DNA of 64,000 nucleotides from Geosiphon pyriformis uo1 (GCA_016748015.1 JAAOMT010000436.1:1634828-1698827), one strand, 5' to 3'; positions 1-64,000 are shown, counted from the stretch's first letter. Made by a program: numbers and translations. Notes: a model not told the origin generated them from the sequence alone.

Positions 1-1258
1 TTACCATCTAATTCTTCTGGATCAAACTCAAATCTGCCAAGAACCCATCCGATGAAACAACCATTTCCTATAAGTTACAATCTTGAAGCTTTTTTTCGTC
101 AAATGGCGACGTTTGCTAATATGGCCTATTGCTGCCCTAATAATGGGGTGGGAAAGTTTGTTACGCGAGGTGATGTAAAAGGTATTAATTGAATGTTTAA
201 AGATTTATTTCTAACTAGAGATCATACAATCCAAATCTTTCTAACAAAAAAATAATTTTCATCTAAAAATTAAACCCTATAGCTGACGTAATATTAGATC
301 AAAAAGAGAATTTTATTGTGGCAATTTTCAAAGGACCACTACTATCTAAATCACAATGGGAAAAACGTGAAATTGTGATGGTTCCATATAACGTATTGGG
401 GAAACCAAAAAATTCTCTTATACGTGTAGACAAGATATGGTATGAAGATGTGATGTCAATGCGTTCTGAAATGTTTACAAAAATAGAAAGGGGAGTTCGT
501 TTGACACCTGAGAGACGTAGGTTATTGTTTGTCGGACATGGTGTTGGTGGTGGTAGGTCTTTTTAAATGTAACAAAAATTTTTGTAATATTGCGAAATCT
601 CAAATAATTTTTGATTTTAGAATAATAAAACTTTTTTTTTCAGCATATGCGGCAATAGCTGGCCTTACCTGGCTAATTGAAAGGGATATTGACCGTAACT
701 ATCGATCGACAAAAGGAGATAAATTGGACATTTTCACAAAAGTAATTACCTTTGGTGCACCTCGGTTTGGAAATGTTTGGCTGGCCCGTCTTATCAATAA
801 ATATAATGGAACTTTTGTAAGATTCACTTTTTTCAATGATCCGACACCCCTTTTTCCTCCGATTAAAAGTGGCAATGATATTTTATCACATCATGAAACG
901 GAATTGTGGATTCCAATGGATAATTGTGACTGCTCAAAAATATGGCTATGTGAAGGGTTTTTTAAGAAGTCAACTTTTGATGAAACAGCTTCTAGTAAAA
1001 AAGAAGGTTTAGACGATAATCCCTTTCCAGAGGATATATTTTTTCCCTATGGTTACGAAGCGGGTGAAAATAAGGTGAATTATCTGTTTTATTTTAAGAA
1101 CGTTCTAATTTGAAAAATTTAACTAAAAATTTTCAAACTACTTTTAGGAATGTAGCTCAGGTCAATCGATTGCCAATGTCCCTCCAAATTTTTTACATAC
1201 AGGACCTTATTTTGATATTGTAATGAATGATTGTTCCATGTTTGATTTTGGTTTTTAA
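1..1258 (+). CDS. Lipase class 3-like protein, Ser-less (copy 1); 5' end outside window
   Basis: Exons <1-181, 283-552, 644-1074, 1148-1258 joined by GT-AG introns give an open frame. Motifs: AYC, FKGP, FVGHGVGG|AY, TFGAPRFGN, NDPTP, HHETELWI, CDC, ECSSGQS..LHTGPYF..C. Confidence 0.88.
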
Positions 1259-2808
1259 AGCAATTTTTAAATATAAATATATTTCAGGCCAGTCCTAAAT
1301 GTTGGGCAAGAAAAATTACTGTAATTTCACTAAAAAATTAGTTTCTCAAGAAATTTCAAAATGAACTTAAGTAAAAGATAGATTTGAAATAAAATTTTTC
1401 AAAAAAACTTATTAGTTTTGAGAATATATTCAAAAGACGGTCCCACAATATTTTAGGGGAAAATTTAATATGAAAAGAGTATAGAAATCTCTTGGACTAA
1501 TATGTATTTCTATCAATTAACAGAATTCGTAACTTTTTATGTGGACATAATTTTAAAAGTTTTAAAGAATATCGCTAATCCAAGAGATATTCTACTGATA
1601 TTGTCGCTTCATAAAAGAATTACATGAATTGAATTTAGAAATTTTTTAATAAAATAGATTAGTCTACATGCTAATTTTTTGAATATAAAATTTTTGTTTA
1701 AAATTTATTTTAGAAAAAATTGAATTCAACTGAGAATTTTTTTTAAAATATTGGAAGCCTTAATAGTTCTTTGAAATTAAGCTTGGGAGACCTTTAGAGG
1801 TTTTATTGCTTTTAGTTATACAATCGACTCATTAAACCCATATTTATTAACATTTTTTATTCTATTCTAGCGAATACCTGTAAAGTATTTTATTTTATTA
1901 AACTCTCTCTAAATAATAGTTTTGACAAGAGAATAAATTCCGTAATGAAAACCTACCCGCTTTACTTTCTCAATGTCTATTAGAAAAAGAAAATTTCTGT
2001 GACTTAAAACTCTAAAAACGTTTATTTGCGTGATTTTTGGTATGTCATTTAGTCTAAACCTGTCTAACGGATTTGGTCCATGAGTTTTTTTGGGGGAACC
2101 TCATCTTCATGTGTTATTTTTCTTAAAAGCTACATAAAATTTCACAACCAAAGTTGATCCGTTTCTCATGTAAATGAGTTTTTGTGAAAACTTTGCTGCC
2201 CAATACATGTACATGTATCTCCAAAAAATTCATTATCTTCGAAACTCTTGACGAATTTACTATTATTATTATTATTATTTTTAGTATTACAAGATTTTCA
2301 AAACCAGCTATCACAATCTAAGCCAAGATTTTTGTTCTGTGACACGAAATATCTCATTTTTATTTTATTTAGATCAGAAATTATCCAATTTATATTTATA
2401 GCTTTTAGATTAATACATATTCTTAATTTTAAATTAAAAATTTTGAATTTTATAAAACATATACTGTCAAAAAGCAATTGCTTTTAAACCCATTTAAATG
2501 ACCATTACACTTCAACTAATACATAGAATTAAATGAAAATTATTTTCATTTGAAAGAAAAGAAAATCAAAAACTTTTTTTTGAATATTTTAAATAAAATA
2601 ATTATTGAACATTTCTCTTTTTAATCTTTGATTATGTAAATTTAAAAAATTTCTCAATAAACTCATTACAAAAAAATTAGGTTTATGTAAAAATTATTAT
2701 TTAATTTTTTTTAGTACAAAAAAAATTGGTTTATAATTTTATATCAATATTAAATTGTATATAAAAATAACTTAAAAGCTGTTTTATTCCAAAAAATTAA
2801 TAAATATT

Positions 2809-2851
<43 letters not shown>

Positions 2852-3729
2852 TCTTTTTTTTTAACTAATTTTAATTAAAAAAAAATTAAAACAGAATTAT
2901 TTGGAATTTTATTATTATATTATATAAAATTATTTATTTAATTAATTAATTAATTAATTAATTAAACATATTTTTTATTGTAATTTACAATTTTATTCAT
3001 TATTTTTTAATCAAAATATTTTTATAAATAAATTTTACCTTTACTATAGAGAGAATGTAATACATCATATAATCTATCCTTTTTTAAAAAATATCTTTTC
3101 TTGTTAGATTTTTATCTTGGTAAAAACATAACATTAAATAGAATAAGCTTGGTCTTTATGAAAAAGAGATTATAGTTGATAAATTATTTTAACCAAGTGT
3201 ATCGTATGATTGTGTCTAAAAATGAATAAGATCGTTAATTTCATTTCCTTCTTATTTTTAAAAAATAGGGACTGGTTTTTTTACTCATTAAACAATTAAA
3301 AAGTTGTAATCCAAGATCGGAGCTAGTTTTTTTAAAAAGAGGGGTAAAATAATATTTAATTTTTTTATTACTGATCGACTCTTGCATTCCAATGTCATCA
3401 GAGTCAACGCATATTGTTCAATAAAAAAAAAAAAATTTGTTTTGGGGTATTATTGCGTGTTCTATGATTCTATTGAGTTTCGAGGATTTTTCGAATTTTA
3501 GTTTTCGATACATTTACAAATTATAAGTTAAGAGATGGTAGATACAAAAGCACTTGGGGAAAACCGTCGATTTGCTGATAAGATTTGTTATCAACGATAA
3601 CCTCCATCGATCAGCGGAATTACCCCTTGCCCGCACATAATCTTTAAAAATTATCTTTTTAATCCGTATTAAATTTTACTTTTAGTAATCCCAATGTTCA
3701 TAATGATCTCCCGAGAACAGAATTTTAGA

Positions 3730-5345
3730 TTATTCCGCACAGATTCCCATCATGTGTTGAAAATATGGGCCGTTATGTGGTGCTGCACTTACAGAAAGTT
3801 TTGGTGTGTCGTTATCTTGAGATGAACCTGTGGATGAATATTGATTATTGCAATTCTAATTGCAAAAGTGAAGACGCAAGATTAATTTTGAGATATATTA
3901 AAAATAATTACAATTGAAATAAATAAATAAAAAAAAACGGTTAACATACTGGATTCTCATCAATAATATAATGAGTTTCTCCTTGAATCGATTCTTCATG
4001 ATACTCTCCAATACACTCAAAAACAAGCGGTGCCTCACATTCACAATATGGCATTATCCAAAACTCAGTACCAACATGCTTAAATAATCTTTGATGATTT
4101 GGAGGCATTTGGACGACGTAATCATTTGCGTAGGTAATTCTAAAGACATTCAAAAACAGATCCACATGTTCGGCAAAAAATTTGTTTCCTATCCGGGGCA
4201 TGCCGTAAGTATATACTTTTACGTTCCAATTATCAATGCCGATCCCTCGTTGTTCTTGTATGAATAGGCCCAATAAAACAGCATATACTAAAGAAAAAAA
4301 TCATACTTCAAAAAAAAGCTGAATGCTGATTTTCGATAAAAATTTTTAAAAAAATTCCTTACCACCACCGATATCATGACCAGTTATTCGAAATTCGTGT
4401 ATTTTATGCGTATGTGCGAGTATTGAAAGTTGCCTGATTATATGCCATCTTGTTTTTTGTATGTTGCTGAAAAAAATTCCAATAACTTTTGCGTTTTTGA
4501 CCTCTTCATATTGTACCATGTCGAATTTACTTAGGTACCATTTATGCTCATCAAATGGATTTCCTTTTATGTACACTATTACTTCGGTTGAGGTTTCGCT
4601 TCTATCTACGAAAGTCTCAACTTGATATTGATAGATAAATAAAATCATTAATAAATATATTGTCATTTCAAGAGTAATTGACAGAACATTAAATTTATAA
4701 AGTTCTTTTTTGATAAATACAATAAATTCCTTCGGCAACTTTTCCTCTACTCTCTCCGAGACAATAAGCTTTTTCAGCAAAACGAGCATATTTTTCGAAT
4801 GGCATTAATAAATGTGGATATGTCACTAAAGTTTTATGGCTTTGATCATAAGTCTCGTAACCCATTGATAGTAAGTTTTTTGAGCTGAGAGAGTTTCTTT
4901 CAGCTAAATTATTCTTTGGTATCGAAATTGATCTTTTAGTTTTTCGCCTGTCAAAACTTTTGTCCAAGGAAGCAATAGATGTCGAAATAATAATATCTCC
5001 ATTAACATTTAAAGTGCTTAGGGTATTATGAAGATTTTTTTCATGATTAAGGTTAGAATTTGGTAACTGAAATGTCTTTGTATATTGGTTTTCAAAAATA
5101 AGATGAGAATTTTTAAACCGCATTAAGAAGTTAACATTTTGAAATCTGAAACCTGAAAGAAAAGTTATTGTCAAGATAAAAGTCAATATTGATAACAGAA
5201 CGGCTCTTTTTTGAATTGGGTTTAATGATGACCATTTAGAAATGAGGATTATTGCAAATTGATTATTTTTAAATGATGATGATGATGATGATGATGATGA
5301 AGGGAGAAAAAGATGATTCATGTGAAAATTATTTGATCGTGGCAT
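3730..5345 (-). CDS. Lipase class 3-like protein with Asp at the nucleophile position (copy 2)
   Basis: Exons 5345-4721, 4620-4363, 4287-3950, 3855-3730. N-terminal hydrophobic anchor (AVLLSILTFILTITFL), then AYC, ITGHDIGG|VY, TYGMPRIGN, NDYVVQMPP, HVGTEFWI, CEC, PHNGPYF. Confidence 0.87.
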
Positions 5346-7451
5346 AATACTTTTAAAAAAATGATAAAAATAATAATTTTATTTTTCTATCTGTGTAATG
5401 ACTACGAATTTCTAGTTTTACATAATCTTTTTGAGAAAAGTGTTGCAAGTGAGATTGCAAAGGGTTTCATTTATAAAAATTTGAATTTGCAATAAAGTTT
5501 TGGATCATGAGAAAGATTCTTTTTGATTGCTCCTTGTCTACCACCCAAAATAGAATCGTGTCGGCTTTATCGGTGATTTTTGGAATACTTGTTATCTTTG
5601 GACACACACAAGTTTCATCAGTATGATAACCTAATTTTCTCTACCCCCTTTAAATGTGAAAGCTTAGCGGGAATCATTATCATTATCATAATAATTATCA
5701 ATTATGATTTATGCTTATGCTCAAATCATTTCGCAATTCGGAATTTTCAAAACAATTTTGAAAAAGTTATTTAAACTCGTGTTACATCAAAGGGTTCAAA
5801 ATTCCCCGACGATCAGGAGAATCATTTTAACGTGGATTAATAGTAGTACCCAAAGATTAGTGATCCCCTATCAGGCTTTTTGATGATATTGATGATCCAT
5901 TATAAAACAAACTAAACAAATCGGGCCTCTGTTTTTAACTTTAAACAAATAAAAAAGTGAGGAGGTTTTTCACATTTTTTTGACGCAATAACAAGCTAAA
6001 AATCTGTCAAAAACTTAAAATTTATCTTTCATAGCCTTATTTTTTCGCAAAGATAATTTCAAAGCTTTTTTATTTTAAAGTATATAATTTTAAATTTAAA
6101 ACCTTATATCCCATAGATAAAATATATCAAGTGAAACACTCACCTTAAAAATATTGACTAACTTAAATTAGAATGAAGCCTTCAATTTAAAACCAATAAT
6201 CTTTGTGAATGTTGATATCAAAGTTTGAAAATATTTTTTTTAGATATAAATGTTTTATTTTCTTTATATATATTGAATAATTGAATTATTTAATAGAAAA
6301 AACCACTTTTTGTTAATTAAAACACATAGAATGATAATTTCTTTTGTTGAGAATACATTGTAGATTTAAAAGCAAAAATACATACAAAAGTTACAAAAAC
6401 AAAATATATTAAAAAAATTTCACAATGTACACATGTCAAATTGAAATATAGCTAAATAATTGAAAATAGAAAATTTATCCCTTTTAAGATAAGCAATAAT
6501 GGGGAAAGAAAAACAAAAATATTATCTAATGGAAGAGGTTTCATAACATACAAAAAAATAGGAAAGTCATTAAGTTCCAAAAGTTCAAGTTTAGCGCTAT
6601 AACTTCCTGTTAATCAAAAACCGGAAATTTTATAAGCATATTATAATGAGTATACATAGCTTAAAGAAAACAATTGACCCAATTTAAAACAATCAATTTT
6701 TTGATACAATTATTAACCCCCTGCAACTAGAAAAGATTGAATTTAATTCGCGGGATAACTTCTTATTGAAAAATAGTTCAAAAATTGATACAGGTTAGGG
6801 CAATTAATAAATATAAATAATTGGAAAGAGTTGTTTACAGAATGATAAGTTCATATTTTGTGTCAAAGATTTACATAAAATTCTATCATAAAGAAAATTT
6901 TTTCTAAACTTTTGTACAGTAGCATGTGTTTATTTTGAAAAATCTGTGCAACCAAAATTAATCTTTTTGATGTTTGAATAAAAAATATTATGAGAAATTT
7001 TGAAAAGAAAATATATATATATATTTCAAATCAAAATTTTATTGATAGTCCGTATTTATTTCTAAAAAATATGGACTGTTCAAGATTGAAGGAACTTTGA
7101 AAAAAAATAAAATTATTCTTTTTGATTAAAAATACTAATGTTTAAAATTTGAAACATGAAAAGACAAAATATTGTTATCCAACTTAAATAATATAATTTA
7201 CTTGCAATATTTAAGTATCGTAATTCTAACCTGAAAAACTGACAAACTTTAAAAAAATATTTCTAAACCATTATCAAACAATTTTTTAAAGAGATTAAAT
7301 TTAATTTCAAAAAACATTTCCACTATTTTTTTTTTGAGATATCTTTTTTTCTTAATTTTTAATATAAATCTAATCAAATATAAATTAATCCAAAATTATT
7401 TATTATCAATTTATTTTAAAAGATTGAAAAAAAATTTTATCAGAGATCTTT

Positions 7452-9041
7452 TTAACTAAATGTACTACAATCCCCCATAGTGATCCCAAAATATGGGCCA
7501 ATATGAAAATAATTTGGGGGAATATGATCAATAGATTGCCCAGCGTTACATTCCTAAAATATTGAATTCAAAAATTTTTAAAGATTAATGAATAATAAAT
7601 TAAATTAAATTAAATTATTAACATTTTATCAACCTGATTTTCACCAGCTTCTATTCCAAATGGAAAAAAAGGATCATCTGGGAATGGATTTTCGTCATTA
7701 ATCCCTTTATCATTTCTGGTTTCATTTTTTAAAAATCCATCACAATAAAAAACTTCATAATTTTGAATTTTGTCTTTCACGGAATCATTATAATTATCGG
7801 ATTTTAAACATGAACAATCTTCAAAATCGAACCAAATTTCCAATTCATGATGCGATAAAATATCTTTCCCAGATGTCACTTTTGGGAAATGTGGCATTGC
7901 ATCGTTCGTATGCGTTATTCTAGCTGTAGAAGTGAATTTATTTAAAAGACGAGCAAACCCAACGTTTCCAATTCTCGGTTGACCAAATGTTATAATTTTT
8001 GTTGGAATTCGAGGTAAGATTGGACCGAAAGGAAATAAAGATGTATCTTTCTCATATAACATTGCCCATAAGAGGCCAGAAATTGCTGCATATGCTGTAA
8101 TATAATTAGATTAAGAAAATTTTATTATTTAAAATAAAAGTGATGAAAAAGATAAATTATCTTTTAAATATAAGTACCCACCACCTCCAATACCATGCCC
8201 AACAAAAAATATTCCTTGAATTTGATTGTTTTTTCTAATTCCAGAAACAATGCTCGAAAATAATGCATTCCTCATTTTTTGTACATGTTCATACCATTCC
8301 CGTTCAACCTTGATCAATAAATTTGCTTTTTTACTTTTGATTGGAGTGAAAGGCACTAAGTTCGTTTCCCTTTTTTCCAAATGTGCTTTTGTAAGCTCCG
8401 CTCCTTTAAACATTGCTACTATAACGTTCCCATCTTGTACGTAAATTACTTCGGCTAAAATTTTTATTGGTTAGTTTACTGTATTGTGATATAACGATTT
8501 TGAAGAGGAAAGTTGTATCTTTCAATTTTTCATTAGCATTGGTAACAGCTAATTTGATATGTATAACTTTAATACCAAATTATACCAATACATCTTAAAA
8601 ATAAAAATAAAAAAAGTATAAATTGCGCAATTTCTGATTACCTCTCACATCGTCTCGCTTCACAAATTTCCCAATTCCATTATCCGGATAACAATAAGCT
8701 AAATTAGAGTATCCAGCCATGCGCATAAAAAATGTGTTTAATTTCAAACTTTTTATATCAAGTTTTCTTTTTGGTGGATATCTTGAAAAATTATTTTGAT
8801 GAAAAGATCGTTTCAAATTCAAAGAATTTTTATTATATAAATTATTTTGAGAAAGTCTTGAAAAGTTTGGGTATGAGTGTGAGATCGTTGAGATAATAGA
8901 TATTAAAGAACATATTAATATCCATGATATTAAAAAATATAAAAAAATTAATTGAGTTGGAAAGATTTTATAAATAGGTGAAATTTTTGAAATCTGAAAG
9001 AATGGTCTCTTTTTTACCACTCTAAGCTTCTTTTGATTCAT
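7452..9041 (-). CDS. Lipase class 3-like protein, Ser-less (copy 3); close paralog of copy 1
   Basis: Exons 9041-8642, 8454-8182, 8094-7634, 7553-7452. TM segment, AYC, FVGHGIGG|AY, TFGQPRIGN, NDAMP, CSC, FHIGPYF. Shares the NPFP(E/D)DxFFP(Y/F)GxEAGEN insert with copy 1. Confidence 0.88.
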
Positions 9042-12000
9042 TGTTGAAAATGTAAGATTTCGATTTGTTAATATTGGACTTATTATCGAGTTTTGTTGAT
9101 TTTAATTACTGGCAATGATATCATGTGATCCTGAAATCGAGGAGCTGATAATGTAATTACTTTTTTGTTTGGTTAAGTCTAATTTCCACATTTCTATCTT
9201 TTTTATATTATGAGCTTATCTTTTATTATTTTGTTAATTTTTTTCTTTTCTCCCTAATAATTAGATAAATTTTAACCATCTTGTTTTATGTTTTTACTCC
9301 TAAAAAATTGACATATTTTCAACTTTGCATTTAATTTAGAATTCATCAAAGGTTCATAGTGAAAAGATAACTACTTAGAGACGTCTTAATTAAATATGCT
9401 ATTTTTATTACTTATTCATAATGGTATCATTATTTCTATGCCAATTTTCTCAAGTTATAAATTAAAAATTTATTTCCCGTTTTTCTTAACAATTTACATA
9501 GATTCAAGCCTCTAAAAACTTGAGAGCAATATAAATTTAAAATAGAAAACTATTTTAATAGCTTGTTTAGAGTGAGATATAAGATAAAGTCGAAGCAAAA
9601 TTTCTGATAACTTGTCAAAAAAATTTGTATTTTTTTGTTGATCTCATCAAACTTATTAGTATCAATAAGTACTAATTAGACCCTAAAGCAGTTTTAGATG
9701 ATGAAACTTAGATAATTAATTGCCAAAAAACCTCTGTTAAAAAGAGACGCAAGCAAATTTTACGTTAGAGTGAAACAAAAGATAGGGATCTCTTATCTTT
9801 TTACTTTCTATATTTGCTTAATTATGCAAAAATTAAAACAAACTTGATCATAATAAAAAGTCAAATTTGATTCCTTGTTTTTTCCATGCGTATAGGATAT
9901 GCATTTCATATAAAAATCAAAAAACATTTGGTTAGTAGTTATCATAAATGATCATCCCCAAAGTCGAAGTTTAAAATTATTAATCTACTTTGTTTTCCTA
10001 GCAAAAAATTATTTGTTTTAAAAGTTGTTTGAGTGAAAATAAATTAAACAAAAAGATAAAAGATAATCATGGTTTATGAGAGACCAGTTAGTAATTAACA
10101 AACAATAATCATGGGTTCAATTTTCTAATTTTTTAAAAATTCCATTTTTGGTGGTGGTTTCAACAAAAAAAATTTATTAGAAAAAATAAAAATAAAAAAT
10201 CTAAACATCAGGCATTAAACCATAAAAGAATATTTAAAGAATTATTTTTACTTTAATAATCTTTGATTTCTTTGTTGATTTAAAAAAGGAAATTTGTGTT
10301 CAACTTTAAAATTTTTATTATAGGCTCATATTATAATGAATAGATCATATTTTTGTAAAAAAAAAGATCTATATTAATTGAAATCTAATTTAGGTCTACA
10401 AGTAAAAGTTAAAATATATCTTTAAAATTATAAGTTTGAATTGCAAGATTGATTTGAGCTTGTTATTGAAAAATAACCATTTTTATGATTGTTTGAATGA
10501 AGATTATTTGAAAAAGTGAATTTTTTACTAAAAATTTAGAATATTAAATGGAAGTTTTACATATTGTTAAAAACTAAGTAAACCAAACTTTATAAAAAAA
10601 ATTTAATATACATAAAAAAACATTTATAATTTTTAATTGATTTTTAATTAATTTCAAAATTATAAACTTGTTATTTTTAGAAATTTTTATATATCTATTT
10701 TACTACAATTAATCAAAATTACAAATTTGCTATTGATCGTTTATTGTAAAAAAAAAATTCAAATTTAAGCCAATAATTAAATTAATGACAGGATTGAAAC
10801 AAATTTTTAAAATAAAAAAATTAACATAATATATAACATATATTATTTAGTATAATTTTTATTAATAAATGGCAATTTTTAACCAAAAAATATATAGTTC
10901 CTTGTTATTATAAATTATATTAAATTAATTTTTATAATTATTTAATAAAATAAGATCAAAAAATATGTAATTTTTTTAAGAAAAAAATTAATTCAAAAAT
11001 ATAAATTTTAATTAACAAAAAATTTGAAAATATATTTTTAAAATTGTAATCGTTAAAAATTAAAATATACAATTAATATAATCAAAAAAAATACAATAAA
11101 TAAGAAAATTTCTAATTTTATGTAAAAATAAAATAAATTGTGTTTTTATATAATAATTATTATATTTTATTATGTTATTCAATTTAAAACTGTTATTTGT
11201 TACCACAAATGAAAAATTTAATTTAAAATATAAATTATAATTTACATGTTATAAGTTTTTAATTCATTTTTTGTATAAATAATTAATTAAATATTATTTT
11301 TAAAAATAATATAATTTTCAGTTGAGTTTACTTTTAAAGTTTTTTCTTAAATAATTTTTAAAAACTTAAATTTAAAATTATATATATATATAAGTTTGTG
11401 TCATTATTATAATAATCAAATAACTAAAAAAAAATTGTGAATTTTGACTTGAATTTAAGTATTAGCATACATTACTATTTTTTATTAGATTAAAATTTTT
11501 TTTGAAAAAATAATATTTAAATATTTATTTCATATATATGTTAATATATTGTAAATTAAAATTATTTAAAGTAATTTTTAAAAATAAAAAAAATTAAATA
11601 CAAAGTTAATTATCAAATCAATAATTAGGTTAATAGCTAATTCTATAAAAAATTTGTTGTGAAATTTTGTTTTAATAAATTATATTCATCTGATGCTTAA
11701 TTATCACTCGAGTTCAAATTTGTATTATATATATATGTAATTCGTTAAAATTTATTTTTTTGACACTTATTTTTTATATTTCAATTTCAATTTTATTTAA
11801 AATATAAATGTGCATTTTATATATGTTTTTAATAAAATTAAAATTTTATTTAATCACAATAATAATAATAATAATAATAATAACAAAAAATTCAATCAAT
11901 TTATTAGAAAAAAAAACATGATTTTGAATTTTTTGATAAAAATATGAATATTTAATATAAAATTGGAAAGTTATTCAAATAATTATAGTAATATCTGATA

Positions 12001-12163
12001 TAATCTTAAACATAAACCAATAAATTTAGTCTGAGTATAATTACTTGATTTGACTTTAAAAACTTTTTTTTTGATTATTTTTAGAATACAAATTATAAGG
12101 GCACTTTATTTTTTTGCCGAACATTACGGTATGTAAAAGAGGATCGATTTCCATATATTTTTC

Positions 12164-13556
12164 TCAACTATAATATTCTTTACAATCACCCATTGTAACA
12201 CCAAAATAAGGGCCATTATGAAAGAGGCCATTTGAAACCTTTGTGATTGATTGTCCTGCATTGCACTCCTAAGAGAAACCATTTTTAGTTTTTATCCGTG
12301 AAAACCATTTAAGAAATATATGTAGTTAGAAGCAAAAGCTAACCATATTCGTTTCATATGTTCCTTCCTTCTGATTCGAATAATTATTACAATCCCAGTA
12401 AGAATAGAAATCTTCGGGACATTCACAATTTTCAGATGGCTGAAGCCAGATTTCAGCACCAGAATGTTTCCACTTGATAGAATCATCAGGAAATTGTGGG
12501 ACGTAATCATTTCCATGGGTAACACGCAGATATAAAAGTGTTCGATCTATTAATGCACTAAGCTGGCTGTTTCCAATTTTTGGAGCTCCAAAAGTCAAAA
12601 TCATTGACCATATTTTATCAAGACCTATCTCAGGCCAAAGATTTTTTTGCATGACTTTAGATGCTTCATAATGCCATAGAAGGCCAGTGATTAAGGCATA
12701 TGCTATTTTTGAAAAAAGAAATATTCGTAATTTAAAATTTTACTTTTAGACTCAAGAGCAGAAGTATAGTATTTATTAACCTCCACCAATCCCATGTCCG
12801 ATGAAATAAATAGATTTAATGTTGGAATATGCGTGCAGATTATTTCGAATATCTTGTATTAAATTGGAAAATATGGATTCTATATCCTGCAACCACTGCT
12901 GATTAACATGAACATATTCGTCAGGAAACGCAATTCCATCCACTCTCAATGTTACTTGTGCTTGATTTATAGAAGACCATTGGGCTTTAATCAATTTCTA
13001 AAAAATTTAATCAAAAATCTGATTATCTTTACCATGATTTGTATTTTAAAACACGTTATTCACGAAAGTTAAAAATAATTACTGGTCCGCCTAACAACAC
13101 ACACAATATGTCGTGATTAGGTTGCGGTAAAACTTTGGCTGAAGACCGAAAATTTAGGTTAATATGAAGTAAAACTGATTTTGAATTCAACTCAATCTAT
13201 TAAGTTTAAACTCTTTTTTTCAAACCAATGAAAGGTCTCTCGTTTGGGAAACAATATAAAGCATTTGCGAAAGGTGTAAAGATTTCAATAAAAGTCAAGA
13301 TTCCTATTCGAGGTATCATTTTTGTTTTGACATATGATTTTGAGCGTTTAATAATTTGAATCATGTGTAAAGAAATTCCCAGTGAATTCTCCCAAACCGC
13401 CGAGGTTATGAAATTATAATTTATATTCTGTTTTTGAGAAATATTAAATCTTAAAGTTTCTCTGAAGGCTATCGAACTTTTAAGTTTCTCTAGAGGAGAA
13501 AAGTAAAAAGCTGATAATATAAAAATTAAGATTAAGATTTGATTTCTTCTCAACAT
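12164..13556 (-). CDS. Lipase class 3-like protein, Ser-less (copy 4)
   Basis: Five exons (ATG 13556; short exon 13138-13083; exon from 12997; last exon 12268-12164). Signal/anchor ILILIFILSAFYF, FIGHGIGG|AY, TFGAPKIGN, NDYVP, CEC, ECNAGQS..FHNGPYF. Exact start codon uncertain. Confidence 0.85.
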
Positions 13557-14833
13557 ATCCAATTTAATTATTTTTGGATTTGCAGAAAAACTTATTGAAA
13601 GAATGCTTAGGCAAATTTTTAGTATAAGATCTACCTTTATATAATAAAAGTCTAGTTATAGTTTCATTATATTATTTTAAATCACCTGGATGATTTAGAC
13701 AAATATTCTTTGCAAATATTGAAATTTATTATGATAGTGATATTATTCGTTCATCACTTCTATAAATTCTCTAGGAATTAAAAATGGTTGAAATTTAATT
13801 AAGGAAGAGTAAATATTGACTTCCTACCCATATATTCTTCCGAAAATTAAATTTCTTGAGAGCGCGGTTAGTAAGAATAAAACATTATGTCTAATACTAA
13901 TAAAATCTATAGGGTTTAAATCACTTTTAACAATTAAAAATAGCTTTTAAGTAAGTTTGAACTATGATAATTAAATTTAAAGATTATCAATATTTAAAGA
14001 CTTTTAGAATCATTTCGGTATAAATAAAATAAATAGTAATCATTTTTTCGTGACTATATAAAAATAAAAAATTTTGTTTGATTTCAAATAACTAATTTTA
14101 TTTAATAACAGTGCTTATATAAATTATGAGAAAAGTGAAAAAAAAACTCGGAATTTATTATTTTATGACAATATAATATATATCTTAATAATTTTTTCCA
14201 AATTTAAAATATTTATAAAACTTTAAGGATAGTTAACCCTCCACGCAAATACCCTTTACAAGAAAGACTTATTTGTATTCAACTCTTGCTTAATTATAAA
14301 TCTAAGTTTAACCGAATAATCCGAGATTATAGCTATTACATTTGACACTAAATTCTAATTTTGTTATTTTAAATGACAAATAAATTGATTTTTAAAAATA
14401 ATTAAACAGAAAAACCAAAAATTTATTTAAATAATTAAAACTTAATTTTTTTTATGTTTTATAGTTTTTGTTTGTTTTAAAAAAGAATTATATTTTATCA
14501 CGTTGAAAACTACAAGAAATGCATTTTGCTCATATTTATTTTATTTTCAATTTAAGCTTTAATTCTGTTAATAATGCAATATTTTTTTTTATTAAGAATC
14601 AATTAGTATTATAATTTTTTTCGATTTATACTCGCATTGCAACATAATTCAATTTAATTATATCGTGAAAAATCGGAATTTTTTTTTGATATTTAACAAA
14701 AATACCTTAATCAATTCTTGGCAATAAAGCATCATTAGATATAAATAAGCTAAGGAATTGAAATCTTAGTCAACTAACAATTTTTTTTAAAAAATCGAAA
14801 ATTTTTAAATCAACTTCGATATTCAAACCTAAA

Positions 14834-15172
14834 ATGGACTTTAAACTTTCACTCTCTATTCTGGTCCTTCTTTAATTCGTTTTCTCATTTCTATTAAGCC
14901 CCTCAAAAGGTTCTCCAATTGGAAATGTTTCAAATATTTCAAATATTACAAACCCTATTGTCATTTCAAATGAGAACCGGGGAAACGCGAGCGGTATTGG
15001 CCACGGGAACGTTAGAAACAACGTTGGAAACAATAATGAAAATAGGGTTGGTAATAACAATGGCGATACGGTTGCAAGTAACAATGGCGATACATTTGGA
15101 AACTGCAATCGCAATAAGATTAATCAAATTTATGAAAAAAAGCCTGAAAAACCTATTGTTCACACCAAGTAA
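14834..15172 (+). pseudogene. Small secreted Asn/Gly-rich repeat protein with a nonsense codon in the signal peptide
   Basis: One frame reads MDFKLSLSILVLL*FVFSFLLSPSKGSPIGNVSN...VRNNVGNNNENRVGNNNGDTVASNNGDTFGNCNRN...VHTK*. TAA at 14873-14875; AAAATGG start context. Confidence 0.6.
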
Positions 15173-17000
15173 AAATTTGTTATCGACACAATAAAGGTAT
15201 AGAATCAGGCTTGTAAAAATTTTTAATTCCTTATATGACGAGATTCGCGCGCCAAATCACCTTTCTTTATCAGGTTCTTTACTTTTTGAGGAATAGAATT
15301 CTGGCTGAGCATGGAATTAGAAATTTTTTAAAATCAAAATGTTATTTCCTACAAATTAAACTTCTATAATAACTAATTATTAGATCATGTTATTCAATAG
15401 ATTAGATTTTTATAGAAATAAAAGGCTAATTTTATTTCATAAATAGAAGTAATTCTTGTTATTGATTTGAAAAAATGTTACAATAAAAAATTTACGGGCA
15501 TCTATATTTTTTATTCACTTACCCCTGAAAGAAATTTGAGAATTTTTTCTAATTATTTTGCTAAAACCTCAGTTTTTGTCAATATATAACATTGTATAAT
15601 CTATCTATTTTACTATTTAAAATACGAATAAATTTGGGGAAATTTTTATTAATTTTTTTCTTTTTTAATTACCCTCTTGAATAAACTTAAGTTTTAAAAA
15701 AAAAACTACAAATTATTGTCATTCAAGTGCCGGCTTGAAAAATGTTAATGATATTCAAAAAAAAAATTTAAATCTGAATTTTTTCTAACTAATTATCAAG
15801 TTGACAAGGGAAGATCAGAATCACATAGCTTGAAAACTATTGTATTAATGGCCTGATAGTTTATTCAATTTCATTTCCGTGCACAAGTAATTGATTTACT
15901 CTTTCAAATTGAACAGCATCTTCATAGTTTTTGCTCGGTCTTGTTTAATCATTTCTTCAAATTATTGGTATATTTTCAAACACTTGATAAAGAAAAGGAA
16001 GCTTTTTGATGTCCTTATTTTTGTCAAACTTTTAAATGATATCTTATTTGAAAAATAAATGAAGACCTTCAAAAGATAATATGATTTAAAAAAGAAAATA
16101 AATATTTAAACTCTAAAATTCTTAATTTTTGAATCTTGAGATTCGATATGAAAAGATCAAAATTCAAGTGAAAGTAGATGAGACTGAAGATTTTAAATAA
16201 TTTTAAAGCCATATTAAAATTTAAAGATTGCTTAAAAAAATTATAAGTTAGGAAATAAATAAAACTGAAATTTTGAAACTAGTTTCTATATTGATTTTAG
16301 GTAAATAAAGGATATTTTATTTCTAGGAATTTGGGTTCAATCTTAAATTTTCCAGAATAATAAGTTTTTGATTACATGATTGTCAGAGAATTTCATGTTG
16401 CGAATCATGGGATTTTTGAGTTAAAATCTAAACTATTCCAAATAAAGTAAAGAAACGAGTCTTCAACTGAAATATCATTTAAAATTGTTACAAAAAATAA
16501 AAATAATTTGTATTTCTGAAATTTAACACAATAATTTTAGTATAGAAAAGGAAAATTTTTTATAAAAAATTTTAAATTACATTTAAACACTTTAATCTAT
16601 TAACTTATAGGTTTTGTGGTCACATATCAAACCTTAGAAATACGAAGATTGCACCTGTCAATTTTAATCTAGTAAATGTTTTAACTCAATACTTTGAAAA
16701 AAATTATATTTGGGATCTTTTATTGTAAAGTATTGATTAAATACAAATAAAATGTTTGAAAAATTTATATCTACTTGTCAAAATTTAGTAACCAAGTTAA
16801 TAATAAAAGTAATAATAAAATAAAACAAATTGATTTAATATTTTATTAATTTATGTAAAAGCACATATCAAAAAATTTTTATAAGGCTGATCAAAAGAAT
16901 AAAGAACAAATATTTTGAAGAAGATTATTTTTTTAATATTAACAACATGTCTACTCATGTTTAAGCTTATATAGATGCAAAAAAAAAGATTATAAATATA

Positions 17001-18355
17001 CAGGGGGGTATAAAAAGTATTGGACACTTAATATAATATATAAAAAAGGCTATATATAGTAATACCATTACCAATTTAAGTCATAATTTTTTTTATAATT
17101 ACTTATAGTTATAATCTACAAATCAACATAAATCGCGTCCTTGTAAAACACAACAGTGGATCATACGCGTATATATAAAATATCAAACATTCTTGTCATG
17201 AAAAAATTTACCACATCAAATATGTCTTGGAAAAGAACTTTCTGAATACCAAAAAAGAGGAATTATTTCAGCAATAAAGTTAGGACATACAAACAGTAAG
17301 ATTTCCACGACTATTGGATGTTCACGTTCTTCTGTAATATGTGTATGGAAGTCATACGAGCTAAAAAAACTTCCTAAAAAACGAACGGGCCGACCACAAA
17401 TTCTTGACAAACGCGCACGTGAACAACTCAAATATTCAATAATGGAGAATAAAAAAACCTGCCGCCAAACTCTTTCTCAAATACGATTGAATTTTATTAA
17501 AGATACCAACAAATCTATTTCTATACAAACTATTTAAAATGGATTAGCTCAAGAAGGACTTCGCTCGTGCATTCCTTGTCTCAAGCCATTAATTTCCAAA
17601 TCAAATAAAGAAAAACATTTACAATGGGCTCGTACTTATGAAAATTGGACAGTAGAAGATTTTAAACGAATTGTTTGGTCAGATGAATCTACATATACAC
17701 AATTTAGAACTACAGGATTTGGATGTGTATGACGTAAACCTTCCAAAGAGTTTCATAAGGATTGTATTGCAGCCACAGTTAGAAAAAGCTTTGGTCGCAT
17801 GTTTTGGGGATGTTTTTCATGGGTTGGTTTGGGTCCTTTAGTTCCTTTGGTTGGTCATATTACTGGAGTTATACACCGCGAAACCTTGGCTAATTATACA
17901 ATTCCTATGGTAAAACTTCATGCAAATAAAACTAAAAAAAAGTTTTTTTTTCAGGAAGACAATGCACCAATTTACACATCAAAAGTTGTGCGTTCTTTTC
18001 TTACCTCTTCAAATGTTGAATTACTTCCTTGGCCAGCACAAAGTTCTGATATTACTCCAATAGAAAATCTTTGATCATATATTGAAGTTAAAATTCGTCA
18101 ACGTAATTCACAACCCTCAAATATTGTACAATTGGAACGGTGGGTTAAGGAAGAATGGGATGCGATACCTGTAAATTACTATCATAATTTGATCAAGTCT
18201 ATGCCACATTGAGTTCAAGTTATTCTTGAAGCAAATGGGGGTCAAACAAAATACTAACATGTATTTTAATATAATAATAAAAAATTAATGAATTATAAGT
18301 TAGTTCTTTTATATAACATATTATAAAAGTGTCCAATACTTTTTATACCCCCCTG
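17001..18355 (+). mobile_element. Tc1/mariner (DD34E) DNA transposon, full length, non-autonomous
   Basis: Perfect 29-bp TIRs CAGGGGGGTATAAAAAGTATTGGACACTT (17001-17029 and 18327-18355), flanked by TA on both sides, enclosing a transposase relic. Confidence 0.95.
17198..18257 (+). pseudogene. Tc1-family transposase pseudogene
   Basis: GKELSEYQK...RTGRPQIL, IVWSDES, MFWGCFS, FQEDNAP-(34 aa)-PIENL, ANGGQTKY*. In-frame stops at 17535, 17730, 18072 and 18210, plus a +1 frameshift just after the ATG. Confidence 0.92.
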
Positions 18356-21300
18356 TATATATATAATAGTGTTGGTATTAAGATATATTGAATGAAAAAT
18401 CTTTCAGGATTTGTTTTTAAAAACAATTTTGCAATTACTTTTCACCAAGGAGTTTTAATGCATAATTAAGAAAAATATAAAATATAAAAAAATTAATTAA
18501 TTTATTATGACTTCTAATGTAAATTTATTTAAGTTGTTAAAAAATTTTAACTTTTTCAGTTGATATAAATATAAATAAATTTGAATAATTTAAAAATTTT
18601 GATTCACACATGAAATAATAATATTTTTCATGAATTTTCTGAAAAATCTAGTTAAAAAACTTAAATAAAACTTCTTATAAATACACTACTTTTTATTTGT
18701 TTTTGATTCTAATTAACTTTTCAATGGTTTTATAAATTTTCAAATGTTATCAAGTATTCTATAGCATTTTTAGGCCTTTTAACAAGGCCAAAATATGTTA
18801 AAATTTGTAAATCGAGTTTAAAAGTTTGAGTTTATAAAAGAAATTATCAAATAAAAAATGTTCATTTCACAACTAAATTGATCTAAAAAATATATATATA
18901 AATAAAAATATATTGCATTTTAAAAAAAATTAAACAATAAATTAAATATAATCTGAAAAATAATTTCTTTTTATTTCTGTTTCTTTTTTTTTCAGAAATA
19001 ATGAAAATTTTCAAGTTGTTCTTGCTTCAAATAATATCATTGAATATTGAAAATTAAAAATCGAAAATTCAAATAATATTAAAATCAAACTGCTTTTGTA
19101 TTAAAATATTTTTCAATAGATTACTTAGCATGCAATGAAATAAAATAAAAAGTTTTTACTATACATATATTGCTTTTTTTGAATCAATAATTTTTGAAAA
19201 GGTTTGCTCTTCATAAATTATCAGACGCCTAAAAATCAAAAAATAATAAATTCAATAAATTAAGAAAATTAAAATTGTTTGTTGGAATCTTGAATTAATT
19301 GTTGAAATATAATAATTATGGCAATTTCTTAAGCAATAGTAATTATAAAATAATTTAACCAAACAAAAATATTTGTATTCGTTTTAAACTTTTTGCTTTG
19401 GTTTGATCATAAAAGATGAAATTGTTTTTAATTCTTGGTGTCAATATCTAATTTAAAATACTTAAAAAAATTATTATTGCTTAAATACAGGATTTTATTT
19501 TAAGCACTAATTTTAAAATTATTTAGGGTTAGATTCTAAATATATTACACAAAATTTAAAATCAGACAAATAAAAAATGCATATAAACAAAGTTGCCATA
19601 TTAATTTTTTAAGATTCGTATTTCTTGAGTAACTTTTTATACAAATTTTTATTTTAAAATACTCATTATCTAAAAAAATATTTTGTTAATATTAATAAAA
19701 TACTATTTCTTAAAATTACAATAATTATTATTATAACAAATATTTTTTATTTTCAAATTCATTAATAAAGCTAAATAATATGTTATATAATTGAATCTTG
19801 CTTATTTTTACAATTATTTTTGACACAATTGCATAATTATCACATTATTAGATATATTATATAAAATTTTAAACTTAACATATATTAAAATTTTATCAAT
19901 ATTATCTGTATAATCACATTACAGTATGTATAACATTTATTATAGTATAAATCTAATTTGGAGATATATTAAAGCGGAATAATTGTATATTATATTTGCA
20001 GATTATAAAAACTAATTGTATGAATAAAGATTAAATGTTGTGCTTTAAATAAATTTTCAATTGCATTTATTGAATTTGCCATTAACATTAAAAATATAAC
20101 AATATTAGAAAGAATTAATTATCAATTTTATTTTTTAAAATTCAGATAATAAGTAACACTTTCAAATTAGTTTTATAATATTATTTCATTTCTTTCTTTC
20201 TTCATTTTATATCACTAGTAAATTTAATGTTTCCTTTAAATTTTTTATTTTTATCTATTTAAAAACTAATACTCAATTAATATATATTATATTCAGAAAA
20301 AATAAAAATTTGTTAACGTTTAAGCTATACAAAAAAAAGTTTTAAGATTAATCAAAATACGATATTCAGAATTTCTAAGCAAAAAATAATAATTATGTAG
20401 AAAAACCTTTTAACCAAGCAAAAGCAATTAGATTAAACAGGTATCACAAAAAATAATGTTAAATATATTTATATGCACCTTTTACTTTTTTTCCATGACA
20501 GTTTTTTTATTGTGTGTTTCTTCAATTTGATTATAACTTTATACAATAAATATTATTGCAAATGTAATATACACTCATACTTAATTGACTAACATTAATA
20601 AAAAAAATTAAATTACATGAAAACTATAAACACTGTATAAATAAGAAAAAATAAAATATGATTTTATAATAATATAATGATTATTTTTAAATATAAAAAA
20701 ACTACAATAATTAAAATTTAACACAAGTGTTTAATAAATAACAAAAAAAGACTTAACAAAATTACTAAAATATAATAAAATCTTTACATATAATGAAATA
20801 TAACCTAAAAATATTTTTTTCTGTATTAGAAAATAATACAATTGCACAAATGTATTTACAATCGATAACAAGTAATTCTTTTGATAAAACAAATCAAAAA
20901 TTTAATGTTGAGTGTTTATCACTCACTTTTAAAATAATTTTTTTAAAGTATTTGTAAAAAAAGTCAGAAAAAAATTTAAAAAAAATGATATGCTAAATTA
21001 GTCAACAAATAATTCTAAAATAAATTTTATAAATAATATTTGGAGGTGAAAAACATTAAATATTTCAAATGAATTTAAATAGCTTTAAAAATTTAGCAAA
21101 TTCAATAACATAAGAAATCAATACAATATTAAAATTTAATAAAGTATTAGTAAAATAAAAAAATAACTTATTTTATCAAATTATTTGAAAAAAGATTTTG
21201 TAATTCAAAATTACAACAGATTTTTGCAAATCTCAAATTCATGTAAAATTTTATTGAGTTTTTTACATTTTTAAAAAAAGTTAAAAAACAATGCAATAAT

Positions 21301-21841
21301 TTATCAATTACAAAATATTTTGAATGTTAATAAAAATAGTTTTTATTATATAAAATTTCAACTTTGTACAAATAATATTAAGAATATTTAAAAATTATGC
21401 TTTCATTTATTAAAAATTTTTATAGTTTATATGTATTTTATGATCTAAATATTATTTTTTATATTTAACTTTTTATTATAATTTTAATAAAAAACATAAT
21501 TAATAAAAACTGCAAAAATTTTCTAATATCATATTTAACAATTTTTACATAAAATTTTTGTGATCAAATTCAGGATATTTTATTATTAATAATTTTACAA
21601 AAAAAACGATAGATTTTCAAATTATTTGACTTTAATATAAAATTAAGAAAAAAGCAAATATATTAAACATTTTTGTTAAATCTTATTTATTTGTGCTATT
21701 TATTTAATTTTAATTCCAAATTTATGTAAAGTATAAGCAATAATTTTTAATATAATAAAATATTTTTTATTTTTTTTATTTTATAATAGCAATATTTCTA
21801 ATTAAGTTAATTTTTTGTTTAGCTTAAAAATACATATAATA

Positions 21842-21880
<39 letters not shown>

Positions 21881-22739
21881 GAATATTAAAAATAATAATA
21901 TTAATAAAAATAAATTACAACGATTAAATATTAATATTAAATTTATACATTTATTACAACTAAAAATGTTTTGAAATAGTTAAAATATGGCTATTTAATT
22001 TTAACACAATTATTTTAGTCCTTTGCTAATAAAAGAATAATTAAATATTTTATCACAAAAGTTTACTCAATTAATTAATAAAAATACAACTTCATATTTT
22101 TATGGTTTTTTTAACGCTAAATTTTAATTTTTATATTTATGTCAACACTTAAAAAAATTTGTTAATTTCAAAGTTGAATAATTAATAATAAAATTTTGAT
22201 AACTGTTTTTAATGATCAGGTCAGTCAATAACCAAGTCAATGACTAAGGTGGCTGACTAATGACATCAGTGGCTAATACATGTGACTAACTATGGCTAAG
22301 TAAATAAGGAGTAAAAGTTTCAACCGTAACAATATCTTAATAATTCCAATGAAATATTAGTATTGAAACAATTATTTTTCCCTTCTGATTAAAAATTATT
22401 ATTGAATTCCAAAAATTGATAAGCCCAAAACCCAAAACTCAAAATTAATAGAAAATTAAAATTAATCTCTGGTAGATTAATATTCAGGGAATTTAGAATT
22501 TTAAATATTAGAGCCCAGTTTCAAACTCCCATTTAGACTGAAATTTAATTATTCAAAAATGACAACTTGCAAAACTAATAGAAAATTAAGGAAATTAAAA
22601 GCAAATTTCATACTTTGATAATTCAAAATTATAATTATTAGCAAAATTTTCTTTTTGTTTTTAATGTAAGGTGTTTAATAAGAATTGCTTTATTGTTAAC
22701 CCTCTATATTCATTTTATTGAATAATTGATGTCAACTGC

Positions 22740-24070
22740 TTTCAACAGTTTTATCGTTTCGATCTTTCTTGCAACTACCCATCTTTATTCCAAATAAGGG
22801 CCGTGATTGAAGAAAATTTTTGGTCTATTTGTCAATGGTTGCCCTGCATTGCATTCCTAAAAGATATTTTCAATTAAAGGTTATATAAAATCTTACTAAC
22901 GAGATAAAAAATTAAAACTAACCAAATTTTCTTCATTAATTGCTCCTTCAATCCATCTTTGTTGTTGATCCTCCGGGATAGAAGAACTATTACAATTCCA
23001 ATATAAATCTTCATAATTGGAAGAATCACAATTACTAGATAACCCAATCCAAGTTTCAATACCAAAATGCTTCCATCCCATTGAAGCCGGAGGAAAGTGT
23101 GGGACATGATCATTTCCGTGGGTGATACGGTGATGGTTAACCAATGAGTTTATCAAATCACTGAATTGGCTGGTTCCAACTCTAGAAGCTCCAAAGTAAT
23201 AGTGGTATGTCCCATTTAATGAAGATTAATCTCTGGCCAAAGATTATGATGTATAATTCTACTTTTTTCGAACCCCCACAGAATGCTAATAATTAATGCA
23301 CATGCTAATATTTTCAAAAGCTAAAATTTGAGAATTATTTTTTTGAAAGGATAGGAGCAAAAAATGACATTGATCCAACCTTCACCAACAACATGCCCAA
23401 CGAAAAAAATGTCTTTGATATTGGGGTTGATACTCAAAACAGTGTGTATATCATGAGCAGATCTCTAAAAAATGTAACTGAAGCCTTCACTATCCTTTGT
23501 TAAAATCTATTTTTCTTAAAAATTGAAAACAATTACTTGCACTACAAAAGAAATAACCAAACCTTTATAACCAGAAGATGACTCAAGCCATGAAAATTGT
23601 GCTGAAAAAGCAAGATTCTCAAAAATGTATTTTTAGAAATAAATTCAAATATTTTAAAAGTTTTATCTTTAAAGCATTTACGTGGTTCAGGGCCAGGTGA
23701 AACAGTTTCATCGCGGCCCAAGCAATAACCAGTATTTACGAGAAATGCAAGCTTTTGATAAAGCAGTAAATATTCTATGCCAGGTTTTATTCGCCTTTTG
23801 GTATGCAATGGTGAACGCTTTGTAATTTGATTTTTTTGTAAAGGAACTTTAAATTGATTTCTCCAAATCGATAGGATAGGAAAAGTATGGTTTATATCCT
23901 TTTTTTGTAGAAACTAAGAACCTTTGAATATCTTGAAAGCATATGCTACTTTTCAAATTTTTGTGTGCTAAAAAGTAAAATCCTAATGAGATAAATATTG
24001 AGATAACTGTTGCTTATTTTTTCGAAATATAAAATTTTTTTGTAAGTAGATTTGTAAAAAAACCCATAAT
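22740..24070 (-). pseudogene. Lipase class 3-like pseudogene (copy 5)
   Basis: GYC, FVGHVVGE, THGNDHVPHFP, HFGIETWI and ECNAGQP are recognisable. Frameshifts near TFGA (~23195) and GPYF (~22793), and exon 3 is partly deleted. Ends approximate. Confidence 0.8.
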
Positions 24071-25149
24071 ATTATATTTTTTTCAATACAAATCTCTAAC
24101 AAATAAATAGATATAGGTCTTGACTGATTTTGTAAAAAACAATTTTCAAAATTGACAGGACAAGAAAAATTACAATTCATTCTACTGATATGGATCATCT
24201 CAGGCCATATCTTACAATATTGAGACCTTGGAGATAAGTCAATTTACAAACAATGAAGTAACAATGGCAGCGAAGAAAAAGATTTGGAGTAATTCTATAG
24301 ATTTCACCAGGTGTTTTAAGAAGAAAAAGGTTACTATGGCTGGTAATATTCATGTAATGAATATTCTAAATGTTAAATGGATTCCTTCTTGCTCCTATGG
24401 TTGCAAATATATTTTAAATTTATAAGTCGTCAATCTTTCAAAAACATTCTAGAAAATATTGTTCCTTTTTTATTAGTTTTAAATTTTGATCTTTGCATTA
24501 AAATATTTCTTTAGTATCTTGGATTATTTTGGATAAAAAATTATTGTCCCATTTCGCCATATATTAAAATATTTGAATAGTTTAAACGGTTGTTTTAATT
24601 GAAAAAGTCTTTTTTTCAATTCCTAGGTGAATCGAAATTTCTCATTTTTGAAAAGGAACTTGACATTTTATATGCAAAGTTTTAATGTTTCTCTTCACAA
24701 TAGATATATTTTTTCTATAATAAAAGAAACATCAAATAAATATTCTTGGTTTTTATTAATTGCAAGCAAAAAATTGTAATTGATAAAAATTTTAACAAAT
24801 ATTGGATATCCAATTTGAAATATTGAGATACTAAAAGTTTGATGAATTCAAAGGTTAATTCATAGTGCTCGTGGAGATTTCTTGGCAAATTTTTCATTTT
24901 AATAATACATAAAACAACCTATTATATGTTATGTTTAAAAAAGCTTCATTGAATGCTAGCATAAAGTATTTATATAATAGTTTAAGAAAAATAATTAGAT
25001 TCAGTTATTTTTTCTATTTTTCCAAAACTTGAATGTTTAAATTTTATGAAAAATTTATAAAGAATCCCTTGAAAATGATAATTTTTATTTCTTAAAGGAT
25101 ATTATGAATACTTTTTTTAAAAACTTTTTTTATTTTCAATTTTACAAAA

Positions 25150-26595
25150 TCAAAAATTCAAAAGATTTTTACTACTACAATCACCCATTTTAACATTGAA
25201 ATAAGGACCATCATGGAAGAAATTATTCGAAACATTGCCGATTGATTGTCCTGCATTGCACTCCTAAAGAGAAGTTTTTTTTTTAAAATCTATTCTGTTT
25301 GAAAGTCATTTCTTTTTTTTTAAAAAAAAAACTTACCATATTCTCACTGGCAAATCCCTTAAGCCATTTTGTTCTTTGTGTGGTTTCAAGCACCCAATTA
25401 TTACAATCCCATAATGAATATGTATCATCAGGACAATCGCAATTTTTCGATGGCTCAATCCAAATTTCAAAACCAAAATGTTTTCGTCCTTTTGAAGCCA
25501 GAGGAAAGTGTGGGACATAATCATTCCCATGGGTGATGCGATGATGTGTAATTAACCTGTTTGCCATTTCACTGAATTGGATATTTCCAATTCTCGGAGC
25601 TCCAAATGTGACAACTTGTTCTCCCATTTCGCTCAAATTTACATCAGGCCAAAGATTTAAAGTATTAATTTTATATTTTTCATAACACCATCTAATGCCA
25701 GCGATTGCAGCGTATGCTGGCATATTAGAGAAAGATAATAATAATTCAGATTTTTTTTTTATTAACTAAAAAACAAAATGATATTATTTTCCAAACCTCC
25801 ACCAAGAGCATGACCAACGAAAAAAATGTAAGTCATATCAGAATTATTTTTTAAATATGTTCGTATATTTTCTAATATTCTCGGAAGGGCAGATTCGATA
25901 GTTTTCGAGAATTGTTTAATAACACGAGCTTGACGGTAGTATACTGGAAAGCCTTCCACTCGAAATGTCACTTGTCTATCATTCAATTGCGGCCACCACA
26001 TTTTTGTTAATTTCTAAAAAGGAAATAAATATATTAATTTGATGGATTATTGAAATATATTTCAGGAAATTAGAAATAATTACTGGTCCTGCAAAGTACA
26101 CGATCAAAGCCTTCAAACCTTCTTCTGCTCTTCCGTTACTTATGAATTTGACTAAAGGAGAAAAAAATAATTTTACATCAAATTAATCTAAATCACTTAT
26201 TTTTATTTGAAAAATTATCAACCATTTATGGGTCCCTTAAATGAAGGACAATACGCATCACTTGCTAAAACTGCCAACTGTTCATAAAGCGGTAATAAAT
26301 TTGCGACTGGTTCCATTAATTTTTTAGCACGTGATTTAGCTCGTTTTGTGATTCGATTGAATTGTAAAGGAACTTTGATTTGATTTTTCCAATCAACTAC
26401 AACAATTGGGAAACTGTGATTTACATCCTGTTTGTGGAACTTTTGAAGTTTTTGAATTTTTTGAGAATTTTTCCAGCATTTAGAATTTTCATGCACCCAA
26501 AAGTGAAATGCGAAGGATATAAAAATTGAAAAAATAATTTTATTTCCCCATAAAAATTTGAATTTTCTTATACCAAGATCTATAAAAGAATTCAT
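25150..26595 (-). CDS. Lipase class 3-like protein, Ser->Ala (copy 6)
   Basis: Five exons (last 25263-25150). TM segment, ITKRA, AYC, FAGP, FVGHALGG|AY, TFGAPRIGN, NDYVP, CDC, FHDGPYF. Confidence 0.88.
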
Positions 26596-27947
26596 TATCT
26601 TCTTTTAATGATATAAAGTTTATTTGAGCTTGTTTATATAAATGTGTTTCATTATCGGAACTAAAGCTTATCAAAGTTTTATTATAAAACCTGTACATTG
26701 TTTACTTTAATGGGAAAAATACATTCAGCCTTTGTTATTTTATTATTCATCAAATGTCGATATAAAAATGGGAGAGTTTCATAACAAAATTTAAATTTTG
26801 TTATCAAATTTTAGTGGTCAGTAGGTTTTACCATGATCGATAAAAAAATGTTTATTAGACTGAAAAAAAAGGAAAATAACTTGCATCTAAAAACATTCTA
26901 AAATTTTCAGTTTTAATCTCAGTTTACCATTATGAAAATTTATTTTTTATGACTGTGTTTTCAAAAATTATAATAATGTAATAATTATTAGTTGTAATAT
27001 TGAAAAAAATATCCATCATATAGAAGCCAATTATATTTTATTGGTTTTAGCAATAATACACACAATTATTTAATGATTCAATACAAGTTTTAAAATTATC
27101 TGTGGAAATGTTATATCTTCATAAGTCATCAAATGAGATATATGCTGGTGTTTCTTCTGTTTTTGAAACCAAAAAAGCAAAATAATCATTCAAAAATTAT
27201 TTAGAAGAAATTTAGCGAAAAAAGAAATCTACTATAAATGGCATTATTTATTTTATTACAAATTCTAAAAAGTCTAGTTAAAACTTTTAAAATGAAATTT
27301 AATTTTTAGGAGCTTCGATATTCATAAACGAATTTTAAAATATCAAAAGGTTTTCCTCAATTTTATAATTAAGTTCTTGAAATATTTAATCTTTAGAGAA
27401 ATTTTAAAACTAGAATTATTATATTTATTTAAAAATTACAAAAAAAATTGATAAAATTTTTGATTTTTTTATGAATAAATAAACAAATAAGTAAAAGAAT
27501 TTAATTCTTTTAATAATAACATTTGGTTTCATTAAACAAATAAAACTATAAATTAAAAAATAAATGATTTTTCATACATTTTAACTTACAAAATTAGACT
27601 GATATTTTGATAAAGATTTTCTAAGTTGAAAAATTAAATGATATTTTGAGATCAAAAAACAATTTTTTAATATAATATTTAACCTGTTTATGGTTTACTT
27701 AATATAAGACTTTTTCATAATTTGTATATATAATGAAACAAAAATGTAATTTTATAATTGATAACATGTGTTTTCATTATATATATAATATATTTATATA
27801 ATTATTAACATATTTTTAAACACTTTATATTATTATTCAATACATGTCAAAAGCATTAATGCAAAAATATTTTTGCAATTTTATAAATTTACCATTTTAT
27901 TAAGTCAAACATTATATCTCATAAAATTTTTAGCATCTATTTTTTTG

Positions 27948-27952
<5 letters not shown>

Positions 27953-27981
<29 letters not shown>

Positions 27982-28044
27982 TGTATGTATGTATGTATGT
28001 ATGTATGTATGTATGTATGTTTGTTTGTTTGTTTGTTTGTTTGT
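27953..28044. repeat. Compound microsatellite (ATGT)17(TTGT)6
   Basis: Read directly. It generates the spurious MYVC ORFs. Confidence 0.92.
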
Positions 28045-30032
28045 ACATTCCTATTTCAAAAAATTAATTATGAGCTTTTTTTTGGATTATCGGATTACCG
28101 AGAAAATTTTATTACAGCTGATCAACAATCTATCAACAGAAAATCATCCATCTTCAGTTTAAAAGAGTGTAGGAATGTCAAGGCTGAATATGATTCGAGA
28201 GTGCCAGGATCATACGTGTGTTTCAAATTAATGAATTAATAGGTCTTCTTTTTAGCATTAAAAATTTCAAAATTAATATTCTTGAATATATTTAAACAAA
28301 GAAAGAAAGAAATACATCAGATTTTGTTTCCTAAAAGTTTGTAGAGAATACACACATTTGGTTATTGTATATGCCATCTCAGTTACATTCCATTTCTCCC
28401 ATTATCTTCATTTTTTATAATTGAATTTTCTTTTAAATTGAAATGTACTTAAACTCCATCTTCAAAGCGGATCTAAATTTAAAATGGCAACTTTCATTCG
28501 TTCAAAAATTAGATACAAATAAAGATTTTCCAAGTTGATGAATCTCACTAAATACGAATCAAGCTATAAGACGTTCAAATCTGAGTTTAAAGTGGTATTC
28601 GACTTTGACAATTTTCCTGGGGAAATGCTCATCGCTTCAAGTTTTGGAGTTGAAAATTTGCAATCGCGAACAAACTGAAGTGTATCAGCTCTTTGAAAAT
28701 ACTTTAATATCAGAATAATATTTGAATATTTCGATTCATTTTATTATAACAATCTAACTTTAATATTTTTTTAACAAAAACTTTAAAAAATAGGGTATGC
28801 GATTCGAGTAATGGGATTAATTCTTAAGCCCAATTTAACTTATCAACATGTAATATTTTTGAGATTCTTAAAACAATTAAAGTTGTTTGTCAAGAGAAAA
28901 ATTTCTTTTGAAAATTTAAAATATATCAATTTAGTGACTTTTATAATAGATTCAGTGTTAATATAATTTTACAATCCTTTTTTTGTGAGAACCAATTGAC
29001 AATTTGTATCAACGGTATTTAAAATAGCATAAAAAAAATTTAACCAACTAAAAAGATTATCATAGTTAATTCCAATAAAACTCCTCCTTTATTATTTAAT
29101 ATTCACTTTTTATTACAATTAGAAGATGATTTATAATATATAAAAGTTTTTTTTAAAAAAAACTATGGAAATAAAAATCTAAATAATTTTACACAATTAA
29201 AAAATTTTATATTGACTGTTTAATTAATTACAAAACATTTAGAAACACATAATTCAAAATATTTCTGTAATATATTATTTTTAATTTTAATATCAAACAA
29301 ACAAAGTTAAACAATTTTTTATATTACAAGATTTTGTGAGAATTTTGAAAATTTGATCAATCTATGCCATTTATTCAGATAGTTCAGAAGAAAATGAAAA
29401 TTTTTAAAATGTTTAGATGGAAGTTACTTCAACAGTGTAAATTTTCAATTATTCTTTCATTAAATCAAAATTTCTCGACTTAATTGATAATAAAAGCCTT
29501 TTCGGAATATAAATTTACTTCATTTTAGAAATAACTTTTTAATTTTGGCCTTGAAAAAAGCTGTATCATTCAATTTGCCGAGTGGACAAAAATAAAAATT
29601 GAACGAGACCTGCTAGTCATAAGTTTTCCCGACTTTTTTAGAGTTTGTTCATAAAATATTTCACTTCTAAAGTTTGAATTGTTGCCAAAAAACTATGTAT
29701 AATGCCTATTTATATTCCTTGTTGTACCATTTTATTTCACATATTTATTCACATGACAGATATCAGTTTGTAATTTCACATGCTTTAAGTCAAATATCTG
29801 AATTTCAATATATAATTTCTTTATTTTGTTGGAGAGATGACAGATATATTCAAAAATTATTATTAAAAATGAGGGCCTTGGTCTGATTTAATGGAAGAAT
29901 TCTCTCTCAATGGTCAAATAGAAACCCAGAAATTAGTTTAGCTACTATTGAAAGAAAGATGTGAATCATTAAAAATATCAAAGTAATGTTAAAAAAACTG
30001 CTTCAATATGGCAATTCCAGCTATTCAAAATT

Positions 30033-30300
30033 TTACTTGTGCTTATTTTGCTTGAAACGGTACCAAGTACCTTTAGTGGGGCATGTTGGTTTTGGCCTCC
30101 AGACGATGCTGATACGATCTTTGTTCAAGTTGAGCTAATTTTGGAAAAACTTCTTCTGGTTAAATGAATGTTTAGACAACCACCACCACCACATATATTA
30201 ATGCAAGATTTGAAATTATTCTTAATTTCAATGCATTTATAGCACATTTCTAATCTGTCCATTGCCATTGCAGCAATCACCGTTATCGGTTAAGGTGGTA
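30033..30300 (-). pseudogene. Degenerate RlpA-like double-psi beta-barrel (expansin-like) protein
   Basis: Minus strand reads IAAMAMDRLEMCYKCIEIKNN...PEEVFPKLAQLEQ/DRISIVWRPKPTCPTKGTW with stops and frameshifts, resembling the DPBB pattern (CxxCxxI...F..LA...G.i.i.W). A Ser/Thr-rich decayed segment upstream (to ~30890) may be its N-terminus. Confidence 0.45.
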
Positions 30301-33300
30301 TTGAAACTAAAATTTTAGACTTATTTCGTCCAAAAAACGATGAGAATGAGAAAATTTTAGAGAAACTCATTTTGTAAGAATAGTTTCTTTTATTTATTTT
30401 CAACTCAGGAGAAGGTATTTAAAAATTTTTCTAGCTAAAAGTTTTGAAATGTATGAAAAGAAGATAAATTTCGAATTTTTCTCGAAAATGTATGTCAAAA
30501 AAAGGTTCTAAATTTTTTCGAATATGGGAAATGAAAAAGGTTACTGGTTGAAGTATTTGGATAAAATCATTCAAAGAAATTCACTCATTAAATACTATGA
30601 ATTCTAAAAAATCGGGGAAATAGCTCAACTATTTTTATTGCTTTCCCATTGCTATTCCTCAATATTTGTTGTTGTTTTTGTTGTTATGGAAGAAGGAAAA
30701 ACTGTAAATTCTTACCCTCTGAGTGCACAACAATTTTTAAGGATACCAATTGAAGCCATATTATTTGATGGAGAAATTTTCAAAGCTGTTGATGGTGTAG
30801 AAGATCCAGAAAAAGTTGAAGAAATTGAAAATGTTGTTCCAAGTATAACAAAATATTGTACAATTGTTCATTTAAATACTTTACTTACATAATTAAATAG
30901 AAAAATTGTATAATTTTAAGATTAAATGAGTTGCAAAAAGAAAGAAATAAATAAATAAATTTCAAATATTTAACTTTTCTCTTTTATAAGTTGGTTTTGG
31001 ATGAAAATAATTCATATATAAATCAAAGCACAAGATGAAACTTCGGATTAACATGTCCTATTAATCACTTAATTTGCGCCATAATATATTAATTTTAATT
31101 GTGTGTTTACCCACGCCACGGTGAATATTGCTTCTAGGGCTGAGAAAACATTTTGACTGTAACACTTTTTGAATTTTATTCTTTGGTTTAGTAAAACAAA
31201 TCTTTATAATAAATTTATTAATTCATATGAATTTCACAAAGAACATCATTTTGCAACAAACTGGTTACAATGGTACACCCAATTGTTGTTATTCACACAA
31301 TTAAAAAGAATTGGGTGATCCATCAATAAGAAGCGAAAAACTTTTTTTTTAGCATTATTAGGATATATAAGTCTCAGTATTTCACTTTCAACAACGTATA
31401 TGTACTGTAATAATACTTTCTTATTTAGAAATTTATTTTTAATAAAAGAAACGTTACATAACACTGAAAAATATCCAAAAGCTCCTGGTAAACCCGAGAT
31501 ATTCTCTTACATTCATCAATTATCCAACTTAAACTAATTAATTTCTAATTAAATACTAGGTACTTTGGTATCAGCCCAATCCCGTAATTATACTTTATCA
31601 ATATTTTTAACATGTAATACAGAAAGCATCTTAAAAACTTCTCAAGACTAAGGGGGCTATCTATACATCAAGAATTTTTTGTGCTTAGAAATCAAAATCA
31701 AGTTATGTCGATCTATGTTATTTATGGAGTTGTGAATATTATATTAATCAATTTAGTGTTGTAGGAATAATAATAATTCTCCTCAATTTGGTATAGATAT
31801 TTCAAAATCTTTGGTAGTTGATTATTTACTTTGCTTCCCAACCCCCCTCTTTCCCCTAAATTTAGGAAAAAACTTGGGGAAGTAAATGTTTGAGGTATAT
31901 AAATATGGAAAAATATTTTGATGATTCCTGTTTCATCTGATTCTAGAAAGTCGATCACATATAGTAAGATTATTATTGCTGTCTAATACCCTTTTTGTAA
32001 AAATATTTCATTTATTAATTAAAAATACTTTTAATGAAAATTGTAGTCTTTTAAAATGATCAGTTTAAAAATTAATTCAGTCAAATATTCAATTTAGCAA
32101 TTTAATAAACTATTTTTCCAACCAAATCTGTTATTATTATTATTATTATTATTATTATCATTATTATTATTAAGCATATATTGGTTGTTCTTAATTTTAA
32201 TAATTTATTTTGGCTGTGGTATTTTTCAAAATTTATAACATAATTTGGTCTTTTAAATATTGATTAAATTAAATTTTTAAATTAAACTAAATGATAATAG
32301 ATGTATTCAAAATACAATTAAGTATTTATATTTTAACATATATATTTTAAAAATAATATTTTAATAAATTAAAATTAAAATTTATAGAATGTTATACCTA
32401 AAAAATATTATTAAAAATATTTTGTCATTTTTCTAATTACTAATTATAACAAAAATTATTTTTTAATTAACTTTAAAAAATTTATTATTATTAAAAAATT
32501 TAATTCTCAAGTTAAATTTATTGTTTCACATAATTTAGGAAGTTAATTCCTAGAACTATAAATTTTTTTTTGGTTCATCTGTACGAGCAAATAATTGGGC
32601 TCAGCATTATCCAACAGCAGAATGTAACGTGCCCAAAGGCCACAAAGTTTTATTGTCTATTCCAAATGTGGCGTCAAAGAATATCGAAGTTAAGAATCTC
32701 ACGATGATCTTGATGCAAGGCGATAAATTGAGTAACTTTTAAGTAGAAAATCCACACTTCTAATCACACGTGGCGTGTCCATATGTTATAACTTGATCTC
32801 GAAAAATCCTTTTGGCCACTAATGATTTAGTATCTGGAAAGCATTGTTAGCCGTGTAAAACACAAATTATTTGATCTTTTCAAATTACATTTTTACAAAA
32901 CCATACGTTTCCGGGAGTCAATGTCAACATTAAGCCTCAAGTCATTGATTATCATCCGTTCATCATCGATACATTGCTGCCCGCTGCTGTTAGTCTAGTG
33001 TAGCCTTTCGCTCTTTTGGCAGCAATGATAATACTTGGTGACGCACAAGGTGATGCAGATGGCAGCCCTGATTGACCAGTTTATCCTGGTATATACAAAA
33101 TATTTCGTAGGGAACTCTGATAATAATAATAATAATAATAATAATTATAATAATAAGGTTTGTCATTCTACTTCAACACTTTTCGACTTTTTCAAACTTT
33201 GTATTTTCCTTTCACAACAAGAAAGAAAAGAATAAAAATCTTTTAAACCGTCACACTTTTAATCTTGAACTTTAACGGTTCGTTCCACTTTCCGCTAATA

Positions 33301-33410
33301 CTTGATTTTTGTGGCGATCCAAAAAATTCTCTCCCCGAACAACAATATTTAAAACCGTCAAACTGTCCAACCATCTCTCGCCTCATCAGGGTTCCATAAA
33401 AGAAACCACC

Positions 33411-36400
33411 ATGGGGCAAGCTCAGGATCGAATGGTGGAAGGTGAACAAACAAGTTCATCTGACCTCAATCCAGGGCCGAATACTGTCACACCGGCAAGC
33501 TCCAAAGAAAAGGTTTCGTCAAAGCACATGAATGGTGACATCAACACCAGACCAACAATGCAACAAGAGGATACAATATTTATTAAACAAGACGATGATA
33601 AATCTCCGTTTACCGAAGAAGAACTGGGAGAGGCCTTAGAAAAAGGAAAGTCTCTGACTTTAGAAGCCACCAGACTTCTATCGGATATGAAGAATGCTGG
33701 TAGCGATTTTTCCGTTAGCAGTTCAAAAATAATTTTTTCGCAAAATCTAATTGCAGGCTTAACAATTCGAGAAAGTTCTTTTAATGATATTAAAAGCACA
33801 GCCTCTATTGTGCAAGCAACAACCATCAAGAATAGCAATGCAAAAGATCAACAAAAAGGACTTTTGAAAAAATCTGATGATGTAAGCTCACAAAGTTGGA
33901 GCAGTGATATTACTGCTTCAAACCCAATTCAATATAGCAGTGAAATGCTGAATTCGACGAATAAGACCTTGTCTGATGAAAAGATAAACCATCATCATCA
34001 TCATCATCATCATCAAAGTATCAACAATTCGGCAAAAGCATCTCTGGATGATGCTACACCTTACACAATACCACCTGCAATCGCTGAGAATGTATTACGT
34101 GAGATGTTGGCCAATAAGCCAGATCCTGTCGTATTGGAACAACTGAAACCAACAACATCACCTCAATCTGAGAAAGGTGAAAATTTATCAAGCAAAAGTA
34201 AATTAAAGGGTAATCTGGCAATTCATAAAAAGAATGGTGAGTCATCTGAAGAGAATAAAAATCATAATAGCAAAAAGAACAATCTTATAATCTCCTCTGG
34301 TACAACAGACACCCCTTTCCCTTCTAAATTTACTTTTCCAAATATTGCCGACAAGAATTTTTTTGACCCGAATTTTACTACCATTATTCCAACTCCATCC
34401 ATCTCTACATCTACTTCATCCTCACCATCATCATCCACTTCACCATCCTCATCCACCTCACCATCATTGATACCTTTTGCTTTTCGTGACACTACGGAGC
34501 CAACTTCTTTATCCAATATCAACAACTTTCAACAATCCACCTTTGCAAAATCGCCAGCATCTCCGCAAAAAGCTCCTTCCTCTCAAGAACAACAGCAACG
34601 TCGTATTCCTTCTGGTCCATTAAATCCACCTATTCTGGATAAATTTTCCCCGGAATTATCATCCAAGCAGACCGGAGTAACGCCTTTGCCAGTATCATCT
34701 TTTTGGGGAACATCATCAATTAAAACAAGGTCGCCAATTGATACCCAATTTTCCTCGGGAGTATTATTTCCCCAATTTAGCGGATCTTTTAAGTTTGACC
34801 TTAATGCGAAGAAAGGCACCACCACTACCATCACCACCACCAACACCACCGCCAATAATAACTCTCAATCGCATTCTATCACCGTTGCGAAGCAATTAAA
34901 TTCAACACCAAAAATCCCAGGAAATTCTGACACATCATCCTTAACTTCACCCATAGGATCTAATTCTAGCCCCAAAGCAATTTTGACGAATTCTAATATT
35001 GTCAGTCCTCTTTTAACATCCCCAAATGCTCCAGAAAAAAGTAGCACTATTAGCAGTCCTTCCAATAACAGTTTGCCACCTTTCGGCAGTTCATCACCAT
35101 CAGGGGTCAAAAAGTTGCATATTAAGTTTGGTGAATTTAATTTATCGTCGGTACAGGTAACAAAAAATGATGAAGAACTAGCAAAAGGCTTACTAGACCT
35201 TGGTAATACCCTTCCTGAGACATCATCTGCTGATTTGGAAGGCTTACCCACTCCTAAAGGGTTTCCAAATGGAAGCTCTAATAATTTCCCTTTTTATCGT
35301 CCTATACGCCCTTTGCCTGCTAGAGCAAAATCGCGCCAATCAGCTAATGCAGGTAATAAGGAAGGTAATAAAGAGAATATAAAAAAGAATATACTTTTCA
35401 ATCAAAAAAATGACAATGACACAGCAGTGGCCAGTACATCTGCCCAAGCTTCTTTGCCGGTTATTCCTCCATCACCATTATTTTCTTTCACTACCCCAGT
35501 TCATTCTGATGGTGCTGACGATGATTTCGATGCTGATGAAGAGGATGGCAATAACGATAATGGTCATAGTGATTGGTTGGACAATGCCAATAACAAGAAG
35601 AAGAGAAAAGCTTTACAAACAGTTGGGGGAAATTCTATTGTTAATGGAGGTGGAGGGGGAGTTATTAAAAGCTCTGCCTCAAAAGAACGAGCAAGCCCTC
35701 TTCGAAGAGTTGATCGTCGTTCTTCACAACGAAGTGTGTCAAACAAGAGCTCTTCATATATTGCTTCACCCGATGGCTCGACTGATAAAAAGAATCCTAG
35801 TAATATTGAATCGAATAGTGTTAAAGTTCCACCTGATCAGAGCAAGTTTGACTTCTCCTTTGCAGCGGCAGCAGCAGCTACTGTGAATGCAGCTAGTGCA
35901 AAAAGATTAGCGGCTGTTTCCCCGTTACAGCCAATGAATACAAAGAATGATCCGTTCGCAGCTACCATGTTCCTTAACAATGCTCCTGCTTCTAATATAG
36001 CAACACAAACAGCAATTAAAAAGAAAGGATCTACAAAAAGAGCAGCCCCTTCTTCTGCACTATTCAAAACAGAGGGTCTAGGAAGTAATATTTATGCGCA
36101 TCCACATAATGCCTCCAATGCCAAAGCACATGGGAGCGCAATTGCACCCACAGTAGCTCCCAAAAGACCTCCAAATGCTGCTCGTAAAAAGAATAAAAAG
36201 AAAATATCTATGACAAATAATCAAATGATTCAACAACAGCACCATGATGATACTTCATCCACTGGATCATTTGAAGTACCACCCTCAGTGAATGCAACTA
36301 ATCCCACAGGGCGACGTAAAGTTCGCTTTAACGAGAAAAATGGTGACTGGATTTGTCTTTTTTGTGAATACAAATTATACTATGGTGATGGGCGTCGTAC

Positions 36401-36518
36401 TAGGCGAAGGCCCAAAGCTATTGCGAATATTAATGGTGGAGATGCTCCCAATGATAATAATAATCATCATTCTGGTGGCCAAGGAAAAAGTGGAATCGAT
36501 AAAGCTCTTACAAGCTAG
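33411..36518 (+). CDS. Large intronless low-complexity (Ser/Asn/Pro/His-rich) protein with C-terminal WICLFCEY motif; probably nuclear
   Basis: Uninterrupted ORF, first ATG at 33411 (~1035 aa), higher GC than flanks. Basic NLS-like clusters (KKKRK, RKKNKKK, RRTRRRPK) and a CxxC motif GDWICLFCEYKLYYG. Confidence 0.85.
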   Translation: MGQAQDRMVEGEQTSSSDLNPGPNTVTPASSKEKVSSKHMNGDINTRPTMQQEDTIFIKQDDDKSPFTEEELGEALEKGKSLTLEATRLLSDMKNAGSDFSVSSSKIIFSQNLIAGLTIRESSFNDIKSTASIVQATTIKNSNAKDQQKGLLKKSDDVSSQSWSSDITASNPIQYSSEMLNSTNKTLSDEKINHHHHHHHHQSINNSAKASLDDATPYTIPPAIAENVLREMLANKPDPVVLEQLKPTTSPQSEKGENLSSKSKLKGNLAIHKKNGESSEENKNHNSKKNNLIISSGTTDTPFPSKFTFPNIADKNFFDPNFTTIIPTPSISTSTSSSPSSSTSPSSSTSPSLIPFAFRDTTEPTSLSNINNFQQSTFAKSPASPQKAPSSQEQQQRRIPSGPLNPPILDKFSPELSSKQTGVTPLPVSSFWGTSSIKTRSPIDTQFSSGVLFPQFSGSFKFDLNAKKGTTTTITTTNTTANNNSQSHSITVAKQLNSTPKIPGNSDTSSLTSPIGSNSSPKAILTNSNIVSPLLTSPNAPEKSSTISSPSNNSLPPFGSSSPSGVKKLHIKFGEFNLSSVQVTKNDEELAKGLLDLGNTLPETSSADLEGLPTPKGFPNGSSNNFPFYRPIRPLPARAKSRQSANAGNKEGNKENIKKNILFNQKNDNDTAVASTSAQASLPVIPPSPLFSFTTPVHSDGADDDFDADEEDGNNDNGHSDWLDNANNKKKRKALQTVGGNSIVNGGGGGVIKSSASKERASPLRRVDRRSSQRSVSNKSSSYIASPDGSTDKKNPSNIESNSVKVPPDQSKFDFSFAAAAAATVNAASAKRLAAVSPLQPMNTKNDPFAATMFLNNAPASNIATQTAIKKKGSTKRAAPSSALFKTEGLGSNIYAHPHNASNAKAHGSAIAPTVAPKRPPNAARKKNKKKISMTNNQMIQQQHHDDTSSTGSFEVPPSVNATNPTGRRKVRFNEKNGDWICLFCEYKLYYGDGRRTRRRPKAIANINGGDAPNDNNNHHSGGQGKSGIDKALTS

Positions 36519-38209
36519 GTAATTGTAAAATGTGTCGATAATTTTGAACTTGCACTCTAAAAAATTTAACAAGTGGCTTGCTACCGCTTTTTTGCATTTT
36601 TTTTTTTAGGGAAAAGAAGACTTGAAAGGCACTTGTAATTATATAGTAGGTATTTGAGTCTTAAATTTTGATATTTTATCTTAACTTTTTGAAACAAAAT
36701 TTTTAAAATTTCTTTTCATTTTGGTTAGATCTTTTTCTAAAACTACATTTTAACGATCCCTTTACATCTCTCTATTTGTAGATTAGATTTACGGTGCGCG
36801 CGTACAAGTATTCGCTTACTCGTACGTACCACTATCAGAGATCTGCTACTTCTGTATTATAATGTGGAAAGTGGAGATAATACAGCAGGGTCTCCATGTA
36901 CCATCTATATTTGTACTATGAGTTTTTCTTTCAATCAATCAATCACACCAATGACTATCAAAATTTCTCTCTCCGAGGTAACCATTTTCATTTCAGTATT
37001 TACTTTAGCTTGAAACGCCCCAACTGACATGCACACACAAAACAAGACTTGTTCTACTATCGTCAAACATAGTAGGTAATGTTTCTTTTATGTTTTCTAT
37101 CTTTCTTTGGTTTGTCTCTCGATCTTCTTTGTATCCTTTTAAGGAAAACAGCTATGGCGTTCACAAAAAAAACTAAAGATCAATAAAGTTCGATATTCGT
37201 TTTAAAAATTGGTTCCTTGAAGATTGTTATTTGGATGGCCAGATTTTTGAATGGAAAGTAATAAGAAATCACGAGTTTTTCTTATTTACAAATATATTTA
37301 CTTGTTGCAATAAAAATGGTGATCTTTCACATTTTATGTCTTGTTACTTCCAAGCCTCCCTTGCCATTGCTTAGCCTATTTGCACTCACTAGTCATACAA
37401 AAAATCTAATCAACTTGATTGTCAATCTAAATTAAGCATTTTAAAGTGTTCTATATGTACGAAATATATGATGAGCACAGCTAATGATTTCGTCAGAATA
37501 TCGGCTCTGGTGTCTACTGGAACGACCAAGCCACAGCGCTGTCTCAGTACCGAGTGCGATTTACTCTGCATTTGACCTCGAATATGTTCCTGCAAAACTC
37601 GTGGTTCTCTTCGACGATGTAACCTCTGACGGGCACAAGTCTTCATCTACGACAAACGCCAAAAGACGGAAGGCATCCTTAACCGCACGTTACTAGTCAA
37701 GATGTACCACAACTATTGAAGCGATGGATGGGCTTACCAAGATTTGCATTTAATACTATGGTGTCACAGAAAAAGGATGGTTAAAACCTATGAAGTTTCA
37801 ACAAACGTCTTCTTTTTGATGTTTCGGCTGTCTGTGGTGAAAGAACATTTTGCAGAGCCGTCGTCCATTTTGGCGTGCTCTTAAGAGGTTGTTTAGGCTC
37901 AGCTCCTGCAAACATTACAGCTGAAGCGATTGATCAAGAATTGTTTGCGCTAAAGGAAGTTATTAAACGTGATGCACAGTGACAACAAGGTACATCAACA
38001 CATCATCTTCCTTTTCAATTTCGTAAGGCACTGCATCACACCATACATTTCGTACTCTGAATTTTGCCCAATTACCTTGGAATCGCTTCTATGTTTCTTA
38101 ACTTCTCACTCCAGCAACACAAGGTAAAGCTAATAAATTTTAATTCTTTATTTTTAAGAATAAACATGTATTATGGCCTCTCCCCTTTGAAAAAAAATAC
38201 AAAAAACAA

Positions 38210-38731
38210 ATGACCCAATCCACATCTCACTTACTCTCGCAAAGCTAGTATGTTCGCCTCTGCAAATTTATGGAAAACCTTTACTCAAAAAAAGATTAAG
38301 CCAGAAGATTAGAAAAGGCAATTGGGTGCATACATCAAAAGATCCTATGCTTGCAAACAGAAATACACAGAAAGGCTGTCGTATTTTTCACTCCCGAATT
38401 TGATGCTATTGTGATTCCTCCCTTTGAGGTATCGGGAATGGTGAATCGAAAAATGGGACGAAAAACAGTTAGAGAGATGGGCGCACTACCGATTTCGTCA
38501 AAGTCTGATCATCAAGGCACAAGAATCGGGATCCGAGTATCATGAGGCCCTTACCTCTAAAACTTGTAGCCGGTTTGGAAATATCTCAAGAAACGGAGGA
38601 TTTGGGGATAGAGATGAAAATGGAGTTCGGGAGATCTTCCTCCAGGCATTGCTTGATGGAGCCTTGGTTTTCCAGTGACCATGCAAGAATAATAGACGTT
38701 ACTTGCTTAGTATACCTATTGTTGAATATGT
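38210..38731 (+). mobile_element. Degenerate Fanzor/TnpB (IS607-like) RuvC nuclease relic with 3' structured end
   Basis: Across frames: VRLCKFMENLYSK / KAIGCIHQKILCLQTEIHRKAVVFFTPEFDAIVIPPFEVSGMV / WAHYRFRQSLIIKAQE..EALTSKTCSRFG..DRDENGVREIFLQALLDGALVFQ* (38478-38678). Hairpin at 38688-38723. Confidence 0.85.
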
Positions 38732-41731
38732 GGCCTAAAGATAAAAACCCGTATTATGATTGACTGAAAGAATTCATAATTTACTTTGATTTTTGCTAGT
38801 GGGCTAATAAAGAGATAGAAATGACCCAATATTTGTGGAAAAATCGAAAATCAATTACAGAATTCATATTGTAAATTGTTTCAATACCTATTAGTTAATG
38901 TTGATAGCTATTTGTCGGAAATTTCTGATAGATAAAAAACTTTGTGCCATTAACGATATTTGAAATGAAGCTATTGGGTTAGAAACATTATATTGGTAGC
39001 GAGCCTGTTTTTTGACCTTCATCCTAGGTTTTGCAGGAATGGGTAGACACTTCATTCAGGGCGAATAATAAGTCATACAACCATCCCTGTCTTGATCAGA
39101 ACATGCAGTAAGCGTGCCTCGGCTAGGAGTTTTTCTGAAAGTGGCTCATTTATTTAGTTTTTTACCAACAAAGGCAGTTATATTAGAGGTGCTCTCATCT
39201 CATTTGCATTTTCCTCCGATTCATTGCTCGAAGATGAGAAAGTTCTTCAAAGGTTTTGCAATGTGGAGATATTTGAATGTGCGTTCACCTAAACCAGACA
39301 AAGTGAACATCAAGCAATTGTGGCTTTGGTTATTGAAAAGGCATTATCTTCATCTTTTCGCTGGCTTCCTCCTCAGCACTCAGAATACCATTGCTGTCAT
39401 CCCGGCTGTCACCAAGATAGCTGGAATTAATCATAAAGGAGATATTCACCCTTAATTACTTTTACCTCAGAGCTGGGCATAACATTGGGGCCGTCGATCC
39501 GTTCATCCCCGGTGCCCAGCAAGGAGGATCAACCACACCCCAAGAGGAAGAGTTGCAAACGCGGCGGTGAACATTGATCTTTCTCTCCACCAACCACTTC
39601 CTCCTTTCGCCGCCAATCACACAAGGTACAACCTTGCAAACAAATTCCTTTTAGTTGTGACACCAGAATTGGTCCCCCACGACTCCATTCGAGATGAGTG
39701 AATGTGGTAAGGAAGGAGATTTTGAATTTTTGAATTTTCCGGACTGTTTTATTCCACATGTTCATTTTGTCTGGTTTTGTTGCAGCACGCGCCATATAAA
39801 GTGACTCTCAATTAGAACCATCGCAAATACACATTTAATTTGACGAAAAAACAGTTTAAAATTTTAAAATTGGTATTTTATTAAATAAAATACTTATAGA
39901 ATATTAAAAAAACATAATTTTTTACAATTAATTTTTAAATTTACTATCACATTTTAAAATTGAATAATTCGAATTCTCAATATTATTTTTTTTTTGATAA
40001 AAATATTTCAGAATTAAATGTTTAAAATCCCATTAACAATGAAAATATAATATCAAATTACAAAATATTAAATTATTTCTTTATTCTTAACTTTATATTT
40101 CAGAAATAAAATTCTCTATTGAAAATTTTGCAACAATTTAATTACAATTTTATTTAAAAACGAAAAAAAATAATTGTAATATTAACAGTGCTTGAGAAAA
40201 TCTTGAATTGTTATTATACACATTTATAAATTTTGTTTTAATTTATTCCTTTGTATATCATGTTTGAAGCAAAAGATTCAAAAACATTTTTTTTGTTGCT
40301 GAAAGTATTTGTTTTTTTTTTCAATTTCAATTTATTCATTTTAATTCACTGATTTTTAGGTAACTGCTTAAAAAAATGTAAAACTAAGTAAAGAAAAACT
40401 TTTGAGAATTTGAAGCAATCCATCTGGACAATAATAAACAAAGTACATGCAATTAGTTAAAGAAGCATTTAATTATTCTAGAATTTTAACACATGACTTT
40501 ATTTGAAATATTGTATTTTTTACCTTTAAACTGAATAAGAAATCGAAAAAACTTTTGGCTTTTAATTTATTATAAGTAGTGTTGAATCTTAAATAACCAC
40601 GCTGCAACAAAGTGAATATAACATTAAAAAGAAATTTTGGTTTCAATTCGTCAAACGCCAGGTTTGCTTATTTACCATCCATATTTTATTCCTGCTTTTA
40701 TATACAAAATATCATGATAAACAAATAATCAAAATTAGTAGTTAATTGCTGGATTGGATTTAATTAGACTGTTTTAAATCGCTCAAAAAGTGTAAAAAAA
40801 AAAAACGCTGTAACTTTAATTGCTTCTTTTTATCGAATTATTCATGTTCAAAATCTGCTATGATAATTTTGTACACAACGAATTTAATAGTAATTACTAT
40901 TTTAGAGTAAATACATATTTATTAAATTAGTGTGAAAACAAAAAAAAAAGCTAATACAATATATATATAAACAAAAATTAAAAAGAAAACTTTGACTTTT
41001 AATAAAAGTTTAATTATAATTTTGTAATTTAAATTATTTTTTACATATTAATATGAAGAGCAAAAATTCAAAAATTCAAAAATCATTTGTCATTCATTAC
41101 ACCTTTTGTAAGGAAATATATAAATGGATGCAACTGAATTTTAAGAATTATATTTTTTTTTGAAAATTAAAACTTTAACTTTAATTGCCAATTAATTAAA
41201 AAATTTGAAACTCTAAAAATGCAATCTTTAATTTTAATTTGAGAAATTTTTGTTTGAATGAATTTATCAATTATATTGTTTATGAAATGATTATGAACTT
41301 GTTAATAAATTTTTGTTAAAAAAATAAATCATATGAAATGGTAAAAAAAGAAATTTTGAAAAATATTATACATTTAATTTTATTATTGATATTAATCGAT
41401 TTTATATAAAATCTTCTTTAAATGAGATTAATAGGCAAAGATAAATACTATTTACTATATTTTCAATCAATGTGCGCAAATAATTGATAATGAGCTTCTG
41501 ATTCGGAAATTAGTTTTTCATCACCTTATTCTTCTGAAAGCTTATAACCATCAAGGAGCAGAAGTAGAGGAATTTTTTTGCTCAATTTATACTCATTTCA
41601 AATTTATAGAAATTCAGAAAACTATGGTTAAAGCGTTGAAATATTCATAATAGAATAAATGGATATTTATTTTCAAGGAAATAAGAAAGATTAGATTTAA
41701 TTACGATCTATTTTTGTATTCTCTCAAAGTA

Positions 41732-43204
41732 TCAATTGTTCGTCATTGATGGACCGCAATTGCCCATTTCAATGTTAAAATAAGGACCATTATGAAAAAA
41801 GCTCTCTGAAACTTCGTTTATTGATTGACCAGCATTACACATCTAAAATCAAAGAAAGCCAACTTTTTAATGCATTTTTCAGAGGAATTTCTGAAAGCTC
41901 TTGATAAAACATAATTGATTACTGACCATATTTTCTTCGGAATAAATCCCATTAACCCATAAGTTTCTTTGAGTCTGTGAAAGTAAAGAATTATTGCAAT
42001 CCCAATACACGTTTCGTTCATCAGAACAATCACAATCACCCAATGGCTCAATCCAAATTTCAACACCAGAATGTTTCCATCCCGTTGAAGCTGAAGGAAA
42101 ATGTGGTACATGATCATTTCCATGGGTGAAGCGGAAAATTTTGATTGCGTTGTTTAAAAGAGAACTGAGTTGACGATTTCCAACTCTCGGAGCTCCAAAA
42201 GTAAAAATTTCTTGTGCGATTCCTGTTAAATTAATATCAGGCCAAAATTTACCTATTTCGATTATTTTTCTTTCAAGTGCCCACCTAAATCCAGCTATAT
42301 AAGCATATGCTTTTACATTTAAATAGGTGTTTGATATTAGAAATATGATAGATCTTATTTAGAACCTTAAGAACAGAAAATATTTGGACAACCAACCTCC
42401 ACCAAGAGCATGCCCGACAAAAGCAATTTCGTATGTTTTAGTTGCTTTTGGGAAGCGACTTAAAAAATCATAAATAGTTTCTTTTAAAATAGGAAATAAC
42501 ATTTCCACATCTTCTAATAATTGTGTTTCAACACGAGCTTCTGGGTCAAAACCGGGGTAACCTTCAAAACGAAATTGTACTTGATTTGAATTTCTAGAAG
42601 CCCATTGTTTTTTCGTTAATTTCTAATAGGAAAAAAATAAAAATGATGATCATGAAAAGATTTAAAAGTTTAAAAGTAGTCAGATAATTACTGGGCCTGC
42701 AAACATTATGACTAGAGCGCTATAATCAAGTGAATATGAGTAAAATTCAGCATGTACTAAGAAGAGAATTTTAAGGTTATGTTAAGTCAATTTTTTTAAG
42801 AAAAAATTTTCAACTTTCCTCTAAAATTATGAACCTTTTATTTGTAAACCTGGCACTTTTGAACCAACGTTATTAGAATTGTTGCAGTCAAGAAAATTTA
42901 TTAAATATGCAATATTCGACATAATCACTAAAAGAGGGGCCCGAGATGGAATTTCAATCTTGGTATGTGTTGACGAGCGTTCTTGAATTTGATTGATTTT
43001 TGAATGAATGTTAGCTTCATTTATCCAATTAATAATAATAGGAGAGGTGTAGTTTATTTCCGGGTTTTTATATTTTTGAATTACTTCTGAGCCTATCCAC
43101 CTACTGCTGGGCCTTTCAAGCATAAAAAAATAAAAAATTGATGCCGTAAAAATTGCACCATTAATAATCTTGACTTTCCTAGGAATATTGGATAAAGAAC
43201 CCAT
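41732..43204 (-). CDS. Lipase class 3-like protein, Ser->Ala (copy 7)
   Basis: Five exons (exon 4 from 42309 is open but has no start codon, so it is absent from the ORF track; last exon 41842-41732). FAGP, FVGHALGG|AY, TFGAPRVGN, NDHVP, CDC, FHNGPYF. Confidence 0.86.
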
Positions 43205-43679
43205 TTTTTTGATTTCTTAAGAATAAGCTGTAAATGAATTTATTAAGTCATTTTGATAAGAAATCTTATTTTCTTGTTTAATTGTTTTTTTTAACATCTT
43301 CATTGGACTAAACAAATAAATGTCATCTTTTACCTATTGATGAAATAGATTTTGTGGAAATGTGATGGGATCCTTTTTTTTTTCAAAACATGTTTATCCG
43401 ATCGCCTTCTTGTTATTTTATATTGATATTATATATCTAAAAAATTTTCACACAGAATATTAAATACAATTTCTTTTTCAAGTTAAATGAAGTTTTAAGT
43501 TATATACCTGTTTAATGCAACTTTTTAAAATGAAATAGCTTTCCATTTTCAAATATTGATATGACGAGTTTATTATAAGCTCTTACTTAATCATTCTTAA
43601 TTTTGTTTATGCCAAATTTTTAACCTCAGTCAAGAGGAAATGTAAAATCTTAATTGTTGTAATAATATTGAAATTTTAG

Positions 43680-43740
43680 TTATGAAATTATGAAATGACT
43701 ATGAAATTGTGAAATAACTATGAAATTGTGAAATAACTAT
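43680..43740. repeat. Short minisatellite, ~19-bp unit (TATGAAATTGTGAAATAAC) about 3 copies
   Basis: Read directly. Confidence 0.6.
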
Positions 43741-45986
43741 TTTTCATAATGATATTTTACTCAAATATTTTTAATTCACAATTTGAATTCATAGTTTTTT
43801 TTGTATTTTTTTTAAAGATTAAAATTACTAGAATTGGTTCGTTATTGATCCTTAATTCAGCTTAAAATTTTTTATCAATTTTTTAGGTTTAAAATCCAAA
43901 GAGTTATTGACAAATAATAAGGGTTTAAATAAAATTTTCCTCCCTCCAAGTCTTAATTCAAGATTTAATTAGATATAATCAATATTAGTAAGTATCTTTT
44001 TTAAAGGAGAAAATTTTCGATGAATTAATCGAATTGAATTACCTATTTCATTTGAGATAAGAATAATAAAAATCAGATGCTTTCAAATTAAAGTTTACAG
44101 TTTTTCTTGTCAGTTAAGTATATATATATATATTTTAAACAATATAAATAAAATTAAAAATTTGGAAATACAAAGTAAAAAAACTAAATTGACTATATTT
44201 TTTTTAACATATTAAAAATGATATATATTAATTAAAACTTGTTATATAAAAACCAAGTAAAATATATTGATCTAATTATTTATTTTTGAAAATTATGCAC
44301 AAAATATCATGTCTAATTCGATAATTAGTGCCTTAAAATTCTTTAATTAAAGTCTGTGAAATCTTAGTAAAAATTTAAGAAACAAATAATATATTTATTT
44401 TACGTTAAAATAAAAAGATATAATAGCTCTGTGCCACTTTAATTATAATCAGCAATCATAGTTATGCGTGAAAAACATTGGCACAAACTCATTTGGGTGA
44501 TAACTGCGACCATAAGATTTTTATAAATTTGACGTTTTGTAATAAAATTATAGAATTTAACAAACTGTGAAAATATTAATTATAAGATTGCGAAAATCAC
44601 ATCAAAAAAACGGCAATTTGGGATGAAATGTAAAATTTCCTTGCTTTTCTTTACAAAAACATTGATTAATTTATATTTTGCGAATCAAAGTATTTAATTC
44701 ACTTTGTGTAATTGATTAAATATTATTTTTCAAGTTTTTTATTAAATGTGTTTTCAACTCAAATTTAAATTTTTACATTTATTGTCATAGGTCAGAATAG
44801 TCCATTAATAAATAACAGAAAAAAAGTAAATACAGATAATAAAAATCTGATTAGCAAAAAAAGCAAATTGAACATCAAAACAATTAATTTGATCAATCTT
44901 AAAATCACAGTCACTAGTTTTTCAAAGAAAATTTAAAGTTTGAAAAAAAAACAAATCAAGGAAAAATAAAAAATTTAAATTTACCTTTGGTGTAAAGATA
45001 AAATATTTTAAAATAATTTAATATCAAATAAGCAAGTGAATCCAAATAGATATTTAGATGTTTTTTATAGCTTTAGAAGATTTTGTTAATACAAGTAATA
45101 ACCAAATAAATGATTAAATCAATAATCAGATAATATAGTTAACAATGAAATTATTGATCAGATTAATAATTAAATTAACAACTAATTCTAAAAAAAAGGG
45201 TAACTATGAAACATTGGCAGCTAATGCATAGGCAAGAGAGTTAAACCAAGTATTATGTATAGAAATGTCATAATTTTAACTATAAAAATATAATAATTTA
45301 ATAGCTAAGAGTTGATTTACAATTTAAATTCAAAAATTAACATATATAATTATTGTTTTATAGATTAAAAAACTTGACTTACATAAATGTAATTAGCTAA
45401 AAGCTATTTAATACTTATTTATTATATCTGTAATTTTATTTTTATTCAATTAATATAAAATATAAATATGCATCGTGTATTTTCTGATGAAAATTATTAA
45501 AATTTATGCTAATTTTTGGCTTTAAAAATTATTAAGTAGTAAAATAATTATAATAATATATGATATAAACTGAAACATAAACAAATAAACTTGGTTTGAC
45601 AATATTTACTTGATTTGATTATTTAAAATGTGTTGTTATTTATTAGGTTTGCCATATAACTTGCAGTGTATTTTTTAATATCTTGTTGTCAATTTTATCA
45701 CATAGTTTGTTATCACGTATTTGATTATTTTCATTGTAAACTTTTCGTATTTCTCTTAACTCATAACTGAATAAACAAATGAAAAGAAGATTTATTACGA
45801 TTTAAAAGCTAAAGTTCAAAAATACTACTCTGACAACACCATTAAAAACAATCTAAGAAGATGATAATGATGAATATCAGAATTTTTCCCTTGTTATTGA
45901 TTAGTTTTAGGGCAAATTGTACGGGCACTTTATTATTTGCTGAACATAACGGTATTTCGAGTAATATCGATTTCAATATATTTTTC

Positions 45987-47373
45987 TCAACCGTAATATT
46001 CTTTACAATCACCCATTATAACACCGAAATAAGGGCCATTATGGAAGAGGTCATCTGAAACCTCTGTGATTGATTGTCCTGCATTGCACTCCTAAGAGAA
46101 AACATTTTTAGCATTTATTCGTTAAACTGTCCAAGAAATATATGTAGTTAGAAGTAAAAGCTAACCATATTCGTTTCATATGTTCGTTCCTCTGGATTCG
46201 ATAAATTATTACAATCCCAGTAAAAATAGGAATCTTCGGAACAATCACAATTTTCAGATGGCTGAAGCCAGATTTCAACACCAGAATGTTTCCAATTCAT
46301 AGAATCATCAGGAAAGTGTGGGACGTGATCATTTCCGTAAGTAACACGCAGATGTGTAGTTAATCGATCTATTAATGCACTAAGCTTGTTGTTTCCAATT
46401 TTTGGAGCTCCAAAAGTTAAAATCATTGAACGTATTTTATCAAGACCTATCCCAGGCCAAAGATTTTTTTGCCAAACTCTAGATTGTTCAAATTTCCATA
46501 GAAGGCCAGTGATTAAGGCGTATGCTGTTTTTGAAAAAAATCAAATATTTGTAATTTAAAATTTACTTTTAGACTGAAGAGCAGAAACACAGTATTTATC
46601 AACCTCCACCAATTCCATGTCCGATGAAATAAATTGATTTAATGTTGGAGTGTAGACGCAGATTATTTCGAATATCTTGCATTAAATGGAAAAATATGGA
46701 TTCTATATCCTGCAACAACTGCTGATTAACATGAACAGATTTGTCAGGTAAATCAATTCCATTCGCTCTCAATGTTACTTGTGCTTGATTTATAGAAAAC
46801 CATTGTGCTTTAGTCAATTTCTAAAAAAAATTATCAAATATCTGATTATCTTTACAAAAATTTGAGTTTTAAAACATATTATTTAAAGAAGTTAAAAATA
46901 ATTACTGTTCCGCCTAACAATACACACAATATGTCGTAATTGGGTATCGGTAAAACTTTAGCTGAAGACCGAAAATTTAGGTTAATATAAAGTAAAACTG
47001 ATTTTGCATTCAACTCAATCTATCAAATTTAAATTTTTTTCAAACCAATGGATCCCCCTTTTCGCAAACAATATATAACATTTGCGAAAGGTGTATAGAG
47101 TTCAATATGAGTTAAGATTCCTGTTCGAGGTGTTATTTTTGTTTTGTTATAGAATAATGAGCGCTTAATAACTTGATTGATGTATGAAGTAACTTCTGGT
47201 GAATTCTCCCAAACCGTTGAGGTTATAAAATTATAATTTACATTATGTTTTTGAGAAATATTAAATCTTAAAAGTTCTTTGAAGGCTACTGAACTTTTAA
47301 GTTTCTCTAGAGGAGAAAAGTACAAAGCTGATAATATGAGAATCAAGATTAAGATTTTATTTCTTCTCGACAT
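45987..47373 (-). CDS. Lipase class 3-like protein, Ser-less (copy 8); close paralog of copies 4 and 10
   Basis: Same five-exon structure as copy 4 (last exon 46091-45987). FIGHGIGG|AY, TFGAPKIGN, NDHVP, CDC, FHNGPYF. Confidence 0.86.
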
Positions 47374-48059
47374 ATTCAATTTATTTATATTTGGATTTGA
47401 AGAAAAATTTATTGAGGGCTTGCTTACGCAAATTTATAGAATGAGGCCTATCTTGTATATAATAAAAATTCGATTATACTTTTATCATATTATTTTCAAG
47501 CATCAAATGATTTTAGGCAAATATTTTTCGCAAAAAATACACAAATTTATTATAGTATCAATTTTATTCGTCTATCATCTCTATAAATTCAATTATGGAA
47601 TAGTAAATATTTTGTTTTCTCCCTGTATATTCTTCCGAAAATTAAATTTCTCGCGAGAATATTAAAAAATTATGTCCAATAATAATAAAATCTATAGCGT
47701 CGAAATCACTTTTAATAATTAAAAATATCTTTTAAGAAGATTTAAACTATAATAATTAATTATAAAGATTATTAATATTAAGACCCTTGGAATAATTTTC
47801 GGTATAAGAAAAAATTTAATAACCCATTTCTACTTAGCTACATCAAAAAAAAATTAGTTTATTTTTAACATGTCTTTATAATTTACAATTTTTATTTAAT
47901 TCCGGTACTTATATAAATTATGAAAAATGCGAAATTTCTTTATTCGAAGGCCAATTAATTTTTTTGCGCCTTTAGAACTTAAAGTCTTCTCTTTAAAATC
48001 TACTAATTAAGTTTTTTATTTTATGAAAATATAGTATATAGCTTAATAATTTTTTCCAA

Positions 48060-49570
48060 GTCTTTTCTAAACTCTAAAAATCTTTTACTATCACAAGAAC
48101 CCGATCCTTTGAAATTTAACTCAAATTTAATGATTTTAGCCTCAAATTATCAAAATAACAACTTACCTTCCACTCTTCTAAATCAAGTTATCCTGCGGAA
48201 ACGAAATTACATACAACCAATATTAACAAGTCAACCGGAAAACTCGAAGACAAAGTTTTTAGTTACAAATCAAAACTTATTACAAGAATTTCAACGATTT
48301 GCTTATTATGCCCAGATCGCTTATTGCCTTGGAGAAGAGCATTCATTTGGTGATGGTAGTCAAATATACGGTTGTAATTTTCGTTTTGCTTTTAGAATTT
48401 CTAAAGTTCAAATTTAGCTGAATGCATATTTATTTTTAATTAAGTTCAAATAATAATCTGAAATTTTACTTTATAATTTGCTTTACATGCTAGTTTAGCT
48501 CGAGCTATTCCAGATTCTACCACAAAACAAATTGTGGTTATATTTCGTGGAAATAAAGATCTATCTATGTTACAATGGCATAAAAGAAATAATGGGATGG
48601 TTAGATACGCGAACGTTTTTTTGGAAGGTAAGTGGAATGTATTTATAAGAATATTAAAAATTTTTAGTTTATACTTTATATTGAATTGCTTTAATTTTTA
48701 CTGGAATGAATATATTTCGAACTTATGTTACAAACAAATCTGCCAAATTGTTAATATTTAAGATAAAATTCTTCTTTTTTAAAGAGTTGATTTCTCGTTT
48801 TACTCAAATTTTCAACGTGCAGAAGAAAAACTGTTAAATATGATTTGGGAAGTAGTTGATCAATATCCTTATTATCCTGTTATTCTAACTGGGCACGGAA
48901 TAGGTGGTGGTGAGTAAGTTTATTATCTGTATAATTGAAAAAAATTACGAGATTTAAAATCATTGTCAGAATTTATTCCATTTCAAATTGTAAACTGAAT
49001 CAAGTTTTAAATTTGGTATACGCGACCTTTACGGCGCTCTCATTAAAAAAAGATACTTGGTATCATGACTCAATTGAGCCTTTGATTTTATTTACCTATG
49101 GTCAACCCCGGATCGGAGATCGTCAATTTTCTATTCATGTAGAAAAAGAACTTCGATTCATCTATCGAATCACATATTTAGATGATATTGTATCTCAAAT
49201 GCCTCCGGTTCAACTTGGATTTCGGCATAATCATTGCGAGTATTGGGTCTCGCCAAGTTGTGGATGTACTGAAGAAGATAATCCAGATGTTTATTGTGTT
49301 TAGGGACGAGGAGTCCGGATAAACGTAAAGGTGTAGGGATCTTATCTGAACCCCAGGTATTCTTTATGATAGTTTATATTAAAATCTGAATTAGTCTGAT
49401 AATTTTATTTAAGGGATTCGTCGATAAATTGCATTTGGCTATTTTTATATCTCAAGGAATGTAATGCTGCGTTTCATACGTCAATTCCAAATTTGCGAAT
49501 CATTGGGGCATTTTTTAATCGATTGATGGGCAATGTCCATCGTTATCATCTAATCTCCCAATTGTGAATG
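48060..49570 (+). pseudogene. Lipase class 3-like pseudogene (copy 9)
   Basis: IAYC, IFRGN, LTGHGIGG, TYGQPRIGD, DDIVSQMPP, HNHCEYW and ECNA are recognisable. No signal/anchor exon, acceptor reads GG at ~49015, premature TAG at 49301, last exon frameshifted. Confidence 0.78.
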
Positions 49571-52500
49571 CCGGGTTAGTTAGATTACACTTCAAAGATT
49601 AGAAATTATTGTATTTTCTAGAGTTTATAAAATATAAGGATTTTTCTATTAATAAAAATTTATATTAAAAAATTAAAAAGGCTTATTTAATTTTTCATGG
49701 AAAAAAAGATATTTGAGCTTTTAAAGTTTTAAGCAGAATTTTCTGCTTTTTTTAAAAGATATCTATATATATAAAAACCCCATCAAAGATATTTTCATTA
49801 AGTAGCTTTTATTTTATTTTAAATTTTAACTTAAAAGTTCCTAAAAAACAATTGACCATAATAAAAACACATTTAAAACAAATCGGATATTCGTTTGCGG
49901 TTTAAATATTTAGAATGAAGAATTAAAAAACGGTTACTTTGGCTTTCAATATTAACAGCAAAATGTTGTGCCAGCTGTATTTAAAATATATTTTTAATAA
50001 TGTGAATAAAAAAATTTTCTAATTTTTTATTATAGTTTAAATTTCAATTTTATCAAAAATGTTTAGACTGTTTTAGAAAAAAAGCTATTTTAAAATGTTT
50101 TGATTTATAATATAATGTTAAAAATATAATTATGATAATTCAATTGAAAAATATATTAATAAGAATAATAATTTAATTAAAATAAATTTCAAGTTTGTTT
50201 TCTTAATATAATATTTATTAATAACTTTATTTGATAAATACTGATGCTTAATTTAAATCAAAAAGCAGTATATAATCAATTTTACTTTTTTTTTTTGCAA
50301 TACTAATAAAAAAGTATATTTTTGATTAATATTATACTTATAATTATAGGACTACAAAAAAATCTTTGATTAAAAGTTGCAAAATATTTATTGAATTTGT
50401 ATTAAATTGGGTAAAAAATTATTATAATAAATTATCCAACTGTTGAAATTTTATGCATTTAAAAGTAATATAACAATGCAACAGAATTTAAAACAAATAA
50501 TTTTAATTTTCTCAACTTATAAAATTTATTATTTTTTGATTTTTAAGCGATCTCAAAAGGTTTTATAATTTATGAAATAGAAAACCTTTTCAAAGATTAT
50601 TGATTCAAAAAAGAGGCTTATCTAAGGCCCAACTATCAAAGCAAGTAATCATCAATAAAGAAAAAAAATATACCTAAAAGAAACCCTTGCATTAATATTG
50701 TTTTTATATCATTTTTATATCATATTATTTGACTAGGATCTTAGATTCACAACTTTAAAACAAATAAAAACATTGAGTGAAAAAGTTGAAATTATTCAGC
50801 GGGTCCGACATTAATCAAAGAATCGATGACAAAGTGTTAAAAGGGAATAAATAAACATTCGAAAATTGAGTCAAGATAGGACACAAAAATATTTTATTTT
50901 ATTTTTTTAAACTGTTGAAACTGATAAAAAAAATGAGATAATGAACTATTTCATTTTAGAATTAGAAATTGGGGATTGATATAATTTTGTGGGGTAAAAC
51001 ATATCTCGACACCAGGTATGGAATTTATATTCTCATGATGAACCAATTATTTGTTTGATTTTAATTCCATTTTAATCGATCACTCTTTGTCACAATACCG
51101 GTTCTCCAAAAATATACAGTCATTAAATTTGACACATCGATTATGGATTTCTATTAAAAATTTTACATAAAAAATTCAAGCAGTTAATTTTTTATTATTT
51201 AAAATTACAGAAAAAGTGTCATCCAATATTTTATAATTAAACTTCTCTTGAATCGAAATTTTGATAAAAATTTCAAATCGGCTTTTTTCTAGTTTCTTTA
51301 AATTTTATTTTATTTCTTGACTTGTTTTTTTACACAAATGATAAGAAATGAAATTTTAAAAAAAAATATCAATGAAAATGACAATTTTTATAAAAAAATA
51401 TATAAATAATACTATAAAAAAACAAATCTCAAAGTAATTTTCTCCAAAATTTTTTGATCAACACTGTTAAAATTTGATTTAATAACTTGTTATTATATAA
51501 TATACATTTGTTTTTAAATAAATTTGAATTCTTTATACAATTTTTAAAATTAATAACTTTATTTTATATTTCAAAAATTTGGTTCTATAAATATTATTTA
51601 AATATTTGATTTTCATTTTTACAAAGAGTTTTTTTAAAATACCATGTCTAATGCTATATATATATTCGTCCCAACCAGTAAGAAGTACATTATGATATTA
51701 GCAAAAAAAAAAAAAGAAACTACATTTTAACAGAATTGGGTTATGATTCTCTTTATAAATTTAAATTTTACCGTTTCTTGTTACCTTTATCCGATTTCTC
51801 TAAACTTTTTTCTCAGCGTTCAAACTTCACCAAATAAAGTTTTGTGAAAATATTTATTTTTAATATTGCTTTTTGCTAACTTTTCTTAACCAAAAAAGTT
51901 ATTCATTTACAGTAATTAATCATTGGTTTTGTTCACACAAATCAACGATTTATTCTTGAAAAGGGATGCAAATAAAAATAGGATTTGTGAAAAGTCGCCT
52001 TTCTGCATTACACAAAGAAAATTGAAACTAGTCACGGATATACAAATATGGAATAGTTTTACAATGTAGATCTATTTTTACGGAAATGGTATCCCCACAA
52101 AAATCATAGAGATTATAAGCATTGTGACTATTCAAGTTAAAACCCTGTAATAGTACATCTTTGGGGGGGGGGGGGTAAGTAGGGTAACTTATGATACGAG
52201 TAAAATAATTTTCCCACGCGCACAAAAAGTTATGAAAACATAATAGAGTAGCACTATAGCGCCATTTCATTGAATTGAATTCCGTTGTCAATTCAATATA
52301 ACTGATTGTCTTTTACACTTATTACTAAATTTGAAAATGATTTCCAGTTTGCACCGAGTTTCCATAGACGCCATATTTAGCATTACTATTCTAATAAAGC
52401 ATTTTTTTTGCATAATTTAATCAAATCATATAGCGGTAAATTTCCCTAAACTGGACATCAATTAACAATTACGTCGAGAGATGCAGCGCGTTGTTGAACT

Positions 52501-52820
52501 TACTGAATTTCTCACGATCTCCCATTTATTTAGTAGTAGAAGTTCAGTATTTGTCCTTATTTTGTATAAATAACTCCTCAGGACGTTGAATAAAAAAATG
52601 GTCTTTATGTTCGTTTGAAATTTTATTTCTTGGAACATATTATTTTCATAAAGGAGTTCCGCTTAAACTTTTCTGAATCCGCTACAGAAAGAAAGAAAGA
52701 AAGAAATAAGCGAAATATTTTGTATCTAAAACTCGATTCCAATCATCTAAAAAATCGACACTTTTTGGGAAGGAACAAAATTCTAAACCACGAAATTGAA
52801 GTAAAAATTTTATTGCGAAT

Positions 52821-53169
52821 ATGAATACTTTAGCAACTACAGCTAATTTTTCTTCAAGATTTACTCTTCGAAAAATTGCGTTATGGTAAGTCATGATCTA
52901 CATAAATATTTGAATAAATTTTCAAATTTCAAACTTCTCACTTTTTTTGGTTTCACAGGCTCTCAGTCCCAATCCTAGGTGTAACCGCTTACGCAACTTC
53001 AAAATCTCATTTAGGATTCCGTCTTGATGCACAATACGATAAAGCGGCACCATTAGATTTTACCAGACTAAAAACTCCACAGGATATTGAGCAATTACGT
53101 GTCGAATGGATAAAACGAAATAATGGCTTGGGATTACGTGATGTATCGAGATCTTGTGGTGGAGTCTGA
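52821..53169 (+). CDS. Small 91-aa fungal protein with one hydrophobic segment and C-terminal DVSRSCGGV
   Basis: Exons 52821-52885 and 52959-53169 (GTAAGT...CACAG) give MNTLATTANFSSRFTLRKIALWLSVPILGVTAYATSKSHLGFRLDAQY...GLRDVSRSCGGV*. Confidence 0.75.
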
Positions 53170-54831
53170 ATGATGAATTGAAAAAAATACATTAAAAAAA
53201 TACCACTTTTGTCAATAAGATTCTAATATTATGGTGAAATGTTTATTTCTCAAATAATATTTTTTAGTTTCATTGAGTCAATGTTTTAAATATTCATCAC
53301 GATATGCCTTTCTTCTTTGAAACTTACAAAGTTTTTATGTAACAATTATTAGGATTAAAACTTTGAAATTAACTATCCCGCATATGCTAAAAAATTAAAA
53401 ATTTTCATTTATACCTTTGTGTTACATCTCAGCTATTAAATTGTATATAACTACTTTGAAAAAGTTTATATTTTAGTTTACAAAAAAAGTTATATAAAAT
53501 AAAAATCATTAAAGAAATATAGATTTTCATTGTGAGATTGATTACTAAAGAGTGCTAATTTACGATTTATGTTAGTATCAATTATAAATATATGGTAAAT
53601 CACAATTCTCTTGAATATATTATCTCTGTTTAAAAACATTTATCTTATATAAGCTACAAGATACAATTTTAAATTTGTCCACTTTTTTTTATCATTTTCA
53701 ACACTGTGTTTTTCTGAACTTTTTTGAATGGTGGTAAAAGTTTTAAAAGAAAAGTAAACAATTATAAATAATATTTTTTAATTGAATTTATTATTAGTAT
53801 ATTTTTTATTTCAATACTTTAAAATTTTTTAATTAAATTAAAATTTAAACTACATAATATAATCATTATAACATAATAAAAAATTAAAAAAAAAAATTAT
53901 TATACACATTATTAAAAATACATTTTAAATTAAGAATTTTCTAAAATATTTATTAATATCAATATTTTCTAATTATATAATAATAAAAATAGTTATTTTA
54001 AATTGTTTTATCAAATATAAAACAATTATAAATTTTTGAAACTTGTTTTCAATATTATAATTAATTAAAATTTCTAATTATTTTTGAAATATATATAAAT
54101 TAGTTCTCATTTTTTTATTAATGTTTAATTCATTTTGTATAATTAAATAAATATTATTTTCCAAACTATTTTTTGTTAAATGTTGTTTTAAACTTAAATT
54201 TTAAAATTCTGTATTTAGCATTGTTCCTAATTAAAATAACACACTAACAAATACCCGAAAAATAAATTCAGACAATATAAATTTAATTAAAAAAATCTTT
54301 GCAAAAAAAAAAAAATTAAATCTGTAAAAAAATTCAGGATAATAATCAGGTTAATGATTGAGTTAAAAATCAAATTATTAATTAGATTAATGATTAAGTC
54401 AACAACTAATTCTAAAGATAGAATAGCTAAGTATGTAACGTTAACAGCTAATACATAATTCCGATAATTAAAATTAATTATTATGTATAGAAAATGTAAT
54501 AATTTTCAACTGTAACAATATAGTAATTCAATAGCTAACAGAGTTAAAAATTGTTAATTTACAAGTTGAATTTAAAAGTTAGCATATATAATTATTACTT
54601 TATAAATCAAAAAAATCTGAAATAACATGGTTTTGGATTTTGTGATAAAAATTATGAATATCATAATATAAAATAAAAAACTATGCCAATTTTTAATGTA
54701 AAAACATGATAATGATGAATATCAGAATTTTTCCCTTGTTATTGATTAGTTTTAGGGCAAATTGTACGGGCACTTTATTATTTGCTGAACATAACGGTAT
54801 TTCGAGTAATATCGATTTCAATATATTTCCC

Positions 54832-55584
54832 TCAACCATAATATTCTTTACAATCACCCATTGTAACACCGAAATAAGGGCCATTATGGAAGAGGTCATC
54901 TGAAACCTCTGTGATTGATTGTCCTGCATTGCACTCCTAAGAGAAAATATATTTAGCTTTCATTCGTTAAACTATTCAAAAAATATATGTAGTTAGAAGT
55001 AAAGGCAAACCATATTCGTTTCATATGTTCGTTCCTCTGGATTCGATATATTATTACAATCCCAGTAAAAATAGGGATCTTCGGGACATTCACAATTTTC
55101 AGATGGCTGAAGCCAGATTTCAACACCAGAATGTTTCCAATTCATAGAATCATCAGGAAAGTGCGGGACGTGATCATTTCCGTGAGTAACACGCAGATGT
55201 GTAGTTATTTGATCTATTAATGTACTAAGCTTGTTGTTTCCAATTTTTGGAGCTCCAAAAGTTAAAATCATTGAACGTATTTTATCAAGACCTATCCCAG
55301 GCCAAAGATTTTTTTGCCAAACTCTAGATTGTTCAAATTTCCATAGAAGGCCAGTGATTAAGGCGTATGCTGTTTTTGAAAAAAATCAAATATTTGTAAT
55401 TTAAAATTTACTTTTAGACTGAAGAGCAGAAACACAGTATTTATCAACCTCCACCAATTCCATGTCCGATGAAATAAATTGATTTAATGTTGGAGTGTAG
55501 ACGCAGATTATTTCGAATATCTTGCATTAAATGGAAAAATATGGATTCTATATCCTGCAACAACTGCTGATTAACATGAACAGA
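54832..55584 (-). CDS. Lipase class 3-like protein, Ser-less (copy 10); 5' part lies in an assembly gap
   Basis: Near-identical to copy 8. FIGHGIGG|AY, TFGAPKIGN, NDHVP, CEC; last exon 54936-54832. Confidence 0.82.
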
Positions 55585-56428
55585 NNNNNNNNNNNNNNNN
55601 NNNNNNNNNNNNNNNNNNNNNNNNNNNNNNNNNNNNNNNNNNNNNNNNNNNNNNNNNNNNNNNNNNNNNNNNNNNNNNNNNNNNNNNNNNNNNNNNNNNN
55701 NNNNNNNNNNNNNNNNNNNNNNNNNNNNNNNNNNNNNNNNNNNNNNNNNNNNNNNNNNNNNNNNNNNNNNNNNNNNNNNNNNNNNNNNNNNNNNNNNNNN
55801 NNNNNNNNNNNNNNNNNNNNNNNNNNNNNNNNNNNNNNNNNNNNNNNNNNNNNNNNNNNNNNNNNNNNNNNNNNNNNNNNNNNNNNNNNNNNNNNNNNNN
55901 NNNNNNNNNNNNNNNNNNNNNNNNNNNNNNNNNNNNNNNNNNNNNNNNNNNNNNNNNNNNNNNNNNNNNNNNNNNNNNNNNNNNNNNNNNNNNNNNNNNN
56001 NNNNNNNNNNNNNNNNNNNNNNNNNNNNNNNNNNNNNNNNNNNNNNNNNNNNNNNNNNNNNNNNNNNNNNNNNNNNNNNNNNNNNNNNNNNNNNNNNNNN
56101 NNNNNNNNNNNNNNNNNNNNNNNNNNNNNNNNNNNNNNNNNNNNNNNNNNNNNNNNNNNNNNNNNNNNNNNNNNNNNNNNNNNNNNNNNNNNNNNNNNNN
56201 NNNNNNNNNNNNNNNNNNNNNNNNNNNNNNNNNNNNNNNNNNNNNNNNNNNNNNNNNNNNNNNNNNNNNNNNNNNNNNNNNNNNNNNNNNNNNNNNNNNN
56301 NNNNNNNNNNNNNNNNNNNNNNNNNNNNNNNNNNNNNNNNNNNNNNNNNNNNNNNNNNNNNNNNNNNNNNNNNNNNNNNNNNNNNNNNNNNNNNNNNNNN
56401 NNNNNNNNNNNNNNNNNNNNNNNNNNNN
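55585..56428. other. Assembly gap
   Basis: Run of N. Confidence 0.99.
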
Positions 56429-58477
56429 TTAAACTATAATAATTAATTGTTAAGATTATTAATATTAAAGACTCTTGGAATAATTTTCGGTATAAGAAAA
56501 AATTTAATAGCCCATTTCTACATAACAATATCAAATAAAAAATTTTGGTTTGTTTTTAAACATATTTTTATAATTTACAATTTTTATTTACTTTTATAAA
56601 TTATGAAAAATGCGAAATTTCTTTATTTAAAATTAAAAATTAATTTTTTTTAGCCTTTAGAAGTTAATTAGTATATTTTAAAGAGAAGGCTTAATTATAA
56701 ACCAAAGTTTAAGCGAATAATTTGAGATTATATCTATGGAAATGATTTATAATAGCTTTAATTTTATAATAAAATTTTCTAAGTTAGATATCTGCCAATA
56801 CCAACTTTATAACTTTAAAAGTTTAAAGGTACAATATTATAAAAATAAAAACAAGAATACTCGATAACTGTATAAAATAATTAATTAATTTGATCACACT
56901 AAATTTTGCTAAGATTGTATGTTGCAAAAAGCCTAAAAGCTTTTTTGTATTAATTTTTTTGGGCAAAAATAAGTTCAAAAAAATCTATTATTAAAAATAT
57001 TTATTTAAATTTGAAAGATTTAGATTTTTAACATAAAAGATTAAATTAATATACATATTTATTTAATGTATTTGTTCTATCCCAAATTTAATATCTCAGT
57101 TTTCACATTATAAATTATTACAAAAAAGAAAAACAGACTTTATTTCTATTTCAAATTAATTTTTTAACAAAATAATAATTAATTATAATAAACTATTTTC
57201 AAAATTTTAATTAATTTAAAATATATATTTTTTTTAATGAATTTTTGCCATTTTTAAAAATCAGTTTACTTAAAAATATAAATGTTAAATTTGTTTTAGG
57301 ATACAATCAAATGAATTTAATAAAATTTTGACTTTTGAAAAACGTGATATTAGAAATTGAAATTCTATAAAAGGAAATTATACAAAAAACCAGTGGTCTA
57401 AATTTAGACGTACTTAAAATGGTACATGTACTAATCTGTGAAACATTAAATGTAACCTTGAATTGTGATAAAGCAGGTTATCTCTGTAGTAAATATAGTA
57501 ACTTTCGTCAACTCTCCCCTGTGTGCGAGTTGAGAGCTTCATGATTTGTCAGAATAGTTATAGCTTTTTTGTGAACACACAAAGAGCAGGAAAAGTAAAC
57601 AAGCTTTATTCATTAAATATATTCGCGTTAAATGAGAAATAAACTCGGTATTAATTATTCATTTTTATGATAGTAAAATGATCAAATAAAATAGTAACAA
57701 TTAAAAAAATATTGTTTAACAGTTTTTTCGTTGAATGGGAAAACTCGTTTTATAGAACAAAGAATGGTGAACTCAAAATTAATCAATGTTTTAAATTAAA
57801 GGGTTGCATAAAATTTATTTTCTCAAACGCTTTATATTTTAGATTTTCATTCAATCGGATGGGAATATATATAACAGTTCGTGCATTTGATTTCTTATTT
57901 CTTATAATTGAACCAAAATAATCTCTTTTTTACTTAATTAATTGGATATTTAATAAAAATATCTGGTAGGGATTTAGTTAAAATGTTTTCTTTTCAATGA
58001 AACAGTATCAATCAATTTTTTATAATAATTTTTTTCTTGGATTATAGAGTTAACTAAAAATAAAAATATTTTCCTTTGAAAACTATTTTAATGTTACTCT
58101 TATATTAAAATACAAAATTTACTAAATTTTTTCCTTGTAAATATTTCTTTGATTTAATCTACTTGATAAATATTAATTTTATTACAAAAAATATTACAAT
58201 ATTTTTAAAATTTAATTAAACATATCTAATATATTATAATATCCTATCATTTATACAAAAATTTATTTTGATTTATAATCTTTTGATAAAAAATCTAAAA
58301 TATATATTAAAAAAAAAAGAAAATGTTTAATTAATATTTCAAATTTCCACTTTTTATTCCTTTTATTATACCAATAATAGACAATTTAGTATACAATGAT
58401 AAAATACCAATTTCTAAATAAAAACTTTTAATAAAAAGTAGATTAGTATAAAAAACAATGATATTGAAAGCAAACAA

Positions 58478-58543
58478 AACTAGTAATTTTTATTTCATGA
58501 TATCAAACAGAACTAGTAATTTTTATTTCATGATATCAATCAG
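58478..58543. repeat. ~33-bp tandem duplication (AACTAGTAATTTTTATTTCATGATATCAA[A/T]CAG) x2
   Basis: Read directly. Confidence 0.7.
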
Positions 58544-59081
58544 ATCATGAATATGAAGCTATGTGGAACAGAACAATATATAAAAGGATCAAGAAACGAA
58601 GTGAACGAACGGGGAAAAGGCTTACTAAAGTGAAGATAGTTTCTCATAATGATTGATTGTTTTATAGAAAGTATCATGTGATTGAAAATTTATACATGTA
58701 TATAAGTGATGATACTAGATACATGTAGATCACTTAAATGTGAATGTTATATTTACTTAATTGAAATGATGATGATGATGATGGTGATGATGAATTTAAT
58801 ATAGTTACATGTTTTTACTGATGTTTTTAAATTTCGAAAAAATATTAAAAAAACGTTTCTCTTATCTCGATCTTTGCGAGAGTTCAAAGAAACTTGATGC
58901 GACTGTGGCATAGGCGGATTCTCAAAATCTGCTTTGTGTCACAGCAAAGAAAAAACTATTTTTACAATAAATAATGATACATTTATCAACCGATAATAGT
59001 ATGTGACTGTTTTCTCTAATCTATCGCTAACATGTCCAATACTAATTATCAAAGGAAAATTTTTTCAGGTCCAAGAGACTT

Positions 59082-60128
59082 TTATACTTCATCAACAATT
59101 TTCCATCTCTTAACTTCTCGCCATGCATGACGATCTTCCAAAGTGCTACACGATTTTAAATTCTCAAAAACCACCAGATCCCATCCAGCTCTCATTGGAT
59201 CTTCAGGGTCATTATCTTTAACTTCATCAAACACAATCTCATCTCTGGCCATCTTTAATAAATTTTGCATAGCTTCACCAGTCAATCGTTCTCTTACTCC
59301 TTCATCGCTCGCATATCGATTACCACAATATGCCAAAGAGATATGATTGATACTCTTTTTTCGAATATTTGTCTGTAAATCCTTGTTTGATGATTGAAAT
59401 CTGGGATCATTTTTGGGAATAGATGAGATGTATGTTGCGATATCGTGCAAGGTTTGGCAAGCTTCTAATGGTATCAAGAGACTTTGTAATGAATCAGAGG
59501 ATGAAGATGATCGCGAGGACTCTGATGATAGAGACGATGAACGACGATGAATCTTGTATTGTTCACGTTTTTGGAAGAGTGGTGATTGTAATGAGGTAAA
59601 GCTAGCAGTTGATGATCCTGATGATGAACAGGATAGAGCAGGCGATGCAGGTCTTGATGAAGATCGAGATGAAACAGCTGATGAAGGGTAGTGTGTAGAA
59701 CTTTCCGGAGTGCTTAAAAGAATTCCTTCGACACGGGGTGGTGTAATGTCTTGACCATGTTCACCAAGAAAAGTATCAATTTCTTCAACTAAAACATCCA
59801 ACTTTTCTTGAGCGGTCAACAGTGGTCGATTGACAGATAATTTTACATTACCAATATTTTCATCAGAGTTATCACCGCTAATGTTTTTGTCAACATCCAA
59901 GTTTACTATTTGGGGTTCATCCTCGTAATCATTGTAAAGATTAAAGAATCCAGTCATAGCGACGTGTGGATGATATTGATGTGCTTCATTGGGACCAAAG
60001 AGCTTATAAGTTTGAGCGAAAAATCTATCGATGCTTTGATAAAATCTAGAATCGGCTGACGGTTCGAGGTAAACGACACATCGAATTTTTTTGGAATCAG
60101 CAGGTTTTTGAAAGGATGGGTAAGACAT
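59082..60128 (-). CDS. 2H-phosphoesterase-like protein with Ser-rich insertion
   Basis: Intronless 348-aa ORF with two His motifs, NEAHQYHPHVAMTGFF and INHISLAY. The first resembles the 2H domain of UBASH3/Sts-type proteins. Confidence 0.7.
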   Translation of the reverse strand: MSYPSFQKPADSKKIRCVVYLEPSADSRFYQSIDRFFAQTYKLFGPNEAHQYHPHVAMTGFFNLYNDYEDEPQIVNLDVDKNISGDNSDENIGNVKLSVNRPLLTAQEKLDVLVEEIDTFLGEHGQDITPPRVEGILLSTPESSTHYPSSAVSSRSSSRPASPALSCSSSGSSTASFTSLQSPLFQKREQYKIHRRSSSLSSESSRSSSSSDSLQSLLIPLEACQTLHDIATYISSIPKNDPRFQSSNKDLQTNIRKKSINHISLAYCGNRYASDEGVRERLTGEAMQNLLKMARDEIVFDEVKDNDPEDPMRAGWDLVVFENLKSCSTLEDRHAWREVKRWKIVDEV

Positions 60129-61142
60129 CTGAACAAGATTCTAGACCCGAGAAGGTAAACTGAGATTTTTCGAGAAAACTGAATGTGAATCCTTACAATA
60201 GAGATGAAATAGCTTTCAGGGAAAATTTTCTAAACTATTGACTTTAAAGATTTTGTTTCAACGACGAGTTTATTCCAAGATAAAAGACTCTCAAGAACTG
60301 TTAAAAAAAATTTTGTAGTTTGTATTTGATAGGTTCCTGAAACTGAAAAAAGTTTTGTCAGACGCGAAATTAAGTGTTTGAGAAACTTTGGTAACAGGTA
60401 TACGACATAAGACAGGTGGTGGTCAGTTAAGCAAAAAAAAAAACTATTTATCACTTTAGCAGCAGCAGAGAAAAAAAGGATACAATTGGATACAAGAGAA
60501 AAGTGAGGAGGAAAAAAGTACGTAGAAGCAAGTAGAAGCAAAATTGAAAACAAAGTTTGAGGGGTTTTTGTAGATAATTGTGATTACTGCTGGTGTCGCA
60601 AAAAAGCAAAAAGTACGCCAGAGTTCTAAACAAAGTAGGCAGCTTACTATCTTTGATACATCTCTTTTAATTACTTTTTGAATACATCGCAGCAAAGAAT
60701 GATTTGTCGTCATTGTAGCAAAGACATGAAATTTGAAAACATTTCATTGTAAAAAAATGTGATTATTAAAAGAAGTTAAATATCAGGACTTGTCATTTGA
60801 GAAACATTTCTGTCGACCTGCAGATTTGCTTGCAGGTCATTGTTCCCATTGCAGGATCACATTGTCCGACAGTCACCTTGAAATTCCTTATTTAGCATTG
60901 ATATGATACAACAGATTAATTAACAGGGTTGTTTTTGATTAATGAAGCACCAAATGAACTGTTGGAAACATTTTTAAAGAGTTAAATTAATAATAATGAT
61001 AATATGTTATTTTGATAGTATTATTATTATTTTGACGAATGGTTTTTTTTTTTTTTTTGAAAATATATTTTTCCTTAGTTAACTAATAATGATGATATTA
61101 ACTATAAAATTGGTGAAAATAAGGTCAAATTACAATATAATT

Positions 61143-61183
<41 letters not shown>

Positions 61184-62010
61184 NNNNNNNNNNNNNNNNN
61201 NNNNNNNNNNNNNNNNNNNNNNNNNNNNNNNNNNNNNNNNNNNNNNNNNNNNNNNNNNNNNNNNNNNNNNNNNNNNNNNNNNNNNNNNNNNNNNNNNNNN
61301 NNNNNNNNNNNNNNNNNNNNNNNNNNNNNNNNNNNNNNNNNNNNNNNNNNNNNNNNNNNNNNNNNNNNNNNNNNNNNNNNNNNNNNNNNNNNNNNNNNNN
61401 NNNNNNNNNNNNNNNNNNNNNNNNNNNNNNNNNNNNNNNNNNNNNNNNNNNNNNNNNNNNNNNNNNNNNNNNNNNNNNNNNNNNNNNNNNNNNNNNNNNN
61501 NNNNNNNNNNNNNNNNNNNNNNNNNNNNNNNNNNNNNNNNNNNNNNNNNNNNNNNNNNNNNNNNNNNNNNNNNNNNNNNNNNNNNNNNNNNNNNNNNNNN
61601 NNNNNNNNNNNNNNNNNNNNNNNNNNNNNNNNNNNNNNNNNNNNNNNNNNNNNNNNNNNNNNNNNNNNNNNNNNNNNNNNNNNNNNNNNNNNNNNNNNNN
61701 NNNNNNNNNNNNNNNNNNNNNNNNNNNNNNNNNNNNNNNNNNNNNNNNNNNNNNNNNNNNNNNNNNNNNNNNNNNNNNNNNNNNNNNNNNNNNNNNNNNN
61801 NNNNNNNNNNNNNNNNNNNNNNNNNNNNNNNNNNNNNNNNNNNNNNNNNNNNNNNNNNNNNNNNNNNNNNNNNNNNNNNNNNNNNNNNNNNNNNNNNNNN
61901 NNNNNNNNNNNNNNNNNNNNNNNNNNNNNNNNNNNNNNNNNNNNNNNNNNNNNNNNNNNNNNNNNNNNNNNNNNNNNNNNNNNNNNNNNNNNNNNNNNNN
62001 NNNNNNNNNN
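61184..62010. other. Assembly gap preceded by poly-T
   Basis: Run of N after ~39 T. Confidence 0.99.
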
Positions 62011-63554
62011 TTTAAATTTTTAAGTGTTATAATAAGATTATTGAAACTCAATTCACTATTTTTATCAAGATCTAATGTCACTTTATCAGATTAGTCCTTT
62101 CATCCTCGGGCTGCACCGACGTAATAGTTCCTAACAAACACTCCATAGACTTTTTTAGAAAACTCCATTTAGTAATCATTATCTTAATTCTTGATTAATA
62201 AAAAGCATTTGACTGATTAGCTCTTTCTAACAATCAAAGAAAGAAAAGGAATATTTGAGGAATTGAAGTTGGATTTCATTATTATACAACTTCGTAAACT
62301 TCATCATTAAAAAGGAAATTGTGATAGAACAAAAGATTAATTCATAAATTTTCGAACTTATAAGTCAGTTATTTACTACTGCATTTTTTTCTCGAAAATA
62401 TTTTCCATTTCAAATTTTAAAAGTTTACGAATTTTCCTGAAAGATTCAAAGCTGAAGTTTATCATTGCCTTATTATTCATATTGAAATTGCATTAAATTT
62501 TCATAGCTTTAAACGAGTTAGCTACTCATATATTCTAACCCATTTCTCTTTAGTAAGTGCGTCAAGGGTACAAAAGACTAGATAACGTGATGCTATTAAT
62601 AATTTGAATGTTGGGTTTATTGATTTATTATATCTACTGGAATGAGAGGAGTTCAGAGAGTAATAGGATCATTTATAATAATTATTTATAATAATTATTA
62701 TTATTCTAAATATAATTTAATGAAAATTTTTAATTAACTATTATGAGTTAGCTAATTGACTCAAGACATAGTGTAAAACATATCTAACTAAAAGTTAATT
62801 ACAAGTTATGTATGGAATTATTTCCCTTTTCCAAAGTCAAACAATCACAAAATGACTTGGATCGTACAGTTTATTAAAACTTTGAAAAGTTTTTAACATT
62901 AAAAAAATATTAAGCCAATAATATTTATTTAATATATTTTTTGAAACTAAAAAACTAAAAAAATCTGCGAAAAAAAATTTAAAATTCAATATACTTAAAA
63001 ATTAGTTATAACCATTTTAAAAACTAAAAAATTATTTTAGTATGATGAATAAAATTAATTTAATTTAAACAAGTTTATATATTAATTTTTTATTGTCAAA
63101 CTATTGCTTGAAATTGAAAAAATAATTAAAAATAATTTATATCTTTTTGTAAAATTTTATTATATAAATGTGTCACTTCAATACTAAAGTATGGAAGATT
63201 AAAAAACCATTATAAGAAATCTTGTGAAATGAGTTTTTAATTTATTCAAATAATGAATTTTATTTGCATTTAGATTGAGTTTGTACATTCTAAAGGCTTA
63301 AACTTGTTTAATCTACTGATACCGGTTTTCAATCAAAATTCAAACTAAAAAATCATTGTATTGAAATCTCTAAAGAGAGCAAGATTTCTTCGGAATTAAG
63401 ATAATCCAAACTTCCCATTTTATATATATTCTAGTAGGGAACTTTTATTTTAAATATTTAGTCGTGTGTGTGAGATAGGGTAACTTATTATCGAAATTAC
63501 AAATTCTTAAAAATCTTTATTTATTTGGANNNNNNNNNNNNNNNNNNNNTCTTA

Positions 63555-64000
63555 CCCTTGAAAAGTTAAAAACTTTTTACATACCATTGCAAAAGACTCA
63601 GCCGGATATTTAGTCATCCTGTATTCTCTTGAAGCCCATTTGAGCAGCCTTATTGGAGGCCCACGAAATGAAATTACTAGTTTTTTATTTTCGAAATCTG
63701 GAACCGCTCGAGCTTAAAATTTCAAGTAAATAAAGTTAATGTGTTCTTTTAAAAATACAGGAAATATATATATATATATATATGAATATCTGCTGAATGC
63801 TACAATTTAAAAAAATAAAAATTAATATTGTTACCATATATACTTTTCCCAAATCTGTATTCATCGTCAAAGCAATAAGCTGATTGGGCCCACTTTGCGT
63901 ATTGTTCAAATATCTTCAAAGTAATAGACGTGTTAGGAATAATTTTTTTGGTATTAGTTTCCTGCTGAAGTACGCTGTTTGCAATTTTTAAAGATTTAGA
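63555..64000 (-). CDS. Lipase class 3-like gene, partial (copy 11); closest to copy 9
   Basis: Exons read ...FEQYAKWAQSAYCFDDEYRFGKSIY | ARAVPDFENKKLVISFRGPPIRLLKWASRE... The 5' end is beyond the window. The 3' exons are not found past the gap at 63530-63549. Confidence 0.72.

Follow-up and report, generated by a model that had tools for sequence, protein, structure and literature searches.

A tandem array of lipase-like genes without a recognizable nucleophile serine in Geosiphon pyriformis

Introduction

What do genes encode that keep the fold of a secreted class 3 lipase and many of its motifs when the nucleophile serine has been replaced? The question is raised by a 64,000-nucleotide stretch of the Geosiphon pyriformis genome (contig C669; hereafter the window), in which tblastn searches with gene models locate exactly 11 Lipase_3 loci, ten of them with a readable nucleophile elbow. 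Geosiphon belongs to the fatty-acid-dependent Glomeromycotina, as a first-pass annotation made from the DNA itself had guessed, and is to our knowledge the only fungus known to house cyanobacteria inside its cells. We found no description of this family in the literature on Geosiphon lipases, Geosiphon Lipase_3 proteins, or serine-less fungal lipases.

Results

The Array in the Window

The full-length intact copies number seven (c1, c2, c3, c4, c6, c7, and c8; table 1), and c9 and c10 are open, which bears out the first-pass statement that most copies keep open frames. The ATG and signal-anchor of c1 lie approximately 300 nt upstream of the window start. Copy c8 is 76% identical to c4 and is the twin of c10. 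The pseudogene c5 has stops in the signal region and in exon 3 and frame changes within exons 1 and 3; the first part of its domain is absent, its last exon has decayed, and one cysteine of the CxC motif is lost. Together with c12, a second pseudogene that is also in the array, it illustrates decay. The divergent copy c9 is open, but its triad histidine is replaced by isoleucine (RIIGAFF) and its last cysteine is lost, and the gene may be decaying; its start could not be placed because no in-frame ATG precedes the hydrophobic segment.

Table 1. Lipase_3 loci and associated assembly gaps in the window (positions counted from its first nucleotide)
Feature	Extent	Strand	Public gene or model	Exons	Elbow	Oxyanion triplet	State
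c1	1..1258	+	G9A89_015072, P0003	1-181, 283-552, 644-1074, 1148-1258 (splice sites identical to P0003)	GHGVGG 534-551	KGP	Intact, 427 aa; Asp and His kept
c2	3730..5345	-		5345-4721, 4620-4363, 4287-3950, 3855-3730 (intron 1 acceptor uncertain)	GHDIGG 4364-4381 (Asp codon GAT)	KGN	Intact, 448 aa
c3	7452..9041	-	G9A89_015074, P0001	9041-8642, 8454-8182, 8094-7634, 7553-7452	GHGIGG 8183-8200	KGA	Intact, 411 aa
c4	12164..13556	-	P0137	13556-13226, 13138-13083, 12997-12781, 12702-12344, 12268-12164	GHGIGG 12782-12799	GGP	Intact, 355 aa
c5	22771..24067	-			GHVVGE 23381-23398		Pseudogene
c6	25150..26595	-	G9A89_015076, P0051	26595-26223, 26151-26084, 26013-25797, 25716-25337, 25263-25150	GHALGG 25798-25815	AGP	Intact, 383 aa
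c7	41732..43204	-	G9A89_015079, P0163	43204-42835, 42756-42692, 42622-42397, 42309-41927, 41842-41732	GHALGG 42398-42415	AGP	Intact, 384 aa
c8	45987..47373	-		47373-47046, 46961-46906, 46820-46604, 46524-46166, 46091-45987	GHGIGG 46605-46622	GGT	Intact, 354 aa
c9	48007..49567	+		First ends 48373; 48499-48627, 48787-48909, 49005-49297, 49457-49567	GHGIGG 48891-48908	RGN	Divergent subtype, open
c10	54832..55584	-		55584-55449 (gap-cut), 55369-55011, 54936-54832	GHGIGG 55450-55467		3′ 200 codons, open
Gap	55585..56428	.					844 N, within c10
Gap	63530..63549	.					20 N, terminates c11
c11	63555..64000	-		64000-63835, 63712-63555 (cut by window end and gap)		RGP	5′ fragment of c9 subtype

The upstream exons of c10 must lie inside the 844-N gap, whose flanks are colinear with c8 (55584 matches 46739 at 97% identity and 56429 matches 47742 at 84%), so that approximately 1002 nt are expected where 844 N are written; nothing argues against sequence continuity across this gap. 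The elbow of c11 is unreadable because the 20-N gap precedes it, and nothing lipase-like was found on the far side of that gap. Another gap (61184-62010) touches no lipase copy. Contrary to the expectation that automated annotation would call these genes lipases, their public label is "hypothetical protein"; the public models of c1, c3, and c6 have a PF01764 record. The N-terminal segments are missing from the public gene models; that of c3 also lacks the last, histidine-bearing exon, and that of c7 omits part of exon 3.

Kinship with Class 3 Lipases

Single exons served as queries in database searches and the fold was predicted for the public protein P0003 (c1); joined spliced models were used for local alignment, dN/dS, and simulation only. 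Exon pieces score 36.5–39.6 bits against Pfam Lipase_3 (PF01764), for which the cut-off is 22. The predicted fold (pLDDT 88.2, pTM 0.89) has as its best PDB matches feruloyl esterase A of A. niger and the lipases of T. lanuginosus and R. miehei, with TM scores of approximately 0.6 and Foldseek E-values to 2ix9, 5ap9, and 3tgl of 1e-10 to 1e-12. A phmmer search of the c3 elbow exon and last exon against PDB sequences gave nothing useful, and no Pfam family matched a 1069-aa ORF, a 348-aa ORF, or the N-terminal exons.

With R. miehei/T. lanuginosus-type class 3 lipases the array proteins share the fold (TM ∼0.6 to 3tgl, 1tib, and 5ap9), the GHxxGG elbow, TFGxPRxGN, the aspartate in RITHxND, the histidine in a C-terminal H..YFG loop, the disulfide cysteines, the lid tryptophan, and an N-terminal signal and pro-region. 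Exon structure is identical to that of active Geosiphon GHSLGG paralogs: the phase-1 intron right after GHxxGG and the last exon (C.N..., H.GPYFG) are common to serine-bearing GHSLGG/FRGT/VHRGF paralogs of the same genome. The array family differs from class 3 lipases in the replacement of serine by glycine, then alanine, then other residues, in the frequent replacement of the oxyanion serine or threonine by proline, in having VDxxW in place of VHxGF, in newly conserved lid residues (Q/E-W-x-x-R), and in its copy number of roughly 290, its high dN/dS, and the membrane anchor and long stalk of some members.

Loss and Retention of Catalytic Residues

A six-frame motif scan recovered all ten elbow sequences listed in the first-pass annotation, and serine occupies the nucleophile position in 0/10 readable elbows; the claim that all 11 copies lack it thus holds for these ten and cannot be extended to c11. 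The codons found there (Gly, Asp, Ala, Val) are each one step from GGT. The oxyanion triplets had also been read correctly, except that c8 has GGT, and the reported loss of VHxGF and retention of T[FY]GxP[RK]xG and HxxxExW stand. Across 145 aligned domains of the family, the nucleophile residue is glycine in 105, alanine in 19, serine in 16, and aspartate in 3 (c2 and two other members), and family-wide G, A, S, D, V, R, and F all occur there. Serine recurs sporadically, in eight nested members that all lack both RG[ST] and VHxGF. The oxyanion position of serine-less members is serine or threonine in 9/117 and proline, which has no backbone NH, in 36.

The other triad residues have fared differently from the nucleophile. 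The catalytic aspartate, which aligns to D201 of T. lanuginosus lipase, is kept in 143/145 aligned domains (∼99%), and the catalytic histidine in 101/113 (89%), with replacement in ∼11%, including c9. The GHSLGG paralogs of this genome set the register and place the true catalytic histidine in the last exon (H.GPYFG), not in HxxxExW. Leaving aside the pseudogene c5, every modelled window copy that extends to the respective exons has both residues, the histidine of c9 excepted. The lid tryptophan is kept in approximately two thirds, and six cysteines are conserved in a mature part with 6–8. Conservation in the domain is highest in the blocks surrounding each of the three triad positions; much of the conservation of aspartate and histidine may be fold constraint, to judge from the invariance of the same columns in true lipases. 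The retained aspartate and histidine, the last-exon position of the latter, and the sporadic serines had been overlooked at first reading.

A relocated serine nucleophile, which the first-pass annotation had named as a refuting observation, was sought and not seen: among the 40 most conserved columns, no serine, threonine, or cysteine is conserved only in the serine-less group.

Family Size and Distribution

A pattern combining the elbow with its splice donor occurs 333 times genome-wide versus 2 in a reversed control, with glycine at the nucleophile position in 228, serine in 40, and other residues in 65. The serine-less family comprises roughly 290 genes. The arrays also contain or adjoin active GHSLGG genes, at C669:1602021, 1604984, and 1716020; the one at 1716020 lies 17 kb beyond the downstream end of the window. 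In a survey of relatives covering the best 150 of 288 representatives, every serine-less relative whose source was looked up is from Geosiphon: none from elsewhere appeared among 22 serine-less representatives or among 24 further matches, and the non-Geosiphon matches (a fly, Panaeolus, Neoconidiobolus, and two metagenome proteins) are all GHS.

N-Terminal Regions

Hydrophobic segments that could serve as signal or anchor are present at the N-termini. That of c4 is signal-peptide-like, the anchor of c3 spans residues 32–50, and c2 has a long stalk and an anchor at residues 48–66. Dibasic sites occur in 71% versus a background of 20%, with signal peptides and Kex2 sites judged by eye and simple counts. 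The N-terminal segments, the six cysteines, and the dibasic site suggest that the array proteins are secreted, and the extracellular location proposed at first reading fits them.

Selection and Divergence

The open frames of the family are kept by selection while amino acids change fast. Intact 114-codon cores were found in 37/40 sampled loci, and in simulations of neutral change the probability that c4 and c8 both remain stop-free is ∼2e-4. Indels number one, in frame, in 1065 coding nt versus four in 320 intron nt. Old pairs have dN/dS of 0.3–0.5, with pN well below pS. Young pairs have dN/dS of 0.8–1.2 (0.84–1.16 for c4, c8, and c10), and exon divergence (12.7%) approximates intron divergence (11.9%); by the refuting condition that the first-pass annotation had set, dN/dS near 1, these pairs are therefore close to neutral, and it is only the open-frame test that rescues the claim of selection. 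Hence, of the first-pass description of a selectively maintained, diversifying family, the diversification is well founded (21–47% identity among copies, dN/dS 0.5–1.2), and maintenance is upheld by the open frames and intact cores but not by dN/dS in the youngest pairs.

Discussion

We favor, at somewhat better than even confidence, the interpretation that these genes encode secreted non-catalytic proteins that bind a hydrophobic ligand and form a Geosiphon-specific, diversifying family subject to birth and death. The family would have originated from Geosiphon's own secreted Rhizomucor-type (class 3) lipases, and its products would begin with a signal peptide or signal-anchor, followed by a pro-region or stalk that varies and mostly ends in a dibasic (Kex2-type) site, and then by a lipase fold braced by disulfides. 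Because the nucleophile serine, the oxyanion serine or threonine, and VHxGF are all replaced, the usual acyl-enzyme chemistry would be impossible; outside the cell, the old lid and active-site cleft would instead hold a hydrophobic ligand, a lipid or fatty acyl, without turnover. Lipid binding had also been put forward in the first-pass annotation, together with sensing or decoy roles and a possible place at a symbiotic interface, all of them conjectural here. The family would evolve through tandem duplication, fast amino-acid substitution on a scaffold that stays constant, and the frequent death of genes.

Non-catalytic proteins with an α/β-hydrolase fold include SAG101 of the plant EDS1 family, neuroligins, and GID1, in which selection has likewise preserved the fold although catalytic residues were lost. 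The lipase-like domains of EDS1, PAD4, and SAG101 are weak structural matches (TM ∼0.4). The array proteins differ from SAG101, neuroligins, and GID1 in having no EP or other partner domain, in their predicted secretion, as opposed to a cytosolic location, in retaining aspartate and histidine, and in numbering hundreds of fast-evolving paralogs within a single species. A parallel for the proposed binding is PDB 1gt6, rank 23 among the structural matches, the inactive S146A T. lanuginosus lipase with oleic acid: a fatty acid still occupies the cleft of a fold that lacks its nucleophile. The oxyanion hole of this laboratory mutant is, however, intact, and we cite the structure as precedent only and not as evidence of lipid binding here.

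We are cautious in equating serine loss with inactivity, given that one would not expect a supposedly dead site to retain aspartate and histidine, and residual or altered catalysis could account for their presence. The proteins might still be enzymes, altered hydrolases or transferases in which the His-Asp pair activates water or a hydroxyl of the substrate within the cavity opened by the serine-to-glycine change, or in which, for c2 and the other GHD copies, aspartate is the nucleophile. The conservation of both residues despite low overall identity, the position of the triad blocks as the best conserved parts, the lid tryptophan, and the aspartate elbows favor such chemistry, but the oxyanion residue is lost, often to a proline, the nucleophile position drifts and no new nucleophile is conserved, the histidine is replaced in some members, and true lipases, too, conserve these columns for reasons of fold; we consider this reading unlikely. 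Pseudoenzymes often regulate active paralogs, and the array proteins might regulate, compete with, or protect the ∼40 active paralogs or soak up foreign lipase inhibitors or ligands. The active genes in and beside the arrays and a diversification fast enough for an arms race fit this role, which we nevertheless regard as distinctly unlikely, given that ∼290 dead copies face those ∼40 active ones and that conservation falls on the scaffold and on no particular surface.

A family made up largely of neutral baggage, in which young copies of a dead gene spread in a repeat-rich genome and decay without a function of their own, would agree with the dN/dS and exon divergence of the young copies and with the pseudogenes c5 and c12. 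It is hard to reconcile with the improbability of stop-free c4 and c8 under neutral substitution, with the confinement of frameshifting indels to introns, with copies so diverged that are still open and keep all six cysteines, and with the low pN of old pairs, and we judge it very unlikely. A more elaborate idea, which we also hold to be distinctly improbable, is that the family is a hypervariable extracellular recognition repertoire, immune-like or for partner choice, that evolved only in Geosiphon, each paralog using its lid and cleft to bind a lipid or glycolipid of its own from microbes such as the Nostoc cyanobiont or soil bacteria.

Approximately 290 predicted secreted, fast-evolving lipase look-alikes would rank among the largest expansions of pseudoenzymes observed in any fungus, and they offer a natural experiment in what a lipase fold keeps after nucleophile loss, namely aspartate, histidine, lid tryptophan, and disulfides. 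Were the family a recognition repertoire, it would represent a new type of scaffold for such systems. If, as we favor, the proteins bind lipids, they would bear directly on how Geosiphon senses or acquires lipids from its partner.

Lipase Loci and Gene Models

The window (G000:C669:1634828-1698827) is AT-rich (26% G+C) and contains three runs of N (table). Exactly 11 paralogous Lipase_3 (PF01764) loci, c1 to c11, emerged both when stop-free segments were clustered and when exon models served as tblastn queries; their exon pieces score 36–40 bits against the Pfam model (cut-off 22). A six-frame motif scan found ten GHxxG[GE] nucleophile elbows in the window, none with Ser, and reproduced every place and spelling listed in the first-pass annotation. 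Its claim of 11 paralogs that all lack Ser holds for the number of loci and, as to Ser, for ten of them, the nucleophile of c11 being unreadable because this fragment ends at a 20-N gap. NCBI names the proteins encoded in the window "hypothetical protein" G9A89_015072, _015074, _015076, and _015079 (Geosiphon pyriformis).

Exon models of the copies were derived from conserved GT–AG introns and are 99.7–100% identical, over the shared part, to the public GenBank protein models P0003 (c1), P0001 (c3), P0137 (c4), and P0051 (c6), which confirms the splice sites. Seven copies (c1, c2, c3, c4, c6, c7, and c8) are intact over their full length, and c1 starts ~300 nt upstream of the window. c9 is open, with a hydrophobic segment that has no preceding ATG, and its triad His and last Cys are gone; c10 is open over 200 codons, with its 5' part inside the 844-N gap; c11 is a 5' fragment of 108 codons; and c5 has multiple stops and frameshifts. 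Both flanks of the 844-N gap are colinear with c8, the twin copy of c10 (55584 corresponds to 46739, at 97% identity across 890 nt, and 56429 matches 47742 at 84%), so ~1002 nt are expected where 844 N are written, which is enough for c10's missing exons. Long "ORFs" spanning N runs were rejected as artefacts.

The public models begin at internal Met codons, and P0001 also lacks the last exon. GenBank models of the family often have a shortened N-terminus, no last (His) exon, part of exon 3 skipped, or 2–4 neighbours fused; faulty models include P0001, P0003, P0137, P0163 (c7), and many 550–1300-aa representatives (e.g., P0002 and P0086). These faults, a new point of the present analysis, will distort any family counts or domain tables derived from the public proteome.

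Features in and around the window (window positions, unless another sequence is named)
Feature	Sequence	Position	Remarks
Two GHS elbows	contig C669	1602021; 1604984	~30 kb upstream of window
Two 2-kb intervals between lipase copies	window	10001-12000; 20001-22000	G+C only 14%; may be simple or decayed repeats
Uninterrupted 1069-codon ORF	window	33309-36518 (+)	In G+C-richer stretch (37-40% G+C at 34-40 kb); product Ser/Asn/Lys/Thr/Pro-rich, low-complexity, with His run and WICLFCEYKLYYG segment at C-terminus; no Pfam family matched
N run (844 N)	window	55585-56428	5' part of c10
348-aa ORF	window	59082-60128 (-)	Contains HVAMTG and HISLAY, two H-x-[TS]-like motifs that may recall 2H phosphoesterases; no Pfam match at E <= 0.01
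N run	window	61184-62010	Overlaps no lipase copy
N run (20 N)	window	63530-63549	End of c11; no lipase-like sequence found on far side
First 10 kb past window	G000:C669:1698828-1708827		53% N
Last-exon peptide ECNAGQSIKNVPD, twice, inverted	G000:C669:1698828-1708827	3174-3188 (+); 4907-4921 (-)	Could be inverted duplication or assembly artefact
Further GHALGG copy	G000:C669:1698828-1708827	9271	
c12 (array extends downstream of window)	G000:C669:1708828-1718827	1189-2566	Three in-frame stops; one Cys lost
Ser-bearing GHSLGG lipase gene	G000:C669:1708828-1718827	about 7193	~5 kb beyond c12

Catalytic Residues Lost and Kept

Elsewhere in the genome, paralogs that carry Ser (L004, L005, L007–L009) have FRGT, VHRGF, and GHSLGG, and share with the window copies a phase-1 intron right after the GG and a last exon ending H.GPYFG...C, which identifies the His of FH.GPYFG in the window copies as the catalytic His. 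The catalytic Asp (D201) is also kept, because RITHTND in c3 exon 3 aligns with RITHTND of the Thermomyces lanuginosus lipase. An alignment of 145 domains, 8 of them window copies and 137 database representatives, has G (105), A (19), S (16), D (3), R (1), and F (1) at the nucleophile position; the catalytic Asp is found in 143 of the 145 and the catalytic His in 101 of the 113 domains whose sequence extends into the last exon. At the oxyanion position, which is the S or T of RG[ST] in active lipases, only 9 of the 117 Ser-less members have S or T and 36 have Pro; V-D-x-x-W stands in place of the VHxGF motif. That Asp and His are retained while the oxyanion residue is lost is another new point.

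The family alignment varies least in the blocks that surround the three triad positions and most in the lid, the helix following it, and the Cys-rich C-terminal insert. The lid Trp is retained in approximately two-thirds of the aligned domains and is followed by an Arg specific to the family. Six Cys and the G/R/E/T/P core residues are 90–100% conserved; true lipases conserve these residues equally, so much of this conservation is fold constraint.

Family Size and Origin of the Serine Loss

A PF01764 search of the G. pyriformis assembly (128.3 Mb, 792 contigs) produced 783 candidates at first look and 171 scored matches. The elbow pattern GGNCAYNNNNTNGGNGGNGGT (G-H-x-[hydrophobic]-G-G plus a G|GT donor) occurs 333 times genome-wide, compared with 2 for the reversed control, and its variable codon specifies Gly in 228 elbows, Ser in 40 (33 AGY and 7 TCN), and other residues in 65. 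When c3 exon 3 was searched against 1.84 billion protein representatives, 288 matched; of the best 150, most carry G, A, or D in the nucleophile position. All 22 Ser-less representatives looked up come from Geosiphon, as do 23 of 24 matches to P0051; the non-Geosiphon matches are ordinary GHS lipases from a fly, Panaeolus, Neoconidiobolus, and metagenomes. The Ser-less family was not found described in the literature searched, the Geosiphon genome paper lying outside that search.

In a FastTree phylogeny of the domains (midpoint root, support values not considered), the foreign GHSLGG lipases cluster together and the Ser-less proteins form a large radiation, within which eight Ser-bearing Geosiphon members are scattered. 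RG[ST] and VHxGF are absent from all eight; Ser thus reappears only in copies without the other catalytic motifs, a further new point. The nucleophile codons in the window (GGT/GGA/GGG, GCT, GAT, and GTT) are single steps apart. We infer that Ser was probably lost once, early, with subsequent drift among small residues, Ser included.

Selection on Frame and Scaffold

Nei–Gojobori dN/dS is 1.16 for c8–c10 (on only 11 differences), 0.89 for c4–c8, 0.84 for c4–c10, and 0.30–0.54 for older window pairs, whose dS is saturated. In 46 copies (9 from the window and 37 sampled from other arrays) compared over a 114-codon core, the median is 0.8–1.2 for young pairs (dS < 0.3) and 0.5–0.6 for older pairs. 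Divergence between c4 and c8 is equal in exons (12.7%) and introns (11.9%); their indels number four in 320 intron nt versus one, an in-frame codon, in 1065 coding nt. When the 133 observed substitutions were simulated, both copies remained stop-free in 2 of 10,000 trials. Cores are without stops in 37 of 40 sampled Gly-elbow loci. c12, closely related to c4 and c8, of similar divergence, and situated just outside the window, is a young pseudogene. We conclude that scaffold and reading frame are under selection, that most other positions change almost freely, and that gene death is frequent. The earlier, simpler proposal that the family is maintained by selection needs correcting to this extent, and by dN/dS alone young copies would pass for neutral; this combination of near-neutral dN/dS and maintained open frames is likewise new.

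Predicted Secretion and Fold

Copies c1–c3 have a basic N-terminus followed by a strongly hydrophobic 19-mer (Kyte–Doolittle mean 2.25–2.72) and a long low-complexity stalk; the N-termini of c4, c6, c7, and c8 are signal-peptide-like. The mature parts have 6–8 Cys and at most four N-x-S/T sites. A [KR]R pair lies 10–50 residues ahead of an AYC motif in 32 of the 45 members with enough N-terminal sequence, compared with 20% of random 40-residue windows. This predicted dibasic site, described first in the present analysis, recalls the pro-region that is processed in the Rhizomucor lipase, and we infer that the Ser-less proteins may be secreted and undergo Kex2-type processing.

The AlphaFold2 model of P0003, built on a 77-sequence family alignment, has pLDDT 88.2 and pTM 0.89, the Cys-rich insert (residues 220–233) being the only poorly modelled part. 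Foldseek matches it to Aspergillus niger feruloyl esterase A and the T. lanuginosus and R. miehei lipases (TM ~0.6) and to EDS1, PAD4, and SAG101 (TM ~0.4).

Possible Function of the Ser-less Proteins

With two independent catalytic elements lost, the Ser-less copies are predicted not to function as serine lipases; nor are they mere relics. Pure neutrality of the intact copies has in its favor the dN/dS of young pairs, but we consider it very unlikely given how rarely c4 and c8 both stay open in simulation. The retained His and Asp leave room for altered catalysis, which we regard as doubtful; among the 40 most conserved columns of the family alignment, no newly conserved Ser, Thr, or Cys was seen that might act as a relocated nucleophile. 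That the Ser-less copies serve as partners or decoys of the ~40 active paralogs is possible, if rather improbable.

Binding without cutting is the mechanism that appears best supported: a secreted, disulfide-stabilised lipase scaffold would bind instead of cleaving, probably at its lid and cleft. The Foldseek matches to the P0003 model include 1gt6, an inactive S146A mutant of the T. lanuginosus lipase that holds oleic acid, which shows that binding without turnover is physically possible. We speculate that the ligand of these proteins may be lipid, and that they may be connected with the Nostoc symbiosis or with dependence on fatty acids.
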